From assembly GCA_963739235.1 (NCBI GenBank), contig CAVTZY010000024.1, positions 282,123 to 346,122 of the forward strand: a stretch of 64,000 bases of DNA. Direction: 5' to 3'. This DNA comes from Terriglobia bacterium. GTDB taxonomy: Bacteria > Acidobacteriota > UBA6911. The notes beneath the pieces are model-generated. The model saw nothing but the letters and a program-made list of their open reading frames with translations. It was not told the DNA's origin and ran no database searches. The position numbers were made by a program, and so were the translations under genes. This document shows positions 1 through 64,000 of this stretch, one piece after another; position 1 is the first letter of the stretch, and the number at the start of each line of letters is the position of its first letter.

Positions 1-372
1 CCAAGAGATCCTTGGAAACCGACATCGAATCTTCTCTAGGAAACATGTGCTCTAAGGCATCGGCAAAGCAACTGATTCTACTTAAGACAAGGGAATAGGG
101 TTCACTGTCCGGTCCTCCGCGATCGTATTTTCCAAAGCCTTTGGAGTCTGCTTTGGTCTGTGAATACTCGGATTCAATCATTCTCCTCAATTCAGAAAGG
201 TTGAGTATTTCGGCAATAGCTAAAAGTTGGAGAAAACACGACTCAATTTCCCACGACGGTTCCATCCAATCTTCATCGTATTGAATCCACTCAGATAGAT
301 GGCGTGATGCTGAGGAGATACGCTTGTTAAGATTCTCGATTGCCTGTTTCACATCAATTGTATTGTTCATCG
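1..372 (-). CDS. Hypothetical protein, 5'-partial in window (start codon ATG at 372..370 on minus strand, runs off window start); AT-rich relative to neighbours
   Basis: Manual reverse-complement translation of 1..372 gives an uninterrupted frame MNNTIDVKQAIENLNKRISSASRHLSEWIQYDEDWMEPSWEIESCF... with no stop before position 1; not in ORF track because it runs off the edge. Confidence 0.4.
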
Positions 373-420
373 TTTCATCTCTTCGGGATCTGTCCTTTTG
401 ACAAATAGTATGTACGTCCC

Positions 421-1383
421 CTATTCATCGTCTCCAAGGGCGGGTTCTTTTTCGCGGGAATGTGGATTCGGCCCGGGCGACGTAAGGAGTCTCAGGAGGT
501 CTACGGCGGCCAGTACAAGACGTGGCCGAACCTCTAAAAGTCGTTTAGGTGCAAAACCTATTTCAAAATCGGCTGGAATGTCGCTGCCTCGTGGTGGGAG
601 GACCCGAATTGTCGGATGCACTTCGTAGGCGGCCTCCTCGTATGACTTGAGCCAAAACGCGATTTGCTTATGGGCATCGGAACTCGCAGGCATTCGCAAA
701 AGCAAAATGTGAACGGTATGGATTAGATCACGGAGTTCCAATTGCTCGATGAGAATTGACATGCGCTCGCTTTGTGTGAAAGGCGGCTCAGGTGGGGCGG
801 TCGCTCCGAGGCGGATCAGATTTCCGGTAATTCGCGCAACATTGTGCAGAACCCGAATAACGCGTGGGGCCACCGCATCCGTCATAAGTGCCCGTTGAAG
901 CGCCCGGAAATGTTGATTAAGACGCGTCCGGATTGAGTTCCACCCGGCGTCATTGAGTTGATTCTTCTCCGGTATTCGAACCGTTAGCGTATCTGCGTCA
1001 GTGCTGAACAGTTGATCGGGAGAATCAAAGAGGTCGAGGTGCCATGCGTACCAGCCGGTATGCTTGGAAATATCCACAGCGACTACGAGCGTAGGCAATG
1101 GACTTGCGAACCAATATCGAATGGAGGACCGCGACACTCCAGACAGCACAACGAATCCCTTTCGGACACGTGGCCTCGCGGATGTCTTGACTTGTATAGA
1201 GAACTCTAAATTGTGCAGCTCTGTCCCGTCACGGATTACAATGAGGCCGTCCTTGCCGATATCGCGTCGAGGCGGTTGCCAGATCCAGCCACGTGGGAGA
1301 GCTGCGGCAAACCACATCTCCCCGTGGTCACCGAGGTGCGATTGAGCCATTGCATCTTGTGTAGTGAAATGCTCTTCGGTCAT
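421..1383 (-). CDS. Hypothetical protein with DUF4365-like N-terminal region (defense-island associated)
   Basis: 320-aa ORF; N-terminal GDHGEMWF...PRRDIGKDGLIVI pattern resembles DUF4365; 4-bp ATGA overlap with upstream ORF 1380..1808 suggests operon. Confidence 0.45.
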   Translation of the reverse strand: MTEEHFTTQDAMAQSHLGDHGEMWFAAALPRGWIWQPPRRDIGKDGLIVIRDGTELHNLEFSIQVKTSARPRVRKGFVVLSGVSRSSIRYWFASPLPTLVVAVDISKHTGWYAWHLDLFDSPDQLFSTDADTLTVRIPEKNQLNDAGWNSIRTRLNQHFRALQRALMTDAVAPRVIRVLHNVARITGNLIRLGATAPPEPPFTQSERMSILIEQLELRDLIHTVHILLLRMPASSDAHKQIAFWLKSYEEAAYEVHPTIRVLPPRGSDIPADFEIGFAPKRLLEVRPRLVLAAVDLLRLLTSPGPNPHSREKEPALGDDE

Positions 1384-1808
1384 ACGGTTTCATCGCTTCC
1401 GGATTTACCCCGGAGGCAGAATACGAACAGGTCTTTAGCCGCCCACTGGTCATCGGGACGTGCCCGAGCTGCGTCCAGCGACAAACCTGCGGGGCTGTGC
1501 TCCACGACGAAAATGCGTGGCTCTCCATCCTTCGCGGCGATTGGCTTCATCGCGACATATACGCGCTCGCCCGCTGGCTGGTTGTCGTATTGCAGGCGAA
1601 GCTCTGGGCCTATCTCGGGTGGGCAGAGATCAAGGCCCAGTTGATTACCTTTGCCGCCTGTGAATGGAGCCGGGTGGCCGAATAGATCTCTATCACGCTC
1701 CGAGCCAATGATCTCTCGTGTAAGAGCGCCATTCGGGAAACCAAGGTCGGCAACGCGTAATCGTACGGCATTTAGTTTCATGTAACCCTCGGCCTTGGAT
1801 GTGAACAA
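1380..1808 (-). CDS. Hypothetical protein, translationally coupled to downstream DUF4365-like gene
   Basis: 142-aa ORF overlapping next gene by ATGA; no recognisable motif. Confidence 0.4.
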   Translation of the reverse strand: MFTSKAEGYMKLNAVRLRVADLGFPNGALTREIIGSERDRDLFGHPAPFTGGKGNQLGLDLCPPEIGPELRLQYDNQPAGERVYVAMKPIAAKDGEPRIFVVEHSPAGLSLDAARARPDDQWAAKDLFVFCLRGKSGSDETV

Positions 1809-2767
1809 TTGCTCAAAACTCTGTTCAGAAAATGTCGCCGGTCCACTTGTTTGAGGAACATCGTTCCGCGTCGCCGGGGCATATCCGCCGCCACTGGTTC
1901 TCGCCTTTCGGCGGTTGCTGTATCGACGCCCGTTCCAGCAATCGCACTGGCTTGCACTGCATTCAAAGTGGCTCCTTCCATGGGCCGGTTACAGGATAGC
2001 TGAAGGGGCGCGTAGGTTCGATAAGCTCTTGTGTGTCGGTTCAAGCCTTGTGAACTGCTTCACTTGCCGTTCGATCCTTAGCATGAACACCTCCATAATC
2101 AACAACTTACAGCAGCAGAAGGCATGCTTGGCCAGATGGGAATACCGGAACTCTTGCTACTGCAAAAATCCCCAAAGATCTTTGATTTTAGAGCAATTCA
2201 AGGAAATGTGAGTGAGAAATGTTGATTTCGAATTCCGCCCCTTCTCCGAAGCAGGTGGCGGCTTCACAAATTGGCTTGGCAACTGATTGCGCTCGGAATG
2301 GGCGGAAGGCAAAGAAAATGGCCGATGGATCAGGATGCCGTTCTACATATGGCCAAGAGATTTGTGATATGTACGGATGTAGACTGCAAAGACTCGGAAG
2401 GCATGACCTCCCTGACGTAGAGTGCGGTATCCGACCATGAGCATGGGGACCAAGATAGGCAAAGTCTTTTAGCTCCCAAATCACACCCCCTATTCATACC
2501 CTTCCCGGCAATCGGAATCGTTGTCAAATCTGAAATAAACAGAAATACCAAGCACTCTATCGCTCATCCACCAATCACAGCTCTGTTACGGACAGGCATT
2601 TTGAGAAGCAGGTCTCAGATCGAGAAGTTTGATTGTGGATGGCCGGAAAAATCTGTCAAAATCGAAACTCCATATGCAATCTCCTATTGACAAACACACA
2701 ATCCAAAAGCACGCTATTTCTATAGGACATTTCATAATGACCAAACAACGAATTTCAGGAAAGCACA

Positions 2768-3862
2768 GTGGCAAGGCAGAAAGCTAAAACAATTCGCATG
2801 AAGTCGTTTGCCGGGGATCACTGGCAAACCATCTCTCTCAACGAAAAGACCTGTGATTGTGACCAATTCCAGATTGGCAGGCGTTGCGATCACCTCAGCG
2901 CATTAGGGATCTATTCGATCAAGCCGTTTACCCCGACGACGCACCCAACGTACTCGCAGGCACTGAGCGCCTTGGTGAAATCGATCAGGATTCGTCGCAT
3001 TGATGAGGCCGTGTATTGGCTCGTCTACCTCCATAGCTTCAAGGAGAAGGAGTATCGGTTTAGGACGGCGCGGAGATTATTGATTGGCTCGGCGGAGGAT
3101 GGCCACTCGATCCCAGTGATGGAAAAGGTTGTCAGCAATTTCAGGAAAACGGTCAGACCAGAAACGGACCTTGTGTATTTGATCGCTGATGCCGTGCGGA
3201 TCTGTAAGCATCAAAACTGGTGGCACCCGGAAAGCGGCGGTCCTGATTATATCTACCAGTCGCTCATAGGCGAACGGGCGTGGTTGTACAAGCAATGGGA
3301 TCAGCGGCTTCAAACTCTGCAGAACGAAATTCGATGGGCTATCGAGGAACGAAATCGCGCAGGGGCGCTGGGTGGAACGGTGGCGTTCAACCGTTTACAG
3401 GAGAGGTTCGGAGCCACTGCACAAGCAGAGTTCCTACTCGGCCTTGCTCGAATCATCGGACATGATCTGGCGGCGAGACTATGTGAAGTACATCTCTCGG
3501 CCAAGTCAGCCCTGAGCGGTGACAACAACTTTATTTGTCAAGCAGCGTGGATGTTGGCTGGCGGGGTTAGCCCGGTGGCAGAAGAGAATGAGCCTGTGAC
3601 CACCGAGGAATGCTGTGAGCTGCTGGAGAGAGCCAAAGAAAGGTGGCGGAATCCGCAGCCAATTCCTCGCTGGTGTGTAGACGGGCTGCATTCCGCTGGA
3701 GACGATCCCCGGTTCGCCGGAATCCTGCCGCACATGATGGCCGTTTGCAGGGCGTTTGAGCACTATGGTCGGGTCGAACCCGATGACGTGTGGTTGCCTC
3801 AGTTTCAATGTTACGACGGATTGGTGATCGAGGCTGACGGCCAAGCCGGAGGGACCGAGTGA
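2768..3862 (+). CDS. Hypothetical protein with SWIM-type zinc finger (CxCx9CxH) near N-terminus
   Basis: 364-aa ORF; motif TCDCDQFQIGRRCDHL fits the SWIM CxCxnCxH signature. Confidence 0.5.
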   Translation: MARQKAKTIRMKSFAGDHWQTISLNEKTCDCDQFQIGRRCDHLSALGIYSIKPFTPTTHPTYSQALSALVKSIRIRRIDEAVYWLVYLHSFKEKEYRFRTARRLLIGSAEDGHSIPVMEKVVSNFRKTVRPETDLVYLIADAVRICKHQNWWHPESGGPDYIYQSLIGERAWLYKQWDQRLQTLQNEIRWAIEERNRAGALGGTVAFNRLQERFGATAQAEFLLGLARIIGHDLAARLCEVHLSAKSALSGDNNFICQAAWMLAGGVSPVAEENEPVTTEECCELLERAKERWRNPQPIPRWCVDGLHSAGDDPRFAGILPHMMAVCRAFEHYGRVEPDDVWLPQFQCYDGLVIEADGQAGGTE

Positions 3863-3985
3863 CAATGCATCAAACTATCCATTTTGGTGCATTCACGGAT
3901 CGGGAAAGATCCAAACACAACTATTTACGAAGCACAAAGGTGACCAGCTTTTGAACATAATGTTGCATTCAGGAGGAATAAGAGA

Positions 3986-4588
3986 ATGCCCCAAGCAAAA
4001 AGTTGCCAACACTCCATGATCCACCTCGAACCTACTGAGGTGCTTTCATTGCTTAGAGCAGCCAAGGCAAAGGGTGCGAGGGCATGGGCCATGATTTTGT
4101 TGGCATATCGCCATGGTATGCGAGCCTCAGAGGTTTGCAATCTCCGGTTGGATGACGTTGACTTCAAGAACGGGTCTATTGTCGTGGACAGGCTCAAGGG
4201 TTCCCTTCGCACGACACAGGCCGTCGCCGGACATCGCGGAGAACCTTTACTCGATGAAATCAAAGCATTGCGGGAGTGGCTCCGCAAACGTCGGAAGGAC
4301 GGCTCGGATTTCCTTTTCAACAGTCAGAAGGGCGGACGGTTGGACCGCTCTCAGTTCTTTCGGGTGTTTCGGTCTGTTGCCGCCGCTGCCGGGTTAGCGC
4401 CAGAAAAGCAACATCCGCACGTCCTCAAACACTCAATAGCCACTCACCTCGTGGATGCCAACACGAATTTGGCGTTGATCAAGCAGCAGTTGGGACACAA
4501 GAGCATCAACAGTACGTTACGATACGTGACTACGACGGATCAGCAGGCGTCAAAGGCAACCGTCACCGCCCTGATGAGGATCTTCTAA
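3986..4588 (+). CDS. Tyrosine-type site-specific recombinase/integrase, short (catalytic domain only)
   Basis: 200 aa; HVLKHSIATHLV and LGHKSINSTLRYV match the R..HxxR..Y catalytic signature of phage-integrase-family tyrosine recombinases. Confidence 0.75.
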   Translation: MPQAKSCQHSMIHLEPTEVLSLLRAAKAKGARAWAMILLAYRHGMRASEVCNLRLDDVDFKNGSIVVDRLKGSLRTTQAVAGHRGEPLLDEIKALREWLRKRRKDGSDFLFNSQKGGRLDRSQFFRVFRSVAAAAGLAPEKQHPHVLKHSIATHLVDANTNLALIKQQLGHKSINSTLRYVTTTDQQASKATVTALMRIF

Positions 4589-4603
4589 ACAAGGAAAGGA
4601 GAG

Positions 4604-5251
4604 ATGGAAGATTTTGTTTGTGAAACATCACAGCCGATTGCATCTGATCATCTCACTCTGAGCATCGCCACCGTTATCGGTCATGGAAGAGTAACCGGTC
4701 ACACTCTGAAGAAAGCTCAGGAAATTGCCTCAAGGATTTCCGCCTCGGCATCCACTGCCGAACTCATCAGCTACGGACTAACGGAAACGCAAGCAGCCCT
4801 GATTTCAGCATCCATCTTCATAGGCAAGGAATTGTGCTCGGCACCGTTGAAGGCAGGGGAGCGATTTTCCAACAGCCGGGAGATTTTCAGTCGGTATCGT
4901 GCGAGGTTTTTCGCGGCCCAGAAGGAATACTTCGTGACCCTGAATCTCAACTCCAAAAACCAGCTCATACGGGAGGTCCTGATCTCAGTGGGCAGCCTGA
5001 GCACCAGTGTGGTGCATCCGAGGGAGGTGTTCGCCCCGGCGATCCGAGACAGCAGCGCAGCCATTCTTTTTTTACACAACCACCCGTCGGGAGATCCGGC
5101 CCCGAGCCGGGAGGACCGGGAATGCACCTCTAGGCTCTGTCAGGCGGGGAAGATTCTCGGGATTCGCTGCCTCGATCACATCGTTCTCGGATTTGATGAT
5201 TACTTCTCTTTTGCTGATGCCGGGGTTTTGCCGACAGACGTTCCCATATGA
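4604..5251 (+). CDS. radC: RadC-like JAB/MPN-domain protein (UPF0758)
   Basis: 215 aa; JAMM-like motif HNHPSGDPAPSREDRECTSRL typical of RadC; sits next to the integrase as in many mobile elements. Confidence 0.8.
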   Translation: MEDFVCETSQPIASDHLTLSIATVIGHGRVTGHTLKKAQEIASRISASASTAELISYGLTETQAALISASIFIGKELCSAPLKAGERFSNSREIFSRYRARFFAAQKEYFVTLNLNSKNQLIREVLISVGSLSTSVVHPREVFAPAIRDSSAAILFLHNHPSGDPAPSREDRECTSRLCQAGKILGIRCLDHIVLGFDDYFSFADAGVLPTDVPI

Positions 5252-5426
5252 CGCAAGGGACGGGAACATGAAATGGACAGTCGCTTTCATGACGCTGCAA
5301 TCAATTGCAAAAACCAAGAGAGTGGGGGGCAATGTCTGATGTCACTGGTATGAAAGGGCTTGGGACGGATGGAGGTTCGAGAAACTGCGGCTTTGGGGCG
5401 GGTAAGGAGATCCAGCAGACCGAGTG

Positions 5427-5651
5427 TCACAAATCTTCAAGTAACTCGGACATCGTTGTGTCCAGTCCTCTGGCAATGACCTGTAAGGTGATGATTCCCG
5501 GTTCTCGTTTGCCCCGTTCGATATCTGAGAGGTGGCCTCTGTTCATCCCAAGGGAGACCGCAAGGTCAGTCTGGGTCCATCCTTTTTGCTTCCGCAACGC
5601 TTGGATTCGCCTTCCCAATCGGGCCAAAAGAGCATGATCGCTGCTGGACAT
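5427..5651 (-). CDS. XRE-family helix-turn-helix transcriptional regulator
   Basis: 74 aa; GWTQTDLAVSLGMNRGHLSDIERGKREP is a classic Cro/C1-type HTH. Confidence 0.75.
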   Translation of the reverse strand: MSSSDHALLARLGRRIQALRKQKGWTQTDLAVSLGMNRGHLSDIERGKREPGIITLQVIARGLDTTMSELLEDL

Positions 5652-5729
5652 CCCTTGATACTAGACATAGAATCGTCGCCTTGTGTCTGGCATGCCAGAC
5701 ATTCGACCGGATAAGTTTTCAGGTGCGCG

Positions 5730-6674
5730 ATGAACGGAAAGGAGACCCACTTCACCATGATAGGATCTGGAACAGTCAGAAAATGCAAGTATGTCGGTAT
5801 CGTGATTTGCGGCATCATTGCTATCTTGAGCATAATTCAATTCTTCCGGGCGAGCAGCATTATGCTCCCACCGCGCCAGAACAAAGTGCTAAACCCGTTG
5901 GAAGAGAACCGAATAAGGGATGATGTGGCGGCAACAGAAATCATCAAGATGCGGGTAAGAAATCATTTTAAGGACCCAGAATCTGTCGAGATTAGGAACG
6001 TTCAGCTTTTCCGGCAAGGTCCTCCAGATGGGGTGGGCATAAAAGCATTTACTTACACCCTCTGCGGGGAGGTCAACGCTAAGAATTCGTTTGGTGGGTA
6101 TGTTGGTTATCACAAATTCTTTTACACGGCGTTAACCGACACTAACAGCAAGATTCGGGAGGACGGCAGTTGGCTTGAGGTGGAACCGGATGACGCTTGG
6201 AAAGCGAATTTGTTTTCGAAGGCATATCAGGATCAATGCCGCGACGTTGTTGTTTCTTCGTCAGGAAACGATAGCAGCTCTTCGAATAGTGCGGCACAAA
6301 ATTCAGATGTTGCTTCGAGAACGAAATCTAGGAATATGCGAGCCGATGAAACACATAAGTCAATGCCACCAAGCGAATGGCAGGGCTTTGTCACGGTCGC
6401 GATTAAACAACACTGCGCTATTGAAGGTATGACAATGGAAGAAGTGAAGAGGGCGCTAGGAAACCCTGAGCGGGTTGACAAATTGGATGACGGTGATTCA
6501 TGGAAGTACTCCCACACGGATCACAGTTTCGTGTTGTTTAGCCCTCACGGCTACATGATCGGGACTCCAATTGGGCAGAACGTTCCGGGAAAGGAGTCTA
6601 GCAGTTGTTTCGATGAGCCATTGTACTCACAGTACGTTAAGGACTGGCCAAACAACCAGAGGGAGAAAAAATAA
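5730..6674 (+). CDS. Hypothetical membrane-anchored/secreted protein, lower GC, Ser-rich low-complexity stretch
   Basis: 314-aa ORF with N-terminal hydrophobic segment GIVICGIIAILSIIQFF; no family recognised. Confidence 0.4.
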   Translation: MNGKETHFTMIGSGTVRKCKYVGIVICGIIAILSIIQFFRASSIMLPPRQNKVLNPLEENRIRDDVAATEIIKMRVRNHFKDPESVEIRNVQLFRQGPPDGVGIKAFTYTLCGEVNAKNSFGGYVGYHKFFYTALTDTNSKIREDGSWLEVEPDDAWKANLFSKAYQDQCRDVVVSSSGNDSSSSNSAAQNSDVASRTKSRNMRADETHKSMPPSEWQGFVTVAIKQHCAIEGMTMEEVKRALGNPERVDKLDDGDSWKYSHTDHSFVLFSPHGYMIGTPIGQNVPGKESSSCFDEPLYSQYVKDWPNNQREKK

Positions 6675-6881
6675 TTGCAATCAATTGCAACGGTCTAGGA
6701 AGGACGAATGTTGATCGGTGACGAAATCACTGAGGAGGAACTAGAACAGTTGTATGAAATAGATGCCGATATCAGGCAGAATGGCCTGCCTGCTGAGGAT
6801 GAGTTGAGGGCCGTGATTGAGGAATTGAATAGGACGGCTCGGATTAGAGAAAACGGAGCCACAAATTATCGACCCCTGATG

Positions 6882-8387
6882 CTAATTCTCCCCGTAACCG
6901 GGTTGTAATTCCGCCACCGCCGGAAGCCGCGTAGGCGTGGTATTCTGAAGAAACAAATCAGTGAGTTCCTCTGCTCTCGCGGAAAGTGCGTTTTCCAGTT
7001 CGTCGGCTTCGCACCTGAGAGCAACTGCCTTTTCCATTTGATCTGCGATTGCGTTTTCAAGTGCCTTCCCTAGACGCACGACGGGGATGGCCGCAACGTC
7101 TCCCGGATCAAGATGCGGTATTGACGTTCCATATGCGTGCCGAATGACGAGTGGTCGTCCCAATCGTGGATGGCCTAGGATGGCGTAGAGATAGCCCGGA
7201 CGAATGACTTCCGTGCGGGGAATGATCCGCACGATGTCGTGGGAAAAGAAATTTCGCTCATGGCGTTCGTCTAAAAGAGACACGGAGCCATTTAACCCGT
7301 ACGTTTGACCCGAGCACGCCATAACCATCCATCCAGCCTTCACGTAATAGGCTTCGGGAGTCTCGGCCTGCTCAATCATGACACGCTTGGTGATGGGGGG
7401 ATTGAGCGAAAATAGCTCATCAGCGCTCATGTACGACATGCCTTCATCCCCGAATATTCGCCTAAAACGCGTAAGCCACCATATGCGTTCGGTGACTTCA
7501 TTGAGTGGTTCGGTGGGCAAATTAAGTTTGTGAAACCGCTTCAGAATGGCAGCCACGATAGGGTGATGAAAGGCCGCTTCAAGTCTGCGTCGGTGGCCGA
7601 GGAATGCGGACGCGCGTACGCTGAAACCGGCTTCGGCTTTTTCGTTCGGGTTTACGGGTCCGATTGCGTTATCAATTAGGTCTTCCGCTTCCTTGATGAA
7701 ATCAAAAGCGGCGTTGCGCTTGTTCAATACCCGCTCTGCGCCTCGCGCGAACTCTGGAAGGAAGCGCTCGTCAATATCAGGCACAGGAAGTGTGTCGAGG
7801 TGACTCACCTCAAGGTGCTTGATAACATGACCATATTTTGCGGCCGTCATCATCGCTCGGCATTGTGATGATCGAAGGAAGGCATAGAGCCATCCCCAAT
7901 GCTTGCTGTGTAACGGTTCGACACGCAAGAGGTCATGGGTAATCAGGACGCCCTCATGAGGGCGATAGGCAAGGGTTGCACGACCGACGCTACCAGAACA
8001 GGTGACAAGAATTTGACCTGAACTTACAAAACGGTTTTGAGCATCATCCGTTTTTTCAAGGGCTAGAAATTTTCGCGGTGTTGGTCGCAGGTCGAAAACC
8101 TGCGTAGCCGCCAGAAACGAAGTACCGAAGCCTCTGCCCACCTGAATTCCCTTCAGGCGCGAGGGCTGCCATGTGCGAGCAAGCGCCCCAAAACGTTTCC
8201 AGCCTTCAGTCCTGTTCTCGATGGCCAATCGAATGCCGTAGCCGCTGGAAAGGTAATTTTCAGCCTCCAAGCGACGACTGCTGGACATCAAGGTCGATGC
8301 TGGCATTGATATCCATTTGCACTCGTGCCAAGGCCAAGATTCAGGAGTCTGCGGAGGAGGAGGGTTTAGTCTTGCTCGATTAACCAT
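6882..8387 (-). CDS. Restriction-modification specificity (S) subunit with two target-recognition domains (BcgI-B / HsdS-like)
   Basis: 501 aa; repeated conserved spacer motifs (LPVPDIDERFLPEF..., AAIPVVRLGKALENAIADQMEKA...) typical of HsdS-type TRD architecture; 22-bp overlap with upstream nuclease-MTase gene. Confidence 0.6.
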   Translation of the reverse strand: MVNRARLNPPPPQTPESWPWHECKWISMPASTLMSSSRRLEAENYLSSGYGIRLAIENRTEGWKRFGALARTWQPSRLKGIQVGRGFGTSFLAATQVFDLRPTPRKFLALEKTDDAQNRFVSSGQILVTCSGSVGRATLAYRPHEGVLITHDLLRVEPLHSKHWGWLYAFLRSSQCRAMMTAAKYGHVIKHLEVSHLDTLPVPDIDERFLPEFARGAERVLNKRNAAFDFIKEAEDLIDNAIGPVNPNEKAEAGFSVRASAFLGHRRRLEAAFHHPIVAAILKRFHKLNLPTEPLNEVTERIWWLTRFRRIFGDEGMSYMSADELFSLNPPITKRVMIEQAETPEAYYVKAGWMVMACSGQTYGLNGSVSLLDERHERNFFSHDIVRIIPRTEVIRPGYLYAILGHPRLGRPLVIRHAYGTSIPHLDPGDVAAIPVVRLGKALENAIADQMEKAVALRCEADELENALSARAEELTDLFLQNTTPTRLPAVAELQPGYGEN

Positions 8388-10327
8388 CGCCGGAACTCCT
8401 GAGCAATCTGCTGAGTATTATCATCTACGACTTTGCGCTGGATCTTTTGTTTACGATAAACTGGCTTACCGTCTGCGTATTCTTTGACGGACTCCTCTAC
8501 CTCCTCTGCAATCTCATTGCCCTTCTTGTCCCGGACATAAGTCTTATTCCCGCGCTTGTCATGACCGACATGATTGGCCATGGCCATAAAGACATTGTAG
8601 TCGCTCTTCCGGCCTGCCGCCCGTTCGATGTCGATCTGTTTCTCACTCTTACGCTCTAGCACGAGTATGCTGGTTTGTACGCTGACACTTGGCTGAAAGG
8701 TATCAGGGTGTAGATCAATGCTTGCGAGTATGCGAGTGTGGCTCAATATCCATTCCCGGACGTAACCCAGCCCCGGTGCGCCAAGAATGCCATCCGGCAA
8801 CACCATTGCCACCCGTCCGGTTCCGGGTTTGACGAACTGCACACAGCGCTCGATAAAGAGGATTTCCGGCGGCTGCGATTTTTGAATGGCGGCTGTCATT
8901 CGCCAAAGATCAGCTGCAGCATCATAATTCCAGATGTGACCGAGATCGAACTTCTCTAATATGGCCGGATCGTCAACGGGGATTTTAGAGCCAAATGGTG
9001 GATTGGTGAATAAAAGATCTACCTGCCCCATGATGTTCCGTGACCGCAGACTGTCCTCCCACGTCGCGGTATTCGCAAGGGAATTGGCCTGAAATAGACC
9101 GCCAGCCCCATCGTTGTTCATCACCATATTCATCTTACTGGCTTTGACCAGATTGGGATTAAAGTCGATGCCAACGATGTTCTTATTCGCATAACGTGTG
9201 ACGCGCTGACGCACAGTGGTTTCAGCACGCTCAACGTTGTTACCCCAACGCGACAACTCTCCCTTTCGGATATGTTCAATCACGTGACTCATGGCCGCAA
9301 TCAGGAATCCCCCCGTTCCGCATGCAGGATCGAGAACAAGTTGATTTTCATTGGGATCGAGCATGGCAACTGCCATGTTGCAGACATTCCTTGGTGTGAA
9401 AAATTCGCCACGATCGCCGCGTAGATTCGCACCTACGATCTCCTCGTATGCGTGTCCTTTTACATCCACGTCGCTTTCGAGCAGGGAGTATATCTGAAGT
9501 TGACTAACGATGTAGGCGAGTACCGGCGGGGCTAAAGCCACAGTTTCATTTACGGGAAAGATCGTTGAGTAGTCTGCTTTGACGGCGGCAAACAGCTTGT
9601 CGATACGTGCCTTCACTTTAAGGTGGCCATTCATGCTATTGCGCTCATTCGCGCCGGCGTAAAACTGCACTTCTGTTGAATTGCGCTCATCATGGATTTT
9701 GCAGAAAATGAGCTTTAGCAGTTCCCAAAACGCTTCCGGCTTTTGGAGCCCTTGGTTTCCGGCGATATAGTTGTGACATCGGCGAAATGCAAAGAGCAAG
9801 GCGTCGGAGGATGCTGGCTTCAGTTTGTCAAATCTGGGATGTTCAGCATCATCGGGGTCCTGCCCGAAGCTGGGGAGGTCCGGCACATCCTCATAGATGA
9901 TCTGACCGCCCTTGACGACTTTCCTGTAACAGTAACGCTCCAGACCGTTCGTCCACATGCCAAAAATGGAATTTGGACAGACAGACAGATAGCTGTGGAG
10001 CTGGCCGACCCCATCCTTTCGGTCGTTTGCCTTTATGCTGGGTGCCTTACACTCGATGATGATCGAAACATCTTCCTGTTTATGATCGCCATTTCTGGTG
10101 AAGATGACAAGGTCGGCGCGTGGTTTACGGCTTCCGACGCGGAGCACGAATTCCACGGAGACATCTTTTTTCAGGTATCCGTACTCCCTGATCAGAGATT
10201 TTGAAATTTCCTGCCGGACGTACTCTTCCGGTGTTTCCTCGCGCTGCGTCGTTCCATCAATGAAGTCAAGGACCTTTCCTTGCTGGACGATTATTGCGAG
10301 TTTCGACGGGGCCGTGGGCGTCAGCAT
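8366..10327 (-). CDS. Fused restriction endonuclease (N-terminal PD-(D/E)xK, HsdR_N/Mrr-like) and gamma-class N6-adenine DNA methyltransferase; Type IIB (BcgI-A-like) RM enzyme
   Basis: 653 aa; N-terminal ADLVIF...IIECKAP (D...ExK nuclease motif); MTase motif I LDPACGTGGFLIAA and motif IV FTNPPFG; size and architecture match BcgI A subunit; no helicase domain. Confidence 0.75.
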   Translation of the reverse strand: MLTPTAPSKLAIIVQQGKVLDFIDGTTQREETPEEYVRQEISKSLIREYGYLKKDVSVEFVLRVGSRKPRADLVIFTRNGDHKQEDVSIIIECKAPSIKANDRKDGVGQLHSYLSVCPNSIFGMWTNGLERYCYRKVVKGGQIIYEDVPDLPSFGQDPDDAEHPRFDKLKPASSDALLFAFRRCHNYIAGNQGLQKPEAFWELLKLIFCKIHDERNSTEVQFYAGANERNSMNGHLKVKARIDKLFAAVKADYSTIFPVNETVALAPPVLAYIVSQLQIYSLLESDVDVKGHAYEEIVGANLRGDRGEFFTPRNVCNMAVAMLDPNENQLVLDPACGTGGFLIAAMSHVIEHIRKGELSRWGNNVERAETTVRQRVTRYANKNIVGIDFNPNLVKASKMNMVMNNDGAGGLFQANSLANTATWEDSLRSRNIMGQVDLLFTNPPFGSKIPVDDPAILEKFDLGHIWNYDAAADLWRMTAAIQKSQPPEILFIERCVQFVKPGTGRVAMVLPDGILGAPGLGYVREWILSHTRILASIDLHPDTFQPSVSVQTSILVLERKSEKQIDIERAAGRKSDYNVFMAMANHVGHDKRGNKTYVRDKKGNEIAEEVEESVKEYADGKPVYRKQKIQRKVVDDNTQQIAQEFRRWLIEQD

Positions 10328-10740
10328 TAGATTCGCGTTCCGTGATGGCTAGGTCTTGGCGTTCAAAACGATGCAAACGAAAAATTAGCGGACGACATTC
10401 TACTTCAAAAAGCGGCTTTAGTACGCAAAAAAGGGGATTCGGACAGCTTTTGCAGGCACCTGCAGAAACTCTTGCGGCCGTTTTTTCTAAAGGGCCGGGA
10501 ATGCCGATGAAACTGAGCCGCATCGCGCAAATAGCAAATAAATAAGCAGTTATGGGCGACTTGTCCATGTACTCGCGTTCGAATCGCTGAAACGGGGATA
10601 TTCTTGCGCGTGTCAGGAGATCTGGAGCGCTGTTACCTCATGGACAAAGGTTTGGAGACACTGAGCAAATTATGATAAAAGAGATCACCAATGCGGCAAG
10701 AACCGATTGACCTTAGTTCCCTAGACCGAGAGGCCAAAAT

Positions 10741-11883
10741 ATGAGTTACTGGCTCGACCTCTTTACAGGCACAACTTGGGATGAGTTCCAGAAGGCGGGT
10801 TCCAAGGTAAGCGGCTTCAATTCCCGAATGAGAAACGCCGTCAATCGCATAGAAAAGGGAGATATTCTCCTCTGCTATCTGACCGGAGTTATGCGTTGGG
10901 TGGGGGCACTGACGGTGCTGGGACCAACCCAAGACAAGAGGCAGATCTGGAGCACACGAGACTTTCCAGTTCGTGTGGGTGTGACCCCGCTGGTTTTGCT
11001 CAAACCAGAGTGCGGGATTCCTATGGACGCTCTGGAAGGGAAGGTAGATTTTTTCGAGGGGCCTCAGCATAAGGGCAAGTTCAAGGGTTTTTTGAGAGGA
11101 AGCCCCGCAAAGTTTCGCCGGAAATCCGATGGGGATCTGATCCTAGAATTGATGAGGGAAGCTGAGCGGAATCCGGTGATTCGTCCAGTTGATCCGAGGA
11201 AACTCGCTCGAAAACCCCTCTTCAAGGCTGAGCGCAAGAAGGGAAAGCAGACGATTGAGGCAGTTGTCAGCGTGCCCGAAACAGACGAGACCGAGACCCC
11301 TCAGACATCCGGCGACGAGCAGATACCCCGGACTTCAGCCACTCAGCACACGGAAATCCAGTACCATCTTTTGAAACTCGGTTCGGAGATGGGACTGAAT
11401 CTCTGGGTTGCCAGAAACGACAGGTCAAAGACTTGGGATGGAGAAACGCTGGGCTCCATCAAGGGCATGGTCGGAGAGTTGCCCACACAGTTTAACGAAG
11501 CTACTAACCGGACGATAGAACTTATTGACGTGCTCTGGCTGAAAGGAAATTCAATCGTCGCAGCCTTTGAGATTGAGTGCACAACGGCAATCTACTCCGG
11601 TCTGCTGAGGATGAGCGATCTTTTGGTTCTCCAGCCAAACATCGACATCCGCCTTTATCTTGTTGCCCCGGACGAGAGGAGAGACAAGGTTGAACAGGAG
11701 TTGCTCCGTCCGACATTCACGCTTCGAGAGAGGGCCTTGCCGGAGGTGTGCGGATTTCTTCCATTCACTACCCTGCTAGAAAAAACAGAGGGAATCAGGA
11801 AATTAGGACTAGCCGCCTCTCTCAAGCCCGATTTCCTTGAGAAAACGGCGGAGTTCTTTGGCAGGGATGCCAGCGAAACGTAG
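10741..11883 (+). CDS. PUA-like (EVE-like) N-terminal domain fused to C-terminal restriction-endonuclease-like domain; candidate modification-dependent (Type IV-like) nuclease
   Basis: 380 aa; N-terminus MSYWLDLFTGTTWDEF...GDILLCY resembles EVE/PUA starts (M.YWL.K); C-terminal IDVLWLKGNSIVAAFEIECTT suggests a D..E.E nuclease core; adjacent to the RM pair. Confidence 0.5.
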   Translation: MSYWLDLFTGTTWDEFQKAGSKVSGFNSRMRNAVNRIEKGDILLCYLTGVMRWVGALTVLGPTQDKRQIWSTRDFPVRVGVTPLVLLKPECGIPMDALEGKVDFFEGPQHKGKFKGFLRGSPAKFRRKSDGDLILELMREAERNPVIRPVDPRKLARKPLFKAERKKGKQTIEAVVSVPETDETETPQTSGDEQIPRTSATQHTEIQYHLLKLGSEMGLNLWVARNDRSKTWDGETLGSIKGMVGELPTQFNEATNRTIELIDVLWLKGNSIVAAFEIECTTAIYSGLLRMSDLLVLQPNIDIRLYLVAPDERRDKVEQELLRPTFTLRERALPEVCGFLPFTTLLEKTEGIRKLGLAASLKPDFLEKTAEFFGRDASET

Positions 11884-12221
11884 TGAGGTATTCGATTGCT
11901 AGAGCAGCGAGGTGGCAACACCTGTTGACGCAAACCGGATCAAGGGCAAGGCCGCCTGTTTGGTTTGAAGGGAGGGATCGCACTCCGTTGCGTACCAAGA
12001 GTATTGATCAAATCGGAAGGCATTCCATTGCGCTGGCCGTTTCGCTGGAGAAGATTTCCCGCAGTTATTGATAACCTTCTGCAATTCGGATTCCCGGATA
12101 ATCGTCCGAGGGCCGACTCTTGTCCCTCCGTTTTATTGTCTAATTAATGTGGGGTAATATGGGGGAGTAAAGACGATGTGTACCGCTAAATGCTTATGAT
12201 ATAATAGTTTATATAAATATC

Positions 12222-12311
12222 TGGCGGAGGAAGTAGGATTCGAACCCACGAGGGAGTTACCCCCCTAACGGTTTTCAAGACCGCCGCCTTCAACCACTCG
12301 GCCATTCCTCC
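12222..12311 (-). tRNA. tRNA-Ser (anticodon UGA), class II with long variable arm, CCA encoded
   Basis: Reverse complement GGAGGAATGGCCGAGTGGTTGAAGGCGGCGGTCTTGAAAACCGTTAGGGGGGTAACTCCCTCGTGGGTTCGAATCCTACTTCCTCCGCCA folds as 7-bp acceptor stem, D arm, anticodon loop CTTGAAA (anticodon TGA), long variable arm, T arm GGGTTCGAATCC. Confidence 0.85.
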
Positions 12312-12425
12312 GCGGTAACGCGCGTCGGCAACATCTTACTTTCTTCGCCGCAATTTGCAAGCCCGGAAGGGGAAATCCAGTGCCGCATATGGTTCGCATG
12401 GTCCGACCCTCGGAGCGACAGTCCC

Positions 12426-13982
12426 CTACCAGCGCAGCGCCGCAAGCAGCGCCGCGTAGGTTTCGATGCCGCGCCAGAAGTGGCCGAGGCGGAAATTCTC
12501 GTTGTGGGAGTGCTGGCTGTTGTGGTAATTCACGATGGGGACGCCGATGACCGGGAGGCCGAGGCGATCGAAGACATACATGGGCACGCTTCCACCGAGT
12601 GTCGGCGCCTTTACGACGCCGGCACCGAGCGCATCCTCCAAAATGCGTGCCACAACAACGGACACGGGTAGATCCATGGACGTGCGCGTCGCCGGATACC
12701 CCCCGCCGTAATCGAGGCGTGCGACCCGAGGGTGGATTCGCCGCTCCTCTGGCGTGGGCGCGCGATCCCGCACGACGAAATACCCCTGCTTTCGGATGTG
12801 CGCGACGACCCTCTCGAACTGGCGATTCGGTTCGATGTTCTTTACAAGACGGATGTCGAAGGATGCCTCGGCCAGATCAGGCACGACGTTCTGAGACTGG
12901 TCGCCGACATACGCGCTGTGCAAGCCCCGTACGTTCAGGGACGGCTCATTGATGAGATCGACCAGCTTCCGGCCGCCGCCCTCTGCCTCGCCGAACTGCA
13001 TCTCGCGCATGAGTTCGGCATCGTTAAACGGCATGGCCTCCAGTGCGGCTCGCTCCTGGGCGGTCAGCGCAACCATGTCCTCGTAGAAACCATCGATAAG
13101 CACATGCCCCGAGGAGTCCTTCATCGACGCCAGTAACTGCGCCAGCCGCATCGCAGGGTTCGGCGCCCAGTTGCCGTAGTGGCCGCTGTGCAGACCGCGG
13201 ATCGGTCCGTAGACGGTGAGGTTGAAGTCCAGGACGCCGCGATTGCCATAGTACACGAGGGGACGGCCTGACTGGTGGACTGGCCCGTCACCGCTAATCA
13301 GCACATCGCCGCGAACGAGATCGCGGTGAGTACTTAATGCGCGTTCCAGGCCGGGCGACCCGTTTTCCTCCTCGCTGTCGAGAATGACCTTCAGGTTGAC
13401 GGCGCGCGGAATGCCTTTCGCGCCAAGCGCGTCGATGGCAGCCAGCAGTGCCACGATCGGGGACTTGTCGTCGGACGACGACCGCGCGTAGATGCGCCAG
13501 TCGTCCTGGTATGGGGTGCCAGCCGGCGGAAACGGGCGCAGAGCACCGCTCTCCTCGATGCTGTTCGTCCGGAGGCGCGGCTCGAACGGCCCGGTTCCCG
13601 TCCAGGCCTTCGGGTCTACGGGCTGACCATCGTAATGAGCGTAAAACACGAGAGTGCGCGTCGCATTTGCCGCAGGCAGTTCGGCGAACACGATCGGCCC
13701 CCGGTGCTCGATCTCGAAGAATTGCGTCCGCATGCCTCGGCGTTCGAACATGCTCATCAGCAAATCTGCGTTGCGGCGGATATTAGGTTCATCCGAGGCG
13801 ATGTTGGGGATCGCCAGCAGGTCGATAAGCTCCTTGATGATCGCCTGCTCGTGCGCGATTCGGTACGCACGCACGGCCGTGGCAATCCCTGCGGGCGTTG
13901 CAGGTGCTTGTGCTGCCACTATGCCTGCCACCGCCGCTACAGTACACAGCACGATCAATTGCCAACACCTGTGAATGAGCAT
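12426..13982 (-). CDS. Secreted M20-family metallopeptidase (dipeptidase-like)
   Basis: ORF track 12426..14207 (593 aa); likely start at MLIHRCWQLIVLCTVAAVAG (ATG at 13982, signal peptide); conserved SSDDKSPI region and HYDGQP metal-ligand context typical of M20/M28 peptidases. Confidence 0.7.
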   Translation of the reverse strand: MLIHRCWQLIVLCTVAAVAGIVAAQAPATPAGIATAVRAYRIAHEQAIIKELIDLLAIPNIASDEPNIRRNADLLMSMFERRGMRTQFFEIEHRGPIVFAELPAANATRTLVFYAHYDGQPVDPKAWTGTGPFEPRLRTNSIEESGALRPFPPAGTPYQDDWRIYARSSSDDKSPIVALLAAIDALGAKGIPRAVNLKVILDSEEENGSPGLERALSTHRDLVRGDVLISGDGPVHQSGRPLVYYGNRGVLDFNLTVYGPIRGLHSGHYGNWAPNPAMRLAQLLASMKDSSGHVLIDGFYEDMVALTAQERAALEAMPFNDAELMREMQFGEAEGGGRKLVDLINEPSLNVRGLHSAYVGDQSQNVVPDLAEASFDIRLVKNIEPNRQFERVVAHIRKQGYFVVRDRAPTPEERRIHPRVARLDYGGGYPATRTSMDLPVSVVVARILEDALGAGVVKAPTLGGSVPMYVFDRLGLPVIGVPIVNYHNSQHSHNENFRLGHFWRGIETYAALLAALRW

Positions 13983-14662
13983 GCCGTTCCTCCTCCACCA
14001 ACATCGTATGCCGGTCCGTGGTGCCGAACCACATTTATCGCCGATACTCGTGATATTATGTCGGAAAACACCGGCTGGATGCACTTTTTCCCGAGGCCCG
14101 CGCAGCGCATCCGGATGTCTTGTAAGATACGAAGCTGTTTGCCCGGGCTTATTTCGTTCCTGCTTGCCTGACCAGCTTGCTCCGTATCGTGTGGCCTGCC
14201 GGATCATAAACCACCACCTTGAGTTCCTGATGAGGTTTGTTCACCGGCAATGACAAAGAAAAAGGAATCCCTGCACGCAGGAACTCCCGGTAGGTGTCCT
14301 CCTTCAGCTGCAGATTCATCGTCTTCAGTCTGGACTGAGAAATCACGAAATAGGTTTGCGTCCCCATTTTCCGGGGAGTTTGGACCACGGCCAATTGTCC
14401 GGATAGCCGACCATACCGTCAGGTGACGGAAAATGTTGGTGGCGTGACTTCGTAAGAAGGCATCGGAGGTCGCGCTCTTTGCCGTGCAGAGTCGTTCCTC
14501 GATCGGGTGTTGAGTGAGGACTTCAGGTCCCAGATTGTGCGTTTTGTGGCCAGCGAAAGCAGCAGAGAGGTGGCGAGGACGCCTAACGGTTTGCCGCTCA
14601 GCCGCTGCGCTTTTCAGCGGTCGGCTGGAGCGGCGGGTTGGGCCGCTAAGCATGATCGCTTT

Positions 14663-15160
14663 TCACCATCTTAGGAGCCTGCCCCATAACGTAGCCGGAA
14701 AACCTTCCTCACGATAATGATGCGGATATATTTTCTTTAACAGTTCTCGGTAGCGCTCAATTTGGTGTCGGTCCCAAATTCCGTAGCTATCACACGCAGC
14801 ATTTAATGGGTGTATCTCGATTTTGTGGCGAGTCATACAGCTTCGCACGGTAATGTAGGCGATATCGTGAATTCGATATGTGCGCAAGTTTCTCCCGAGA
14901 AGAGCCTTTTGGAAACCGTCTCGATTGTCGATGTCGAGCGCCGAGCCAGAATCACACCCCATGCCGGTTTCCAAAATAAGACCGAGGCGCCAAGCTTCGC
15001 GAGAGGTGTAGGGCCACGCAACTATCTCATTTCGACCGAACACTAGTCGCCATGACCTCAGCCCCCAGTTCGATGCCATTAACCCACTTACCGCGACAGC
15101 AGCATCATCCTTCATGTCAAATGACCAATTCGTCGACCCAACGGCCTGCGGTTCAGCCAC
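14663..15160 (-). CDS. Hypothetical protein
   Basis: 165-aa ORF, no recognised motif. Confidence 0.3.
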   Translation of the reverse strand: MAEPQAVGSTNWSFDMKDDAAVAVSGLMASNWGLRSWRLVFGRNEIVAWPYTSREAWRLGLILETGMGCDSGSALDIDNRDGFQKALLGRNLRTYRIHDIAYITVRSCMTRHKIEIHPLNAACDSYGIWDRHQIERYRELLKKIYPHHYREEGFPATLWGRLLRW

Positions 15161-15204
15161 CTGGCCGACTGTGCAGGACCATGTTCATCATCCTTATCCC
15201 GCTA

Positions 15205-15750
15205 TCAAAGAACATTCCGACGAAGACTCCTGGCTGAAGGCCAGGTCGGCTGCAACCGCTTGTTGGGCGGCATTATGACTTTGTGCTGCGCCTTCGCCAG
15301 GTACCCACCTATCACACCGGTAACCAGGTAGACCAGAATCGCCACAATGTCTACCCAACCAAATCCGCCAAACATCAGGAACACCAGCGTCAGCACCGCT
15401 GGTACAGCTCCCACAATCAGACCACTAACCGGTTGTTTTTGCTCGCTCCCCTTCGCTACAGCCCAAGCACGCCATACCACAAGCAGGCCAACAATGACGA
15501 TCCATCCCACTTGCAGCAGCAAACTGCCTGCATACATCGCTGCTATCTTCTGGCCGATCTGCTCACTGATGGCGGCTGAACCTTGCCTCTGGGATCCCAT
15601 TTCAAAGGCCAGCCGGAAGGCAACTACAAACGCGGGAACCATATAAAGAACAAAGCCGATGAACCAAGCTAACAGTCCATTCAGCAAAGCCTTGCCGCGA
15701 GAGGTTTTCATACTCTCATTTCCTTTCGTGTTTCGACTATTTGTTGCCAT
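15205..15750 (-). CDS. Hypothetical integral membrane protein (4-5 predicted TM helices)
   Basis: 181-aa ORF rich in hydrophobic segments LLAWFIGFVLYMVPAFVVAF, WIVIVGLLVVW, VLTLVFLMFGGFGWVDIVAILVYLVTGVIGG. Confidence 0.45.
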   Translation of the reverse strand: MATNSRNTKGNESMKTSRGKALLNGLLAWFIGFVLYMVPAFVVAFRLAFEMGSQRQGSAAISEQIGQKIAAMYAGSLLLQVGWIVIVGLLVVWRAWAVAKGSEQKQPVSGLIVGAVPAVLTLVFLMFGGFGWVDIVAILVYLVTGVIGGYLAKAQHKVIMPPNKRLQPTWPSARSLRRNVL

Positions 15751-15984
15751 ATCAGTCTATGAGCCGCCCAACTTGTAATTATGCTGATCGGCGTATCTGA
15801 CCTGTGAAAAAGGCACAAACACAGTCATTTAGATCAACGAAGCGCCAATTATCAGAGCGATCAGATCGGATTGCAACTACTATTGCCTGGCGCAGTTGCG
15901 GCTGTATTGATTCAACAATCGGAGGATGTTATGCCGCACCGGTGGCTATCTTGTAGCGGTGTGATATGCCGCCACAGGCCCTCA

Positions 15985-16369
15985 GAGAGAGTCTGCCGGA
16001 CGTAAAGTGGGGTATACGGAAACTACGATGCGGTCCAGAAACGGCGCTCGGGTAAGTTGGCGACTTGAGAATTCCGGTGTTGGATTCTTCTCGCCAAATC
16101 CATCTGATAGATCGACGACACTCTCCAAAAACGAGTGGGAGTTTCCATCCTTGGCAACTGTTACAATCCATTTTTTTGGATCTTCAAAATCGACCGATTG
16201 TAACCAAATTGTCACTGTACGTGGTCGAAAAAGGGGCAAAATGAGGCAAAGTGGGATAAGAAGGGAATCGCGCTAAATTACGGTCGGCGAAGGGATTAAG
16301 TTGATTCCTAACGGTTTATTGAAAGTCCCCGACTAGCGTTTCAAGACCGCCGCCTTCAACCACTCGGCC
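15985..16369. repeat. Conserved ~385-bp repeat unit, copy A: ~340 bp of non-coding sequence fused to a 41-nt copy of the tRNA-Ser 5' half (16329..16369 matches 12271..12313)
   Basis: Near-identical to 33985..34374 (copy C) and partially to 29555..29771 (copy B); terminal 41 nt identical to the 5' half of the tRNA-Ser gene through the anticodon loop. Confidence 0.8.
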
Positions 16370-16400
16370 ATTCCTCCGCAGTCGTAAATTGCAGGAAATA

Positions 16401-16691
16401 TTACACTTTCCCTGTTACATTTTTCAAGCCTCCGAGATGTTTGAGCATTCCGGCATCCCGATCCCAGGAAGCCTTGTTCGCCTTGGCGAATACCGTGTAT
16501 TTTTCGGAAAATTCACCAAGGCTGATCTTGGGGACAACCTGGTACTGCCCTTTGCCGACATCGGCCTGTCGGATTGCCAGCAGTCTCTCCGCCTCCCGCC
16601 GACTTGTCGCGCGGGACGATTCGAAGACTCGCCGTCTATTCTGGTCAAAGAAATCAATCCACCAGACGCGGCCGCGTTTGTAGATTCCCAT
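16401..16691 (-). pseudogene. int: Tyrosine integrase, N-terminal fragment only (truncated remnant)
   Basis: 96 aa MGIYKRGRVWWIDFFDQNRRRVFESS...GKGQY matches the conserved N-terminus of tRNA-targeting phage integrases (MGIYKR..WW.DF); ORF terminates after 96 codons, far short of ~400 aa; lies immediately next to tRNA-half copy A. Confidence 0.7.
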
Positions 16692-16758
16692 TCCTTTCCC
16701 TTTCTACCCTTTGCCAGCCGCGAGGCGGATTCTATCACACAGGCGGCACGACGTTACG

Positions 16759-16980
16759 CTAGGATGTTGGCCAATTCCGATCGGGCCGGGCCGCTCGTCG
16801 GTTGGCCTGAATGAACTTCTCCAGATCATCCAAGTCGAATCGAACCGTCCTGCCGATCTTCACGAATGGAATTCGCCTCTGCCATAACCGGCTCTAAAGC
16901 GTCGATACCGAAACCGCCAGAAATTCCGAGGCCTGGCGAATATTCAGGAGCCTGCCACTACGGGATTCGAGTGGTTTCAT
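16759..16980 (-). pseudogene. AlpA/excisionase-like HTH protein with in-frame TAG replacing the conserved Tyr (…VSTL*SRLWQRRIPFVKIGRTVRFDLDDLEKFIQANRRAA)
   Basis: Manual translation of minus strand: MKPLESRSGRLLNIRQASEFLAVSVSTL[TAG]SRLWQRRIPFVKIGRTVRFDLDDL... matches the AlpA/Xis consensus (..STLYRLI..G.FP.P.KIG.R.VRW...DL..W); amber codon at 16894..16896; immediately upstream of the integrase fragment. Confidence 0.55.
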
Positions 16981-17567
16981 AACAGACCCTCAATAGCAAA
17001 GATAATAGCCGACCCCAAAATCCGGTGAATCCGTGGACCGAAGTTAGGAGCCAACGCCAACTTGAGCGGACCATCACCTTCAGGGAACCGATCCAGGAAC
17101 CAGCGCGCCGTCCACACCGCTGTGGCGACGATGGTACATACCAGGCTTTTGCATTCAATGATCCTGCGGAGCCCTCTAGCCTCCCGACTGTTTGATCTCG
17201 GATTGTCGAGAATCCTTCGCCTTTCCCCCTGTGGTCCTGTTTTTGGGGAGCCACTGCTGAAAGTCGCGGTCCCTACTGAAAGTGTAGCGCAGAACTGTTC
17301 GATGACGTAGTTTTGGCCACTGTGAATGAACCGCGCATAGCACTCGACGAGTTCCATCAGTTCAGGATCGAGCCGCAATGTGAACTGCTCTTTTTTCGGA
17401 GGGATGATTTCCTGTTCGATCAGAGGCATCTGACGTCCTCGCTTTCGTGAAGTCTGATATACTGCGCGAGTCGCTCCGCGACTTTCGCAGAACTTCGCCC
17501 TAGAGGTGAGATCGCATCGAAACCAGAATCTTTTATAATAAAGGATGCTTTCGTGTGTCTTCCTCAA
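16977..17567 (-). CDS. Hypothetical protein, first gene of the integrase/excisionase remnant operon
   Basis: 196-aa ORF ending 3 nt before the xis-like start; no recognised motif. Confidence 0.3.
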   Translation of the reverse strand: MRKTHESILYYKRFWFRCDLTSRAKFCESRGATRAVYQTSRKRGRQMPLIEQEIIPPKKEQFTLRLDPELMELVECYARFIHSGQNYVIEQFCATLSVGTATFSSGSPKTGPQGERRRILDNPRSNSREARGLRRIIECKSLVCTIVATAVWTARWFLDRFPEGDGPLKLALAPNFGPRIHRILGSAIIFAIEGLL

Positions 17568-18192
17568 CGAATCTCGACGGGAACATTGGTCGCAAAGGAC
17601 CTTCCATCAGCGGCGTCTTGTGCCACACTGCGTATTGAGTCCTCCCCCAGGCGCACATCTGAATGACGGCTCTGAGCCCGCAGCGAACGAAATGTGCTGG
17701 TGAACGTAAACCTTTTCGACATTTTCAAGTTCGGAATGGAGGAGTTGTGACAAGACAAGAAGTAGGCCAGTTATGCTGTAAAGTGCTCGGAATCTATACG
17801 TTCGTTTCTTCCCATATCGCGACCTATGGACAATATCGCTCGGCAGGCTTGTCACGCAGCAGCACTTATTTCTACAGCGTCAAAAGTCGGTTGTGCCTCT
17901 GTAACTAGTTGATTCAAGGACATTTGGCGGCGCATCAAAACACCCGGTGAGTCGTAACTGTTCCATCGCAGCTTCGCGCTGGTGTTCTCCCCGTTCTCCT
18001 TCGTGATTGATTTGCAGCATCATCCTTCTCGCGACAACCCGCATGAATACTGGGCCTTCGAGTGGTCTGGCCGTTTCGACATGTCCCGGCTTGGCCGCGT
18101 GACCACAGGCTGGGCAGTCATTAGTGTCTCCAGAATGTGGAACAATTACGAGTCATGTTATATAATCGATCGTAATTGTTCCAGGAGGCGCT

Positions 18193-20759
18193 ATGACTTC
18201 AAAGATCCAGCCCCTTTCCCGGCTCAATCAGCTCTTCCGGCGCAAGCGGGCCGCGCTGCTCGACGACCTGCGCCAGGCGCTGGGCACCAGGTCGCGCACG
18301 AGCATTTTCCGGATATTGAAGGCCGTCGGATACTTCACCAGCTACAGCCACGCCGGACGCTACTATACCTTGCGCCGCATCCCGAAGTTCGACCGGTGGG
18401 GCCTGTGGGCCTGGCGCGGTATCGGGTTCTCTTCCCGCGGCACGCTGCGTGCCACGGCGGTGTTTCTGGTCGAGGAGTCGGCGGTCGGGCAAACACACGA
18501 AGAACTGCAGCAACGGCTCGGACTGCGCATCTACGACACGGTGCGGAGCCTGGTCGCGGATGGGGCAATCAGCCGCGAACGCTTCGAGGATGTTTACCTC
18601 TACTTGAGCGCGGATCCGAAGAAGGCCGCCGTTCAGATGGCGGCGCGGCGGGAACTTCATGCCGCCGTTGTCGCCCGGCCAGCAGACCCGTTGCTGGTGA
18701 TCGACGTGCTGGTACGTGTCATTCATCACCCGCGGGACGATGCCGCGACGATCGCTGCGCAATTGCAGTCGGCCGGGCGTTCTGTGACGCCCGCTCAAGT
18801 CGAGGGAATCCTTCATGCTTACGGCGTAAAAAAAACGGCGGTCCGGTCACCCTCGCTCAGGTCGCAAGCCTGAGGCAGGCAATCCGGCAGTTGCAGGACG
18901 ACTGCCGGCAACGCTCGCAGAGCATCGCCGGTGTGCTGGTCGAGGCGGATGAGATCAGGCAACAATGTTCATCCTGTGGCGGTCCGACGCGGGTGAGGAA
19001 GACGTGGGTACGCACGGGCGTGACATTGCACCACGGCACTTTCCGCCTGCGGCAGAAGGTATGCATCTGTGTCTCCGGCTGCCCTGGGAGCAAACGGACC
19101 GGCGCGCTCGCCAGCCTCGTGCCGCCGCGCGGCGTCGTCGGCTACGACGTTATGGTCTACGTCGGGCTGGAGCGCTTTCTGCACCACCGGCAACGGGAGG
19201 AAATACGGGCGTCTCTTGCGGCCGATCATGGGATCTGGCTTTCCAGCGGCGAGATCAGCATGCTGGCCCGCCGGTTCCTGGCGTATCTGGAGCGGCTGCA
19301 TCATGCCGCGGCCCCTCGGCTTCGGGCCGCGTTGGCGGCAGACGGCGGCTGGCCGTTGCACATCGACGCGACCGGGGAAGACGGCCGGGGGACGTTGTTG
19401 GTGGCCTTTGCCGGATGGCGCCAGTGGGTGCTGGGCGCCTGGAGGATTCCCACGGAGCGCGCAGAGGCCATCCTCCCCCGTCTGCACGAGGTGACGTTTC
19501 GTTTCGGGCCGCCCTGCGCGATCGTGCGCGACCTGGGCCGGGCCATGGCAGAGGCCTCCGATCAGCTCGTCCGTGAACTCAAGCTCTCCATTCCCGTGCT
19601 GGCCTGTCATCTCCACTTCCTGGCTGACGTTGGCAAGGGCTTGCTCGAAGCATCCCACGACCGGCTGCGTGCCTTGTTCCGGCGGGCGAAACTCCGCAGT
19701 CAGTTGCGCGCTCTGGCGCGGGACCTGGGTCGCAGTCTTGGCCGCGACATCGACGGTGCGCGTGCCGGCTTGCGCCTCTGGCAGGCCGAGGCCGCCGACC
19801 GGGAGCGTCAGTTCCCTGAGGGCTCGGCTGGAATCGCCACGGCCCGTGCGCTCGCCCAATGGATCCTCGACTATCCGGCGGACACCCACGGGGACGGATT
19901 TCCCTTCGATCTTCCATGGTTGGCTCTCTACGATCGTTGCCTGCAGGCTGCCGGCGCGGTCGAGCACTTCCTGTCCGACCCGCCCCGGAATTGCGCAGTC
20001 CGCAAGTCCCTCCGGCGCCTTCGGCGTATCTTGGGGCCCATTCAAGACAACGATCCAGGCTTCGGTGCCGTTGCCAGCACGTTGGCGCGCCGCGCCGCAC
20101 TTTTCGCCGAGTTGCGAAAAGCGCTTCGGCTCCAGCCAGAGTCGAATCGAAGAAATCACACATCGTCGCAGCCGCAGAGCGCAACGCGAGAGTTGAAAGA
20201 CATCCGTCTGGCGGTGCGCCGCCTGACCCGTTCTCTGCGCACGCGCCGTCCGAAGCGTGGGCCGGCTCAAGACCACCGTCAGGCGATCGATATCGTCCTG
20301 TCCCATCTCAAGACGCATGGCCGTTATCTTTGGGGTCATGCCATCCACCTGCCCGGGAAACTCAACGGCCTTGTTCACCTGGTGGAGAGGACCAACAACC
20401 TGATCGAGTCGCTTTTTCACACACTGAAGCATGGTGAACGTCGCCGTAGCGGCCGAAAGGTCCTCACGCACGATTTCGAGAACCTCCCGCCGGCCGCGGC
20501 TCTCGTGACAAACCTGACCCACCCCGATTACGTTTCGCTAGTCTGCGGGTCACTCGACCGACTGCCCGAGTCTTTCGCAAAACTCGATGACAAAGCTGGC
20601 CCCAAGCCTAAATCATCGGTCACCTTGCTGGCGGCGAGTTCAGATCCGGAGAGTGCTTCGCTGCCGAGTGCTGATCGGAAGCTTGTACGCACGGAGGAAA
20701 TGACCCAGCGCATCATCGAAGCCGCTCAGAAGGGCTCACGGGCGAGGATGGTCGCGTGA
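18193..20759 (+). pseudogene. DDE transposase (IS4 superfamily, ISAs1/H-repeat-like signature), apparently frameshifted between an N-terminal ORF (18193..18873) and a C-terminal ORF (ending 20759)
   Basis: LHIDATGEDGRGTLLVAFAGWRQWVLGAWRIPTERAEAI resembles the ISAs1-family DDE core (aIDGKtlrgs...hlvsAfa..g.vLgq); C-terminal VERTNNLIESLFHTLKHGERRRSG resembles the transposase E-containing motif; two frames needed, implying a frameshift; many overlapping ORFs here are GC-driven shadows. Confidence 0.45.
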
Positions 20760-20994
20760 GATGTGCAAATCCAACCGACTTTTGACGCCGTAGACTTATT
20801 TCGTAGGGACGATACGCTTGAGTTCTTCGATCCAGTTTTGCACAAGAAGCATTTCTGTCACAGGCGTGGGCTTTCTTTGTTCCATTTTGATCGATCAACA
20901 CGGTCATGGATCGCACAATCATATAAATCGATATTGCCTAAACAAAGAAAGAGCGGTAGAAGCATCAAACGTAAACCTGCTCAGGAGGAACAGC

Positions 20995-21909
20995 ATGAGT
21001 CATTTTCGGATACTTATGTGCTGTGCCGCGCTCCTCAACTCGATTTGCGGCTTCGCAAACCAGCCCATCCCGGGCAACCGCGCTGAAGATGAACGGATGC
21101 TCCGTGAGATGGAAATCGAGGCGTCGAGAGCACTGGCTGCAAAAGACCTGGGTCATTTGATCTCTTTATACGCTGATGATGCTTCGATTTTTTATGCAGA
21201 TAATCGTGCAGTAACCGGGAAGGCTGCGATCCGGGAGACATGGAGGACTATTCTCGTCAAGCCGGGCTTCGCAATGAGCACCGAGCCATTGAAAGTGGAG
21301 GTTTCAAACAGCGGCGATTTAGCATTCATCCATGGCGCTTATACAATCACAATGAATGATGCCATGGGCAAGCCAATAGCGGACAAGCGTGAGTATGTCC
21401 TAGTATATAAGAAACAGCCGGACGGCAAGTGGAAAGTCTTCGCTGACAGCGGCAATTCCGATTTTCGCGTCCATTCACTCCCCAAACCCCCGGACAGGCG
21501 GCAACAACCGGCCTCGATGATTGGACCACTTGTAGGATTAGCATGTTTTTTCAGCGGCATTTGGTTCCTGTTCGGGATGCCGGTTGTCGTGGCAGTTTTG
21601 GTGTGGAAATGCTGTCGAAACCGCAAATTTTCCGCGGGCCTTCTGGTCGCGGTCGTCATGCTCATCGTCTTCTGGGGCAGCGCCACACTGCTTTGGAGGC
21701 AATTTGCCACCCATTTATGGAATTTCTCTTTTATGACGGCGCTCCATGCGGCCGGAGATGCGGAGACGTATGGCCACCCGATCGAGCACACAGCCGAGGT
21801 CCTGCTGGCTAATCTCCTGATTTTCTCGACGCTTTCAGCGGCGGCGGCGGGAGCGATTACCGGTGCATTACGAAGCTTATGGATCAGGCACCGGCGTCTG
21901 GCCGTGTGA
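20995..21909 (+). CDS. Secreted/membrane protein with SnoaL-like (NTF2-like, DUF4440-type) domain followed by C-terminal transmembrane helices
   Basis: ORF track 20818..21909; likely start ATG 20995 preceded by AGGAGGA; signal-like MSHFRILMCCAALLNSICGFA; LISLYADDASIFYADNRAVTGKAAIRETW and KREYVLVYKKQPDGKWKVFAD typical of SnoaL-like fold. Confidence 0.5.
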   Translation: MSHFRILMCCAALLNSICGFANQPIPGNRAEDERMLREMEIEASRALAAKDLGHLISLYADDASIFYADNRAVTGKAAIRETWRTILVKPGFAMSTEPLKVEVSNSGDLAFIHGAYTITMNDAMGKPIADKREYVLVYKKQPDGKWKVFADSGNSDFRVHSLPKPPDRRQQPASMIGPLVGLACFFSGIWFLFGMPVVVAVLVWKCCRNRKFSAGLLVAVVMLIVFWGSATLLWRQFATHLWNFSFMTALHAAGDAETYGHPIEHTAEVLLANLLIFSTLSAAAAGAITGALRSLWIRHRRLAV

Positions 21910-22352
21910 GGCTGGTCGAATTCCGTATCCAAATCTCCGGGCTTTGGAAGCTTCGAGAAAACAAATTCAAAAGAGCTTCAAGTAGGCGGGAGCAAGGCAC
22001 CTTGTCCCGGGAGTTAGCGAACTTGTAGCTTGGATTTCCCTTCCTCACAAACAGGCACCTTCCCCAGATACGTCAGATCTCTATCGAAAGCGCCCCGGGC
22101 AAATATTCGCGCTCACTCGAAGTTTGTCTGCCGGGGCACTTCCGATAGAGATCTAACGTTTCTGGACCGCGATCCCTCTTGTCCGATTTGCCGACTCGGA
22201 AGCTGGGGCGCCCCGATGGGCAGGTTCAGATGTCAGAGAGACAAGTCATTTGGACTATCCGTCGAAAGGCAGGCAATGTAAAATATTTATTCCCAATAGT
22301 TTGTCTTGGCTAAAGTACCTGTCAGATCTACCGCCACCAAGAGGAGAAGAAA

Positions 22353-23085
22353 ATGAAAGAATCAAAAACAGTACAGACCATGAACACCTCAGATAGAACC
22401 ATCGGCGAGATCGTCGCCGACGATTACCGGACCGCCAAGGTCTTCGAAAACCACGGGATCGACTTCTGTTGCGGAGGCAATGTTGCCCTCGCGGCAACCT
22501 GCGCCCAGAAAGGGATCGATCTTGCCGCGATAACAGGGGAACTCGAGGGGGTGAAGAGTGAACCGGTCGAGCGGAGCCAGAATTATGTTTCGTGGGAGAT
22601 GCCGTTCCTGGCCGACTACATCATCAACGCCCACCATACCTATCTCAAAGAGAATACCGGGCAGATCGCTGCCTACACACATAAAATCGCTGCTGTCCAT
22701 GGTGCTCACCATCCAGAAGTGATCGAGATCGCCACGATCTTTGACAAGATTGCAGGCGATATGGCGATCCATCTACGGGAAGAGGAGGAGGTTTTCTTTC
22801 CGGCCATTAAACGGGCCGATGCGACCAGAAAGGCAGGCGCAGCACCGGCAGCCGAAAGACATCGAAACGATCAAGGAATCACTCAAGAAGCTCAGTCATG
22901 AGCACGAGGAGATTGGCGATGCGATTCACACGATCCGCCATCTCTCAAAGGAATATGCTATACCAGTTGATGTCTGCAATACCTTCGTGGTCACTTACCA
23001 GAAACTCAAGGAGTTCGAGGACGACCTCCACAAGCATGTGCACCTTGAAAATAACATCCTCTTCCTCAAGGCTGCACAGCTATAG
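22353..23085 (+). pseudogene. ric: Iron-sulfur cluster repair di-iron protein (RIC/YtfE/ScdA), interrupted by a frameshift near 22820..22850
   Basis: N-terminal ORF 22353..22901 has ScdA_N motif DFCCGG and hemerythrin-like HLREEEEVFFP; C-terminal part continues in another frame (22741..23085: ...YQKLKEFEDDLHKHVHLENNILF); together ~244 aa matching RIC length. Confidence 0.7.
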
Positions 23086-23229
23086 AAGGAGACATCGGGC
23101 AAACAAGTATATGACAAGCAAATAAAAGGAGACTGACAGTTCGCCCCGCGGCGCCATCGGCGTTATACCGCTGGTGATCGCAGCAGGATTGACGTACCTG
23201 GACATGAAGAAACTGAAAGGAGATCAACC

Positions 23230-23793
23230 ATGACGACCAATAGCCCAACGCAAATGCTTGAGGACGAACATCTCGTCATCGCCAAAGTGGTCGGCGCGGC
23301 TCCAGTGCTGGCCGACCGATTGGAGGCTGGCCAGGTGGTGGACGTGGAAACACTTTGGGGGGTGGTCGAATTCATGCGTACCTTCGCCGACAAATGCCAC
23401 CACGGCAAGGAAGAGGAACTGCTGTTTCCAGCTTTGGCCAATAAGGGCATCCCAATGCAAGGCTGCCCGGTGGGAGCGCTGACTGCCGAGCACACGCGTG
23501 GCCGGATGCTCGTGAAAGAATTAGCGGAAGCAGCAGAAGCCTACAAAAGCGGTGAGCCTGCTGCCAAGGGGGCAGTGGTCAAGAGTCTGAGAGGAATTGC
23601 CGCGCTGTATCCCAACCACATCTGGAAAGAGGATTACCTGCTGTTCCCGATGACCGAAAAAGTCCTGAGCATGGAGGAGCAGCAGAGTCTGTACCAGCAG
23701 TTCGAGCTAGTGGAGGAGCGAGTAGGCCGCGATGTGCATCACCGCCTGGAGCAATTCGCCGAGGGGCTTTCCGCGAGCACCCAGGCTGGATAG
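23230..23793 (+). CDS. Hemerythrin-like HHE cation-binding domain protein
   Basis: 187 aa; HHGKEEELLFPAL and EDYLLFPM motifs characteristic of hemerythrin-like domains. Confidence 0.7.
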   Translation: MTTNSPTQMLEDEHLVIAKVVGAAPVLADRLEAGQVVDVETLWGVVEFMRTFADKCHHGKEEELLFPALANKGIPMQGCPVGALTAEHTRGRMLVKELAEAAEAYKSGEPAAKGAVVKSLRGIAALYPNHIWKEDYLLFPMTEKVLSMEEQQSLYQQFELVEERVGRDVHHRLEQFAEGLSASTQAG

Positions 23794-23891
23794 ACGATTT
23801 GCTGTGGTCCAGCGCGTACCGGATAAGCATAGTTCTATAAGGCGGACTCATTGAGTTCATTCGCAATTACCACCAATAACGGAGAGATCCC

Positions 23892-24515
23892 ATGAAAAGC
23901 AGAAAGACCAGAACCTTGTTGAGCTTTGTGATCGGCATCGTCACAGTCCTGGCTTTCATTGACGGCCGGGTTTCTGCGCATTGCGACGGCATGGACGGTC
24001 CAGTGGTCAAAGCTGCGCAAAAGGCGTTGGCGGCCGGAAATGTCAACCTGGCTCTTATCTGGGTCCAGCAGAAGGACGAGGGGGAGGTGCGTAAGGCTTT
24101 CCAGAAGGCACTCGCAGTACGGCGTTTGAATCCGGAGGCCAGGGAGATGGCAGACATGTATTTCTTCGAGACCCTCGTGAGGCTTCATCGCGCAGGGGAA
24201 GGCGAGCCTTACACGGGGATCAAGCCCGCAGGGCGGGATCTCGGACCCGCAATACCGGCGGCGGATAAAGCAATCGAACAGAAGTCAGCGCAGCAGTTGC
24301 GAACCCTCCTGACAGGCACAATCCAGGATGGGCTGCAGGACCGATTCAAGAACGTGCTCGCCAAAAGCAGCTATTCCAGGGACGACGTGGCCGCCGGGCG
24401 TGAATTTGTGAAAGCGTACGTAGAGTTTATTCATTACGCCGAGCAGGTTTATCAGACCGGGAAAGGCAATCCATCTGACGCCCACCCGGGTGAAGGTCAC
24501 GCGGTATCCAAGTAG
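23892..24515 (+). CDS. Hypothetical secreted protein (signal peptide) within NO-stress cluster
   Basis: 207 aa; N-terminal LLSFVIGIVTVLAFIDGRVSA signal-like; no family recognised. Confidence 0.4.
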   Translation: MKSRKTRTLLSFVIGIVTVLAFIDGRVSAHCDGMDGPVVKAAQKALAAGNVNLALIWVQQKDEGEVRKAFQKALAVRRLNPEAREMADMYFFETLVRLHRAGEGEPYTGIKPAGRDLGPAIPAADKAIEQKSAQQLRTLLTGTIQDGLQDRFKNVLAKSSYSRDDVAAGREFVKAYVEFIHYAEQVYQTGKGNPSDAHPGEGHAVSK

Positions 24516-24698
24516 CGCATCACGCGAAGAAACTCGGGACGTCATGCAACTGCAGCACACTTGGTCGATTGGAAGAGGCAAACGGCGGGAATCTCGGCCG
24601 ACATCGAGTGCGTTGAAACCCAGGCCCATTCGGCAGCAAGAGTCTGGATCCGGGAAACCTGCATCGGGACACCGTATAGGAATTGAAGGGGGCATATC

Positions 24699-26987
24699 AT
24701 GATCGACACTTCTACAGACGTTTCGAGTCTCTCTCCGTGGTGGAAACACGCGGCGATCCTGGTGATGATTGCTGGTTTCTCGGTTCTATCCTTGGTTACG
24801 GTCCTGACCTACACAAACGCTCCACCCATCCCCGAGAGGGCTGCAGATGTAACGGGAACCGTGGTTTTTACTGGAGCTGACATTCAAAAAGGCCAGGAGG
24901 TCTTCCTCAAGTACGGTCTTATGGAGCACGGGAGCCTGTGGGGCCACGGGGCTTATCTGGGTCCTGATTACAGCGCGGAGTATCTGCACAGACTTAGCGA
25001 GGTGACCCGGGACGGGATGGCGATCGAGAAGTACGGCAAGCCGTTTGCGCAGCTCTCGCCGGACGAGCAGAGCGTCGCATCAGCGCGGACGGCAACGGTG
25101 CTCAAGGAGAACCGGTACGATGCAGCCTCGCGAACGCTCCGGCTCTCGTCAGGCGAGGTGGATGCCTACCGCACCCAGCTCTCCGAATGGGGCGAGTACT
25201 TCAGCAGGAAGGACGCCGCTCCCGGGCTGCCAGACAACTATATTCAGAACCCCGCGGAGATCAAAGCTCTGACCGCTTACTTCGCCTGGGCAGCCTGGGC
25301 CACAACGGCGAATCGCCCTGGGAAGAATTATTCGTACACCAACAACTGGCCCTACGAGCCCATCGCGGGAAACCGTCCTTCCACCGAGACCTATGTCTGG
25401 AGCGCCTTGAGTCTCATCACCCTCCTGTCAGGGCTGGGTTTGATCCTCTTCGTCGTCGGCAAGTTCGACTACCTGGGTTGGAAGGGCGAGGGCGGCGGCA
25501 CCCATATCATGCACTCTGCTCCCCCCGCTCTGAAGCTCACGCCCAGTCAGTGGGCTACGGGGGCGTTCTTCGGCATCGTGGCGCTCTTGTTCCTGGCGCA
25601 AGCATTCCTGGGAGGCGTGCTCGCCCACTACCGTGTGGAGCCAGGAGCCTTTTACGGGTTCGACATAGCCCGCGTGCTGCCCTACACCCTGGCGCGCACC
25701 TGGCACCTCCAACTCGCTATCTTCTGGATCGCGACGGCCTGGGTGGGCGGCGGCCTTTTCCTGGCTGCGTGGGTCGGTGGCGGGGAGCCCAAGGGCCAGA
25801 GGACCGGCGTTTACGCACTCCTCGGGGCGCTGGTGGTGGTCGTCGTCGGCAGCCTTGTCGGCGAGTCCCTCGGCATCAACGACAAGCTGGGACAGCTCTG
25901 GTTCTGGTTCGGCCACCAGGGTTCCGAGTACCTGGACCTCGGGCGGTTCTGGCAGTTCCTGCTGGCGGTCGGCCTCCTCTTCTGGCTGTTTCTGATGTTT
26001 CGGGCGCTGAAGCCTGCCATCAAGAGCCCTGGCATGCGCGCACTGTCCTCACTCTTTCTGTACGCGGCCGTGGCGATCCCTGTCTTCTACCTGCCCGCCC
26101 TTTTCTACGGCCCCCACACCAACTTCGCCGTTATCGACAACTGGCGCTTCTGGATCATTCACCTTTGGGTGGAAGGATTCTTCGAACTCTTCGCGACGGT
26201 GCTGGTGGCCATCATGTTCCACCAGATGGGCGTGGTCAGCACCAAGACCGCCACGCGCCTGATTTACCTGGACGCTATCCTGTATCTCAGCGGCGGGATC
26301 ATCGGCACGGGACACCATTGGTATTTCACGGGACAGGGAACGCTCAACATGGGCCTGGCGGCATGCTTCTCCGCTATGGAAGTTGTGCCTCTCACGCTTC
26401 TGACGCTGGACGCCTGGGACTTCATCAAGCTGAGGAAGGCGCAGTGTTCCACGTGCGGCCACGATCTTGCCTGGGGCCAGAAGTGGGCCATTTATTTCCT
26501 CATGGCCGTGGGTGTATGGAACTTCGTCGGCGCAGGCATCTTCGGTTTCCTGATCAACCTGCCGATCGTGTCCTACTTCGAGGTGGGCACGACACTCACC
26601 CCCAATCACGGCCACGCCGCACTATTTGGTGTCTTTGGGATGCTGGCCCTGGCGGTCCTGGTCTTCTGCTTGAGGGCTATGCAATCCGACACCGCTTGGA
26701 AGGGGACGGAGAAGTTCATCCGGGTGGGCTTCTGGGGTCTTAATGTGGGCCTCGCGCTCATGATCATCCTGGATCTGTTCCCCGGCGGAGTAATCCAGCT
26801 CTGGGATTCCATCGCCAATGGTTACTGGCACGCACGCCGCCTGACCTTCCTGATGAGCGGCACCTACCATAAGCTGGAATGGCTGCGCATGGTGGGGGAT
26901 ATGGTTTTCCTCTTGGCCGGCGCCTTGCCAATAGCGCTCGGCGCGTTGCGAAGTGTGTGGAAAAGGGATCTCTCTCCCATGGAATGA
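24699..26987 (+). CDS. norZ: Quinol-dependent nitric oxide reductase (qNOR), single-subunit haem-copper oxidase superfamily
   Basis: 762 aa with ~12 TM helices plus N-terminal extension; conserved His-containing helices (WHLQLAIFW, IIHLWVEGFFE, GHHWYFTGQ) of NorB/qNOR; length typical of qNOR. Confidence 0.9.
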   Translation: MIDTSTDVSSLSPWWKHAAILVMIAGFSVLSLVTVLTYTNAPPIPERAADVTGTVVFTGADIQKGQEVFLKYGLMEHGSLWGHGAYLGPDYSAEYLHRLSEVTRDGMAIEKYGKPFAQLSPDEQSVASARTATVLKENRYDAASRTLRLSSGEVDAYRTQLSEWGEYFSRKDAAPGLPDNYIQNPAEIKALTAYFAWAAWATTANRPGKNYSYTNNWPYEPIAGNRPSTETYVWSALSLITLLSGLGLILFVVGKFDYLGWKGEGGGTHIMHSAPPALKLTPSQWATGAFFGIVALLFLAQAFLGGVLAHYRVEPGAFYGFDIARVLPYTLARTWHLQLAIFWIATAWVGGGLFLAAWVGGGEPKGQRTGVYALLGALVVVVVGSLVGESLGINDKLGQLWFWFGHQGSEYLDLGRFWQFLLAVGLLFWLFLMFRALKPAIKSPGMRALSSLFLYAAVAIPVFYLPALFYGPHTNFAVIDNWRFWIIHLWVEGFFELFATVLVAIMFHQMGVVSTKTATRLIYLDAILYLSGGIIGTGHHWYFTGQGTLNMGLAACFSAMEVVPLTLLTLDAWDFIKLRKAQCSTCGHDLAWGQKWAIYFLMAVGVWNFVGAGIFGFLINLPIVSYFEVGTTLTPNHGHAALFGVFGMLALAVLVFCLRAMQSDTAWKGTEKFIRVGFWGLNVGLALMIILDLFPGGVIQLWDSIANGYWHARRLTFLMSGTYHKLEWLRMVGDMVFLLAGALPIALGALRSVWKRDLSPME

Positions 26988-27335
26988 GACAGAAACTCGA
27001 AATTACTCGCGATTTGAGGAACCTGTTTTCGGCGGAATTGCGAGGTTATGGGAATGTCCCCGAAACTTATTCTCCTTGAACAAGGCAAGACCCCATGACG
27101 GTCACCGGGATTCGACATAAAAATGTGGAGAATGTTTCGATCGTCCCCGGGTTCTGAGAGCTGCGCCAGATTAACCCATTACTTGCGTTCGTAGTAATTG
27201 GGCTCGCCGCAGATCCAGCCGGCTCCGTAAGCAGCCGGCTGCTCAAACACCGCGCAACCCGGATCGCCACACGGATCGCAGGGCGAGCCGGTCAGCGCCG
27301 TGCAAATGAGAGGCTCGAGCCCGCGTCCAGAGCTG

Positions 27336-27914
27336 TCAGTCTGCGCCATGTGTCTCCCCAGTCTCCCCCGGGTGGACCAGCGGCCCAGTGACGATGCCGG
27401 TGATAACCTCCTTCTCAGCTGGCCGGCTTTCGGCGATCATCAGAGTAATGGCCACCAGGGCACCCTCGGACAACCGGCGGTTTCCGTTCGGCAGGTAGAG
27501 CGCTCCATTTTTCTCGAGGAACCAGAGGAAGAGCGCCGCGCCGATGCGCTTGTTGCCGTCCACGAAGGGATGATTCTTGACCAGGAGGTAGAGCAGGTTT
27601 GCGGCCTTCGCCTCGACGCCGGGATAGGCATCCCTCCCGCCTATGCTTTGCATGATCGCGCCGAGGGAGCTCCTGAGGCCTTGATCCTTCTCCCGGCCGA
27701 AAATGGAGGAGCCGCCATACTTCTCACGCAGCCAATCCACGATCCGCAGGGCCTCATCGTATTCCAAGGCGGTAGCGGCACCCTCCCGCGTCTCCGGCGG
27801 AGCAAGGCGCTTGTGGTCGTAATCGTCCAGGATGTCCAGGGCGAAGGAGTAGTCGGCCACGACGCGCAGGAGAGCGCCGGCTTGATCCCCCCAGTTCACG
27901 CCGGGCCGCGACAT
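27336..27914 (-). CDS. Fic/Doc-family protein
   Basis: 192 aa; motif HPFVDGNKRIGAALFLWFL matches the Fic/Doc HPFx(D/E)GN(G/K)R active-site signature. Confidence 0.65.
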   Translation of the reverse strand: MSRPGVNWGDQAGALLRVVADYSFALDILDDYDHKRLAPPETREGAATALEYDEALRIVDWLREKYGGSSIFGREKDQGLRSSLGAIMQSIGGRDAYPGVEAKAANLLYLLVKNHPFVDGNKRIGAALFLWFLEKNGALYLPNGNRRLSEGALVAITLMIAESRPAEKEVITGIVTGPLVHPGETGETHGAD

Positions 27915-28132
27915 CGGCCACCAGGCGAATGGCTAGCTTCAATTCCCTCAGTCGCCTCTCATTGGCCGAGTAACCCTTGAGGATATTAGAAACCAGGGAC
28001 GCTACGCTATTTTGTCCATTTGAGAACATTACTTGTTCTTTCCACTTGTGCAAAATAGGGTGGCGTCCCTAGTTGCCCCTAGTTGCCCACGGCGCGTCCC
28101 CTGCAAACGTGGTTTAGCCTTTTTCATGATGA

Positions 28133-28807
28133 TCACCAAAGAGGTTTTCCGGTGACCTTCTTTGCGTGAGCATTGATTTGCCCACCCGTTTTGGAGACAA
28201 CCTTCTGAAGAAAGGCAACATGCTCCTTCACCCACTTTTCGTCAAGTTGTAAGCGGACTTTACCGCGGTGCGCGATTTGGCCACGAACTTCGACGAGGGC
28301 ATCCAGCTTTTTGGACGCGACCTCTGGCGTGAAGCCTTCGAACTCCCAGGAAGTTCGAATATCAGCGATGCCGAGCACTCTCCTCACGAACTCGGCCGTG
28401 TTCTGTGCCTTCGGCGTGTTGAAACTTCTTTCGCGCGCCAATCGCAAGCCCGGCAGTCTGTCCTTCAAGTACTGCCGCCATCCGCTGTCTGCAAGTTGCC
28501 ACATCCATATCTCATTCTTCTCCTCCTTTATCTCGTCGGCAACCTGTTTCTTGATCTCCTTCGGCAGTTTCGTGGCGTCGCTTGCGTGTTGGACAAGGTG
28601 GTCAAGTGCCTCAGAGCAGATGTCTTCAACATATGCCTCCCAATGACTCACCATTAGAACGACCGCCGAGCGGAAGACTACCCCATAACCTTCAGGAACT
28701 GATTCTCCATCCACTTCCCACAAGCCAACAACCGCTCGGTAGAGATCAATGAGGTTGTCGATGTCTTCAGCGTTCTGCTTGAATCGTTTCCAGGCGTTGC
28801 TAGGCAT
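28133..28807 (-). CDS. HEPN-like (Rx4H motif) protein, possible abortive-infection/RNase family; lower GC
   Basis: 224 aa; C-terminal RGQIAHRG fits the HEPN Rx4-6H motif; overall resembles MAE_28990/RiboL-PSP-type HEPN proteins; weak. Confidence 0.4.
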   Translation of the reverse strand: MPSNAWKRFKQNAEDIDNLIDLYRAVVGLWEVDGESVPEGYGVVFRSAVVLMVSHWEAYVEDICSEALDHLVQHASDATKLPKEIKKQVADEIKEEKNEIWMWQLADSGWRQYLKDRLPGLRLARERSFNTPKAQNTAEFVRRVLGIADIRTSWEFEGFTPEVASKKLDALVEVRGQIAHRGKVRLQLDEKWVKEHVAFLQKVVSKTGGQINAHAKKVTGKPLW

Positions 28808-29554
28808 TGCTTGACTGTCAACCTTGAATCATACAGGTCTGACGAAATAGATATGGGGCCAGGAAGTGGCGATGTATTTCGACAGCTTCCCGAGCCAGAT
28901 CGGCGTTAACCAATCGTTGTTCCGCAAGCTAGAGATGCCGCCGAATGGGCGGTGTAGCCAGATAGGCCGCGGGCCTGGCCCTGCCAATCGGATGATAGCG
29001 GCAATTCTTCACTCGCCCTCTCCTCACCATGCAGACCCCGCGGTGTTACGCGGCGGCTTATTCCAGGGCGATTGAGGCACGCTTGGCCAGGAAATTCCAG
29101 GCATGACGTAGCCGGCGGCAGACTTGCACACTGGCTCAAGTCCTATCCGTGCTTCATATGTCGCGCTGATGCGTCACGTTCATTTCAGAAGCGAATTCAC
29201 TCGATCTGCAAGAAGAGCATTGCCTTGCTCATCATTCCCGTGCCGCTGGAATCGCAGCGGCCGTCCTTTGTCTGATTCGTTCCCGATTCCGTTCCCGCTC
29301 GCTTGCACAGGGAACGGGAACGGAAGGAACGAAATCGTCCTGGCCGATTTCTGCGCGGCAAAAGCCTCCAGGGTAATTTTGTACTGGCATGAAAATTGCC
29401 GCTCCTCGATATTTCAATAGCTTACGAGACGGCGCAATCAGCCAGGACAATGCGGAATGCTGGGAATGGCTCTTGATGCACGCTATTCCAGGGAACCTGC
29501 CCGATCGTGCCGGGTTCCTCCTGAATTAATGCGCCGCGTAACACGATTACGACT

Positions 29555-29771
29555 AGGAGGTTTCCATTTTCGGCAACTGTTACAATCCATTTGTTTGGAT
29601 CGTCAAAATCGACCGATTGTAACAGAATTGTCACTACACGGGGTCAAAAAAGGGGCAAAATGGGGCAAAGTGAGATAAGAAGGGAATCGCGCTAAATTGC
29701 AGTCGGCGAAGGGATTTAATTGAATTCTAACGGTTTATCCAAAATCCCCGATTAGCGTTTCAAGACCGCCG
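29555..29771. repeat. Copy B (5'-truncated, more diverged) of the ~340-bp unit plus a 14-nt vestige of the tRNA-Ser 5' half (29758..29771)
   Basis: Aligns to 16136..16340 of copy A (ggcaactgttacaatccatttttttggatc...gcgtttcaagaccgcc) and then diverges. Confidence 0.65.
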
Positions 29772-30005
29772 TCTTTGTGACAGCTTTCAAGCAAGAGCGC
29801 ACGCAGCTTCCGTGTCAATGTACGGGTAATGCGTTATACGTCCGGAATGCCGATTTTTCGCCCATGTGGCTGGTCATTCATCAACTTCCCACAAAGCCGT
29901 TAACCGCCCGCGTGAACGTAATACGTCGCTTCGGCGAGGATCCTTTTCACAAAACAGCGAACCCGAAGTTCGGGGTTAGGACGCGTTTCAAAAAAAGTAA
30001 ACTGT

Positions 30006-30314
30006 TCAGTGTTTTCGCAGCTGGCGAGCCCATAACGCAAGCCAGAGGGCAATAAACGCAAGCAAGAGTAACCAGAGTTTAATAAGGGCCAACCCCCAGA
30101 ACCATACGTTTCTCACAGTGTCCCAACTGGCATTCGGTCCCCACAAGTACAATTCCAAGTTCGGACGCAAGGCCATGAAAACCAGATAGATGATCCACTG
30201 CACCAACAGGAATCCTAATCCAATCAAAAACGTCCACCACCCTGCTGCCGCGGCGCATCTGACTCGCAACTCAAATATATCGTTCAAGGCGGTCCCCTTT
30301 CTGAATCTACCCAA
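30006..30314 (-). CDS. Small hypothetical membrane protein (3 TM helices)
   Basis: 102-aa ORF with long hydrophobic stretches. Confidence 0.35.
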   Translation of the reverse strand: MGRFRKGTALNDIFELRVRCAAAAGWWTFLIGLGFLLVQWIIYLVFMALRPNLELYLWGPNASWDTVRNVWFWGLALIKLWLLLLAFIALWLALWARQLRKH

Positions 30315-30891
30315 GTATGTCTGTTTTGACGGGCATTTGGTTCACACTTCCTTTCTCAGGAGAGTGTGTCATGTGGCACGATTTTTCGAGATGTTCTTAT
30401 CTCATCGCCGATGGGCGCAAGACCAAAATTGGATTGTATGGAACCTCTTTAAAGGAATGCAGGCTCCATTCCCGATGCTTACCTCGGAAATCAAGGCATC
30501 CTGTGCAACCAGAATTCGTGCAATAATACTGCCGCTTTCCCATGTTTTGACAGCAATTTATAGAGAGAATCGATCTCAATTGCTTTAAAGTGGGGTACAC
30601 GGAAACTGATTTTTCTTGCACCGGCCACCGACCAGATACGAATTCTACCCAGATCTCTGCGTTTTTGTCATTGTACGAGATCGCCGTTCGCCCAGAATGG
30701 CCGGGTCAATCGCCGTCCGAATGCCAGGCCGTGGATAAAATAGACTTTTTCTTCCTTATCTGCATCTTAAGAGCACGCACGGTGACGTGTCTCCTGCGTT
30801 GTGCCACCGTACACGGGCGGAGCTGGATTAATTAGCTTCGAAAAATGATCCCTCTTGAGAATCATCCAACAGAGGCGTAGGAGAATAAACC

Positions 30892-32076
30892 ATGAAATCC
30901 TGCCGTTTGTTTATTGTTCTGTCCTTCTGCCTTTTGTTTTCTTTTTCGAGCGAGCGCATCGCCGCGCACCAGCAGAGGATTGCGGGCGATGGGAGCCTCC
31001 TTCTCCCTGGCGCTACACCCGAGCAGGCGGGACAGCAATCGGATAAGATACTGCAGAATCTCGCCGACACGAGTCAGCTGGAACTTACCCGCAAGAGGAA
31101 GCAGCCCGCTCCGATGGCCTTGGCGCAGACCATCTCAGCGCAAGATCAGAATTCAATCAGATTCGATAATGTTCCCTTGCTTCAATTCTTGCGGCAAATG
31201 ATGCGACGGCTCGACATCTCGGTTATTCTCGTGGACAGTAACGTCAAGCTGCAAGGATACGTTACCATTCACAGGGATGCCCCGGTTTCTAGGCAAGAAC
31301 TGCTGAGTATTTTCATTGATGAACTGCGCACCAGTGATGCCGTACTTGTCAAATCGGGAAGCATCATGCAGATTGTCCGCAACTCGCGAGATTTGGGTGA
31401 AGGGTTTGAGCCTGTAACCAGTCCGGCGGAGATTGTGCCGCGCCCCCCGGGCGGTGGCGTGACTATGGGTCATGATCATTGTCCTATTTCTGACTTCATC
31501 GTTCAGATCGCTGATATGTTAGATATCATTCCTCTTGTGATCAGTCCGGCCATTCGTGGAAGTGTTACCCTTTTCGGTGAAGCTGTGATCGGCAGAGAGC
31601 AAGTGTATTCGATCCTGAACACGGTTCTGAAAAATAACGGTGCCCTGATCATCGAGTCTGCCGGTAACTATCAAATCGTTCCGGCTTCCAGAAATGTGCC
31701 GCAGGGATGGAAGATTTTGGACAGCCCGCCTGCACCCTCCCGCAGCTTTCCACGGCATGGCCGCGTTGTGAAACAGGAAGAATTGGAATCCCACATCCTA
31801 ACCCGAGTCGAACCCGCACTTGTGTTCGCAGATGGACGCAGGCTCACCGGAGAGGTGCAGTTGTATATTGCATTGAACGAACGAGGAGAGTTGGAGCTTT
31901 TGCGTGCCATCGCTCCTGCGGCGTTGCCGCTCGCCGAGGCCGCGATTGACGCTGTGAGGCAATGGCATTTCAAACCGTTTGCGGATGCAAACGGATTGCC
32001 CCAAAGAGTTTGGGCTTTGATCACCATTGTGTTCGATGCGCCGAAGCCGAGCCTGCTGGGCACATCTCGCAACTGA
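30892..32076 (+). CDS. Secreted protein with secretin/TonB N-terminal (STN-like) region and TonB C-terminal-like domain
   Basis: 394 aa; signal peptide MKSCRLFIVLSFCLLFSFS; FDNVPLLQFLRQMMRRLDISVILVDSNV resembles STN/secretin_N; C-terminus VEPALVFADGRRLTGEVQLYIALNERGELELLRAI...AIDAVRQWHFKP resembles TonB_C. Confidence 0.45.
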   Translation: MKSCRLFIVLSFCLLFSFSSERIAAHQQRIAGDGSLLLPGATPEQAGQQSDKILQNLADTSQLELTRKRKQPAPMALAQTISAQDQNSIRFDNVPLLQFLRQMMRRLDISVILVDSNVKLQGYVTIHRDAPVSRQELLSIFIDELRTSDAVLVKSGSIMQIVRNSRDLGEGFEPVTSPAEIVPRPPGGGVTMGHDHCPISDFIVQIADMLDIIPLVISPAIRGSVTLFGEAVIGREQVYSILNTVLKNNGALIIESAGNYQIVPASRNVPQGWKILDSPPAPSRSFPRHGRVVKQEELESHILTRVEPALVFADGRRLTGEVQLYIALNERGELELLRAIAPAALPLAEAAIDAVRQWHFKPFADANGLPQRVWALITIVFDAPKPSLLGTSRN

Positions 32077-32453
32077 ATGGCTTGCACGGCTGATCCGCTC
32101 AGGGTTTGTTACATATTTCCAAGCTGGTTCTGGAGAAAAATAGCAGTTTCTGAGGGAAATTTGCGCGAGCAGCTTCTGAGCTTTATCTCCCATCATCGCA
32201 GTATGTTAAGGGAGTGAACCTTAGGTCAGTTGTGGTATAGTGGCCTACACGGAAACTGACATTTAGCCACTGCTGTTCGGCCCAATCAAACGTTCAGTTC
32301 TTTGTTCTGTCGGGACTATTCCCCGGATGCATGCTCCTCAGAGAAGTTGTGCCGAGGATTTTAACGGCCTTATTAGCATCCCCCCCTTGCGCACCTGGAG
32401 TCGTTGCAGGTCAAGAACTTGGTGACCTGTCATGGCAACGCCGAGGACAGAAA

Positions 32454-32774
32454 TTAGCCGAGTCCGGCCAGGATGGAGGTTAGTAGGGACGTGAACCGAG
32501 GCACGACGATGGCCGTCAGCGCCAACACCGCGGCCCAGCCGATTAAGTCCAGGATTTCCGGAAGCAGGGACGGCACGCGTACCGGGAGTTCCCGCGCAAT
32601 TCGATCGTGCACGGCGGAGGCCAGGTCCTTCGGCGCGCATATGCCTGCGAAGGCGGCATCGAATCTCTCGTCGACTTCGGCCCACGCCGCCAGCAGCGCG
32701 TGGCACTCTTCACAGTGAGCGGCATGACCCTCGCTGCCTTCGTTTAATAGCTCTTCCAACTCAGGGCAGGCCAT
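32454..32774 (-). CDS. Putative zinc-finger anti-sigma factor with C-terminal TM helix
   Basis: 106 aa; HAAHCEECHALL (HxxxCxxC) typical of zf-HC2 anti-sigma factors; start overlaps stop of upstream ECF sigma gene. Confidence 0.55.
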   Translation of the reverse strand: MACPELEELLNEGSEGHAAHCEECHALLAAWAEVDERFDAAFAGICAPKDLASAVHDRIARELPVRVPSLLPEILDLIGWAAVLALTAIVVPRFTSLLTSILAGLG

Positions 32775-33355
32775 TATAGAGCCCCTTTCCGCACCCGCTT
32801 GCGGGCCATTTCCTCGGCCAGGCTCTTCCGCGCACGAAACAGGTAGGTCTTCACCGTTCCGACCGGAATGTCTAGCATGGACGCCACTTCATCATACGAC
32901 TTCTCTTGCATGTAAAAAAGCGCTACTACCTGCCGGTACCTGGCAGGCAACCGGTCCAGCAATTCCGCGGCCTCCGGGGGGCCCACGATTGACCACTCGG
33001 CGGCAGCCCGTCGCTCCATCTCGCGGCGCGAGGCAGGTTCGTCGATGGAAACGAACCGGGTGTCCCTTCGCTCCAGGGCCGTGAGGCAGGCATTCCGCGC
33101 AATCGTGTAGATCCAGGTGGAGATCGACGATTCGGCACGAAACCCGGGCAGGCCCTTCCACACCCGGACCAGCACATCCTGGGCAGTCTCCTCGGCGGCG
33201 GCGCGGTCTCCCAACATCGAATAAGCAAGGCGGAGGATCTTATCCTGGTATTCGCGGATGATCCGTTCGAAGTCTTCCGCCATAGCACTATTTAGACCCT
33301 GTCTCAATGAGCCAAAGTTTCGAAACTTCTGCCTTGGGGCGCTAGTCTCAATCAC
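32774..33355 (-). CDS. ECF (sigma-24 type) RNA polymerase sigma factor
   Basis: 193 aa; region 2 (ETAQDVLVRVWKGLPGF...STWIYTIARNACL) and region 4 (YRQVVALFYMQEKSYDEVASMLDIPVGTVKTYLFRARKSL). Confidence 0.85.
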   Translation of the reverse strand: MIETSAPRQKFRNFGSLRQGLNSAMAEDFERIIREYQDKILRLAYSMLGDRAAAEETAQDVLVRVWKGLPGFRAESSISTWIYTIARNACLTALERRDTRFVSIDEPASRREMERRAAAEWSIVGPPEAAELLDRLPARYRQVVALFYMQEKSYDEVASMLDIPVGTVKTYLFRARKSLAEEMARKRVRKGAL

Positions 33356-33370
33356 CAGGAGGAATCAATA

Positions 33371-33853
33371 ATGCTCAATGAAGCTGGATTTTTTCTCATT
33401 CTCTTGATCGCCACTCAGGTGGTCATCTTTGTAGCATTGTACTTCCGTCACCGCAACCTGCAGATGTTTCATCAGGAGCGGATGGCTGCGCTCGAAAAAG
33501 GGACTTCCATTCCGATCGGGCACGCACTGGCGCCATGGTCCCCGCGGGTCTACCTGTTGCGCGGCTTATTGTGGAGTTTTGCGGGCGCTGCCCTGATCAT
33601 CAGCTTGTTGGGCATTGCTGCCGCAACCCGTCGCCCCGAATCTGCTGAGTCCACACTTTGGAGAGCCAAGAGCTTGGCTCAAAGCTTCAATATGTCCGCG
33701 GAAGAGGCAAAACAGATCATCGAAAAGGACCGAGACACCGGTCGGAATGGAATGCCGCGGAGCGTCGCTTTATTGGGCCTCATTCCTCTGGGAGTTGGCC
33801 TAGCCTATCTCGTCTTCTACTATGCGGGCGACATCCGGCGCTCCGATGGATGA
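33371..33853 (+). CDS. Hypothetical membrane protein
   Basis: 160-aa ORF with three hydrophobic helices; divergently adjacent to the sigma/anti-sigma pair. Confidence 0.4.
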   Translation: MLNEAGFFLILLIATQVVIFVALYFRHRNLQMFHQERMAALEKGTSIPIGHALAPWSPRVYLLRGLLWSFAGAALIISLLGIAAATRRPESAESTLWRAKSLAQSFNMSAEEAKQIIEKDRDTGRNGMPRSVALLGLIPLGVGLAYLVFYYAGDIRRSDG

Positions 33854-33984
33854 ATGCGACACGCTACCTTTAACACGAAAGGTGCGCATACCGTCCCGGC
33901 AAAAGCATTGAATTTAGCATGAAAAATGAGGAGCAGGTATAATTGCCGCATAAGGCTGAAATAGAAAGGTTTGCCACCAAAAGA

Positions 33985-34374
33985 TTCCTTGCCGGGCGTA
34001 TTGTGGTCTATACGGAAACTACGATGCGGTCCAGAAACGGCGCTCGGGTAAGTTGGCGACTTGAGAATTCCGGTGTTGGATTCTTCTCGCCAAATCCACC
34101 TGATAGATCGGCGACACTCTCCAAAAACGAGTGGGAGTTTCCACCCTCGGCAACTGTTACAATCCATTTTTTTGGATCTTCAAAATCGACTGATTGTAAC
34201 CAAATTGTCACTATACGTGGTCGAAAAAGGGGCAAAATGAGGCAAAGTGGGATAAGAAGGGAATCGCGCTAAATTACGGTCGGCGAAGGGATTAAGTTGA
34301 TTCTTAACGGTTTATCGAAAACCCCCGATTAGCGTTTCAAGACCGCCGCCTTCAACCACTCGGCCATTCCTCCG
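33985..34374. repeat. Copy C of the ~340-bp unit plus 40-nt tRNA-Ser 5' half (34335..34374)
   Basis: ~95% identical to copy A over ~385 bp. Confidence 0.8.
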
Positions 34375-34510
34375 GAGACTTTAGTGGGAGAGGATGTTAC
34401 GCTTTCCCTATTACAGTTGACGAGCTTGAAAGCTAGAAACTGGAGACGCTCCCTATTTTGCGTATGCCGATCAACTGGGTGGCGATCCTAGTTTCCCTGG
34501 AGGTGCCCGA

Positions 34511-36134
34511 ATGCATCGCTTCGTGATTTCAATAATCCTGGCCGGCGTTGTTTCAGCCGGCATGCCTGGTGCAGCCGTCGGCCAGCGTATTGAAGTTTCC
34601 TTTGCGCCGTCCGCTCACTCGCAACTCATAACCGGGCGCGTCTTCGTGGTCCTTTCGAAAACCGACACGCCGGAACCGCGTTTGCAGGCTGGTGCGTGGC
34701 GGACGTCGGAAACGCCATTTTTCGGCCTCGACGTTCGAGCAATGGAAACCCGGGCAGGCGACGGTAATCGACGCGTCGACGCCCGGCTATCCGCTCAAGA
34801 GCCTCAAGGATGTACCCGCGGGCGACTACTTTGTGCAGGCTCTGGCAAATGTCTATACCCGATTCCAGCGCTCAGACGGCCACACGATCTGGGTCCACAT
34901 GGACCAGTGGGAGGGACAGAAATTCGATCGATCTCCGGGCAACTTGTATAGCGAGGTGCAAAGGATTCACCTGGATCTCGCGGCGGGCCATGATGTGAAG
35001 CTCCAACTCACCAAGGTGATTCCGCCGGTTGACATGCCGCCGGACACGGCCTGGGTAAAGCGCGTGAGAATCCAGAGCAAGCTGTTGACGGAGTTTTGGG
35101 GTCACCCGTTTCTCCTGGGCGCGACGGTGCTGCTGCCGAAGGATTACGACCGGCATCCTGAAGAGCGCTATCCGGTGATCTATGTTCAGGGGCACTTCGG
35201 ACTCGGCGCCCCGTTCGCCTTCAGCGAAAAACCACCCGCGTCCGGGCGTGGGGGGGCGGGCTACGAATTCGGGCAGGAATGGATGTCCGATGGTTTTCCG
35301 CGCATGATTGCGGTGACGTTCCAGCATCCAACGCCGTATTTTGATGATTCCTACGCTGTGAATTCAGCCAATAACGGCCCGTACGGCGACGCCCTGTTCG
35401 GCGAGTTGATCCCGTATCTCGAGCAGCATTTCCGCTTCAGCCGCGAACCCTATGCACGTGTGCTCACCGGCGGCTCGACGGGCGGATGGGAATCGCTCGC
35501 ACTCCAGGTGCATCATCCTGAGTTTTTCGGGGGCACGTGGACGTTTTACCCCGATCCGGTCGATTTCCGGCGCTGGGAAATGATCAACATTTACGAGGAC
35601 CCGAACGCGTTTGAAGTTCCCGGCTTTCAGTACGTCGTCCGGGAACGCCCGATGATGCGCACGGCGGAAGGACAGGTGGTCGAGACCGTGCGGCAGAAGA
35701 GTCAACTGGAGGCGGTGCTCGGAAGCAAGGGCCGTTCGGCCGAGCAGTACATGGCTTGGGAGGCGGTTTACGGACCCGTGGGCGCGGACGGATATCCTGT
35801 GCCGCTGTGGGACAAAGTGACGGGCAAGATCAATCGCGACGTGGCAAATTACATGCGCGACCACGGATACGATCTTTCTTACTTTGTGCGAACGAATTGG
35901 GCCCGGCTCGGTCCGCAGCTGAACGGCAAGCTGCATCTTTACTGCGGCGAAATGGACAACTACCACCTGAACCTGGCGGTCTATCTGTTCGAAGAGTTCA
36001 TGAAGACGACCGATGCAGCCGCGACCTTCGAGTACGGACGGCCCATGAAGGGTCACGGATGGCATCCGATGAGCGATGCGGAGTTAGTGAGGATGATGGC
36101 CGCGCACATCGAAAAGAGCCGGCCCGCCCGGTAG
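34511..36134 (+). pseudogene. Secreted esterase-family alpha/beta hydrolase (putative esterase PF00756-like), copy 1, frameshifted by a 1-nt insertion near 34733
   Basis: Two overlapping ORFs (34511..34951, 34692..36134); compared with the intact paralogue 42172..43875 the sequence ctcgacgttcgagcaatgg has an extra T (ctcaacgtcgagcaatgg in copy 2); motif LTGGSTGGWESL (GxSxG). Confidence 0.7.
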
Positions 36135-36418
36135 TAGTCCCTTCGAAGAATTTCGGATTCTCTGAAAATGAGGGCCGTCTACCTCGTTTGTCAGGATTCT
36201 ATGCGCCGACGAATTGCAAGCCGGGTAACGTAATTGACATCACTGAGAAATTTGAATTATCGTCTCGATCGAAGACAGGCGCGGCGATCAACCTCGATGG
36301 GTCAGACGCCCGGCGACATGAACAATGGGAAAACCCGCGAGGCTCAGCATGGCGGGCGGTGGCGACCGCCCATGCCAATGTGCGGATAATCGAATCCGTG
36401 AGTTTTTGAGGAGGTTTC

Positions 36419-37775
36419 ATGAAGAGTCGGATTGCGATAGGCACCATCATGTTTCTGGTTCTTGCTCTCAGCGCGTCCGCGTTTGCGTCCGGGCCGCTTT
36501 TGTTCGACAAGTCCGAGTATGCCGCCCGCCGGGCCAGGTTGATGGAGAAGATCCCCGATGGCGTGGCGATACTTCTCGGGGCGACTCCCGCCACCGGCTA
36601 TGGCGAATTCGTCCAGAACAACGACATGATGTACTTCGCGGGCGTGGAGATCCCCAACGCCGCCCTGATCATCGACGGGCGGTCAAAGACGAGCACGCTC
36701 TTTTTCACTATCACGGACAGCGGCGCCCGAAACGAGGGGATCAGCCTGGACCTGGTCCACAACGCCGCTGCCGTCACCGGCATCGAGCGCATCTCTGCCA
36801 TCGACCAGTTCACACCGACGCTGTCCAGCCTCGCCGGCTCCGGCGCGGTCCTCTACACGTCTTTCAAGCCCGAAGAGCTGGCCCGCGAATGCTCGGCCGA
36901 GAAGTTCGGCATCGTGCAGAACGCCATGACCCTCAACCTGTGGGACGGCCGCCTGACGCGCGAACTCCAGTTCGTCAAGAACCTCCGCGAGCGTTTTCCC
37001 CAGGTCGTCGGTAAAGGACACCGCGCCCTTCATCTGGGAGTTGCGCTCGATCAAGTCGGCGGCCGAAATCGACCAGATGCGCAAGGTCGGCCGCCTCGGC
37101 GTCGAAGCCCACAAGGCGATGATGCGGGCCACGCGGGTCGGGGCTCCCGAATACGAGATGTCGGCCGCCTTCGAGTACGCCTCCAAGAAGGCCGGCGCGC
37201 GCGATCTTGCCTACAACGTCATCATCAGTTCGGCCGAGAACCACCCCTATCTCCACTACTACCGCCACGATCGCATCCTCAAAGACGGCGACTTCATCGT
37301 CGTCGACGCCGGACCGACCCTGGATTACTACGTCGTAGACATCTCGGCCTCCTACCCGGCCAACGGCAAGTTCACGCCGCGCCAGCGCGAGATCTACGAG
37401 GCCGCCCTGGCGATCCAGGAAGCCTGCAAGCAGGTCTATCGGCCTGGCATCGAGGCCAGGGACGTCCAGCCCCTGGTCCTCGAGATCCTGAAGAAGAAGG
37501 GCTTCAACATCGAGAAGGACCTGTTCAAGATCCGGACGATGCAGACGGGCATCAGCCACAATGTCGGCATGGCCGTCCACGATGTCAGCGCCGGGCCGCG
37601 CGGTCCGCTCCGACCGGGCATGGTGTTCGCGTGCGATATCTACGCCGTCTTTCCCGGGGAAGATCTGGGCGTGCGGGTCGAAGACACGATCGTCATCACC
37701 GAGACGGGCTGCGAGAACCTCACGCCGGGACTGCCCCGGACAGTCGCCGAGATCGAGGCATTCATGAAAAAGTAG
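36419..37775 (+). pseudogene. M24-family Xaa-Pro aminopeptidase (PepP-like) with signal peptide, interrupted by a frameshift near 37010..37040
   Basis: N-terminal domain readable in frame of 36419 to ...RERFPQVVGKG; catalytic domain (ELRSIKSAAEIDQMRKV ... DVSAGPRGPLRPGMVFACDIYAVF ... VEDTIVITETG) is in the frame of 37041..37775; the 502-aa ORF beyond ~aa 200 is out-of-frame Arg/Pro-rich noise. Confidence 0.7.
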
Positions 37776-37802
37776 GGAAAAACGCGGGACGTCCCCGGTT
37801 TC

Positions 37803-40800
37803 CTAATTTCCCCAAAGCAAGTCGAACTCCGTTTGGTATTTCTGGATCGTGGTCGCTCCCGTCAGGAAGAGGGCATTCTCGTAATTCGAGGTTTCCGCCG
37901 AGGCGGACCAGTTATAGCTCCCGGTGAACAGCAGTTTGCCGTCAATGATCATGAATTTATTGTGCATGATCCCGCCGAAGGCACCGCTCATTCGTTTGAG
38001 GTTAAAGCCCAGATGTTCCAGGGTGGTAATTTCGCTGCCCGATCCATCTGCCTGGCTGGCATCCGCAATGATCCTGATGGCGACCCCCCGATTCCTGGCC
38101 GCGATCAGGGCGTCTCGTATGGCATCCGCCGTGAAACTGTATATCGCAATGTCAAGGGTGGCCTGCGCCTTGTTGATCTCGGCGATCAGCCGATCCCGCA
38201 CACCGCCGCCCGGTGAAAACAGCGCAGTCGTTCCCGCCGGTGCGAATCCAGGCTGGCCCACAGACAACGTCGAAAAGACCGACGACGTGTGAAAGCGCAA
38301 AGCGGTCGCCGCCAGGTATCCGGAGGTCAGGTTGATTTCAGCTCTCCCGGAGGGCGCATTTTCGCCGAACAGTTGCCATAAGTAAATCGCAGTGTGGTGG
38401 CTTGGAGCCAAAGAGATCGGCATGGTGCCGAACTCAGTCCCGTCCTTTCTTCGCAGGGTAAGCGTTCCACTGGCGGGAATTGCGCCGGGGTTGGCCAAGG
38501 CGAAACCCGTCTTGAAGCCACCCTCCTCATCGGCGAAAAAATCCATGGAGGAGACCGGGAGTACACCTGGAACTGACGCTTCGGAGAACAGCGTGGATCC
38601 TTTGAAGAATTGAAAAACGGCATTCCCGCCCAAATCAACGCTCGGGTTGGTGGTGACCCGAACCCAACCGGCAACAAAGGATAGTGGCAGACCGGACGTT
38701 GAGACCTTGGCGGAACCATGCGACGGCACCGGGACATCGTGGGAAGTAGCGGCCGCTCCATCGATGATGACGCTGAGGGGCGTGCCGTCATTCCCGAAGA
38801 ACGCCAGTGTGGCAGTAGTCGCTGTGCTGCTGGGGTTCGTAAGAAGGAAGTTTGATACGTATCCACCGCCATCCGCGAACTGCGGGAATATGAAATTCGT
38901 CTGAACCTCCGGCACGCTAGCCGGATCGAGCGGATTCGATCCGAAATTGAATTCATCGAGATTCGTGTACCCGTCGCCATCGGGGTCGGCCGTGTCACCG
39001 GCGATCGAGGGATCCATCTCGCTGGCCCCGAAGTTCACAAACCGCCAAGCATCGAGGGAAACGGCCGGCTGAGTGTCTGACACCTTCAGGATAAGCGTGC
39101 GCGAAAAATGTCCTGCGCTGTTGCTGGCATCCATCACGATCTTCGTGGTCCCGGTCGCTGCGGGAGTGCCGGAGATCAAACCGGAGTTCTGATCCAACGA
39201 CAGTCCGCCCGGCAGTGGGGAGGCGCTATAGGTGATCGGCGCCGTACCGCCGGACGAAGTGATAGTGTAGGTAAATGGGACTCCCACCTGCACGGAGGCG
39301 GTTATCGGACTCGTGATATCCGTGGGCGCCTTAATGTCCGCGGTAACGAATAGCATTTCACTTGCGCTCGTCACGTTGCCCGCGGCATTCGACACCACGC
39401 AGCGATACAGCGTTAGATGGTCGGCCAGAGTGGGCGATGCAATCGTATACGTGGCCGCCGTCGCACCCGAAACGTCCGACATATTCCCGGTGAATATACC
39501 CTTCTGCCACTGGTAGCGCATCGGTGACGCGCTCCAGGCCGCGACCGAGAATGTCGCGGCCTGGCCCGCGAGCACGCGCGACCTCTCTACGTTTCTGATC
39601 ATGATCGGCGCATCGGCCGCGGGAGTCACAGTCAAGGTCGCCCGGGTGCTGGTGATGCTGCCCGTGCCGTTGGCGACCACGACCGTGAAGTTCGCGCCGC
39701 AGTCGGGCGCGATGGCCGCCGGAATCGCGAAAGAGGCAGCGGTCGCGCCTGGGATAATCACCCCATTCTTTTTCCACTGGTAGCTGAGAGGCGGATCGCC
39801 GGACGCGGCAACCACAAACCTGACCGGCTGGCCCGCCGTCGCGATCTGATCCGCGGGCTGGATGATGATGGTTGGGGCCGTGCCCGCGTCCGCCACCGTG
39901 ACGTTCAAAGTGGCCGGGGCGCTGGTAACACTGCCTGAATTGTTGCGCACGACTGCCCGGAACGTTGCCCCGCCGTCGCCGGGCGTGGTCGGCGGGGTGG
40001 TGAACCAGTTCGCGGTCGCGCCCGGAATGTCCTGGCCGTTCTTCTGCCATTGATAGCGCAGTGGCAGGCTGCCTGTAGCCGCCACCCAGAAGCTGGCAGG
40101 CTGCCCGCTGACCTGGATGTTGTCCACCGGCTGTGAAACAATCTTCGGTGAGCCGGGCGAGCCGGCGAGAAACTGGCTGAAGAAAGCCCACACGCCATCC
40201 GTGAAGTCGTAGCCGGTTTGGACGGCCGGCGTCGGATACGTATGGGTGCCACCGATGATGGTAACCAACGCCACCTGCGTGCCATTGCGTCCGCCCCGCC
40301 ACGTCACCTGGCTGACTTTGCCGGGTATCAGGGGCGACGCTTCGCAGGTAGTCACCGGCGTGGCATGCAACAGGCCGTCGACGGCGCGCCATGCGTCCAG
40401 CGTATCCTTCACCATCGTGTACGGCACATTGGTGTCCAGGGTGCCTTGAAATGCGATAATGGGGACGGGCGCGGAAGGGATGTTGGAAGTCAGTCCCATA
40501 AACTCGTCGATCGTGGCTGCGGCCTTGATCATGTACGGCCTTTCGCACGCATAAGCCAGCGACATGTGGCCGTTCTTCGACAGCCCTACGGTGAACACGT
40601 CATTGCAGTTGTCGGAAGCCTTTACTCTCTTGATCACCTCGTCGAGGTAATCAAAGTCCTCGTATCCGGCTATGCGCGGATTGTCGTTGATCCACACCGT
40701 CGCCGGAGTTCCGGAGGAGTTGCCCGAAAACGAGCAGGAGGCCACGACAAAGCCCGCCTGATCGGCCTTGCGATGGAAAATGGCCGGCGCGCTGCCGTCC

Positions 40801-41027
40801 AGGAAAACGATCAGAGGCACGGGCGTGCTCTTGGGAAGATTATCGGGCCGGTAGAGCCAGTAGTATCGGCTCTGCTGGAGCGGCGCCCCGTAGGGATCGG
40901 CTGTGTTCAAGGTGAAATTGAATCGAACGTCCGTCGCGGCATGAACCTGGATCGCGAAGACGATGATACATAGCGGCAGAAATCCTGTTTTCATGAACCG
41001 CTTCCTCCCCGGGAAAATGGGACGCAA
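37803..41027 (-). CDS. Large secreted multidomain protein: N-terminal esterase/PHB-depolymerase-like alpha/beta hydrolase, four Ig-like repeats (PLxYQWxKNG), C-terminal phospholipase-D/Nuc-family HKD domain
   Basis: 1074 aa; signal peptide; repeats SLPLRYQWQKNGQDIPGAT / PPLSYQWKKNGVIIPGAT / PMRYQWQKG; C-terminal HNKFMIIDGKLLFTGSYNWS is a canonical HxK(x4)D(x6)GSxN motif. Confidence 0.75.
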   Translation of the reverse strand: MRPIFPGRKRFMKTGFLPLCIIVFAIQVHAATDVRFNFTLNTADPYGAPLQQSRYYWLYRPDNLPKSTPVPLIVFLDGSAPAIFHRKADQAGFVVASCSFSGNSSGTPATVWINDNPRIAGYEDFDYLDEVIKRVKASDNCNDVFTVGLSKNGHMSLAYACERPYMIKAAATIDEFMGLTSNIPSAPVPIIAFQGTLDTNVPYTMVKDTLDAWRAVDGLLHATPVTTCEASPLIPGKVSQVTWRGGRNGTQVALVTIIGGTHTYPTPAVQTGYDFTDGVWAFFSQFLAGSPGSPKIVSQPVDNIQVSGQPASFWVAATGSLPLRYQWQKNGQDIPGATANWFTTPPTTPGDGGATFRAVVRNNSGSVTSAPATLNVTVADAGTAPTIIIQPADQIATAGQPVRFVVAASGDPPLSYQWKKNGVIIPGATAASFAIPAAIAPDCGANFTVVVANGTGSITSTRATLTVTPAADAPIMIRNVERSRVLAGQAATFSVAAWSASPMRYQWQKGIFTGNMSDVSGATAATYTIASPTLADHLTLYRCVVSNAAGNVTSASEMLFVTADIKAPTDITSPITASVQVGVPFTYTITSSGGTAPITYSASPLPGGLSLDQNSGLISGTPAATGTTKIVMDASNSAGHFSRTLILKVSDTQPAVSLDAWRFVNFGASEMDPSIAGDTADPDGDGYTNLDEFNFGSNPLDPASVPEVQTNFIFPQFADGGGYVSNFLLTNPSSTATTATLAFFGNDGTPLSVIIDGAAATSHDVPVPSHGSAKVSTSGLPLSFVAGWVRVTTNPSVDLGGNAVFQFFKGSTLFSEASVPGVLPVSSMDFFADEEGGFKTGFALANPGAIPASGTLTLRRKDGTEFGTMPISLAPSHHTAIYLWQLFGENAPSGRAEINLTSGYLAATALRFHTSSVFSTLSVGQPGFAPAGTTALFSPGGGVRDRLIAEINKAQATLDIAIYSFTADAIRDALIAARNRGVAIRIIADASQADGSGSEITTLEHLGFNLKRMSGAFGGIMHNKFMIIDGKLLFTGSYNWSASAETSNYENALFLTGATTIQKYQTEFDLLWGN

Positions 41028-41166
41028 ACCGATTTCGCGGCATTATGCCTTTTTAGACTGGACTGAGAAATCACGAAATAGGTTGACGTCACCAGTTTCC
41101 TTTTTGTGGACCAAGACTGTCGATTTCGGCCACGGCCTAAGTCCCCGATGGGTGTAAGATGTCTCG

Positions 41167-41406
41167 GTGAGCCCTACGATCTTCCGCCAGAAGGGTTTTC
41201 GGTTTTTCTTCTTCTCGCGGGAGGAACTCCGTTCGCATGTGCACGTACACCACGTGGAAGGAGAAGCGAAGTTCTGGCTGGAGCCGGAGATTGAGCTAGC
41301 ACAGAACTATGGCCTCACTGCTCGCAAACTGAGCACGGCTCTCGAACTCATCAGGAGGCACGAGCATGAGATCCGCACTGCCTGGAAAAAACATTTCCGA
41401 AGTTGA
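41167..41406 (+). CDS. DUF4160-family small protein
   Basis: 79 aa; FFFFSREELRSHVHVHHVEGEAKFWLEPEIE matches DUF4160 conserved core; paired with DUF2442 gene. Confidence 0.55.
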   Translation: MSPTIFRQKGFRFFFFSREELRSHVHVHHVEGEAKFWLEPEIELAQNYGLTARKLSTALELIRRHEHEIRTAWKKHFRS

Positions 41407-41707
41407 AGTCACCAATGTGTCGCGGCACGGGTTTTGGCTTCTGATTGATGAGCAAGAGCTCTTTCTCCCTTTCGACAAATTCCCTTGGTTTCGGGATGTG
41501 CCGATCGGACAGTTGCTTAAGGTAGAGCAACCACATCCTTCATACCTCCATTGGCCCGATCTAGATGTCGATCTCGCAGTTGAGTCGATCGAGTTTCCTG
41601 AACGCTTCCCTCTGGTAAGTCGTGCACGGCCTAACAACGAGCTGCAGCGGCCGTGTGCTGCCAGAGGTGAGGCCACGAGGAACAAGCGGAATCGCGCACG
41701 CCGCTGA
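41366..41707 (+). CDS. DUF2442-family protein (start uncertain; overlaps previous gene)
   Basis: 113-aa ORF; DUF4160/DUF2442 pairs are a recurrent two-gene module. Confidence 0.5.
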   Translation: MRSALPGKNISEVEVTNVSRHGFWLLIDEQELFLPFDKFPWFRDVPIGQLLKVEQPHPSYLHWPDLDVDLAVESIEFPERFPLVSRARPNNELQRPCAARGEATRNKRNRARR

Positions 41708-42171
41708 GCGAGTGAGTCAGGCGGCGTGATGACAGGCGGTGCCCGGTCATAATGTCCCCATTGTGCTCAGGAGCTAAAACGAGTACTTGAGTGCGATCTC
41801 GATTTCCCGTGCCCGGTCCGCTGCCGCGCTCCCGGTGACGACCATTGCGCCGTTGCGCGGCGGGTCGAACATCAAAGGTTCGAAAGATGCGACGTTGTCG
41901 TGCAGCGACCGATAAAACGGGAAGTAGTTGTAAGACAGCGCCATTGCGCCGCCCGGGGTATATGGGAAGACGAGCCAGAGCCCTAGAGGGCGAGAGAAAG
42001 ATCTCCCCTTAACTTGGTGCCATTCGTGACGCTCCCTATTTTGCGTTTGCCGATCATCTGGGTTGCATCCCTAGTTTCGACAGTGTTTTTCGCGACCCGG
42101 ATCTTCCATTATTGAGGTTGTCGCGGAATTTTCTGCGTGATACGGTCATGGCCATCGGTGGAGGTGCCAGA

Positions 42172-43875
42172 ATGCATCGCTTCGTGATTTCCATGATCCT
42201 GGCCGGCGTTATTTCAGCCGGCACGCTTTGTGCGGCCGACGGCCCGCGTTTTGAAGTTTCCTTTGCGCAGTCCGCTCACCCGCAACCCATCACCGGGCGC
42301 GTTTTCGTGGTCCTCTCGAAAACCGACACGCCGGAACCGCGCTTGCAGGCCGGCGCGTGGCGGACGTCGGAAACGCCATTTTTCGGCCTCAACGTCGAGC
42401 AATGGAAACCCGGGCAGGCGACGGTAATCGACGCGTCGACGCCCGGCTATCCGCTCAAGAGCCTCAAGGATGTACCCGCGGGCGACTACTTTGTGCAGGC
42501 TCTGGCAAATGTCTATACCCGATTCCAGCGCTCAGACGGCCACACGATCTGGGTCCACATGGACCAGTGGGAGGGACAGAAATTCGATCGATCTCCGGGC
42601 AACTTGTATAGCGAGGTGCAAAGGATTCACCTGGATCTCGCGGCGGGCCATGATGTGAAGCTCCAACTCACCAAGGTGATTCCGCCGGTTGACATGCCGC
42701 CGGACACGGCCTGGGTAAAGCGCGTGAGAATCCAGAGCAAGCTGTTGACGGAGTTTTGGGGTCACCCGTTTCTCCTGGGCGCGACGGTGCTGCTGCCGAA
42801 GGATTACGACCGGCATCCTGAAGAGCGCTATCCGGTGATCTATGTTCAGGGGCACTTCGGACTCGGCGCCCCGTTCGCCTTCAGCGAAAAACCACCCGCG
42901 TCCGGGCGTGGGGGGGCGGGCTACGAATTCGGGCAGGAATGGATGTCCGATGGTTTTCCGCGCATGATTGCGGTGACGTTCCAGCATCCAACGCCGTATT
43001 TTGATGATTCCTACGCTGTGAATTCAGCCAATAACGGCCCGTACGGCGACGCCCTGTTCGGCGAGTTGATCCCGTATCTCGAGCAGCATTTCCGCTTCAG
43101 CCGCGAACCCTATGCACGTGTGCTCACCGGCGGCTCGACGGGCGGATGGGAATCGCTCGCACTCCAGGTGCATCATCCTGAGTTTTTCGGGGGCACGTGG
43201 ACGTTTTACCCCGATCCGGTCGATTTCCGGCGCTGGGAAATGATCAACATTTACGAGGACCCGAACGCGTTTGAAGTTCCCGGCATTCAGTACGTGGCCC
43301 GGGAACGCCCGATGATGCGCACGGCGGAAGGACAGGTGGTCGAGACCGTGCGGCAGAAGAGTCAACTGGAGGCGGTGCTCGGAAGCAAGGGCCGTTCGGC
43401 CGAGCAGTACATGGCTTGGGAGGCGGTTTACGGACCCGTGGGCGCGGACGGATATCCTGTGCCGCTGTGGGACAAAGTGACGGGCAAGATCAATCGCGAC
43501 GTGGCAAATTACATGCGCGACCACGGATACGATCTTTCTTACTTTGTGCGAACGAATTGGGCCCGGCTCGGTCCGCAGCTGAACGGCAAGCTGCATCTTT
43601 ACTGCGGCGAAATGGACAACTACCACCTGAACCTGGCGGTCTATCTGTTCGAAGAGTTCATGAAGACGACCGATGCAGCCGCGACCTTCGAGTACGGACG
43701 GCCCATGAAGGGTCACGGATGGCATCCGATGAGCGATGCGGAGTTGGTGAGGATGATGGCCGCGCAAATCGAAAAGAGCAGGCCCGCCCGCTGGGAAACC
43801 ACTCCAACCCCATTCTGTCCCTGTGAGAACATTACTTGTTCTTTCCACTGGTGCAGAATAGGGTGGCGTCCGTAG
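42172..43875 (+). CDS. Secreted esterase-family alpha/beta hydrolase, copy 2 (intact paralogue of 34511..36134)
   Basis: ORF track 42112..43875; start chosen at MHRFVISMILAGVISAG to match copy 1; ~97% nt identity to copy 1 over ~1.7 kb; GxSxG motif LTGGSTGGWESL. Confidence 0.75.
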   Translation: MHRFVISMILAGVISAGTLCAADGPRFEVSFAQSAHPQPITGRVFVVLSKTDTPEPRLQAGAWRTSETPFFGLNVEQWKPGQATVIDASTPGYPLKSLKDVPAGDYFVQALANVYTRFQRSDGHTIWVHMDQWEGQKFDRSPGNLYSEVQRIHLDLAAGHDVKLQLTKVIPPVDMPPDTAWVKRVRIQSKLLTEFWGHPFLLGATVLLPKDYDRHPEERYPVIYVQGHFGLGAPFAFSEKPPASGRGGAGYEFGQEWMSDGFPRMIAVTFQHPTPYFDDSYAVNSANNGPYGDALFGELIPYLEQHFRFSREPYARVLTGGSTGGWESLALQVHHPEFFGGTWTFYPDPVDFRRWEMINIYEDPNAFEVPGIQYVARERPMMRTAEGQVVETVRQKSQLEAVLGSKGRSAEQYMAWEAVYGPVGADGYPVPLWDKVTGKINRDVANYMRDHGYDLSYFVRTNWARLGPQLNGKLHLYCGEMDNYHLNLAVYLFEEFMKTTDAAATFEYGRPMKGHGWHPMSDAELVRMMAAQIEKSRPARWETTPTPFCPCENITCSFHWCRIGWRP

Positions 43876-44399
43876 TCGCTCGGAAGTTGCTGCACGTGAT
43901 CGATCCTAGGTTCAAAAATCAGGCCTGTTTTTTTGATGCAAGCGGGAATTTGAAGGGTGAAGAATTGTCGAAATATTATCCGGCCGGAACCTTGCCGTCG
44001 TCAGCCCGCCGTCCCCCGAATAACGGTGGTGGTGTCCCCGATTTCCCATAGATATGTCCATATTTCGCCGGGACTGCAGTTACTAAGAGGGGCGAATAAG
44101 TCACAGGAAAGCTATACTCGCGTGCAATTCTTCCTCGAGAAAATCGCTCTCAAAGGCAGGAACCAGGAACGCAGGCCAAACCTGCGTTATTATGCATCAA
44201 ATTCCAGCTTCGAATATGAACATCGATAGTCTCCTGCCTCATAAACGGATTGCGTCCGCTGCGTCCCATATGCGTTGCGCCCGGATTTCATGCAGAGTCG
44301 CAGATACGGCCCCCACTATCCCGTTGTTTGGGAAAGAATATGCTGCTATCATGTGAATCATGATGCTTCATATTGTGCTGCATTAGAGCGAGAGGCTGA

Positions 44400-44657
44400 A
44401 TGAAAACCATTACCATCCGGAAGATTCCTCCAAGGGTTGAACGGGCGATCCGCCAGCGGGCCCGCGTCCAGAAAACGAGCGCCAACAAAGCCGTGATTGG
44501 CCTGATCGAGGATCACCTCGGAAATTCGGTTTCGGAATCCGCCGCCGAATACCGTGACCTGGACGAACTCGCCGGGCTTTGGAGCGAACGCGAGGCCACA
44601 TCTTTCAACGAAATCCTGGCCCGACAGAGAGCCCTGGATAAGGAACTCTGGAAATGA
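44400..44657 (+). CDS. vapB: VapB-like antitoxin (ribbon-helix-helix/Arc-type)
   Basis: 85 aa; MKTITIRKIPPRVERAIRQRA typical RHH antitoxin; ATGA overlap with PIN gene. Confidence 0.65.
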   Translation: MKTITIRKIPPRVERAIRQRARVQKTSANKAVIGLIEDHLGNSVSESAAEYRDLDELAGLWSEREATSFNEILARQRALDKELWK

Positions 44658-45055
44658 AGCGTCTGCTGTTGGATACTTCCGCCTATTCCGGCCTGCTGCG
44701 AGGTCACGAAGAAATCCACCGTCGCATCCGTCAGGCGGATGAAGTCTATGTCAATCCGATCGTCCTGGGCGAGCTGCGCGCCGGATTCGGGGCAGGGAGA
44801 CAAGCCCGGAAAAACGAGGGCTATCTCGGGCGCTTCCTGGCCTCGCCGCGAGTTGCTGTGCTGTCGATCGATGCGGAAACCTCCGAGCGCTACGCCTTAA
44901 TCCTGAAATCCCTTTGGGCGGCTGCATCCCCTGTGCCGACCAACGACATTTGGATCGCGGCCAGCGCCATGCAACATGGGCTTGCGGTGGTCACCACGGA
45001 TGCTCACTTCCTAAGGATTGCGCAAATCCTGGTTATCCATTTGCCTTCCCATTGA
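44654..45055 (+). CDS. vapC: PIN-domain toxin VapC
   Basis: 133 aa; LLDTSAY..., ...NDIWIAASAMQHGLAVVTTDAHF conserved PIN acidic residues. Confidence 0.8.
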   Translation: MKRLLLDTSAYSGLLRGHEEIHRRIRQADEVYVNPIVLGELRAGFGAGRQARKNEGYLGRFLASPRVAVLSIDAETSERYALILKSLWAAASPVPTNDIWIAASAMQHGLAVVTTDAHFLRIAQILVIHLPSH

Positions 45056-45065
45056 GGAATTTCTG

Positions 45066-45324
45066 GCGCTTAGATAAGGATTTCAATTGGGACCCTGAAA
45101 GGGTCCAGCAGCAAAGCCCAGGGCGCAAGCCCTGGGAACTGACGTTTGGCAAGGAATCAGCCCTGAAAGGGCGGTGCAGGCTGCGCCGCCCTTTCAGGGC
45201 TGGTTTCCCGGATGAACATGATCCCAGGGCTCACGCCCTGGGCTTTGCTGCCCCGCCCCTTCAGGGCTTAATCACTTGATTTGGCGGGACTAACAGGTGA
45301 TTGGGGCATTCTTAACTAAGCGCC
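45066..45324. repeat. MITE-like ~259-bp element (left copy) with 14-bp terminal inverted repeats (ggcgcttagataag / cttaactaagcgcc) and internal cluster of perfect hairpins (cccagggcgcaagccctggg; cagccctgaaagggcgg...ccgccctttcagggctg)
   Basis: Reverse complement occurs at 57413..57672; ends are mutual inverted repeats; followed at 45330..45405 by a 24-bp-stem perfect hairpin gacaggcgccataacctcgaaatt/aatttcgaggttatggcgcctgtc. Confidence 0.75.
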
Positions 45325-45407
45325 ATTCGAGACAGGCGCCATAACCTCGAAATTTCATGGGAAACAGGTTCCTCGAATCGCCAGTAATTTCGAGGTTATG
45401 GCGCCTG

Positions 45408-46703
45408 TCACCGTAATGGCCCTGCGCGCGAGGATTGGACGGAGGCGCAGAACAGGGCGCCCGCCCATGCCCCCAGGCAGGCCATCAGGATATCCGTGAC
45501 GCCGGCAGAGCGTGTCGGCAAAAAAGTCTGGGCGAATTCTATTCCTGCGGCCAGGATCATAGCGTAGGCAACGACAAACCCGCGCCGGTTACGGGCCAGA
45601 GACAGCTGCAGCAATCCCCCCAGCATGGCAAAGCTGACCATGGTAAGGACCAGGTCATAAAGCGCAATCGGTGTCCGCCGACTGCAATATTCATAAAACG
45701 GGATCCATTGAAAAGGCGGCTGCCGCGACCAGGCGGCAAAGCGGAAAGGACTTAATCCGGCGGCAATCAAGGCCAGGTTCATCACCAGCAGTCCCATGGG
45801 CGCACGCACCGCGGCGGGCATGCCGAAACCTACGGTGAATCCGGCAATGGATCCCAACAGATCGATCACCAAAGCATGCAACAAAGGAGGGTGCGCCTCC
45901 ACGAGCAGGCGGGCACACCCCAGTGCCAGAGGCAAAAGCGCCACCAGTGCCACAGCGCACCCGATTGACATGGGTGAACGCTTGCGCCTCCCGGGAACGG
46001 CTAGGCGGCTGGCCAGTGCCCCGATCAGCGCAAAACCCGCCATCTGCACCCACTCCTGGCCTATCGCGGATACTGAGTGCCAGGAGCCGGCTGTGAGCGC
46101 AGCCAGGCCGGAGTTAAAGCGCGAGAAGTAGTCCGGATCAATATCGAGCGGTCCGACAATAAAAACCATGGACGAGATCAGCATCCACAAGTAGATGTTC
46201 CTGCGCTCGTCGGTGCTTCCGGTAAGGAAATCGAGCACCCGCTTGCCGAACGCACGCGCCATGGCCGCTCCCGCCAATGCGCCGATGCCGTTGTTCAACA
46301 TGTCGGTGGTCCCGGAAGAACGACCCGGGATTGCCAACTGCAGAATCTCTGCGGCCAATCCGAGAGTCATTCCTATCGCAAACCACTTCCACAGCGCCCA
46401 CGACTTGTTTTTTTCAGTACGGTACATGAACCCGAAAAAGCCAAGAGGCACGGACAAGAGTATGTTGGCGGCGATGTCGGGAATTCCATGCATGCGCCCG
46501 CCCGGCGTATCCCAATAGGGAATCAGGCTGATATGCGACCAGGAATCCAGGAGATGACGATTCGAAATATCAAGGGTGAAGGGAAACAGCGCGCCATAGC
46601 AAAAGACCAGGACGGAAAAGTGGTAACCGTAGGTCGAGAGCAGGCGGGAAGCCTCCAACGGGAGTGTGCCGCATTCGGATTCCATCACGATTGATTTCGG
46701 CAC
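45408..46703 (-). CDS. VanZ-like family membrane protein (tandem VanZ-like domains)
   Basis: 431 aa, multi-TM; GRSSGTTDMLNNGIGALAG and TRSAGVTDILMACLGAWAG resemble the VanZ-family motif twice. Confidence 0.65.
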   Translation of the reverse strand: MPKSIVMESECGTLPLEASRLLSTYGYHFSVLVFCYGALFPFTLDISNRHLLDSWSHISLIPYWDTPGGRMHGIPDIAANILLSVPLGFFGFMYRTEKNKSWALWKWFAIGMTLGLAAEILQLAIPGRSSGTTDMLNNGIGALAGAAMARAFGKRVLDFLTGSTDERRNIYLWMLISSMVFIVGPLDIDPDYFSRFNSGLAALTAGSWHSVSAIGQEWVQMAGFALIGALASRLAVPGRRKRSPMSIGCAVALVALLPLALGCARLLVEAHPPLLHALVIDLLGSIAGFTVGFGMPAAVRAPMGLLVMNLALIAAGLSPFRFAAWSRQPPFQWIPFYEYCSRRTPIALYDLVLTMVSFAMLGGLLQLSLARNRRGFVVAYAMILAAGIEFAQTFLPTRSAGVTDILMACLGAWAGALFCASVQSSRAGPLR

Positions 46704-46739
46704 ACTCTCTTCCTTGCGGACGCGATGCTCCGGACTCGC

Positions 46740-48068
46740 TCAGTCCCTCATAAAATGAGGCATTTCAGGGGAAAGCTCGACAATCTGAGGTGCGGGTGGC
46801 CCGCCCTCGCCTCGAAGTCGGGCCGAGTTTCTTGACTCTATGGGCTGCTTCGAAAGTGGTGCCAGAGCAGATTTCCACAGGAGCCTGGCTATGCGGATCG
46901 GGAAGTACAGAAAAGACAATTGCGTGGGGAGTTCGAGGCAGATCCAATCGTGATATCGAGGCAAAAATATCATCCTGGTAAGTATTCGAATGCGGTCCGG
47001 CCATCGATCTGCCAGCCTGGCTTGATAAAAACAGCGCTCCATGGCAGTAAGCGGCGGAAGATCCGGGGCGAACAGACGGCTTTGGGCTAACGCTGCCAGG
47101 TCAAGTAGAGGCGCGTCCTCCCTGATTCGTCCCCGAACCTCTTCGGGAATTTCCACTCCGCAGAGATCATGCGCCATGACCAGGCCGAGCAGAAGCACCC
47201 GCTCGCTCCCGGAATCGCGGGCCTGTTTGAAAAGCCACTCCCAGTTCATATGTGGATTGGCGCGGACAAGTTCAGCCACGCCGCAAATCCATTCAAGTTT
47301 CTCCCACAAGTGCCTGCCGCCGTGAGCGCAGAGGATCAGAAGCAAGTCCATGTTTGAGAGATTGCGGACTCTTTTGCCTGCGAGATCGGCCCATTCAACC
47401 CGATTCCAGACACCCTGCATATCGATGGCGCATGGGAAAAAGATCGGGGCCACCTTCCAGTGAAGCTCAACACATGTTGAGTTGCCCTCGTGTCGATAGG
47501 GAATCTCGTATTGCGTCCACAGGAATGATGCCGATCGCGCCTGCGGAATCTCCTGGGTTGCCTTGTATCCTTGATCGCGCAACAAGGCCTCTGCCTGGGC
47601 GACTTTGTTTTCCGGGACCAGAATGTCGAGATCCTCGAATTGCCGGAACGCCAGGTTGCCGTATATCGACCTCGCCAGGACCGGACCTTTGAACGGGAGT
47701 GCCGGGATTCCGTGATTTTCAAAGAGTGTCAGGATCTTGATCAGTTCAGCGGTCAGCAGGAGATTCCTGGCGCTATTGTTCACAAAGCACTCGCGGAGCT
47801 CCTGTAGGACGGCGCGCGGCACCAGATCAGGACTGATAGAATGCAGGTGCCAATAGAGAAGGGGCATCAGACCGTGCCTGCGGCTTGCGGCAATGAGGCT
47901 GGGCCAATCGATCTCCGTTGCGAGCAGGCTCCTGATCCGCTCGGCGGTTTCCGCATTCATGCTTATCCGGGCCGAGCACCGAAGCAGCTCATCTTCGCGA
48001 CGCAGAGGCCCCTCAGCCTGGTTCGACCTCGTTGGGATGAATCGCTGCATCCTTGTATGGAGTTTCAT
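46740..48068 (-). CDS. Uncharacterised nucleotidyltransferase-family protein (PF14907-like) of the kind found in HPr-kinase-associated lasso peptide clusters
   Basis: Start ATG 48068 overlaps ABC stop (ATGA coupling); LLRCSARISMNAETAERIRSLLATEIDWPSLIAASRRHGLMPLLY...IPALPFKGPVLARSIYGNLAFRQFEDLDILV matches this family pattern (LL.CAR...IDW..L...A..HGV.PLLY...GI..IPLKGP.LA..LYG....R.F.DLDLLV). Confidence 0.6.
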   Translation of the reverse strand: MKLHTRMQRFIPTRSNQAEGPLRREDELLRCSARISMNAETAERIRSLLATEIDWPSLIAASRRHGLMPLLYWHLHSISPDLVPRAVLQELRECFVNNSARNLLLTAELIKILTLFENHGIPALPFKGPVLARSIYGNLAFRQFEDLDILVPENKVAQAEALLRDQGYKATQEIPQARSASFLWTQYEIPYRHEGNSTCVELHWKVAPIFFPCAIDMQGVWNRVEWADLAGKRVRNLSNMDLLLILCAHGGRHLWEKLEWICGVAELVRANPHMNWEWLFKQARDSGSERVLLLGLVMAHDLCGVEIPEEVRGRIREDAPLLDLAALAQSRLFAPDLPPLTAMERCFYQARLADRWPDRIRILTRMIFLPRYHDWICLELPTQLSFLYFPIRIARLLWKSALAPLSKQPIESRNSARLRGEGGPPAPQIVELSPEMPHFMRD

Positions 48069-49897
48069 ACCGGCGTTTCTATCTGCTTTGTCCAGGATTC
48101 CGCGTACCTGCCATCCCTTGAAAGCAGCTGGTTGTGAGTCCCCGATTCTACGATCCGGCCGTCCGCCATTACGTGAATGATGTCGGCACCCATGGCCGTG
48201 GTCAAACGGTGAGTGATGATGACGGTAGTGTGGCCCTCCACAAGCCGGCGAAACTGCGCCAGCCAGACAGCCTCTGCCCAGGGATCCATTGCGCTGGTGG
48301 GCTCGTCGAGTAGAAGGATGGGAGCGCGGCGCAGCAAAGCCCGGGCCAGCCCGATTTTCTGCCATTCGCCCGCGCTCAGTTCAGCTCCACTCTCGAACCA
48401 ACGGCCCAGCATGTTGTCGTAACCCTTCGGCAGGGCGGCGATGAATTCTTTCGCCCCAGCCGCGCATGCGGCAGCTTCGACGTCCTCGCTTTGGGGATCT
48501 GCCTTCAGATCGCCAAGCGCGATGTTCTCGCGCACCGTGACGTTGTAGTGAATCGGCACCTGATACAGCACGCTGATTCGGTGACGGAGTTCCTCGAGGC
48601 TGAAAGCGCGAAGATCGGTGCCGTCGAAACTTACTCGACCTTCACCCGGGTCGTAGAGGCGGCAAAGCAGTTTGATCAGCGTGCTCTTGCCTGCGCCGTT
48701 CGGACCCACGATCGCTGCAATCTGTCCGGCCGGGATCAGCAGGTTGAAATTGTCGAGAGCCTTCCGCTCGGTGCCGGGATAGCGGAAGGTCACATGCTCG
48801 AAGCAAACGCCGTATCGCAAAGCGGTCGGCGCCGGCAGGGGATGCGGTGGATCCACCAATTTGGGTTCCAGATCCAAAAAAGCAAACAGGTTGCCGAGGA
48901 ACAGAATGTCGGCGTAGATTTGACCCGTGTTTTGCAGCAATGAGCGCAACAGGAGTTGCCCGTGATTAAAGGCCTGATAAAAAAGCGCCAAGTCTCCAAG
49001 GGTGACCAGCCCCTGCAGAGCCCGCCACGCCAGCCACGCCAGCGCGCATCCGGTGATACCGAGAGCCATGCAGCCAGCCGCCAACTCGGCAAGAGTCTGA
49101 TTCTTCTTTAGATCCAGATGTTCATTGCGCAGCCGTTGCCGCAGAGACTGATAGGCCGATTGAAAATAACGGCCGATTCCGAAGAGACGCACTTCGGCTG
49201 CGTTCTCCCCAGTCGTGAGCAACCAGTCGTAATACCAGGTCCTGCGTTCGTCGGCAGTGGTTTGCAGGCGCCAATCGTGTTGACGCATGGTGTGGCGCAG
49301 GACCACAAAGAACGCCGGCAGACTGCTGGCCACCAGGGCGACAGGCAACCAGACGCCGAAGGAAAACAGAACTGCCGCCATCCCCACCAGCGTCACGCTG
49401 TTTTGAAACAGATTCCCGAGGTTCTCGAGCAGCGCAACGGGTCGATAGCCGGCCTCCGCCCGGGCACGGTGCAGGCGATCGAAAAATTCGGGGGTCTCGT
49501 AGAAAGCCAGGTCTGCAGCTATGGATTTGTCGTGGATCAGATTCGTGATGTGATCCTGCACCAGCTCGGACTGGGTTGAGCGTATCCACTTGGTAACGCT
49601 GCTCAAGACCTCCGTGAGGAGCACGATCCCCGCCAGCAGAATGACGATGATCAGTGCAGGCTTTGCGTTCTGCCAGGTGCCGCCCGTGCCTATGGCAGCT
49701 ACCAGGTAATTGACTACAAACCGCGTGAGGTAGGCCGTTGCCACGGGAAGCAGGCCCTGCAGAATGAGCAGAAAGATCCACGCCGCGGTATAGCCCTTGG
49801 ACGCGGCCTGTACCAGAGCTAATGCCCTGTATAGGCAGGGCAACTGGGCGCCCACTCCGTTCAGTCCGGATCTAACTCTGTGCAGGTATGTGAACAT
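48065..49897 (-). CDS. ABC exporter, fused permease + ATP-binding domains (lasso/RiPP-exporter type)
   Basis: 610 aa; 6 TM N-domain; Walker A GPNGAGKST, signature LSAGEWQKIGLARAL, Walker B ILLLDEPTSAMD, H-loop ITHRL. Confidence 0.85.
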   Translation of the reverse strand: MFTYLHRVRSGLNGVGAQLPCLYRALALVQAASKGYTAAWIFLLILQGLLPVATAYLTRFVVNYLVAAIGTGGTWQNAKPALIIVILLAGIVLLTEVLSSVTKWIRSTQSELVQDHITNLIHDKSIAADLAFYETPEFFDRLHRARAEAGYRPVALLENLGNLFQNSVTLVGMAAVLFSFGVWLPVALVASSLPAFFVVLRHTMRQHDWRLQTTADERRTWYYDWLLTTGENAAEVRLFGIGRYFQSAYQSLRQRLRNEHLDLKKNQTLAELAAGCMALGITGCALAWLAWRALQGLVTLGDLALFYQAFNHGQLLLRSLLQNTGQIYADILFLGNLFAFLDLEPKLVDPPHPLPAPTALRYGVCFEHVTFRYPGTERKALDNFNLLIPAGQIAAIVGPNGAGKSTLIKLLCRLYDPGEGRVSFDGTDLRAFSLEELRHRISVLYQVPIHYNVTVRENIALGDLKADPQSEDVEAAACAAGAKEFIAALPKGYDNMLGRWFESGAELSAGEWQKIGLARALLRRAPILLLDEPTSAMDPWAEAVWLAQFRRLVEGHTTVIITHRLTTAMGADIIHVMADGRIVESGTHNQLLSRDGRYAESWTKQIETPV

Positions 49898-50364
49898 GAC
49901 GTGATTGCATTCCGACGCATGATATTGAGCCTCTTAAAAGCGGCAAAGCGCTCGTGAACGTCATCCTGATCGTTCAGGACAACGCCGGCGTATTCAACCC
50001 ACGCGTGAGCGTCCAGTCCGGCCCCATCCTTGCGGACGCCAAACCATACATCTCCACGTATTCCTCGTTCTTGCATCAGCCACCAGAGAACGAGAGATTT
50101 CTGAAGACAGCGTGTACGAAAGAGACCTCGCTGGGATGCGATCTTGACCATCCGTGCGGCGGCACGGGCCTCTGCCAGATCGTGCCCCAGCGGACCTGGA
50201 ATCCTGCCTTCAAACCAGGATGCCAAACGGATCAGGATCGATTGACACCAACGAAAGCCCGCCAGGCGAAGACTGCAGCCCATCAGGGGCAGCATCCAAA
50301 GCGCAGAGAAAAGCATGCGGCGCTCACTGGCTGACAGCTGACGGAACTTGCCAATGCTATTCAC
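49861..50364 (-). CDS. Lasso-peptide-type B2 leader peptidase (transglutaminase-like Cys protease, PF13471-like)
   Basis: 167 aa; RTRCLQKSLVLWWLMQERGIRGDVWFGVRKDGAGLDAHAWVEYAGVVLND contains the Cys...His(AHAWVE)...Asp arrangement typical of McjB-like B2 proteins. Confidence 0.65.
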   Translation of the reverse strand: MNSIGKFRQLSASERRMLFSALWMLPLMGCSLRLAGFRWCQSILIRLASWFEGRIPGPLGHDLAEARAAARMVKIASQRGLFRTRCLQKSLVLWWLMQERGIRGDVWFGVRKDGAGLDAHAWVEYAGVVLNDQDDVHERFAAFKRLNIMRRNAITSCSHTCTELDPD

Positions 50365-50659
50365 GATGAACCTCGACCAATTGGTGTTCCAGCAGCGTTG
50401 TGATCAAATTCATGAAATCCGTTTGCAGCCGCGTTCCGTCAACATCGTATTCATTCAGCAGTTGCTCGTAGGCATCCCGGATAGAATCGGCGGCAGCCAA
50501 AACCAACCACATTCTGGTCCCGATCTCGTCCAGGCTGCAGCAGAATGGATTCCTGACACTGAGGATGACCGATTCGCCGCCAACCTCATTTATCAATGTG
50601 CCCGGTGCCACAGCCACCTTGCTCGTCATCGGGATGGCCATCAGATCTTCATCCTGCAC
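50357..50659 (-). CDS. PqqD-family RiPP recognition element (lasso B1-type)
   Basis: 100 aa; VAPGTLINEVGGESVILSVRNPFCCSLDEIGTRMWLVLAAADSIRDAYEQLLNEY typical PqqD pattern; overlaps B2 by 8 nt. Confidence 0.65.
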   Translation of the reverse strand: MQDEDLMAIPMTSKVAVAPGTLINEVGGESVILSVRNPFCCSLDEIGTRMWLVLAAADSIRDAYEQLLNEYDVDGTRLQTDFMNLITTLLEHQLVEVHRE

Positions 50660-51089
50660 AAAATAATCACATCATCGCCCCCCTGCAAAATGCCTTAGGA
50701 CACCGCTGTCGATCCGCATTCAGTTGACAAAGCGCCTCGCGAGGCCGATCGGCCGCAAACTGCATGCATTCACCGATTGTCACCGTTTTGCGAGCCACAG
50801 TGACAAGCAACACCCGTTCTTATCGTCCTTCCAGACCGGATTATTCACATAGTTATAAAACAAAGGATCTGCTTAAACAGCTGGACAACGATGCATTCCA
50901 ATTTGAGGCAGCCACTCGACGGAAACGCTACAAGCAATCGTTAAGAGCGAAAAACACGGGCAAAAATCGATTTTGGACCGGTGTTCGGCGTCGGTATCAG
51001 GGCTAATTGCTTGATTGGATGCGATCTGTTCTGATCCGACCCCCAACCCCGGCGGGATATGATCCGAGTGCTGTGCGGGAAGAGCCTAG

Positions 51090-51292
51090 CGGACGTCTCG
51101 GCTGACTTCGCGCGAGGATTGGATGGAGGCGCAGAACACGGCGCCATAGCAAGAAAATAGAACGGAATAGTACAAACCGTAGGTCGAGAGCAGGCGGGAA
51201 GCCTCCAACGGGAGTGTGCCGCATTCGGATTCCATCACGATTGATTTCGGCACACTCTCTTCCTTGCGGACGCGATGCTCCGGACTCGCCAT
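51090..51292 (-). pseudogene. Internally deleted remnant of a VanZ-like gene (first ~42 codons fused in-frame to last ~12 codons) plus duplicated upstream region
   Basis: 68-aa ORF ...PKSIVMESECGTLPLEASRLLSTYG... and ...FCASIQSSR matches N- and C-termini of 45408..46703; 51150..51290 is ~95% identical to 46600..46740. Confidence 0.55.
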
Positions 51293-51416
51293 GTCCGTTA
51301 ATCGCGCTCGGGAGTTCTTTTGTCCAATTATCGTTTGTCATTTCACTATTTCATATCACTACGGTCCGGTTAATGGAATTTATTACACATAAATTGTGCT
51401 ATACTGTTAATGTGCA

Positions 51417-51659
51417 ATGGAGGATCTCATGAACAAGAATGTCACATTGCGGCTGGATGAAGCTGTCTTGCGCAAGGCCAGACATGCGGCAGTCGAGCAG
51501 GACCAGTCCTTGTCGGAATGGGTGGCCGATTTGGTCATTCGCACCACATCCGAAACGGATCGCAAGCAGAGTGCCCGGACCAGCGCGCTGCATCGGATAC
51601 GCAAAGGCTTGCATCTGGGCGGCACACCACTTTCGAGGGAGGAAGCCCATGGGCGTTGA
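51417..51659 (+). CDS. Putative antitoxin (RHH/CopG-like) of second VapBC-like pair
   Basis: 80 aa; NVTLRLDEAVLRKARHAAVEQDQSLSEWVADLV typical RHH-type antitoxin; overlaps PIN gene start. Confidence 0.5.
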   Translation: MEDLMNKNVTLRLDEAVLRKARHAAVEQDQSLSEWVADLVIRTTSETDRKQSARTSALHRIRKGLHLGGTPLSREEAHGR

Positions 51660-52071
51660 TCAGATCTTTGTCGACACCAACATACTCGTCTACGCACACG
51701 ATATCGATGCAGGCGAGAAATACCGGATCGCCAGGGACAAGATATCCGCCCTATGGCATCGTGATCTGCTGCCGAGCATCAGCGTCCTGGTACTGCAGGA
51801 ATTCTATGTAAATCTCATCAGGAAGAAAGTTGCCACGCCGCTTGCCCGGGAGACCGTGACCAACTACCTCGAGTGGGATGTGATCGACAATGACCGTTTC
51901 CTCTTCATCGAAGGGCTCCGATGGAAAGAGAAGTGCAACCTGGCCTACTGGGATGCTTTGATACTTGCCGCGGCAAGAAAAGCCAAGGCAAAGGAGGTTT
52001 GGAGCGAAGATTTGGCCTCTGGCCAGAATTACGATGGAATCATGGTGGTAAACCCGTTGATTCAGCAATGA
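51649..52071 (+). CDS. PIN-domain toxin (VapC-like)
   Basis: Start chosen at MGVDQIFVDTNILVYAHD (ATG 51649) within ORF-track 51439..52071; conserved PIN D residues (VDTNIL, ...YWDALILAAA). Confidence 0.65.
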   Translation: MGVDQIFVDTNILVYAHDIDAGEKYRIARDKISALWHRDLLPSISVLVLQEFYVNLIRKKVATPLARETVTNYLEWDVIDNDRFLFIEGLRWKEKCNLAYWDALILAAARKAKAKEVWSEDLASGQNYDGIMVVNPLIQQ

Positions 52072-52949
52072 CGCTTGTATTTTGGAGAGGCGGCCACAAT
52101 GAATCTAGCCCGGGCCGGCAAGAGCGTCACGTGAACGTCCGAAGGCAGGGGGGACGGCAAGCTTCTCGTGCAAATGCCTCGCTGCCCAATGCGATGCATG
52201 CTGTTTATATCCCGCTTTGAACCAGGCGCCCTTCTGCAATTGCTTCCGCAACGCGACTCCGGTGCGCGTCTGCCAAGGCCTCCCTAACACGCGCGCCCAG
52301 AACTTCAATTTATCTAACTGCCATCCGTGACAGGCACTTACATAAGGTGAAACTCTTCTCTCGCCCTTCCAGGGCTCTCGTGCATACTCATAAACCCCGG
52401 GCGGCGCTGCGCTTGCCCGGGGCTACTATCTCGCGCGCCTCCGGCGCGGGTTCCGCCCGCAGATTACAGGATTCCCCTGCACACCCGTCTCGGCGTGCGT
52501 TATCCATGCAGTGTGCCCACCTGCCATTGTGCACATACCCCGGAGGTTACGCAATCGTGCCTGCTCAGCGCGTCAAAATTGCGCAACCTGTGATTGTGCA
52601 ATATGTCGCTCCCCCCAACATGTTGTGATACGCGCCTTATCACACAATCGAAGGGGCAATAAGATAGTAGCCGGGTGTAAGCGCAGTGCCGCCCCCGGTT
52701 AACCAATGACGCATAATGAGCCCCGGCGGGGCGAAGGAAAACCACGTTATCCTCCATGTAAAGGTTGAGCCAGCCCTCAGGAGCCCTTATCAGAGTGCCA
52801 TTCGTGCCTTTTGCCAGTTTCGCTTCGATCCAAAGGCATAAGGGTTCAATGATCGGCAGTCGATGAGATATTCCAGGCGAGTGCAGCCGCAAGCTGTATT
52901 TGTGTATGGCAAAGGCAAATGCCTGCTGGGGTAGTCAAAGAGGTTCTGG

Positions 52950-55900
52950 ATGACGCCAGGTGAAGAAAATTGCCGTCGGCATTCCGCTATCATCACGGGC
53001 GGGCTATTACTCCTGTGTCTCTGGACTTGCTTCTTGGGGGTAGCCAGAGCCGCCGATACCGGTTTCAAAACGACCGGGACAATTGTGTCCTCGGGGAGCT
53101 GGACAAACTTTACCACGGTCTATATCAACTCCAGTAACGACCAACGGGCATATGTCTCGTCCTCGAGCAGTTATGGTGTCTGCTCCACGTACGGTTTTTC
53201 GATTCCTGCAGATGCCAGGATCGATGGCATTGAGGTGCAAGTGGAAGGGAGAGAGCCGTTTACGTTCGGGACGGTGAATTTTGGTATCCAAGTCTCCTGG
53301 AACAACGGATCCAGTTGGGTCACTGAAAAAACCAGCTCGTTTAATTCGTCCACTGACGCCACCAGCACATTCGGAGGCTCGTCCGACACATGGGGCCGGA
53401 GTTGGACCGACACGGAATTCTCCGACGCCAATTTCCAGTTGAGGGTCAGAAAGATAAGCGGTATCCTTAATTTTGAAATTGACTTCCTCCAGGTACGCGT
53501 CTACTACACTAATGCCAAAACGTGGGATCGGGGGGCCGGTACAAACAATTGGGGAGATGCCAACAACTGGAACCCCGACGGTGTGCCGCTGGCAACAGAG
53601 AATGTAAGTCTCACCGGTGCCGACACCATCGATGTCAATGTCGCGGGAGTTTGCAACAGCATTACATTGAACAATGCTGGTCTCGCTCTCACGGTGAAGA
53701 GCGGAAACTCGCTCACTGCTTCATTTAACTTTAAGCTCACCAGCGGCACATTGAATACGGAGGCTGCCTTCCCAACGGTAACCGGAACTACAACTATTTC
53801 GGCCGGAACAGTTGGCTACAATGGCAGCGGAGCTCAGGCCGTCCTGGCGTTGAATTACTACAATCTTACCCTCAGCAATGCAGGGACGAAAACGATCGCA
53901 ACGGCGACGACGGTGGCGGGGGACATGACGACATCGGGGACGGTGACGGCGTCGTGCAGCGGCAGCCTGACTGTGAGCGGCAATGTCGTCATCGGCAGCG
54001 GCACCACCTTCAACGGCGGCAGCGGAACCGTGGACTTCAACGGGACTCTGACCATCACCAGCGCTACCTTCACCGCCACCAGCGGCAGCCTCTCCGTCGC
54101 CGGAAATCTCACCATCAGTGGGAGCACGTTTGCTCACAATTCTGGCACCGTCGTTTTCGATGGCACCGATGCCACCCTCACTTCCGGGGGCGCTGCCTTC
54201 AATAACTTCACCGTCAACGCCGCCAACAAACAGGTCTATCTCTCCGCCAGTGGTTCCTTGACCGTCAACGGCACCCTCAGCATCCAAACCGGATACCTGA
54301 TCCAGGATCCCGCCAACAACCTTTCCGCCGGCTCAATCAGTATCGGCGCCAGCGGCAGATTGAGAAACTACGGCACTGGCAGCCTCACCCTGGCCGGACC
54401 CGTTTCCAACTCAGGAACAATCGATTTCGACGGAGGCGGCGATGCTTCGTGCACGGGCACCAATCGAATCCTGATCCGCTCCTCCGTCAACGGCACGCAG
54501 CGTGCCTGGAGCAGCTCGGGCGGCACCTTCCAGATGGTCGACGTCGACATCCAAGACCAGGCAGGCACCGCGGCCATCACCTGCTATGGCTCACAGAGTT
54601 CCGGCAACAACGGCGCCAACTGGACGATCAACACCGATTGCGCCGGAGCGCCCACAGCCGTCACGCTGGTCTCGTTTGGAGCGCAGCAAGCGGATACGGC
54701 AGTCAAGTTGCAGTGGCAGACCGGCTATGAAGTGCAGAACCTTGGCTTTCACATTTACCGGGAATCAGGCGGAGTGATCGAGCGTGTCTCGCCGTCGCTG
54801 ATTGCGGGATCGGCGCTTTTTGCCGGCGCGCGGACAGCCCTGGGGACGGGACGATCCTACGAGTGGTGGGATCGCGACGGAGGCGGCCACAGCGGTGCGC
54901 AGTATTGGCTGGAAGACATCGGCCTTGACGGGAACAGAACGCGCCATGGGCCGGTTACGCCGGCTCCGGGCGGACGGGAGATGTCTGATGCCGGCCAATC
55001 CCCGCTGCTCAAAGACATCGGCAGGGCTCAACTTCATTCGGGTAAGCCCAAATCAACCGATTCTGAGACGCAGCCTCAAAGAACGACGGCATCCGACGCG
55101 CCGGAACCGTTACCGACGATGGCGCCCGAGACGCCGGAACCGCCACCGACGATCGCTGACCAGATGCGCGTCCAGATCTGGATCGCAGGGCAGTACGCGG
55201 TCAAGCTGCTGGTAAAACGGGACGGCTGGTACCGTGCGACACAAGCTCAGCTGATTGCTGCCGGACTGAACCCGGATCTCGATCCGCGCAAGCTTCAGCT
55301 GTATGCCGCCGGCGTCGAACAGGCCATCGTAGTCAGCGGCGAAGAAGACGGCCATTTCGATAGCGGGGACTCGGTCGAGTTCTTCGGCCTCGGGATCGAT
55401 ACGCCCTGGACGGACCAACGCGCCTACTGGCTGATCGAAGGCCCGGTCCCGGGCAAAAGAGTCCGGCAGGTATCGCCCGCGGGCGGCGCCGATGCCGGCG
55501 CCAGCTTCCGCTACGATGTCGAGCTCAAACCCCGGACGATACACTTCGGGGCCCTCCTCAATGGCGACGCCGAGAACTTTTTTGGAAACGTGGTGGATCC
55601 CTCGGGGGACGAGGAGATTCTGAGGGTGCATCACCTGGACAACACGGCTCCTGCCGACGCCAGGTTGGAAATCACGCTGCAGGGTGCGACGAAGGAGCCC
55701 CATCAGGTCCGCATCGATCTCAACGGCGCCCAAATCGGCGTTCTTTCATTCGAGCAGCAAATGCAGGGTACGCAGAGGTTCGCACTTCTCGCCGGGTTGC
55801 TCCGGGACGGGGACAACACGGTTCACCTGGTCGCGTTGGGCAGCGACACCGACATTTCTCTCGTCGCGTCCATCCGCCTGTCTTACTGGCACACCTTCAC

Positions 55901-57392
55901 GGCCGATGGCGAAGAACAGCGCGTCACGGCCGGAGGGGGACGGGAAGTGACGATCGGCGGATTTACCAGCACCTCCATCCGCGTCGTGGATGTCTCCGAT
56001 CCCGCAAACGTCAGCGAAATCAACGGGCGGACCCTTGGCGCCGGGTCTGGCTATGAGGTCGCTTTCAGCACCCCTGACAAAAGCGGGGCTCTGCAACTGC
56101 TGGCTTTCGGCGATGAGGCGGTGCAGATGCCTGCGGCCATTCTCCCCCATGCCCCATCGCACTGGAGTGAACACACGTCCGGCGCTGATGTGATTCTGGT
56201 CACGCATGAATCCTTCCAGGAGGCTGCCGCATCTCTTGCTTCCCAGCACAAGGCTGCCGGACTCCAGGCGGCAATCGTCAATGTGGCAGACCTTTATGAC
56301 GAGTTTTCGTTCGGCCTCAAGAACCCGTCCGCGATCCGGGACTTTGTCCTGCGGGCGCTGGCCACATGGAGCAGAGTCCCACGCTGGCTCGTTCTGCTCG
56401 GTGACGCATCCTTCGACCCGAGGGACTATCTCGGTTTAGGAGCAGGCGACTTCGTCCCCACCAAGCTGATTGACACCCAGTACCTCGAGACGGCCTCGGA
56501 CGACTGGTTCGCCGATGCCAACAACGACGGGATCCCGGAGCTTGCGATTGGGCGCCTTCCGGTGCGGACTCCGGCGGAAGCCAATGCCCTGGTTGCCAAG
56601 CTCGCCGCCTATAGGAAGCAGGCCCGCTCGGATGACTGGGCGAAGCGCGTCGCGCTCGTGGCCGATGCCAACGACACCTGGGATTTTGAAGCCGCCAGCG
56701 AAGCCATCAAAGCGGACCTGGGGGCCGACTGGACTTACGCCTCCTTCTATCGCGGCCAGCTCGGCACCTCCGCAGCTCGCCCGGCTTTGCTCGCCGCACT
56801 CGAGGCCGGGAACGCCGTCGTCAACTACTTCGGGCACGGTTCGGTGGAACTCTGGCATGACAACCTGCTCACCTCCGAAGATGCACGGAACCTGGGCAAC
56901 GGCGTGAAACTGCCGCTGTTTCTGATGATGACCTGCCTGAACGGCTTCTTCGTGGATGTTTACAGCGAGTCGCTGGGCGAAGCTCTGCTCAAAGATCCCG
57001 ATGGCGGTGCCGTGGCCGTCTGGGCATCGAGCGGGCTGGCCGAGCCTGACGGGCAGCTGCCGGCGAATCGCGAGGTGTACAGCGAGCTGAAGCGACCCGG
57101 CGCCACTCTCGGCCAAGCCGTCGCCCGAGCCAAGGCTGCCACGAGCGACGCCGACGTACGGCGCACCTGGGTTCTGCTCGGGGATCCGACCCTGGGGTCT
57201 CCGGTGGCTGGGCCCGCTCAGGTGGTTGGCGATATCAACGGCGATGGGGTGGTGAATGTACTGGATCTCCAGCTCTTGGTCAACATCATCCACGGGGTGA
57301 GCCCCTGCACCGGCAACTGCGACCTCAACGGCGATGGCAGCGTGAATCTGCTGGATCTGCAGATTCTTGTCAACATCATCCTCGGAGTCTGA
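52950..57392 (+). CDS. Giant secreted protein: signal peptide, Gly/Thr/Ser-rich beta-helix-like repeat region, peptidase family C25 (gingipain-like) catalytic domain, C-terminal tandem dockerin-like repeats
   Basis: 1480 aa; VVNYFGHGSVELW and PLFLMMTCLNGFF match C25 His/Cys catalytic motifs; C-terminus GDINGDGVVNVLDLQLLVNIIHG ... CDLNGDGSVNLLDLQILVNIILG are two dockerin-type Ca-binding repeats. Confidence 0.7.
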   Translation: MTPGEENCRRHSAIITGGLLLLCLWTCFLGVARAADTGFKTTGTIVSSGSWTNFTTVYINSSNDQRAYVSSSSSYGVCSTYGFSIPADARIDGIEVQVEGREPFTFGTVNFGIQVSWNNGSSWVTEKTSSFNSSTDATSTFGGSSDTWGRSWTDTEFSDANFQLRVRKISGILNFEIDFLQVRVYYTNAKTWDRGAGTNNWGDANNWNPDGVPLATENVSLTGADTIDVNVAGVCNSITLNNAGLALTVKSGNSLTASFNFKLTSGTLNTEAAFPTVTGTTTISAGTVGYNGSGAQAVLALNYYNLTLSNAGTKTIATATTVAGDMTTSGTVTASCSGSLTVSGNVVIGSGTTFNGGSGTVDFNGTLTITSATFTATSGSLSVAGNLTISGSTFAHNSGTVVFDGTDATLTSGGAAFNNFTVNAANKQVYLSASGSLTVNGTLSIQTGYLIQDPANNLSAGSISIGASGRLRNYGTGSLTLAGPVSNSGTIDFDGGGDASCTGTNRILIRSSVNGTQRAWSSSGGTFQMVDVDIQDQAGTAAITCYGSQSSGNNGANWTINTDCAGAPTAVTLVSFGAQQADTAVKLQWQTGYEVQNLGFHIYRESGGVIERVSPSLIAGSALFAGARTALGTGRSYEWWDRDGGGHSGAQYWLEDIGLDGNRTRHGPVTPAPGGREMSDAGQSPLLKDIGRAQLHSGKPKSTDSETQPQRTTASDAPEPLPTMAPETPEPPPTIADQMRVQIWIAGQYAVKLLVKRDGWYRATQAQLIAAGLNPDLDPRKLQLYAAGVEQAIVVSGEEDGHFDSGDSVEFFGLGIDTPWTDQRAYWLIEGPVPGKRVRQVSPAGGADAGASFRYDVELKPRTIHFGALLNGDAENFFGNVVDPSGDEEILRVHHLDNTAPADARLEITLQGATKEPHQVRIDLNGAQIGVLSFEQQMQGTQRFALLAGLLRDGDNTVHLVALGSDTDISLVASIRLSYWHTFTADGEEQRVTAGGGREVTIGGFTSTSIRVVDVSDPANVSEINGRTLGAGSGYEVAFSTPDKSGALQLLAFGDEAVQMPAAILPHAPSHWSEHTSGADVILVTHESFQEAAASLASQHKAAGLQAAIVNVADLYDEFSFGLKNPSAIRDFVLRALATWSRVPRWLVLLGDASFDPRDYLGLGAGDFVPTKLIDTQYLETASDDWFADANNDGIPELAIGRLPVRTPAEANALVAKLAAYRKQARSDDWAKRVALVADANDTWDFEAASEAIKADLGADWTYASFYRGQLGTSAARPALLAALEAGNAVVNYFGHGSVELWHDNLLTSEDARNLGNGVKLPLFLMMTCLNGFFVDVYSESLGEALLKDPDGGAVAVWASSGLAEPDGQLPANREVYSELKRPGATLGQAVARAKAATSDADVRRTWVLLGDPTLGSPVAGPAQVVGDINGDGVVNVLDLQLLVNIIHGVSPCTGNCDLNGDGSVNLLDLQILVNIILGV

Positions 57393-57412
57393 TTTCGGGG
57401 ACAGGCGCGAAT

Positions 57413-57672
57413 GGCGCTTAGTTAAGAATGCCACAATCACCTGTTAGTCCCGCCAAATCAAGTGATTAAGCCCTGAAGGGGCGGAGCAGCAAAGCCCAGG
57501 GCGTGAGCCCTGGGATCATGGTCATCCGGGAAACCAGCCCTGAAAGGGCGACGCAGCCTGCGCCGCCCTTTCAGGGCTGATTCCTTGCCAAACGTCAGTT
57601 CCCAGGGCTTGCGCCCTGGGCTTTGCTGCTGGACCCTTTCAGGGTCCCAATTGAAATCCTTATCTAAGCGCC
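57413..57672. repeat. MITE-like ~259-bp element (right copy), inverted relative to 45066..45324
   Basis: Reverse complement of the left copy with few mismatches; additionally flanked by short inverted repeats atttcggggacaggcgc / gcgcctgtccccgaaat. Confidence 0.75.
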
Positions 57673-57717
57673 TGTCCCCGAAATAGCACAGGCGAGGATC
57701 TATCCACGTTTACAATA

Positions 57718-58641
57718 TCAGCCTGCGTGCTGTCTCAGGGATTCAACCACGCGATAGTCGGGAACGACACTGAGTTCATAGCAGGGAATGTTCTTGATCA
57801 GCTCTTCATAAAAACCGAGAGTGAACTCAAGCCCGCCCCGGTCATAGAAGGTGGGAAAGGTGCACGAAAAGAGGTGAGCGGCGGCCTCGGCACCGGTCTT
57901 TCTCACGATTGCGTTTTCAGAGCCGTGACGCAAAAGGAAAACTTTCTTCAGCAATGCGCGCTGAGGCTGGGCAAACTCAGCTTCCCCGTGCCAAGGTGTG
58001 CCATACATCCAATAGTGCCCATCTGTCCGACGCAGAATGATGCGGTCGTCGCTGAGAATCGTCACTCCTCGTTCTCGTTCCCAAAGCCTGGCCATGGTCG
58101 TTTTGCCGGCGCCGGACTGACCTGCAAAAACATATCCGTTTCCCGAAATATCCACGAGCCCACACGCGTGGATTTCAACGCCGCTTCCCCTGGATAGAAT
58201 GTGCAGCATCATGAGTTCATCCAAAGGATACTGGAGCGGATATACGGCCTGACCCGGGTCAAAGTGGGGGCGGTGAAGATATACTTCGCCGAAATTGAAA
58301 TCCCGATTGAAGCGTGCAATTGCGTATGGAACCGGGCCAAGAGTGGCGGCAAAACATTGATAAAGGTAGCATCCATCCTCGGCAAACAGTTTCCATGAAC
58401 CACCGGAATCGAAAATCCTGTCCCAGCCGCATTCGGCCGTGAGATTCTGCCAGGAGGCTTCAAGATTCACGTCGGCTTTTAACCTGGGCACCCTGAACCG
58501 ACTCATCTCCGCACCGGGATGGATCTTCATGTCAGGAGCGACGGAGGTAATAGAAATACTGATATCGGCAATTGCGAGGCAAACCTCGCCGAAGGATGGT
58601 TTGGGTTCTGCGGCTCCTGGAAAGGATGTGCTCAAGATCAT
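57718..58641 (-). CDS. HPr kinase-related (HprK C-terminal-domain-like) kinase, RiPP-associated type
   Basis: 307 aa; P-loop GQSGAGKTT followed by ILSDD; this kinase family accompanies PqqD-type RRE proteins in lasso peptide clusters, where it phosphorylates the precursor C-terminal Ser. Confidence 0.7.
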   Translation of the reverse strand: MILSTSFPGAAEPKPSFGEVCLAIADISISITSVAPDMKIHPGAEMSRFRVPRLKADVNLEASWQNLTAECGWDRIFDSGGSWKLFAEDGCYLYQCFAATLGPVPYAIARFNRDFNFGEVYLHRPHFDPGQAVYPLQYPLDELMMLHILSRGSGVEIHACGLVDISGNGYVFAGQSGAGKTTMARLWERERGVTILSDDRIILRRTDGHYWMYGTPWHGEAEFAQPQRALLKKVFLLRHGSENAIVRKTGAEAAAHLFSCTFPTFYDRGGLEFTLGFYEELIKNIPCYELSVVPDYRVVESLRQHAG

Positions 58642-58700
58642 GGCAGCTCAGTCAGCTGAAAACCGGAGTGCGTTCTGATGTCGGGAGGCAGGAGCCCTGC

Positions 58701-58883
58701 TCAGGATGCGAGGCTATTGCAGGGCACCGGCGCATTACATTTTGCCTGCGCCGGACCGGTGAATCCGGCATTCTTGCATGCTCCTAAGACGGCTTCTTCG
58801 GGTTTCAGCAGCACCTGCTTCAGCTGCGGTTTTTCATAAGGTTTTTTCTTGGGTTCGAGCCCTTTCTCCGGTTTGTCATTCAT
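58701..58883 (-). CDS. Candidate RiPP precursor peptide (60 aa): Lys/Pro-rich leader containing YEKPQL (YxxPxL) and a core with three Cys and a C-terminal Ser
   Basis: MNDKPEKGLEPKKKPYEKPQLKQVLLKPEEAVLGACKNAGFTGPAQAKCNAPVPCNSLAS; AGGAAAG RBS 5 nt upstream of ATG; located between the rSAM/SPASM gene and the HprK-like kinase on the same strand. Confidence 0.45.
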   Translation of the reverse strand: MNDKPEKGLEPKKKPYEKPQLKQVLLKPEEAVLGACKNAGFTGPAQAKCNAPVPCNSLAS

Positions 58884-58991
58884 ACGCTTTCCTCGCTCAC
58901 AAGTTTCCGGCCTCTTGGGCCGCGCGTGCCGATCAAAATCCAGGGCCGACGCCGAGATCGGCCTGGAAGCCCCACACTCTCACGTGTGCCG

Positions 58992-60299
58992 TCAGCACGA
59001 TGGAGCGCCGGCAGCGAATCCGCAGCCACATGCGGAGTCATCTGCTTTCAATGCTCCCGGCGATCCATCAAATGGGGGCCCGGAACCCGGTTCTATCTTT
59101 GTTCCGCCATCCCCAATGCCCCGCACCCGATCTATAAGTTTGTCATATCCTTGCCTGCTCATGCAATGCTCGCATCCTCCGTGCCCGGGCACAGGAATAC
59201 CAAGGACGTGGGACCGGAGATGCGCGACCTGGCACAGAAAATCCACGGGGGATTCCGGATCTCCCCGCTCCAACTCGCCATTGGCAGGACACATTCCGCA
59301 CATCGCCTTGATCTCACACGACAGGCACTTGGTGGCTCTGGTTATTTTACGTCCCCGTACTTTCCCTAGAAACTCTTGCCAAGCCGTGCGAAAGCTTCCT
59401 GTGCGCAGATCGTAGGTGTCCGTGTGCGAGAGCACACAGATGCTCATTCTCCCCTGCGGGTCGATGGCGAAGGAATTAATCCCCCCGCCGCAGTGATACA
59501 TCTCGCTGCCATCCCCCGATGAATGCACCGGCCCATTGAACTGCCTGGTAAAGCTCGCCCACGCCGCGACCCGTTTGGGATCCAGCAGATCGAGCTCAAT
59601 AACCTCAGCAGGCGTAAGCCTCACCGCCAAAGGGCTCTGCGTGTTATCAATTCTTGGGTTGATCATGCAATCAAACGTGAACTCCAGTCCGAGTTCTTGC
59701 TCAGCGAACTGCTTCATATCCCAGATTTCGTGCTTGTTCAAGGTGATGGCTGTGGTCTTGAGATACAGCGGCAATCTGCGATCCCGGAGCAACCGGATTC
59801 CTCGCATGCACTTCTCAAAGGAACCCGGGATTCCGGTGATACGCTCGTAAGTCTCTCGGGTGCGGCCATACAGAGTAATTCCTATGGAAAATGGAATCCA
59901 CTGAGCGAGGTGGTCTGCCACATCCGGGGTGACCAGGGTGCCATTAGTAAAGAGGGTGATCAGCAGCCCCTTTTTCTTGGCATAGGTGTAAATGTCGAGG
60001 AAATCTCTCCGGGCAAAAATCTCCCCGCCCGTGTAAAGCAGCCAAAGGCAGCCGCTGTCGGTGATCTCGTCCAGCACGCGACAATGATCGTCGTAACTCA
60101 GCTCACCGAGTCGGGCCTCACGGTCCTCCATGGCCAGATTGTTGTAGCAATGGCAGCATGCCATCGGGCAGCGCCGAGTCACCTCGATCGTGCCACTCAG
60201 CGGGATTCTGTGCTTGAAAGATCGCCGCTGCAGGCCCGCACTGAATTCGCCATAGCTTAGCATTTCCCCGTCATCCTCCGTTTTCGGGCAAGCTGCCAT
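58992..60299 (-). CDS. Radical SAM peptide-modifying enzyme with SPASM domain and additional Cys-rich C-terminal tail
   Basis: 435 aa; CPMACCHCY (Cx3Cx2C); SPASM-type C-terminal cysteines KCLSCEIKAMCGMCP; extra C-terminal GGCEHC...CGCG. Confidence 0.85.
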   Translation of the reverse strand: MAACPKTEDDGEMLSYGEFSAGLQRRSFKHRIPLSGTIEVTRRCPMACCHCYNNLAMEDREARLGELSYDDHCRVLDEITDSGCLWLLYTGGEIFARRDFLDIYTYAKKKGLLITLFTNGTLVTPDVADHLAQWIPFSIGITLYGRTRETYERITGIPGSFEKCMRGIRLLRDRRLPLYLKTTAITLNKHEIWDMKQFAEQELGLEFTFDCMINPRIDNTQSPLAVRLTPAEVIELDLLDPKRVAAWASFTRQFNGPVHSSGDGSEMYHCGGGINSFAIDPQGRMSICVLSHTDTYDLRTGSFRTAWQEFLGKVRGRKITRATKCLSCEIKAMCGMCPANGELERGDPESPVDFLCQVAHLRSHVLGIPVPGHGGCEHCMSRQGYDKLIDRVRGIGDGGTKIEPGSGPPFDGSPGALKADDSACGCGFAAGAPSC

Positions 60300-60594
60300 G
60301 GAGACCGGAGGCTCGCAGGTTGTTCATGAAATCAACAATATCTTGGGTGGCTTCTTCTGTTGAAACCTCATATTCCCGGCAGACAGCAGCTGCGATCTCA
60401 GGAACGGGTTTTCCCGCGCGCATCATTTGCCAAATGTCCGCACCCGGCGCGTTCAAGGTGTAGATCGAATTCAAATCGCCCACACCACCCCTCACGGGCA
60501 CGATGATCGTTTCGCCGCCGATCTGTCGAGTTACGAAATCCTCTTTTGCTTCCATGTCTTTCATGGGAATACTCGTGTCCTTATCTTTCGGCAT
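60271..60594 (-). CDS. PqqD-family RiPP recognition element (second copy; partner of the radical SAM enzyme)
   Basis: ORF track 60271..60741; start chosen at MPKDKDTSI (ATG 60594); FVTRQIGGETIIVPVRGGVGDLNSIYTLNAPGADIWQMMRAGKPVPEIAAAVCREYEV is a typical PqqD fold sequence. Confidence 0.6.
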   Translation of the reverse strand: MPKDKDTSIPMKDMEAKEDFVTRQIGGETIIVPVRGGVGDLNSIYTLNAPGADIWQMMRAGKPVPEIAAAVCREYEVSTEEATQDIVDFMNNLRASGLHGSLPENGG

Positions 60595-61141
60595 GCTGCA
60601 GGCACCCGTTAGTAATTCGTCGAGGCGCGCAAGTGACCGCGCCAACGTCAGGCGCAGGTTTTTGGCCCGCCGCACCAGTAACTGCCGGAAAAAACTGCGT
60701 ATCCGACGGCTGGGGGCCCTGACGCAACTCATCTTTGCCAAAAAATCAGTTTAACATCTTATCTACGAAATGAATCACATCAGAACTCTTGGCCCGGCCA
60801 TTTCCCTGCGGCGTCCAGGATTTGTTGCACGCTGACACGTTGCTGTCGGCACCCCGAGTCATCGCAGAATTAGGATCCGTGAAATCGCCTGACGCTCCTG
60901 GTGGACGGGCGTGCCGCCCGCGCTACAAAAGTGAATCATGAAGTCGCATTCCAAGCCGCCGGCAGCGCGAAAAAGAGTCTAAACTCCCTAGGCAGTTCGC
61001 CGATGTAGATCATTGAGTGAATGAACGGCACTTATGTGCCTGCCCGTTTCCGCACCGGTTTGTGGAAAGCGTCACTTCCCTGAGGAGGGTGGCGGTTAAT
61101 GCGAAATTTCCAATGGCACAGATTAGCAAATTGAGCCTCAT

Positions 61142-61552
61142 ATGGAATCCCCCCCGGACAAATTGATCCGATGGAGTGAGGTTAGCTTTGTGGAGCCATA
61201 TTCTTGCCCGGCGCCTGGTTCCATATCTCAGGCATCGGGCCGTGAAAACGATCCGCAAATCAGCCTCATTGATTACTGGGCAATTCTGATCAAACGCCGC
61301 TGGATCCTTCTGACTGCTCTATTCACCGTATTAATGCTGACTGCCATCAACACCTGGAAACAAACGCCGATCTATCGGGCGAATCTGAAACTGCAGATCG
61401 ACATCGAGCAGACCAACATCCTGCCTTTCAAGGACTACGCATCGCCCGACTTCACCTACACCCCGACCGAAGAGTACCTGAAAACCCAGTTTGAAGCTTT
61501 GTCCAGCCGCACCCTGGCCACTCGGGTGATCCGCGTGCTGAAGCTCGAGTAA
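61142..61552 (+). pseudogene. N-terminal Wzz/chain-length-determinant segment of a Wzc/EpsB-like protein, separated from the rest by a stop/frameshift
   Basis: 136 aa with TM helix WILLTALFTVLMLTAINTW and Wzz-like NLKLQIDIEQ...; continues in a different frame at 61587. Confidence 0.5.
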
Positions 61553-61586
61553 CGATCCTCGGTTCGTAGGAGCCGACCAACCGGAT

Positions 61587-63521
61587 ATGATCGGCCATGT
61601 GATGCAGGCAGCGCGCGGGGCCTACCGCGTCTTGCGCCCGGCCAATAGTTTGCCTGCGATGGCGCCGAAAAGCGAAGAAAAGGATCAACTCATCTCACCT
61701 CTGGCTGCCGCTTTTGTTTCCAGCTTAGCCGTCACACCGATAAAAGATAGCCGTGTCGTGGTCGTGAGTTTTGATTCCCGGGATCCCACACTTGCCGCCC
61801 AGATCCTGAACACGCTGGCTGCCGAATACATTCAGATGAATTTTGAAACCAAGTATAAGGCCACAGTTACGGCATCTGAATTTCTCGAGAAACAGCTGGT
61901 CGATCTGCGGGCCCAGGTGCAAAAGTCTGAGGCACAATTAGTGAAATTCGGCCGGGCGCACAACATCTATGCCCTGGGCTCCAAAGAAAACATAATCATG
62001 CAAAAGCTCGCCGATCTTGATTCCGCGCTGACCAACGCACAGGCCGAGCGCATAGCAAAGGAGTCCGTTTGGAAAACCCTGGCCCAGGCAAGCCCTGGAG
62101 AGTTTCCGGATAGTTTGCGCAACGATGACATCAGAAAGCTGGAAGCAAACATCGGTCAACTTCAGCAGCAGCAGGCCCGGCTCAGGGCATTATTCAAAGC
62201 GGAATGGCCGGAATTGAAGCAGATCGCCAATCAGCTCGGCGTTGCGGAGCAACAACTCGCAGACGCCAAGGAAACTGCGATCAAAGAAGTAGCCGCGGCA
62301 TACGGCGCCGCCGAGGAAAAAGAAAAACTTCTCGAACATGCCGTCGCGGCGCAAAAGGTCGAGGCAGACACACTCAATAAGGACTTTATCCAATATAGCA
62401 TCCTCAAACGGGAAGTCGACAGCAGCAAGCAGGTCTTCGACGGCATGCTTCAACGGATGAAGGAGGCCGGCATCTCGGCGGGCTTGAAATCCAACAACAT
62501 CCATGTCGTCGACCCGGCGGAGCCTCCCCAGTCCGCCTATCTGCCTGACATTACCATGAATATGCTCAAGGCGTTGGCCGGGGGATTACTGCTCGGGATT
62601 GCTCTAGCCTTCCTCCAGGAACATATCTTTTCTCATTTGGACCGGAGCCTCAAGACCCCGGAGGACATCGATCGATACATCAAGTTGCCATTCCTGGGCT
62701 TGATACCGTCGGTTCAAACCCCCTCTCCTGTGCTGAGTCTGAAGCTCTCGAGGAAGAATGCGCAAATCCTCATGCCTGCCGACGGTCACAATGGTTCCAC
62801 TGGCTCAGCAGACAAGTCGATCGTGGAACTGATCGCACATTACGACTCGCAATCGCTGATATCGGAAGCCTATCGCGACCTCCGCACGTCGATTCTGCTA
62901 TCTGCGAGCACAGCTCGAAGCCCCAAAGCACTGCTGGTTACATCCAGCCTCAAGGGCGAAGGCAAGACTACCACCAGCATCAATCTGGCCATCACCCTGG
63001 CGCAAGCCAATGAAAAAGTCCTGTTAGTGGACTGCGACATGCGCAATCCCAGCATTCACAAAGTCTTCGGCCTGGAAAACGAAAATGGACTGAGCAGCTT
63101 CCTCTCCGGCACCTCGACAACTGACATGCCCTTGACTCAAACTACCCAGGTTCCCAACCTCTTCCTATTCCCTGCCGGGCAGATGCCGCCGAATCCGTCC
63201 GAACTGCTCGGGTCGGCAGGCATGAGGAAGTGCATTCTGGAGTTGTCGGAGCAATTTGACCATATCCTGATCGACTCGCCGCCTTTGCTTGCCGTAACCG
63301 ATGCGAGAATCCTGGCGACCATGGTGGATGGCGTGGTTCTTGTGATCAAAGGGGGTGAGACGACAAAGGAAGCGGTCATTCGTTCCCGGCGCTTATTGCA
63401 GGATGTACACGCACCTATTCTCGGAACCATGTTGAACAACGTGGATTTCCGTTCGTCCGATTCCTATTACTATGCCAAGAACTATTACCCTGTGGGTGAC
63501 TACTATGTCCGGCAATCATGA
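61587..63521 (+). CDS. Polysaccharide co-polymerase / tyrosine autokinase (Wzc/EpsB-like)
   Basis: 644 aa; periplasmic coiled-coil region, second TM, C-terminal BY-kinase Walker A SSLKGEGKTTTSINLA and Walker B-like VLLVDCDMR, ILIDSPPLLAVTDA. Confidence 0.75.
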   Translation: MIGHVMQAARGAYRVLRPANSLPAMAPKSEEKDQLISPLAAAFVSSLAVTPIKDSRVVVVSFDSRDPTLAAQILNTLAAEYIQMNFETKYKATVTASEFLEKQLVDLRAQVQKSEAQLVKFGRAHNIYALGSKENIIMQKLADLDSALTNAQAERIAKESVWKTLAQASPGEFPDSLRNDDIRKLEANIGQLQQQQARLRALFKAEWPELKQIANQLGVAEQQLADAKETAIKEVAAAYGAAEEKEKLLEHAVAAQKVEADTLNKDFIQYSILKREVDSSKQVFDGMLQRMKEAGISAGLKSNNIHVVDPAEPPQSAYLPDITMNMLKALAGGLLLGIALAFLQEHIFSHLDRSLKTPEDIDRYIKLPFLGLIPSVQTPSPVLSLKLSRKNAQILMPADGHNGSTGSADKSIVELIAHYDSQSLISEAYRDLRTSILLSASTARSPKALLVTSSLKGEGKTTTSINLAITLAQANEKVLLVDCDMRNPSIHKVFGLENENGLSSFLSGTSTTDMPLTQTTQVPNLFLFPAGQMPPNPSELLGSAGMRKCILELSEQFDHILIDSPPLLAVTDARILATMVDGVVLVIKGGETTKEAVIRSRRLLQDVHAPILGTMLNNVDFRSSDSYYYAKNYYPVGDYYVRQS

Positions 63522-63568
63522 TTCGTCAGAGGAAGTGCTCGTGGTTCATTGAGACCTGGAGGGCACAA

Positions 63569-64000
63569 ATGAAATGCGGGATGATCCTGCTTGCCATTCT
63601 GACTGATCTCGCGGTGTTTCCGTCAGGGGCGCAGCCACAGGCACTACAACAAGATCCCGCCGCGAATAGGGTCGTGGCGTCGGACCCCCTGGAGAAACAG
63701 CTTCAGGGTGAGATGGCGACCCATGCCAGCCAGGACTTTATTCTGGGCCCAGGAGATATCATCGAGGTCACAGTCATCGGGATTCCCGGGTTGGAGCGAC
63801 AGGAATTTACATTGGACGGGGAATGTAAGATATATCTGCCCTACGTAAACCAGGTCCGCTTGTACGGCATGACAGCTCATGACGCTCAGATCAAGATTGC
63901 CGCATTGTTCGAGGTGTCGCTCCTGCAGAATCCCCAGGTAACTGTAAGGGTGAAAGAATTCAAGAGCCAGTTTTGCTATGTACTCGGAGCCGTGCACAAC
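63569..64000 (+). CDS. Polysaccharide export protein (Wza/Poly_export family), 3'-partial at window end
   Basis: Manual translation from ATG 63569: MKCGMILLAILTDLAVFPSGAQP...ILGPGDIIEVTVIGIPGLERQEFTLDGECKIYLPYVNQVRLYGMTAHDAQIKIA... (Poly_export motif GPGD...V...), open to end of window. Confidence 0.7.
   Translation, partial: MKCGMILLAILTDLAVFPSGAQPQALQQDPAANRVVASDPLEKQLQGEMATHASQDFILGPGDIIEVTVIGIPGLERQEFTLDGECKIYLPYVNQVRLYGMTAHDAQIKIAALFEVSLLQNPQVTVRVKEFKSQFCYVLGAVHN

Follow-up and report, generated by a model that had tools for sequence, protein, structure and literature searches.

Organization of the tRNA-Ser locus

Within the analyzed stretch of 64,000 nucleotides from a Terriglobia bacterium (hereafter, the window), both ARAGORN and Rfam located one tRNA-Ser(UGA) gene at 12222–12311 on the minus strand. 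Upstream of this gene lie three blocks, E_A, E_B and E_C, delimited by copies of a unit of ~345 nt that is fused to the 5' half of the tRNA gene or to what is left of it (Table 1). The division into three cargo blocks had been made in the initial annotation; their contents were assigned by Pfam and NCBIfam. E_A together with one repeat copy constitutes a 4,066-bp insertion (repeat spacing 4066). The cargo of E_B consists of a weakly IS66-like large ORF, a DUF4440/SnoaL protein, ScdA, a hemerythrin, DUF6448, NorB, Fic and HEPN.

Table 1. Features of the tRNA-Ser locus, in order of position in the window
Feature	Position	Strand	Description	Basis
Intact tRNA-Ser(UGA)	12222–12311	minus	5' end at 12311	ARAGORN; Rfam RF00005, 59.2 bits
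Decayed P-arm remnant	12312–12370	minus	upstream of intact tRNA; ~24/36 identity to int 3' end/P arm of copy A	by eye
E_A	12312–16338	minus	P' unit A, three small ORFs, M20 peptidase gene, P-arm remnant	Pfam
ORFs of E_A	15205–15750, 14663–15160, 14204–14653; 12426–14207		three small ORFs; M20 peptidase	
Unit A	15994–16338	minus	putative P' arm of attP (attL side)	
Sites within unit A	16280–16297; 16199–16215; 16159–16165		Block A; tandem GTGACAATTTGGTTACA; inverted TGTAACA	
Displaced tRNA 5' half A	16339–16377	minus	nt 1–39; similarity extends to 16382	
E_B	16378–29757	minus	~13.4 kb; int', xis', cargo, truncated P' unit B	Pfam, NCBIfam
Proximal P arm of E_B	16378–16432	minus	last ~9 int codons and stop; inverted site ATGTAACAG	comparison with P0002 C-terminus and L062
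int'	16401–16691	minus	96-aa pseudogene; N-terminal ~87 aa fused to last ~9 codons; catalytic domain deleted	
xis'	16759–16980	minus	excisionase/AlpA-like (HTH_17) pseudogene, in-frame stop	
Unit B	29549–29757	minus	truncated P' arm; Block A 29699–29716; tandem site 29618–29634	
Relic junction B	29758–29791	minus	P-arm remnant CTTGAAAGCTGTCACAAAGA directly preceding remainder of tRNA half; ~56-bp deletion between them	comparison with L062
E_C	29772–34334	minus	~4.6 kb; P-arm remnant, cargo, P' unit C	Pfam
Genes of E_C	30892–32076; 32774–33355; 33371–33853		GspD_N0/TonB_C protein; ECF sigma factor; DUF6249	
Unit C	33990–34334	minus	P' arm; Block A 34276–34293; tandem site 34195–34211	
Displaced tRNA 5' half C	34335–34373	minus	nt 1–39, identical to half A	
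Region of half C	34335–34418	minus	half C and ~45 nt resembling int 3' end/P arm	

The repeat search showed that the block shared by the intact tRNA and the displaced copies corresponds to tRNA nt 1–39 (12273–12311) and stops at nt 39, the end of the anticodon loop (...GGTCTTGAAA). All three copies had initially been described as ending in the first ~41 nt of tRNA-Ser; this holds, with 39 identical nt, for copies A and C, whereas copy B has only the last 14–16 nt of the half left (29758–29773). Judged against the related locus L062, the rest of the half in copy B was lost through a ~56-bp deletion. The 16-mer GGCGGCGGTCTTGAAA has four occurrences in the window, compared with 0.04 expected. Copies of the tRNA 3' half were not found anywhere in the window; thus the duplicated part is the 5' half, as proposed in the initial annotation. 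In its fragments, the locus displays the signature used by Islander, i.e., an intact tDNA and co-oriented 5' fragments of the same tDNA at the island ends, and all three fragments precede the tRNA 5' end (their coordinates are higher, the gene being on the minus strand), which is the correct side for 5' fragments.

Approximately 40–50 nt upstream of the half are conserved between copies A and C, and conservation is weaker upstream of copy B and of the intact tRNA. A promoter-like pair upstream of the intact tRNA (TTGCAA, 12360–12355, and TAAGAT, 12338–12333) is weak and falls below the scanner threshold. The sequence beyond half C may represent either a fourth, deleted element or the native upstream region.

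The integrase remnant and its relatives

The pseudogene int' reads toward tRNA half A. Its natural C-terminus and stop are preserved, the stop lying 23 nt short of the half. It had been annotated as an N-terminal fragment; it is indeed an integrase remnant, but one produced by internal deletion of the gene, with the last ~9 codons and the natural stop retained. The adjacent AlpA/Xis-like gene is an excisionase/AlpA-like (HTH_17) pseudogene that contains an in-frame stop. No intact integrase of the int' family was detected in the window, and E_A and E_C contain neither an integrase nor an int remnant extending past ~40–50 nt. The Islander signature also expects every island to contain a tyrosine integrase gene; here the only integrase in the array is the 96-aa pseudogene of E_B, which lacks the catalytic domain, and the blocks are relics and not active islands.

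int' belongs to a large clade of Acidobacteriota integrases, with 4,150 matches at E < 1e-20; its full-length relatives contain 361 aa and the PF00589 domain, and their N-terminal domain matches PF24624 (Int_N) among precomputed hits only. In all 29 informative genome loci, int is located directly upstream of a co-oriented tRNA-Ser, the distance from the int stop to the tRNA start ranging from −14 to +44 nt, and the anticodon is TGA in 23 of them, GCT in five and CGA in one. At L001–L004 the tRNA-Ser begins 3–4 nt after the full-length int. Integrases that are only 28–39% identical show the canonical placement beside the tRNA 3' end. Sigma-70-like matches to the promoter consensus were found at the expected position in the int 3' end in window copy A, L023 and L062; the one in the window, TTGAAA-18-TAATAT, lies at 16427–16398 in the proximal P arm of E_B. 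One of the putative P-arm sites coincides in part with the −35 of the predicted promoter of the tRNA.

Architecture of the ~345-nt unit

The copies of the unit were located by repeat search and BLAST. In tRNA orientation, the unit stands 3' of the displaced half, in place of the tRNA 3' half. Units A and C have 11 differences in ~345 nt (about 96% identical), while unit B shows 88% identity over ~210 nt followed by divergence, and is cut off distally beside a MITE-like inverted repeat with arms at 29043–29091 and 29496–29544.

Alignment of 12 P' arms (A3) revealed a conserved architecture, with Block A always 41 nt from the GAAA of the anticodon loop and a tandem GTGACA site at +122/123. The motif set of the P' arm comprises a GTGACA-N5-GTKACA tandem at +122, with an inverted copy following near +172. 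A tandem GTGACA(A)-N4-5-GTKACA with an inverted copy is also present on the P arm, where it falls within the int coding sequence; the tandem motif was found inside int at ~22 distinct loci. In an alignment of 29 int genes (median nucleotide identity 70%), no invariant run in the last 337 columns is longer than GTGACAA. Due to their occurrence both on P' and within int on the P arm, the GTGACA repeats resemble arm-type sites. By consensus and conservation, Block A, the tandem GTGACA and its inverted copy are most likely binding sites for the Int arm-binding domain and accessory proteins. The P' architecture and the motif on both arms, together with the junction in L004 described below, support the earlier suggestion that the conserved flank is an island arm-type end.

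Comparison loci

The complete element L004 (3.7 kb) consists of a core gene, a tRNA half, a P' arm (CGCTAAT...), a 630-aa gene, int and the tRNA. Like the window copies, it carries the junction of tRNA half and P' arm at its far end. The two 5' halves of L004 differ in the D-arm and have only CCGGCGGTCTTGAAA in common, which bounds the crossover to the anticodon stem/loop. The D-arm difference and the adjacency of int and tRNA-Ser in 29 of 29 loci indicate that the element supplies the tRNA 5' part beside its own sequence. A scan for the junction revealed about 11 true relatives, decayed arrays included, and about ten metagenome junctions match that of L004. Most relatives of the unit were recovered by searching for the junction itself, so their association with a tRNA half is partly circular, with the exception of the Block A motif test.

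Comparison with a relative lacking one of the blocks, as suggested in the initial annotation, was provided by L062. This 1.1-kb contig, from a related organism rather than the same strain (89% identity in int'), has the arrangement int', P arm and intact tRNA without the 4,066-bp E_A, so that int' stands directly beside the intact tRNA; over the tRNA part, L062 and the window show 100% identity.

Proposed origin of the array

Based on the repeats, their linkage to an integrase clade and the comparison loci, we consider it very probable that the three units are attL-type scars of tyrosine-integrase elements that integrated serially into the anticodon loop of tRNA-Ser(UGA). In such elements of reverse orientation, attP would be composed of the int 3' end, a promoter, tRNA nt 1–39 and a P' arm of 225–345 bp. 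Recombination inside the common anticodon stem/loop (CGGCGGTCTTGAAA) would join the promoter and 5' half of the element to the chromosomal 3' half, and the tRNA would stay intact after integration. The previous 5' half would be left at the far end, fused to the P' arm of the newcomer, as the "340-bp unit". Repeated integration may have pushed older elements outward, giving rise to E_A, E_B and E_C, and the recombination genes would have decayed afterwards, with only E_B retaining int and xis pseudogenes. The initial annotation had already put forward serial accretion at the 5' end of the tRNA gene, and this is supported by the linkage of the int clade, the L004 junction and the lack of the block nearest the tRNA in L062. 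One observation counts against serial integration: the P arm is most decayed in E_A, although this block, lying next to the tRNA, should be the youngest.

Alternatively, the unit could be a MITE or another generic dispersed repeat, or its copies could stem from segmental duplication or homologous recombination without any site-specific integration; just three copies are seen in the window, and a MITE-like inverted repeat adjoins copy B. We regard this as barely credible: every copy is fused at the same anticodon-loop nucleotide, the unit has no terminal inverted repeats and no matches in phages, plasmids or viral contigs, and the linkage of the integrase family to tRNA-Ser explains the junction. 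Dispersal to non-tRNA sites, which the initial annotation took as the mark of a generic repeat, was not observed either; in the window and 62 fetched loci (880 kb in total), Block A has 13 occurrences at 12 distinct places (L030 is the same contig as L004), each at a distance of exactly 41 nt past the GAAA of the anticodon loop, and none elsewhere. The unit might instead be, or also act as, a structured RNA, either a non-coding RNA made up of the 5' half and the unit and transcribed from the displaced tRNA promoter, or a cis element of the sib kind that follows int in the excised circle and couples Int expression to the integration state. Several observations fit this: the displaced halves have promoter-like sites ahead of them, in the circular form transcription of int would continue directly into P', unit C contains a terminator-like hairpin (34146–34129, ~190–205 nt past the crossover), and P' has two inverted repeats with some two-sided changes, 76.8% of cells being paired versus 69% in shuffled alignments, with 0 of 500 shuffles reaching the score. 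Such dyad symmetry is, however, equally predicted for protein-binding sites, and the best hairpin, IR1, is not retained in the window's own subfamily. Rfam gave no match at the unit at the gathering threshold, and at E ≤ 1 the sole match was a weak one to tRNA (17.8 bits) that is due to the 5' half; the folding z-score was −0.17 relative to shuffles, and the RNAalifold consensus reached just −6.56 kcal/mol (covariation term, −0.49). The initial proposal of a structured non-coding RNA thus failed on Rfam, folding and covariation, and we find an RNA role of this kind very unlikely.

A different question is whether E_A and E_C ever possessed an integrase. They may never have had an int of their own and, much like cis-mobilizable elements, may have been att-flanked cassettes that a related integrase mobilized in trans. 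Both are small (4.0 and 4.6 kb), are flanked by P' at one end and by a short P-like stretch at the opposite end, and lack a detectable integrase remnant; in L010 and L016, too, relic junctions that lack an integrase are located near an intact tRNA. On the other hand, the short P-side stretches of E_A and E_C resemble the last int codons and stop, which points to an int-bearing arm that later suffered deletion, and neither block has the tandem GTGACA sites that a functional P arm should carry. Movement in trans therefore appears unlikely to us, and we favor integration of int-bearing elements followed by decay.

The P' arm could also double as an RNA-level switch by which Int expression differs between the integrated state and the excised circle, which we regard as quite unlikely. 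The integrated int transcript would end at a complete tRNA, cleavable by RNase P 3–4 nt past the int stop, and in the excised circle it would enter the truncated half and the conserved P' hairpins. This would be comparable to sib retroregulation in lambda, but built on a tRNA.

Relation to known systems

An island in reverse orientation to its target gene, with a displaced 5' tDNA fragment, was, as cited in later papers, reportedly described by Zhao and Williams in 2002 (J Bacteriol 184:859). The array reported here is an instance of this known but uncommon island type. Islander accepts islands with a 5' tDNA fragment (PMC4383910), and 159 of its 3,919 islands have a displaced one; the use of 5' tRNA fragments has been called "considerably less frequent" than that of 3' fragments (PMC6563490). 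As in other 5'-fragment islands, the 5' part of the gene comes from the island, and the 5' part that was displaced is found upstream of the intact gene in the same orientation. Here, by comparison, a whole Acidobacteriota clade of integrases appears fixed in reverse orientation on tRNA-Ser (UGA, GCT, CGA), and the int stop is usually only 3–4 nt from the tRNA 5' end.

Like that of the phage lambda type, the predicted attP is long (~350 bp), with a short repeated motif on both arms that is similarly distant from the crossover on each (about −135 and +122), an extra integrase N-terminal domain and xis (HTH_17) next to int. It differs in that the putative P-arm sites lie within the int reading frame and that the core is a tRNA anticodon stem-loop. 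As with Mx8 and SSV-type integrases, the integrase coding sequence runs into attP; integrase genes that extend across attP are treated as an exception by Islander (PMC4383910). Here the P arm alone overlaps int, and with the crossover placed downstream of the int stop codon, integration would not split or alter the integrase.

Tandem arrays at tRNA sites also arise by ICE/CIME accretion in streptococci. Tycheposons in Prochlorococcus combine repeated use of tRNA sites with partial tRNAs, fragmented integrases and cargo blocks (bioRxiv 10.1101/2020.12.28.424599), and Islander arrays of three or more are rare, with four cases (PMC4383910). In these arrays, as is proposed here, older elements are pushed outward by repeated use of one tRNA; in the window, unlike in those systems, accretion is on the 5' side and the array is fully decayed.

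A 19-nt motif, AGTGGGGTAYACGGAAACT, was additionally noted on the plus strand at 16006–16024, within unit A and 12 nt from its distal edge. While it was not found in any of the 62 fetched loci, further copies are located in unit C (34002–34020) and inside E_C (30589–30607 and 32239–32257), which gives four in the window versus none expected. From its position near the distal ends of units A and C and on both sides of a gene in E_C, this motif could be a secondary site of cargo exchange, a reading that we likewise regard as quite unlikely.

Repeat copies on the 5' side of tRNA-Ser

The three copies of the ~340-bp unit, recovered by repeat finding, alignment and BLAST in agreement with the initial annotation, are very probably attL-type scars of serial tyrosine-integrase integration on the 5' side of tRNA-Ser. 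In tRNA orientation, the piece of tRNA that precedes each unit stops exactly at the final base of the anticodon loop (...GGTCTTGAAA). The 16-mer of the anticodon stem-loop occurs four times in the window vs. 0.04 expected, and the tRNA 3' half occurs once; the duplicated part is therefore the 5' half, as had been proposed. The claim that the first ~41 nt of the tRNA accompany every copy holds for units A and C, but for unit B it is limited to a relic. Along the tRNA strand, the order is flank; half C, unit C and cargo E_C; relic half B, unit B, cargo E_B and the pseudogenes xis' and int'; half A, unit A and cargo E_A; and the intact tRNA. The ~40–50 nt ahead of half A are homologous to those ahead of half C, with shorter remnants before relic B and more diverged ones before the intact tRNA. 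The sequence beyond 34418 is either chromosome or a fourth, deleted element. Where unit B stops resembling A and C, a 49-nt inverted repeat begins (29043-29091 / 29496-29544, 73% complementary, 404 nt apart), which looks like a small MITE-like insertion that cut short the P' arm of this unit.

Features of the window and of the aligned P' arms (offsets are given within the arm)
Feature	Position	Strand	Remarks
tRNA-Ser(UGA)	12222-12311	-	only one; ARAGORN and Rfam
Unit A	15994-16338	-	
Unit B	29549-29757	-	88% identity, ends after ~210 nt
Unit C	33990-34334	-	11 differences vs. A over ~345 nt
Full halves of A and C	16339-16377 and 34335-34373	-	tRNA nt 1-39
Relic half B	29758-29773	-	last 14-16 nt alone
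int'	16691->16401	-	tyrosine-integrase N-terminus joined to its own last ~9 codons (...GLKNVTGKV*)
19-nt motif AGTGGGGTAYACGGAAACT (19-25-nt form TA[AT]AGTGG..TAYACGGAAACT)	16006-16024, 34002-34020, 30589-30607, 32239-32257	+	
DUF4365	421-1383		tRNA 3' side
Integrase catalytic-domain ORF	3986-4588		200 aa; tRNA 3' side
RadC	4604-5251		tRNA 3' side
N6-methylase/HSDR_N restriction-modification gene	8366-10327		tRNA 3' side
Core			fixed in 12 aligned P' arms
Block A (AATCCCTTYGCCRRCCGY)	41 nt after GAAA		in all 12 P' arms
T-rich block (TTTTTGCCCGTTTT)			fixed in 12 aligned P' arms
Tandem GTGACAATTTGGTKACA	+122/123		fixed in 12 aligned P' arms
Inverted TGTSACA	near +172		fixed in 12 aligned P' arms

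Integrase clade and its orientation toward tRNA-Ser

The integrase fragment that had been noted beside copy A is the N-terminus of a tyrosine integrase, but it also keeps its own C-terminal codons and stop; this stop lies 23 nt ahead of tRNA half A, and the gene runs toward the half. The AlpA/Xis-like gene reported nearby was identified as an excisionase gene of the HTH_17/AlpA type, located upstream of int' and interrupted by an in-frame stop. Full-length relatives of int' contain 361 aa with PF00589 and an N-terminal domain, and 4,150 database proteins were found at E<1e-20, many of them from 'Candidatus Acidiferrales' MAGs. An exact protein look-up returned four contigs in which a co-oriented tRNA-Ser(UGA) starts 3–4 nt after int; exact look-ups with the int' fragment itself and with the M20 peptidase had no match. 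A scan of species-representative genomes for family integrases yielded 39 loci, among which 29 were informative, i.e., had an int identity of at least 53% and an intact tRNA downstream. In all 29, the tRNA is a co-oriented tRNA-Ser whose start falls -14 to +44 nt relative to the int stop, with the anticodons TGA (23), GCT (5) and CGA (1). Integrases that are 28–39% identical show the ordinary arrangement, abutting the 3' end of a tRNA on the opposite strand; the reversed orientation is thus a property of this integrase clade. The nearest annotated phage and plasmid integrases reach at most 30–36% identity.

Two more loci have a modified pattern: in L053 the tRNA 5' half is corrupted, and in L054 (11046-11300) a family integrase is accompanied by a tRNA-Ser 5' half joined to a different arm with three TGTGCAAC repeats; here a heterologous element apparently exploited the anticodon-loop site as well. 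Intact relatives contain a rep (REP_ORF2-G2P)-xis-int module (L003, 551-9986; L004, 7995-9887), with GTPase/caspase-like conflict-system genes as cargo in L003 and one 630-aa protein with a faint RHS-repeat match in L004. The family seems to consist of small plasmid-like integrative elements with variable cargo. The 196-aa ORF beside xis' has no similarity to the Rep protein of L003.

Complete element and insertion polymorphism

The locus L004 contains a complete 3.7-kb element, in which a large chromosomal GH94 gene is followed by a tRNA 5' half, CGCTAAT..., the P' arm, the single 630-aa gene, int and the intact tRNA; the sequence after CGCTAAT... is 72–77% identical to the window unit. Its displaced and int-linked halves differ in the D-arm and have only CCGGCGGTCTTGAAA in common, which implies that exchange must lie in the anticodon stem/loop. 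Of 18 contigs retrieved from metagenomes with the junction 19-mer, ~11 were true relatives, with L014 the closest to the window unit. Two contigs (L007, L022) have junctions of the int 3' end, half and P' arm; L009, L010/L016, L011, L018 and L020 are relics with damaged halves, as in copy B. The loci L024 and L028 combine an intact element with relic junctions upstream of it. Arrays in a decayed state are common in this integrase family.

The comparison with DNA lacking one block, which the initial annotation had called for, was provided by L062, a short 1.1-kb contig from a related, not identical organism. It is 89% identical to int' and 90% to the P arm (the int side of the site) and half A, and then runs straight into a tRNA that is 100% identical to that of the window. 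Relative to L062, the window has a 4,066-bp insertion, the innermost block, bounded by a 39–44-bp repeat and containing unit A, three small ORFs, the M20 peptidase and a P-arm remnant.

Architecture of the P and P' arms

Twelve P' arms were aligned over ~225 nt (alignment A3). Block A occurs 13 times in the window and 62 fetched loci (880 kb), always at a constant distance from the junction and nowhere else; no dispersal of the unit to non-tRNA sites was seen in this set. A further copy of the tandem GTGACA motif falls within the coding sequence of int, as the codons for GDNLVTV; it was seen in ~22 distinct loci, ~98 nt ahead of the tRNA, with an inverted ACTGTCAC ~35 nt after it. Over the last 337 columns of 29 int genes (median nucleotide identity 70%), the longest stretch without variation is GTGACAA, which exceeds the one at the catalytic tyrosine and points to constraint acting on the DNA itself. 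The window-type P arm, intact in L062, reads GTGACAATTCTGTGACAATG ... ATTGTAACAAG, the same module as in the P' arm. Each arm thus has two direct copies and one inverted copy of one site, in line with the earlier suggestion that the conserved flank is an arm-type end. Judged from the sequence, GTGACA repeats so arranged are what one would expect if they serve as arm-type integrase sites. Window copy A, L023 and L062 each have promoter-like hexamers in the 3' end of int, shortly ahead of the tRNA; the -35 in L023 overlaps the inverted site.

The exact unit 22-mer (TTAGCGCGATTCCCTTCTTATC) had no match in viral, genome or metagenome collections, so the exact unit sequence is rare, and relatives were reached via the integrase and the junction. 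The block A 19-mer had no match in viral contigs, and the unit none in phage, plasmid or viral collections.

Alternative readings of the unit

The initial annotation had also offered a structured ncRNA. Two inverted repeats in the P' arm hold their symmetry better than shuffles, one of them missing from the window's own subfamily; such symmetry is no sole sign of RNA, because dyads are equally expected for binding sites. The unit matched no Rfam family beyond a weak tRNA match, its folding z-score was -0.17, and the consensus structure reached -6.6 kcal/mol with a covariation term of almost nil, all against an RNA as the main explanation. A coding function was likewise rejected: the ORFs seen in units A and C (MDCNSC... 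and the frames that overlap it) lack a conserved start and are not preserved in unit B or in L014. The proximal P' arm was also considered as a decayed tRNA 3' half. The string AAACCGTTAGG, 28 nt into P' (16306-16316, with equivalent positions in units B and C), is identical to tRNA nt 37–47; this match was not significant, with 104 of 500 shuffles reaching the score. It may be a vestige of the 3' half or a secondary core site.

Proposed mechanism of integration

For attL-type scars of serial integration, the starting point is what was directly observed, i.e., the junction and its orientation, the linkage of int to the tRNA, the conserved arm architecture and one insertion polymorphism. With the tandem site in int and the inverted site in P' as its limits, attP would be ~350 bp long. 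Int would bind the anticodon-stem core and the GTGACA arm sites, with strand exchange in or beside the 7-nt loop, within CGGCGGTCTTGAAA; a promoter of the element could then drive the chimeric tRNA. Such chimerism fits the G-U pair in L044 and L046, where the element-type GGAGGGG is paired with a CTCCTCC 3' strand. Every newcomer would displace the earlier half along with its own P' arm. All recombination genes in the window are dead, so the array is now fixed. E_A is nearest to the tRNA, yet its P arm is the most decayed, which makes the order of events uncertain.

Relation to known islands

A minority of islands, 159 of the 3,919 catalogued in Islander (PMC4383910), is recognised to have a displaced 5' tDNA fragment; such islands are called 'considerably less frequent' in PMC6563490, which traces them to Zhao & Williams 2002. 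Integrase genes overlapping attP and tandem arrays are already known (PMC4383910; bioRxiv 10.1101/2020.12.28.424599). Our literature search found no description of the Acidobacteriota clade or its exclusive 5'-side use of tRNA-Ser, nor of arm sites and a promoter that lie within the int frame. On this reading, the 22-kb patchwork beside tRNA-Ser is a stack of three mobile elements, all now dead, and its cargo comprises the M20 peptidase, the NO-stress genes, Fic/HEPN genes and ECF sigma/TonB-like genes. How such elements are understood to work is unchanged; what is gained is a predicted attP map (core, block A and the repeats of both arms) for an abundant, apparently undescribed integrase clade of soil Acidobacteriota on the 5' side of tRNA-Ser. 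It may be of use for annotating partial tRNAs in MAGs and for island-finding software, given that ~96% of islands in Islander carry 3' fragments, and the family could supply site-specific integrases for Acidobacteria, which are genetically hard to manipulate.

Other features of the window

The 19-nt motif has four copies vs. 0 expected by chance, two of them within units A and C, 12 nt from the distal edge, and two flanking the GspD_N0/TonB_C gene in E_C (repeat family D3); none was found in the 62 fetched loci. An ECF-sigma promoter was rejected, as no -10 element is common to the four copies; the motif might bind a regulator or mark a boundary of cargo exchange. On the 3' side of the tRNA, positions 1-12221 have a lower GC (~0.50–0.53) and island-like content, and are probably a second island on the ordinary side; no displaced copy of the tRNA 3' half was found for it in the window. 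A second integrase also abuts the tRNA 3' end in L001 and L004. Acido-Lenti-1 sRNA matches lie at 45223-45268 (+) and 57469-57514 (-), with 49 and 52 bits (gathering score, 37), in keeping with an Acidobacteriota origin of the DNA. A 35-nt inverted repeat (22064-22098 / 22131-22165, 89% complementary, 32-nt spacer) located ~190 nt upstream of the ScdA/hemerythrin/NorB cluster could serve the NO-stress genes as an operator or hairpin.

What the first reader, a model, noticed from the sequence alone, without database searches (positions are those of the whole stretch)
45066..57672. Inverted pair of ~259-bp hairpin-rich MITE-like elements bracketing a 12-kb segment that separates the two RiPP half-clusters
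45066..45324 and 57413..57672 are near-perfect reverse complements. Each has its own 14-bp terminal inverted repeats and several perfect internal palindromes. Inverted repeats of this length are substrates for recombinational inversion.

If the bracketed segment were inverted, the B1-B2-ABC-NTase-VanZ genes would land within ~1.5 kb of the kinase-precursor-rSAM-PqqD operon. The result would be a compact, convergently transcribed cluster. Either an inversion split an ancestral cluster, or the segment switches between two orientations.
Basis: inference. Interest (0 to 1): 0.6.

Follow-up and report, generated by a model that had tools for sequence, protein, structure and literature searches.

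The report
Two inverted MITE copies, native gene cluster
Two copies of a small non-coding jumping element (a MITE) from acidobacteria sit in opposite orientation 12 kb apart, but the genes between them are in their conserved order, so this looks like ordinary selfish-DNA insertion, not a split or switching gene cluster.

Summary
Window 45065-45329 and 57408-57672 are reverse complements: 265 nt, 260 identical. Each copy has 17-nt terminal inverted repeats and dense internal palindromes.

The element belongs to a mobile family. I found 15 further loci in Acidobacteriota MAGs and soil or peat metagenomes. Those copies carry 22-nt TIRs (CGAATGGCGCTTAG...) and clean 9-bp target-site duplications, and they insert into a REP-like hairpin motif (GGGGACAGGCGCC). 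One arm of each copy matches Rfam RF01687 (Acido-Lenti-1 RNA) above its gathering score.

The claim that an inversion split an ancestral cluster is not supported. An independent contig has PqqD-rSAM-peptide-kinase, then a convergent C25 peptidase, then B2-ABC-NTase. That is the same order and orientation as the window now, with only 12 bp between kinase and C25. The C25 and NTase genes inside the bracketed segment are conserved partners of the kinase operon outside it.

Both copies lie between convergent gene ends, and no recombinase gene is nearby. Occasional RecA-type flipping cannot be excluded without reads.

One point is unexplained. Both window copies lack the left-terminal CGAAT and any target-site duplication.

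Verdict: a new MITE family, modest interest.

The parts
45065..45329 (+). MITE copy A. It is 265 nt and its left end lacks the family's terminal CGAAT. It lies between the convergent 3' ends of vapC and vanZ.
57408..57672 (-). MITE copy B. It is 265 nt, 98.1% identical to A, and inverted relative to A. It lies between the convergent 3' ends of the C25 peptidase and kinase genes.
45065..45081 (+). Left TIR of copy A (GGCGCTTAGATAAGGAT), abutting flank GAGGAATTTCT. There is no CGAAT and no TSD.
45308..45329 (-). Right TIR of copy A, complete: CGAATGGCGCTTAGTTAAGAAT on the minus strand.
57408..57429 (+). Right TIR of copy B, complete (CGAATGGCGCTTAGTTAAGAAT). It is the inner junction, next to TGATTTCGGGGACAGGCG.
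57656..57672 (-). Left TIR of copy B, abutting ...ATTTCGGGGACA. There is no CGAAT.
45223..45268 (+). Module matching Rfam RF01687 (Acido-Lenti-1) at 49.2 bits (gathering score 37). A weaker mirror copy lies at 45091-45136 on the minus strand (27.2 bits).
57469..57514 (-). Module matching Rfam RF01687 at 51.9 bits. A weaker mirror copy lies at 57601-57646 on the plus strand (27.2 bits).
45155..45205 (.). Central palindrome of copy A. The equivalent in copy B is 57532-57582.
45331..45409 (.). H-family REP-like hairpin with perfect 24-bp arms (GACAGGCGCCATAACCTCGAAATT). Its left arm carries the target that copy A occupies; its right arm is an unoccupied target. A second, unoccupied H copy lies at about 26990-27070.
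57393..57407 (+). Inner half of the 30-bp palindrome ATTTCGGGGACAGGCGCCTGTCCCCGAAAT that copy B splits. The outer half is 57673-57687.
44400..45055 (+). vapB-like RHH antitoxin (44400-44657) and vapC PIN toxin (44654-45055). These are the left outer neighbours.
45408..50659 (-). Operon on the minus strand, in transcription order: B1 (PqqD, 50357-50659), B2 (lasso-type leader peptidase, 49861-50364), ABC exporter (48065-49897), NTP_transf_5 nucleotidyltransferase (46740-48365), VanZ (45408-46703).
51439..52071 (+). PIN-domain protein gene inside the segment.
52950..57392 (+). Peptidase_C25 / PorU-like protein with a dockerin domain. It is a conserved neighbour of the kinase in related cassettes, and its stop codon abuts the palindrome split by copy B.
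57718..60741 (-). Operon on the minus strand, in transcription order: PqqD (60271-60741), radical SAM/SPASM enzyme (58992-60299), 60-aa Cys-rich precursor (58701-58883), HprK/ScmC-like kinase (57718-58641).

Best explanation
The two repeats are copies of a non-autonomous DNA transposon (a MITE) of Acidobacteriota.

Shown in relatives:
- The full element is about 270 bp and has no coding capacity.
- It ends in 22-nt terminal inverted repeats (CGAATGGCGCTTAG[A/T]TAAG...).
- It makes 9-bp target-site duplications.
- It prefers a target resembling GGACAGGCG, which lies in the arms of a REP-like hairpin family.
- Its body is built of hairpin modules, one of which is already catalogued as the Acido-Lenti-1 RNA motif.

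In the window, each copy sits in such a hairpin between two convergent gene ends: vapC/vanZ and C25/kinase.

Inferred:
- These are two separate insertions, or one local hop, into safe intergenic hairpins.
- The inverted arrangement is incidental.
- The 12-kb stretch between the copies is native DNA in its ancestral orientation. It carries C25, B1-B2-ABC and NTase, which together with the kinase operon make up one conserved peptide-maturation cassette.
- The pair is a possible substrate for rare homologous inversion but not a designed switch. Every transcription unit would stay intact in either orientation.
- As transcribed 3' hairpins, the copies may act like REP elements, as terminators or mRNA stabilisers.
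For: Mobile family:
- 4 loci in different Acidobacteriota MAGs and 11 metagenome contigs hold the element. Outside the element and up to about 30 nt of target-motif flank, none shows similarity to the window.
- 9-bp direct repeats at exact junction positions: four perfect (L088 TGTCGGACC, L025/L117 GGACAGGCG, L114 GGACTGAGG, L112 TGACAGGCT) and one 8 of 9 (L116).
- Length variants run from 97 to about 460 bp. L114 keeps the ends but has an unrelated core.

Target preference and hairpin family.

Rfam RF01687: hits above the gathering score in the window and in L088, L095 and L118.

Native segment:
- The P0124 contig has the same order and orientations, with a 12-bp kinase-C25 gap.
- The kinase is followed by C25 in L123, L125 and L127.
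- The window's C25 is 41-49% identical and its NTase 37-40% identical to those of these cassettes.
- In the P0005 contig the kinase is followed by a co-directional PqqD gene.
- L122 shows the same palindrome type as at copy B, with an intact junction.
- L123 has a GGGGAGGCGTCCCC hairpin between kinase and C25. It aligns weakly (z about 3.6) to the window junction with copy B removed.

No switch machinery: Pfam finds no recombinase or transposase in or beside the segment.
Against: - Neither window copy has a target-site duplication as it stands. Both lack the left-terminal CGAAT that all 11 other left ends retain, exactly or with 1-2 substitutions. In-situ insertion therefore needs two small junction deletions. 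The one at B fits slippage between GGCGC repeats; the one at A has no clear microhomology.
- Swapping flanks, as an inversion would, restores one good duplication: B-left GGACAGGCG against A-right AGACAGGCG.
- The syntenic comparators are distant (kinase 59-60% identity, B2 59%). DNA of the best one was not available, so absence of the element there rests on gene spacing only.
- Copy number in the source genome is unknown, so I cannot say whether two copies 12 kb apart is more than chance.
- No autonomous transposase partner was found.
Confidence: 0.75

Rival explanations
1. The 12-kb segment has inverted at least once. This could have happened by homologous recombination between two earlier insertions. 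Alternatively, intramolecular replicative transposition could have created the second copy and flipped the segment in one step. The present flanks would then be exchanged.
For: - Neither copy has matching 9-bp flanks.
- In element orientation, B-left (…ATTTCGGGGACA+GGCG) plus A-right (AGACAGGCGCCATAACCTCGAAATT) rebuild the complete target seen at L025/L117, with an 8 of 9 duplication. This needs only a 9-nt GGCGC slippage.
- The copies share 110 bp of uninterrupted identity.
Against: - The other predicted pair (A-left with B-right) shows no duplication.
- The target is palindromic and repeated. Identical 16-nt flanks occur at unrelated loci (L113, L025), so the one good match is expected from target preference alone.
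- The present orientation is the conserved one. This model therefore needs an earlier unexplained flip away from the conserved order and then a flip back.
- The two flanks of B are the two halves of one hairpin. L122 has the same hairpin type at an intact insertion junction, and L123 has a G-rich hairpin between kinase and C25 without any element.
Confidence: 0.15
2. The pair is a programmed invertible switch (phase variation) that toggles the relation between the two operons of the peptide cassette.
For: The repeats are inverted and flank half of a functional cassette. Nothing else supports this.
Against: - No invertase or other recombinase gene lies in or next to the segment. The only integrase is 40 kb away.
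- The repeats are 265-bp copies of a transposable element found at unrelated loci in other species, not short recombinase sites.
- Both lie at convergent 3' ends, so flipping moves no promoter relative to any gene.
- Promoter-like sites in the region are not enriched over shuffles.
Confidence: 0.03
3. The two elements and the DNA between them form a composite transposon or an imported island.
For: Two copies of one mobile element bracket a gene set. The wider window is rich in islands and toxin-antitoxin genes.
Against: - No direct repeat flanks the composite: GGAATTTCT on one side against TGTCCCCGA on the other.
- The outer ends are the damaged ones.
- The cargo (C25, NTase, B2, ABC) is syntenic with the kinase operon outside the bracket in element-free relatives.
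Confidence: 0.03
4. The repeats are primarily genes for a structured small RNA (Acido-Lenti-1), and their mobility is secondary.
For: - Rfam RF01687 hits at 49-52 bits, above the gathering score of 37, in both copies and in relatives.
- Weinberg et al. 2010 rated the motif a probable RNA with covariation (PMC2864571).
Against: - The match covers 46 of 265 nt.
- A weaker mirror match lies on the opposite strand of the same element, as expected for a DNA palindrome.
- The motif is multi-copy, often tandem, and has no conserved gene context in the 2010 data.
- Here it lies inside a unit with TIRs and target duplications.
- L114 keeps the ends of the element but has an unrelated core; its only Rfam test (gathering threshold) gave no hit.
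Confidence: 0.07

Closest known systems
Bacterial MITEs (for example Correia/CREE of Neisseria, Nezha of cyanobacteria, RUP of Streptococcus)
   Same: It is small (97 to about 460 bp) and non-coding. It has terminal inverted repeats and fixed-length target-site duplications. It has strong hairpin potential and an intergenic location. It occurs as many variants that share ends but differ in core sequence.
   Different: The family appears to be undescribed. It was absent from the plasmid collection searched, and no paper was found. It makes 9-bp duplications, targets a REP-like hairpin, and no parent insertion sequence has been identified. The two copies in this window have damaged left ends.
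Rfam RF01687, the Acido-Lenti-1 RNA motif (Weinberg et al. 2010, PMC2864571)
   Same: One arm of each copy scores 49-52 bits against the model (gathering score 37). The phylum is the same (Acidobacteria). Like the motif, the element is multi-copy and has no conserved gene context.
   Different: The Rfam entry describes a 46-nt two-hairpin candidate sRNA. Here it is one module of a 265-270-bp element bounded by TIRs and target duplications. The flanks of the 2010 representatives do not contain this TIR.
REP/BIME palindromes and the insertion sequences that target them (for example IS1397 and ISKpn1; recalled from memory)
   Same: The element inserts into a repeated extragenic palindrome at gene 3' ends. 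The H family (45331-45409 and about 26990-27070) behaves like REP.
   Different: The inserting unit here is a MITE. Only two H copies were seen, so calling H a REP-type family is an inference.
Inversions mediated by inverted IS or MITE copies, including intramolecular replicative transposition of IS26 (recalled from memory)
   Same: Inverted copies of one mobile element bracket a segment, and neither copy has matched duplications.
   Different: Synteny indicates that the segment is in its ancestral orientation. The flank-exchange signature is incomplete and ambiguous.
Lasso-peptide clusters with an HPr-kinase-like kinase and a nucleotidyltransferase (paeninodin type; recalled from memory)
   Same: B1 (PqqD), B2 (NF033537, 68.9 bits), an ABC exporter, a kinase and an NTP_transf_5 enzyme are present. 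The precursor ends in Ser.
   Different: There is no lasso cyclase anywhere in the window. A radical SAM/SPASM enzyme with its own PqqD partner and a conserved C25 peptidase are present instead.

Membership tests
MITE (non-autonomous DNA transposon) | Short, with no coding capacity | tested here: met
   The window copies are 265 nt and relatives are 97 to about 460 nt. ORFs overlapping the element are only a 121-aa overlap ORF and 33/39-aa ORFs, none taken as a gene.
MITE (non-autonomous DNA transposon) | Terminal inverted repeats | tested here: met
   The window TIRs are 17 nt, matching at 15 of 17. Relatives have 22 nt including CGAAT/ATTCG.
MITE (non-autonomous DNA transposon) | Target-site duplication of fixed length | tested here: inconclusive
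   Met in relatives: 9 bp at 5 independent loci. Not met by either window copy, both of which lack the left terminus and any duplication.
MITE (non-autonomous DNA transposon) | Several copies at unrelated loci | tested here: met
   There are 2 copies in the window and 15 loci elsewhere that share nothing with the window beyond the element and up to about 30 nt of target-motif flank. Copy number in the source genome could not be tested.
MITE (non-autonomous DNA transposon) | An autonomous element with the same ends that encodes the transposase | tested here: not met
   No transposase lies in the window or next to single ends in L113, L115, L118 and L119. The plasmid collection gave no match. 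Whole genomes could not be searched.
Rfam RF01687 Acido-Lenti-1 | Covariance-model score at or above the gathering score (37 bits) | tested here: met
   49.2 bits at 45223-45268(+) and 51.9 bits at 57469-57514(-). L088, L095 and L118 also pass.
Rfam RF01687 Acido-Lenti-1 | Expressed as an RNA | not testable with these tools
   No transcript data were available.
Programmed invertible segment (inverton / shufflon) | A site-specific recombinase encoded in or beside the segment | tested here: not met
   Pfam and NCBIfam scans of all larger ORFs from 44400 to 63521 found none.
Programmed invertible segment (inverton / shufflon) | Both orientations present in the population | not testable with these tools
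   No reads were available. The k-mer contigs of Logan ERR10755944 break about 30 nt into the repeat.
Composite transposon | A direct duplication flanking the whole unit, and cargo foreign to the locus | tested here: not met
   The outer flanks are unrelated. The cargo is syntenic with the outside operon in relatives.
Lasso peptide gene cluster | A lasso cyclase (asparagine-synthase-like C protein) alongside B1/B2 | tested here: not met
   B2 meets its cut-off and B1 is PqqD-like. No Asn_synthase-type protein was found among the window ORFs scanned.

The most novel reading that the evidence does not exclude
The two 98%-identical inverted copies are an active recombination substrate, and the natural population holds both orientations of the 12-kb segment. 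Flipping would alternate the B1-B2-ABC-NTase-VanZ operon between co-directional with the kinase operon (C25 next to the kinase) and convergent with it (VanZ next to the kinase). The missing target duplications and damaged left ends would be scars of such exchanges. A milder novel reading is better supported, at about 0.6. It holds that the Rfam 'Acido-Lenti-1 sRNA' is in this lineage a module of a hairpin-targeting MITE, not a free-standing RNA gene.
Probability: 0.1. Interest if true: 0.5.

Novelty: new member of a known kind. Interest (0 to 1): 0.3.

Why it matters
- It removes a tempting but wrong story, that of a RiPP cluster split or switched by inversion. The genes on both sides of repeat B form one conserved cassette in its usual order.
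- It defines a MITE family in Acidobacteriota by its ends, duplication length, target and variants. Mobile elements in this phylum are poorly catalogued.
- It suggests that an Rfam candidate sRNA (Acido-Lenti-1) is, at least here, part of a mobile repeat. That affects how such hits should be annotated.
- The repeats break short-read assemblies exactly at this cassette (contigs L001 and L002 end inside them). This matters for anyone mining these clusters from MAGs.

Tried and rejected
- The genome-contig scan used a 15-base TIR pattern. Four true relatives were rescued by BLAST.
- Exact-protein look-ups of VapC and the kinase returned only short Logan contigs that end in the repeat. They say nothing about orientation.
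- Look-ups of VanZ and C25 found nothing on record.
- BLAST of the element against plasmids found nothing.
- A literature search found no paper on an acidobacterial MITE of this kind.
- The flanks of the 2010 Acido-Lenti-1 representatives were searched for this TIR. None was found in that file.
- norB relatives at 94.7% nucleotide identity share only the gene, not its flanks, so they give no close-strain comparison.
- Flank logic was worked through for the in-situ, inversion and composite models. The target motif is palindromic and repeated, so flanks alone cannot decide between in-situ and inversion. The composite model was rejected.
- A third degenerate copy at 52330-52805 was examined. It is not significant (BLAST found nothing, nhmmer E = 0.055).
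- The terminator and promoter scans showed no enrichment.

Full report
**1. The observation**

The window holds one long inverted pair. Reading both arms and aligning them gives a shared unit of 265 nt: 45065-45329 on the plus strand and 57408-57672 on the minus strand. The two copies differ at five positions (98.1% identity), and 12,078 nt lie between them.

- Each copy starts with GGCGCTTAGATAAGGAT and ends with the reverse complement of GGCGCTTAGTTAAGAAT, followed by ATTCG.
- This end pattern has 4 matches in the window against 0.02 expected by chance.
- The body is a near-palindrome, with a central 51-nt palindrome and two 45-nt arms that pair.
- As single-stranded DNA it folds at -93.7 kcal/mol, z = -11.8.
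- Two contigs from an independent short-read assembly (Logan ERR10755944) reproduce both outer junctions and stop about 30 nt into the repeat.

**2. What the repeat is**

A scan of species-representative genomes with too short a pattern was mostly noise. BLAST of the fetched loci nevertheless recovered four true relatives, all in Acidobacteriota MAGs: L088 at 95% over the full length, plus L022, L095 and L025. A more specific scan of metagenome contigs gave 11 further loci. None shares anything with the window outside the element and a few flanking bases, so these are independent insertions.

In those loci the element is longer by five bases at the left end. It runs CGAAT-GGCGC...GCGCC-ATTCG, giving 22-nt inverted ends.

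It is flanked by direct 9-bp repeats at exact junction positions:
- L088/L121: TGTCGGACC
- L025/L117/L120: GGACAGGCG
- L114: GGACTGAGG
- L112: TGACAGGCT
- L116: ATTCCGAC[T/C]

Sizes range from 97 to about 460 bp. L114 keeps the ends around an unrelated core, and L112 and L115 carry a nested second repeat. These are the marks of a MITE family moved in trans by a DDE-type transposase. I found no transposase partner.

**3. Target**

The bases next to the element are similar at unrelated loci. ATTTCGGGGACAGGCG occurs at L113, at L025 and at both sides of copy B, and close variants occur elsewhere.

In the window this motif is the arm of a hairpin element I call H, which has two copies:
- 45331-45409, with perfect 24-bp arms; copy A sits at the base of its left arm.
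- About 26990-27070, unoccupied, immediately after the norB stop codon.

Copy B splits a 30-bp perfect palindrome, ATTTCGGGGACAGGCGCCTGTCCCCGAAAT, which reads as an H element without its middle. L122 shows the same palindrome type with an intact junction.

Both window copies lie between convergent gene ends: vapC/vanZ and C25/kinase. The simplest reading is a MITE that homes to REP-like 3' hairpins, where insertion does little harm.

**4. Link to a known RNA family**

One arm of each copy matches Rfam RF01687, the Acido-Lenti-1 RNA, at 49.2 and 51.9 bits against a gathering score of 37. A weaker mirror match lies on the other strand of the other arm. Relatives L088, L095 and L118 also pass.

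The source paper describes Acido-Lenti-1 as follows (PMC2864571):
- a two-hairpin candidate sRNA of Acidobacteria and Lentisphaerae;
- 89 representatives, many per genome and often in tandem;
- no conserved gene context.

The flanks of those representatives do not contain this TIR. In this lineage, then, the motif is one module of a mobile repeat. Whether it is also an expressed RNA cannot be tested here.

**5. The genes**

Pfam and NCBIfam give the following map.
- Left of copy A: vapB and vapC (+).
- Inside the segment: VanZ, NTP_transf_5, ABC exporter, lasso-type B2 and B1 (PqqD), all on the minus strand; then a PIN protein and a 1480-aa Peptidase_C25/PorU-like protein, both on the plus strand.
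- Right of copy B: an HprK/ScmC-like kinase, a 60-aa peptide, a radical SAM/SPASM enzyme and PqqD, all on the minus strand.
- Further right: Wzz/GNVR polysaccharide genes.

The window holds no lasso cyclase and no transposase.

The peptide is conserved, with the motif KKPYxKPQLKQVxLKPEEAVLGxCK, three Cys residues and a C-terminal Ser.

The best named relatives of norB are Candidatus Acidiferrum, Bryobacteraceae and Terriglobales. The window therefore most likely comes from a member of Acidobacteriota, class Terriglobia. This is an inference.

**6. Test of the 'split cluster' idea**

The kinase family is large, with 6428 hits. The nearest non-self relative is only about 60% identical, so no close strain is available. 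The gene neighbourhoods of relatives are nevertheless consistent.
- L123: NTase ... PqqD-rSAM-61aa-kinase, then a convergent C25 gene 43 bp away.
- L125: NTase, then PqqD-rSAM-60aa-kinase-164aa-C25.
- L127: NTase-PqqD-rSAM-kinase-C25 x3.
- The contig of the best B2 relative on a long contig (P0124, 59% identity): PqqD-rSAM-60aa-kinase, a convergent C25 after a 12-bp gap, then 112aa-B2-ABC(610 aa)-NTase, and further on Wzz/GNVR.

The P0124 arrangement is the window's present order and orientation, gene for gene, and it leaves no room for a 265-bp repeat between kinase and C25.

The window's C25 and NTase match the C25 and NTase of these cassettes by tblastn, at 41-49% and 37-40% identity.

Three conclusions follow:
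- The bracketed segment is not foreign.
- The repeat at 57.4 kb is an insertion inside one conserved cassette.
- The two operons are co-directional now.

Inverting the segment would move C25 12 kb from the kinase and make the operons convergent, which no relative shows. One limit applies: DNA of the P0124 contig could not be fetched.

**7. Flanks: the unexplained part**

Both window copies lack the left CGAAT and any 9-bp duplication. In both cases this is at the outer junction. All 11 other left ends seen retain these five bases, exactly or with one or two substitutions.

- For copy B, in-situ insertion with duplication CGCCTGTCC, as in L122, followed by a 16-nt slippage deletion between GGCGC repeats, gives exactly the observed junction.
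- For copy A, a deletion of 13-15 nt with no clear microhomology is needed.

Alternatively, flank exchange by inversion pairs B-left with A-right and rebuilds the L025-type site with an 8 of 9 duplication. The other pair shows nothing, however. The target is palindromic and recurs identically at unrelated loci, so the match is weak evidence.

L123 has a GGGGAGGCGTCCCC hairpin between kinase and C25. It aligns to the window junction with copy B removed, at z about 3.6 against shuffles. This gives mild support to the idea that both flanks of B are native to that spot.

Weighing synteny most heavily, I put in-situ insertion at about 0.75 and a past inversion at about 0.15. Why both left ends are damaged remains open. 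Candidate causes are scars of one-ended cleavage or recombination with copies elsewhere. I mark this as unexplained.

**8. Can it still flip?**

The copies share 110 bp of uninterrupted identity. From general knowledge of RecA-dependent recombination, that is enough for rare exchange. Several points argue against a programmed switch:
- No recombinase gene is near.
- The repeats are ordinary copies of a transposable element.
- Both lie at 3' ends, so no promoter-gene relation would change.
- Promoter and terminator scans show nothing special.

A programmed switch is unlikely. A low level of both orientations cannot be excluded without reads.

**9. Verdict**

The repeat pair is real and is a new member of a known kind. 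It is a MITE family of Acidobacteriota that targets REP-like hairpins and carries the Acido-Lenti-1 motif. The proposed biological significance, a RiPP cluster split or switched by inversion, is not supported. Interest is modest.

Noticed in passing
window 45408-63521: A widely conserved peptide-maturation cassette lies next to Wzz/GNVR polysaccharide genes. Its core is a nucleotidyltransferase, PqqD, a radical SAM/SPASM enzyme, a 60-aa precursor (3 Cys, C-terminal Ser), an HprK/ScmC-like kinase and a Peptidase_C25/PorU-like protein. Here it also has lasso-type B1, B2 and an ABC exporter, but no lasso cyclase. The kinase family has more than 6,400 members with E <= 1e-5.
   Followed up: partly
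window 51106-51296 versus 45422-46746: A remnant of the vanZ gene is fused at 51106-51296. It joins the 5' 162 nt (91% identity) to the 3' 40 nt (93% identity). The B1-B2-ABC-NTase block is therefore flanked by direct vanZ repeats, which suggests an old tandem duplication or insertion (families D4 and D12).
   Followed up: partly
window 45331-45409 and about 26990-27070: Two copies of an about 95-bp hairpin element (H family) lie at gene 3' ends. Its arms contain the MITE's preferred target.
   Followed up: partly
window 45064/45065 and 57672/57673: Both MITE copies lack the left-terminal CGAAT and any target duplication, unlike all other family members seen. The junctions are confirmed by independent contigs.
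   Followed up: partly
window 12222-12311, 16339-16382, 34335-34378; 15994-16293, 33990-34289: A tRNA-Ser gene has two 44-nt partial copies downstream, each preceded by a ~300-nt repeat (96% identity). This looks like tandem islands inserted at the tRNA. A phage-type integrase lies at 3986-4588.
   Followed up: no
window 34498-35034 and 42159-42694: The start of an esterase gene is duplicated, with 300 nt at 100% identity and 237 nt at 91%. Two paralogous esterase genes lie 7.66 kb apart.
   Followed up: no
window 24682-26984; L130, L131: norB is 94.7% identical at the DNA level to two JGI contigs, but the similarity stops near the two ends of the gene (just upstream of the start codon and at the last codon) and the flanks are unrelated. 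The gene sits in different contexts in near relatives.
   Followed up: partly
window 14324, 28004, 34445, 41052, 42028, 43807: A further family of 49-73-nt repeats is rich in GCGTCCC and ATTTTG motifs (D6/D8/D9). An end resembling the MITE's (CGAATGGCAC...) abuts one of them at 42005-42026.
   Followed up: no
window 52330-52805: The PIN-C25 intergenic region may hold an old, degenerate relative of the MITE. It has a TIR-like end at 52783-52804(-), the sequence GACAGGCACTTACATAAGG at about 52330, and a weak Acido-Lenti-1 hit at 52416-52448 (24.3 bits). It is not significant (nhmmer E = 0.055).
   Followed up: partly
L129 versus window 49444-51204: The short-read contig from ERR10755944 differs from the window by 2 mismatches and 2 gaps, which gives a 99% variant of B2. 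This could be strain microdiversity or assembly error.
   Followed up: no
L112 about 10909-11105; L115 about 2840-3200: In two metagenome copies the MITE carries a nested insertion of another palindromic repeat (GGGACCGCGGGCGTCTCGCCCGC...).
   Followed up: no

Follow-up and report, generated by a model that had tools for sequence, protein, structure and literature searches.

The closest catalogued relative of the gene set described here is the SynChlorMet (SCM) cassette, represented in NCBIfam by ScmD (TIGR04248), ScmC (TIGR04249), ScmE (TIGR04250) and ScmF (TIGR04251) and in Pfam by PF27840 (ScmC). That cassette groups the genes of a PqqD-family protein and two radical SAM (rSAM)/SPASM enzymes with the gene of an HprK-like P-loop protein. 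The SCM system was defined by comparative genomics only, and we know of no identified precursor and no experimental work.

A second point of comparison are the phosphorylated and phosphoglycosylated lasso peptides (paeninodin with PadeK, pseudomycoidin with PsmK/PsmN, and the BsfK/BsfB1/BsfN system). In linear lasso precursors, the C-terminal Ser is a target of HPr-kinase homologues, and the phosphate that they attach receives hexoses from an NTP_transf-type enzyme (PMC8498205). The lasso B1 protein, whose recognition motif is YxxPxL at positions -17 to -12, stimulates the kinase, and the phosphorylated residue is not always the terminal Ser, as BsfK modifies Ser3 (PMC10368454). In sactipeptide and ranthipeptide systems (AlbA, SkfB, StsB, PapB and CteB-type enzymes), rSAM/SPASM enzymes with a PqqD-type RRE act on Cys-containing ribosomal peptides.

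We analysed a 64,000-nt stretch of DNA from an acidobacterial genome ("the window"). On its minus strand (57718-60594), genes for a PqqD protein, an rSAM/SPASM enzyme, a 60-aa peptide and an HprK-fold P-loop protein follow in succession (Table 1), all four where the original prediction had placed them. We propose, with a probability of about 0.6, that they belong to a RiPP-like peptide-maturation system that combines an rSAM/SPASM enzyme with an ScmC-family kinase and works without a lasso cyclase; each chemical step is one that we infer. The combination had been thought unrecognised, but it is already catalogued as the SCM pairing. That it falls into no described RiPP class holds insofar as we found no paper on it; NCBIfam and Pfam do list it, with the present family far below the SCM cut-offs (ScmC 20.1 against 125, ScmE 79.8 against 400, ScmF 56.3 against 400 bits; no ScmD match in NCBIfam). 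The window cassette also has a single rSAM gene and, unlike SCM, its family shows a clear conserved precursor together with signal peptidase, C25 peptidase and nucleotidyltransferase genes. The pairing is known; this larger unit is experimentally unstudied.

Table 1. Features of the cassette and its surroundings in the window.
Feature	Position	Strand	Basis
Wzz/Wzc-type chain-length determinant and tyrosine autokinase	61142..63521	+	context gene, divergent from cassette
PqqD-family peptide-binding protein (RRE)	60271..60594	-	PF05402 57.6 bits, cut-off 23.4
Radical SAM/SPASM maturase, 423 aa	58992..60263	-	PF04055 63.8 bits
Terminator-like GC-rich hairpin with T-rich tail	58944..58963	-	consensus scan, pattern match only
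60-aa precursor peptide MNDKPEKGLEPKKKPYEKPQLKQVLLKPEEAVLGACK NAGFTGPAQAKCNAPVPCNSLAS	58701..58883	-	GAGG 7 nt upstream; conserved homologues
HprK/PEPCK-fold P-loop protein, Pfam ScmC family	57718..58641	-	PF27840, motifs, predicted fold
Palindromic repeat element, 276 nt, inverted-repeat arm 1	57397..57672	.	96% complementary to 45065-45340
C25 (gingipain/PorU-like) cysteine peptidase, 1480 aa	52950..57392	+	Peptidase_C25 261 bits
Second PqqD-family protein, lasso B1-like	50357..50659	-	PF05402 37.6 bits; lasso_PqqD_Bac 46.9, cut-off 80
Lasso-type B2 leader peptidase, transglutaminase-like cysteine protease	49861..50364	-	Transglut_core3 66 bits
ABC exporter, fused permease/ATPase half-transporter	48065..49897	-	ABC_tran, ABC_membrane
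NTP_transf_5 nucleotidyltransferase	46740..48068	-	PF14907 217 bits
VanZ-like membrane protein, 431 aa	45408..46703	-	VanZ 89.5 bits, two stretches
276-nt inverted repeat, arm 2	45065..45340	.	partner of 57397..57672

A widespread cassette and its peptide

Of 85 fetched loci, 82 share this gene order, with the small ORF placed between rSAM and kinase, and relatives of the kinase occur in at least 590 species-level genomes. This recurrence lies far beyond chance. The four genes are part of a larger, widespread peptide-modification system, chiefly of Acidobacteriota, so that the predicted RiPP-like operon stands but its limit of four genes does not: the unit also takes in a C25 peptidase, in most cases an ER-type signal peptidase, and frequently an NTP_transf_5 nucleotidyltransferase plus an ABC exporter. 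The PqqD gene lies upstream of the rSAM gene in 71/85 loci.

The 60-aa ORF is small and matches no family model, which is all that speaks for a chance ORF or a non-substrate beside enzymes that target another protein. That reading is effectively refuted. The position of the ORF and its family features are conserved, variation concentrates at the third codon position (entropy 1.48 bits, against 0.78 and 0.58 at the others), and NCBI, ENA and Logan gene calls include it. Judged by these sequence patterns, it is a real, translated gene under purifying selection, and the precursor that it had been taken for.

The window peptide contains three Cys and ends in Ser. Among 78 distinct precursor peptides the last residue is Ser in 74 and Thr in four, as the suggested match to a kinase would have it, and the penultimate residue is Gly in 62. 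The leader follows the pattern PYxKPx[L/V]...L[R/K]PEEAVLGxCK with an invariant EEAVLGxCK junction, and Y..P.[LVIMF] is found in 77/78 peptides, always 18 residues ahead of GxCK. It resembles the lasso-type YxxPx(L/V) motif, but lies one residue farther from the Gly than it does in lasso leaders. Besides the Cys of the CK motif, two further Cys are present in 72/76 peptides, the third always five residues from the end in a conserved C-terminal CxxxGS, in agreement with the predicted fit to an rSAM/SPASM enzyme. Since Asp and Glu are wholly absent after the CK motif in 63/76 peptides, no ring-forming residue is conserved.

Candidate modifying enzymes

Where PqqD begins is uncertain: its reading frame stays open as far as 60741, so that a longer TTG or ATG start is possible. 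Among NCBIfam models the protein best matches two for lasso PqqD chaperones, with scores (36.1 and 34.3 bits) that stay under cut-off. The rSAM gene had been listed from 60299. The gene itself is confirmed, but its likelier start is the ATG at 60263 (MLSYGEF...), which follows the PqqD stop by 7 nt, is preceded by GGAGG and was called, giving the same 423-aa protein, in an independent assembly.

The CX3CX2C motif (C44/48/51) is kept in 70 of 71 rSAM homologues, the seven SPASM-pattern Cys (C270, 288, 325, 328, 334, 337, 356) are invariant in all 71, and an additional CxxC (C376/C379) is near-invariant (71 and 70 of 71). Of the Pfam matches foreseen, those to PqqD and the rSAM domain were obtained, whereas no SPASM model matched and Hpr_kinase_C stayed below its cut-off (20.5 bits). 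Among PDB structures, PqqE and SkfB match the radical-SAM core. No NCBIfam equivalog cut-off was reached, the sactipeptide and ranthipeptide models included (PapB 40.7 against 340, AlbA 67 against 850, StsB 69.7 against 625), which leaves the kind of crosslink to guesswork; we see no conserved acceptor residue. The cassette further differs from these systems in that its RRE is a separate protein and in its kinase, nucleotidyltransferase, signal peptidase and C25 peptidase, a set for which our literature search found no paper in sacti- or ranthipeptide clusters.

Almost the whole enzyme (residues 32-337) can be aligned to the model of the mycofactocin maturase, with 79.6 bits, and it also matches PqqE (73.9 bits). 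This raises the question whether the peptide is instead the source of a small cofactor-like or signalling molecule, derived, like PQQ or mycofactocin, from a conserved C-terminus, which the peptidases would excise and to which the kinase and nucleotidyltransferase would add a phospho- or nucleotide-linked head group. A single copy per locus in hundreds of species and the conserved CxxxGS would likewise look more housekeeping-like than antibiotic-like. We nevertheless regard this as rather improbable: the MftC and PqqE cut-offs are far off (265 and 381), and export of a peptide is suggested by the three conserved Cys over about 20 residues, taken together with the ABC exporter and the secreted protease.

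The kinase-like protein has a predicted fold (pLDDT 90.3) that matches ATP-PEPCK and HprK/P. In a 22-sequence alignment, the motif series His...GxSGxGKTT...LSDDR is invariant (H158; G174-S176-G179-K180-T181-T182; S197-D198-D199-R200). HprK-type models all score under cut-off, HprK_rel_B highest with 27.7 bits, and precomputed PF27840 matches cover the cassette kinase family. With 19.3 bits in the HPr(Ser) kinase model (cut-off 240), the protein is, on sequence grounds, not a metabolic HprK, a separation already expected. Two loci (L017, L024) contain a second, more ScmC-like kinase-PqqD-rSAM set, to whose kinase the window protein is 31% identical over 188 aa spanning the whole C-domain; with the lasso-adjacent kinase of locus L026, similarity is confined to the P-loop region.

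We treat it as a putative peptide Ser/Thr kinase. It is unlikely, though still conceivable, that it is an rSAM-accessory ATPase or phosphorylase, or that it phosphorylates another substrate, such as a sugar or polysaccharide intermediate of the neighbouring exopolysaccharide (EPS) pathway or the C25 protein. In favour of this, the protein scores under the cut-off of every curated kinase model, its fold is most like that of PEP carboxykinases, enzymes of small-molecule substrates, ScmC carries an NCBIfam name without an assigned function, and the EPS loci that contain the cassette also encode glycosyltransferases, Wzc and Poly_export. On the other side, every distinct peptide ends in a hydroxyl residue, with Ser-to-Thr substitutions, and the His, P-loop and Asp-Asp motifs of HprK are conserved. 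In two loci (L011, L056), peptide, kinase and signal peptidase genes persist where rSAM and PqqD are absent, a link between kinase and peptide that does not depend on the rSAM enzyme. HPr-kinase homologues acting on a peptide C-terminal Ser provide a direct precedent (PMC8498205).

Lasso-type operon without a cyclase

About 7 kb from the cassette, the window encodes a B1-B2-ABC exporter-nucleotidyltransferase-VanZ operon. The link to lasso peptides is closer than first supposed. B2 passes the lasso_biosyn_B2 model (NF033537, 68.9 bits, cut-off 33). The exporter gives MsbA-, HlyB- and bacteriocin-exporter-like NCBIfam matches, all under cut-off, and one of the same type adjoins the cassette in about 10-17 loci. 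The NTP_transf_5 ORF is open to 48365, and its likely start is ATG 48068, sharing an ATGA overlap with the stop of the ABC gene; the protein matches a profile built from cassette-adjacent homologues, found in 33-39 of 82 loci, with E 4.7e-114. The VanZ-like protein may have an immunity or envelope role; a VanZ gene also stands at the head of the B1-ABC-NTP operon of L084.

The lasso-like order of B1, B2, exporter and NTP_transf_5 could mean that a conventional lasso cluster has decayed or been split, its cyclase lost or elsewhere, with the rSAM cassette as an unrelated neighbour. Such a history would fit the true lasso clusters among the closest B2 relatives, L026, where a genuine lasso cluster, owner of its B1/B2, lies directly upstream of the cassette, and the YxxPxL of the leader. 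We consider it very improbable. The peptides lack a conserved macrolactam residue, and no candidate lasso precursor was found upstream of the window B1. As a regular neighbour the lasso cyclase, whose presence had been named as a caveat, did not appear: in a set of 65 large neighbour ORFs none of Asn-synthase type was recurrent, nor was a cyclase found among the window ORFs scanned. Moreover, on an independent contig PqqD-rSAM-60aa-ScmC and a convergent C25 gene are followed by B2-ABC-NTP_transf_5 with EPS genes, again without a cyclase.

Like phospho-lasso systems, the cassette combines a precursor that ends in Ser with an HPr-kinase-like enzyme, a PqqD/B1 RRE recognising YxxPxL, a nucleotidyltransferase of NTP_transf_5 type and an ABC exporter, to which the window adds a B2 leader peptidase. 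An rSAM/SPASM enzyme and three conserved Cys stand where lasso systems have the cyclase and the macrolactam Asp/Glu. Because B1/B2 accompany the cassette in few loci (the window, the independent contig and partly L084), their assignment to the 60-aa peptide rests on gene position.

Proposed maturation, secreted peptidase and genomic setting

In the proposed rSAM/kinase pathway, the PqqD protein would bind the precursor via its leader, and the rSAM/SPASM enzyme would modify the C-terminal ~23 residues, most plausibly by thioether crosslinks from the conserved Cys. The ScmC-family protein would then phosphorylate the C-terminal Ser/Thr, as HPr-kinase homologues do in lasso precursors, and NTP_transf_5 may add one or more sugars to the phosphate, as for pseudomycoidin. 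The product would likely be a Cys-crosslinked peptide with a phosphorylated C-terminal Ser, perhaps also glycosylated there. Cleavage would occur at or near EEAVLGxCK, in most genomes likely by the ER-type signal peptidase encoded after the kinase. In the window, where this gene is absent, the B1/B2 pair, co-operonic with exporter, nucleotidyltransferase and VanZ-like protein, is the likely agent. In evolutionary terms, the recognition, tailoring and export module of a phosphorylated lasso peptide may have joined an rSAM/SPASM enzyme that replaced the cyclase.

The signal peptidase gene follows the kinase in 72/82 loci, usually overlapping its stop, and the product passes TIGR02228 (59.6 against 51.85); in some loci it is fused to the C25 protein. 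In L007 and L015 it lies directly upstream of the ABC gene, which it overlaps, a position occupied in the window by B2.

The C25 gene adjoins the cassette in 54/82 loci. Where the sequence extends 3 kb or more past the kinase (66 loci), it is adjacent in 54 and not within reach in the other 12. It is convergent with the cassette in the window and its closest relatives alike. The protein has an apparent signal-peptide-like hydrophobic N-terminal stretch and a C-terminal dockerin (Dockerin_1, 41.5 bits), and GHG (H1296) and C1329 are invariant in 52/52 homologues. With the PorU/gingipain family it shares the His-Cys dyad, the C25 domain, the apparent signal-peptide-like N-terminus and a large multidomain build, but it scores under the PorU sortase cut-offs (239 and 203 bits, the former against 420). 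Cassette C25 proteins carry dockerin, DUF2341, LTD or Laminin_G accessory domains, and the genetic linkage is with a RiPP-like cassette, not with a type IX secretion system. The secreted peptidase would act extracellularly, where it may trim after the invariant Lys of CK or be a transpeptidase.

The cassette is constantly set in exopolysaccharide loci, which suggests a role at the cell surface or in the matrix rather than as a classical antibiotic. Wzc-type genes lie within 10 kb in 12/82 loci and adjoin the cassette in the closest relatives; that of the window is broken into two ORFs in different frames (61142-61552 and 61587-63521). The hairpin between the rSAM stop and the precursor start may, from its sequence, be an attenuator or an RNA-stability element. 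Finally, the space that separates the convergent kinase and C25 genes is taken up by the first arm of the inverted repeat, which contains internal hairpins.

The cassette and its precursor peptide

The four minus-strand ORFs of the original prediction were all found where it had placed them, and its PqqD and radical SAM (rSAM) assignments were confirmed by Pfam. For the rSAM gene, the ATG at 60263 (MLSYGEF..., 423 aa) is more likely to be the start than position 60299. It lies 7 nt past the PqqD stop with GGAGG in front of it, and is called likewise in an independent assembly of the same sequence.

Features of the cassette, the adjoining peptidase gene and the second operon
Feature	Coordinates	Strand	Evidence or remark
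PqqD-family ORF	60271..60594 (open to 60741)	-	Pfam 57.6 bits
Radical SAM ORF	58992..60299 as first listed	-	PF04055 63.8 bits
60-aa precursor ORF	58701..58883	-	GAGG upstream, homologues, codon pattern
Kinase-like ORF, 307 aa	57718..58641	-	Weak HprK-type model matches, predicted fold
C25 cysteine peptidase, 1480 aa, ends in dockerin	52950..57392	+ (convergent with cassette)	Homologues
PqqD/B1-like gene	50357..50659	-	46.9 against cut-off 80
Lasso B2 leader peptidase	49861..50364	-	NF033537 68.9 bits against cut-off 33
ABC exporter	48065..49897	-	Second operon
NTP_transf_5	46740..48068	-	Start overlaps ABC stop as ATGA
VanZ-like membrane protein	45408..46703	-	Second operon

The 60-aa ORF had been proposed as a RiPP precursor, and its conservation indicates that it is a real gene. 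A phmmer search with the window peptide detected homologues in 82 of 85 loci, each of them flanked by the rSAM and kinase genes. Eighty of these loci come from species-representative genomes, retrieved with a kinase profile, and five from metagenome look-ups. Across the 22 codons from Tyr to Lys in 76 loci, the mean codon entropies are 0.78, 0.58 and 1.48 bits at positions 1, 2 and 3, respectively. At the invariant residues (Y, P, C, K) the entropy is zero at the first two positions and 0.66-1.77 bits at the third. This third-position bias points to purifying selection on a translated peptide. In the window, a GAGG lies 7 nt 5' of the precursor ATG. A word-indexed protein search with the peptide, a method too insensitive for queries this short, returned 7 matches.

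The leader follows the consensus K/R-x-P-Y-x-x-P-x-[LV]-x-x-V-x-L-[RK]-P-E-E-A-V-L-G-x-C-K. After the CK come 22-24 residues with the pattern x5-G-P-x3-4-C-x2-P-x1-2-C-x3-G-S(end). Of the 78 peptides, 77 carry the motif Y..P.[LVIMF], in each case exactly 18 residues ahead of the Gly of GxCK; in the window peptide its defining residues are Y16, P19 and L21, and the three Cys are C36, C49 and C55. Lasso precursors carry a YxxPxL motif at positions -17 to -12, which is recognised by B1 proteins (PMC10368454); the Tyr-to-Gly spacing is 17 in the lasso leader and 18 here. Exactly two further Cys occur in 72 of the 76 peptides with a CK motif, the last one nearly always five residues from the end, and 63 of the 76 have no Asp or Glu beyond the CK. 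All 78 distinct peptides end in a hydroxyl residue (Ser in 74, Thr in 4), preceded by Gly in 62. This constant hydroxyl residue at the end, in which Ser is exchanged for Thr, is the strongest single clue to the target of the kinase, which is probably the terminal residue.

The rSAM protein keeps the CX3CX2C motif (C44/C48/C51) in 70 of 71 aligned homologues. The SPASM-pattern Cys residues C270-x17-C288 (GxxxxC), C325-x2-C328-x5-C334-x2-C337 and C356 are invariant in all 71. The final SPASM spacing is x2, where x3 is usual, and the Pfam SPASM model did not match the window protein at E<=0.01. Outside the canonical seven SPASM Cys lies a CxxC pair, C376/C379 (GHGGCEHC, ~59163-59174; conserved in 71 and 70 of the 71 homologues), which may form an extra metal or cluster site. 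The window has a single rSAM gene, as do 79 of the 85 loci in total.

Cluster motif, SPASM Cys pattern, PqqD-type RRE and an adjoining small precursor with a conserved leader are together the general features of an rSAM/SPASM-RRE system, and generic genome-mining rules would presumably label the cassette 'ranthipeptide' or 'RRE-containing'. Membership of a named sactipeptide or ranthipeptide family (AlbA, StsB, SkfB, PapB) was rejected, with scores far under the curated NCBIfam equivalog cut-offs (AlbA 67 vs 850, StsB 69.7 vs 625, PapB 40.7 vs 340). Mycofactocin and PQQ membership fell likewise (MftC 79.6 vs 265, PqqE 73.9 vs 381). As the enzyme stays under every equivalog cut-off, any crosslink type named for it is a guess. 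The top NCBIfam matches of the cassette PqqD are lasso PqqD chaperones, also under cut-off.

The stretch that separates the rSAM stop from the precursor gene contains a terminator-like, GC-rich hairpin followed by a T-rich tail (58944-58963); this is an odd site for such a structure in a RiPP operon. A promoter scan, uninformative for this phylum, found no sigma-70-like site in 57300-61200.

The kinase-like protein and catalogued systems

The matches of the kinase-like protein to HprK-type models are all under cut-off (HprK_rel_B 27.7, ScmC 20.1, HPr(Ser) kinase 19.3, Pfam Hpr_kinase_C 20.5 bits). Its AlphaFold model (pLDDT 90.3) matches ATP-dependent PEP carboxykinases at E 8e-8 and the catalytic C-domain of HprK/P at E 1e-5, with a TM of ~0.5 on the target. 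A PDB sequence search with the kinase profile was borderline (PEPCK 8e-4, HprK 0.07). In a 22-sequence alignment, H158 ... G174-x-S176-x-x-G179-K180-T181-T182 ... S197-D198-D199-R200 are invariant, the same order of His, P-loop and Asp-Asp as in the HprK/P active site. The original prediction had considered that the protein might turn out to be a metabolic HprK. With a TIGR00679 score of 19.3 against a cut-off of 240 this identity was rejected; the fold is common to both, and the protein is not a member of that family.

Precomputed hits to the Pfam family PF27840 'ScmC' are marked 'weak' for the window protein and are unmarked for many of its homologues. In three Bryobacteraceae loci, a second and different kinase-PqqD-rSAM set lies near the main cassette (L017 17803-20187, L024 635-2864, L034 7470-10118). 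Second-set kinases reach 43.9 and 37.2 bits with the ScmC model, above the window kinase at 20.1. The window kinase is 31% identical to the more ScmC-like second kinase of L017 over the whole C-domain; its likeness to a kinase beside a lasso cluster, in locus L026, is confined to the P-loop region.

The enzyme pairing had been put forward as unrecognised, yet databases already hold the SynChlorMet cassette, in which ScmC (HprK-like) stands with ScmD (PqqD) and ScmE/ScmF (rSAM/SPASM). This is the closest catalogued system, but the window proteins score far under its cut-offs (20.1 vs 125 for ScmC, 79.8 vs 400 for ScmE and 56.3 vs 400 for ScmF); the NCBIfam ScmD model did not match the window PqqD. 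The SynChlorMet definition comprises two rSAM/SPASM paralogues, ScmE and ScmF, whereas the window cassette has only one. Full-text searches found no paper on the rSAM/PqqD/HprK-like combination, and only papers on lasso kinases proved useful. The original prediction holds in so far as an undescribed enzyme combination surrounds a real precursor, and gives way in that the pairing was known to databases and only part of the system had been seen.

Partner genes and the lasso-type second operon

The unit extends beyond the four genes first proposed, with a C25 (gingipain/PorU-like) peptidase, an ER-type signal peptidase-like (SPase-like) protein, NTP_transf_5 and an ABC half-transporter recurring near the cassette. 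These counts come from targeted searches, which replaced single-linkage clustering of neighbour ORFs because fusions and overlapping ORFs had merged kinase, SPase-like protein and C25 into one group. Of 82 distinct loci, 54 have a C25 homologue; if only the 66 in which 3 kb or more of flank extends past the kinase are counted, the share is 54 of 66. In 46 loci the gene is encoded downstream in the same direction, often with an overlap at the kinase stop; the convergent arrangement of the window recurs in its closest relatives, L087/L088 (59% kinase identity) and an independent 67-kb metagenome contig (the JGI contig). The C25 N-terminus reads as a hydrophobic, signal-peptide-like stretch, and all 52 homologues retain the GHG (H1296) and C1329 of the protein.

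The SPase-like gene (product ~150 aa, motifs GxSMxPTI...AHRV) comes after the kinase gene in 72 of 82 loci (in L087 at 7674-8225), and in some loci it forms a fusion with the C25 N-terminus. Its product is SipW-like and scores above the cut-off of the archaeal/ER-type signal peptidase I model (59.6 vs 51.85 bits); hmmsearch and tblastn found no copy of the gene in the window. NTP_transf_5 lies within 10 kb of the cassette in 33-39 of 82 loci, and one type of ABC half-transporter is a neighbour in about 10-17. Two loci, L011 9740-11371 (a Methylomirabilis MAG) and L056 9708-11406 (an Acidobacteriota MAG), carry peptide, kinase and SPase-like genes with neither rSAM nor PqqD within 10 kb. The peptide-kinase pair, kept even there, is thus the tightest link of the system, and these loci may represent a reduced form in which phosphorylation is the sole modification.

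In the window, a second minus-strand operon lies ~7 kb from the cassette, beyond the C25 gene and a PIN toxin-antitoxin pair. The pair itself consists of a PIN-domain toxin (51439-52071) and a small antitoxin-like ORF that overlaps it (51417-51659); it separates the two operons and is absent from the compact locus of the JGI contig. Three observations tie the second operon to the cassette. Its NTP_transf_5 and ABC genes are regular neighbours of such cassettes. Its B2 gene occupies exactly the position that the SPase-like gene holds in L007 and L015, directly upstream of the ABC gene and overlapping it, so that B2 looks like a non-orthologous replacement of the SPase-like leader peptidase. Finally, the JGI contig, found via a 59%-identical B2, repeats the layout: PqqD-rSAM-60aa-ScmC, convergent C25, a 112-aa ORF, B2, ABC and NTP_transf_5, continuing with glycosyltransferases, Wzc and Poly_export.

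The operon also raises the question of whether the locus is a lasso cluster or a fragment of one. B2 scores above cut-off, and both B1-like PqqD proteins (46.9 in the second operon, 36.1 in the cassette) resemble their lasso counterparts at scores below the cut-off of 80. A lasso-type Ser kinase of the PadeK/BsfK kind would need a substrate with a target Ser, and 78 of 78 peptides have a terminal Ser/Thr. Against this reading, the peptides do not match the lasso core (Gly/Ala/Ser/Cys at 1, Asp/Glu at 7-9), as most lack the acidic residue. An Asn-synthase-type lasso cyclase was found neither among the window ORFs scanned nor on the 67-kb JGI contig, and no plausible lasso precursor was seen upstream of the window B1. 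The original prediction had also weighed the case that homologous loci always carry a cyclase; none recurred among 65 large neighbour ORFs of the cassette loci. With a cyclase lacking among the ORFs scanned and a ring-forming acidic residue absent from most peptides, the lasso reading was rejected, and we rate the cassette an rSAM/SPASM-RRE peptide system whose tailoring, processing and export are of lasso type.

The module itself is lasso-derived, since the more remote relatives of its B2 (49% identity) belong to ordinary lasso clusters with cyclase, methyltransferase and NTP_transf_5, and L026 has a cluster of this kind. In that locus, from a Blastocatellia MAG, a genuine lasso cluster (1363-7810) lies directly upstream of the cassette, with B1, B2, a cyclase broken into three ORFs, perhaps by long-read frameshifts, a second HprK-like kinase, methyltransferase and NTP_transf_5. 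Such adjacency could be how the lasso and cassette systems exchange parts.

Proposed pathway, distribution and genomic setting

In the pathway we propose, PqqD would bind the leader via the YxxPx(L/V) motif, the rSAM/SPASM enzyme would crosslink the Cys-containing C-terminal part and the ScmC-family kinase would phosphorylate the terminal Ser/Thr. Linear lasso precursors are phosphorylated at the terminal Ser by HPr-kinase homologues (PMC8498205), which B1 can stimulate (PMC10368454). The phosphate may then be glycosylated by NTP_transf_5, as in pseudomycoidin, where an NTP_transf-type enzyme acts on the phosphate (PMC8498205). The SPase-like enzyme, or B1/B2 in the window, would cut the leader near EEAVLGxCK, the ABC transporter would export the product, and the secreted C25 peptidase might trim it, for example after the invariant Lys, or transfer it.

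The most far-reaching reading, to which we give roughly three chances in ten, would be a new RiPP class common in soil Acidobacteriota. The lasso toolkit (B1 RRE/YxxPxL leader, Ser kinase, nucleotidyltransferase, ABC exporter, sometimes B2) would here be recoupled to an rSAM/SPASM enzyme instead of a cyclase. It would yield a peptide crosslinked by thioethers and phospho(glyco)sylated on its C-terminal Ser, processed by secreted signal-peptidase/C25 proteases and serving the exopolysaccharide (EPS) or biofilm matrix rather than acting as an antibiotic. If the reactions proceed as proposed, C-terminal Ser phosphorylation, and possibly glycosylation, would reach from lasso peptides to an rSAM-crosslinked scaffold. 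The system would be a natural case of RiPP module exchange, with rSAM in place of the cyclase and a leader peptidase that is ER-type in most genomes and B1/B2 in the window. A ribosomal peptide would also become linked to EPS loci and giant secreted C25 peptidases. Heterologous expression and mass spectrometry would require no more than one 60-aa peptide and four to six genes.

A kinase profile search found relatives in at least 590 species-level genomes. Against 1.84 billion cluster representatives, the profile matched 1,553 proteins at E<=1e-30, or ~1,550 clusters at 50% identity for the kinase family, and 7,369 at E<=1e-10. By record title, Acidobacteriota lineages account for 58 of the 80 genome loci fetched; the remaining ones carry labels such as Nitrospirota, Methylomirabilis, Myxococcota, Desulfobacterota-like and Binatia. 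Acidobacteriota rank with the most abundant bacteria of soil, and to our knowledge very little is known of their peptide chemistry. In the window and its closest relatives, the cassette has Wzc, Poly_export and glycosyltransferase genes as neighbours, and in 12 of 82 loci Wzc-type chain-length determinant/tyrosine kinase genes are no more than 10 kb away. The Wzz/Wzc-type gene of the window is split between two frames (61142-61552, 136 aa; 61587-63521, 644 aa), where its relatives have a single ORF of about 740-810 aa; the split stems either from a sequencing error or from a frameshift that made the gene a pseudogene.

Two 276-nt arms of an inverted repeat (45065-45340 and 57397-57672), 96% complementary and MITE- or REP-like with strong internal palindromes, flank a 12-kb segment that spans the VanZ-NTP-ABC-B2-B1 operon, the C25 gene and the PIN toxin-antitoxin pair. 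At 52362-52374 lies a 13-mer fragment related to the repeat. The two arms could mediate inversion of this segment. Inversion is probably not the cause of the convergent C25 gene, as the closest relatives have the same orientation without evidence of those repeats. Direct repeats between 51106-51296 and both 45422-45461 and 46585-46746 (93% over 40 nt and 91% over 162 nt) show that both ends of a VanZ-like gene, 3' and 5', survive as remnants in the 'empty' stretch upstream of B1. Locus L084 has an intact VanZ gene upstream of B1, and so the window was probably rearranged recently.

Elsewhere in the window, the stretch 421-10327, possibly a mobile or defence island, encodes a DUF4365 protein, a phage-type integrase, RadC and a type I/Eco57I-like methylase. 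In 22353-26987, ScdA/hemerythrin genes lie beside a quinol-type nitric oxide reductase (NorB-like, 24699-26987).
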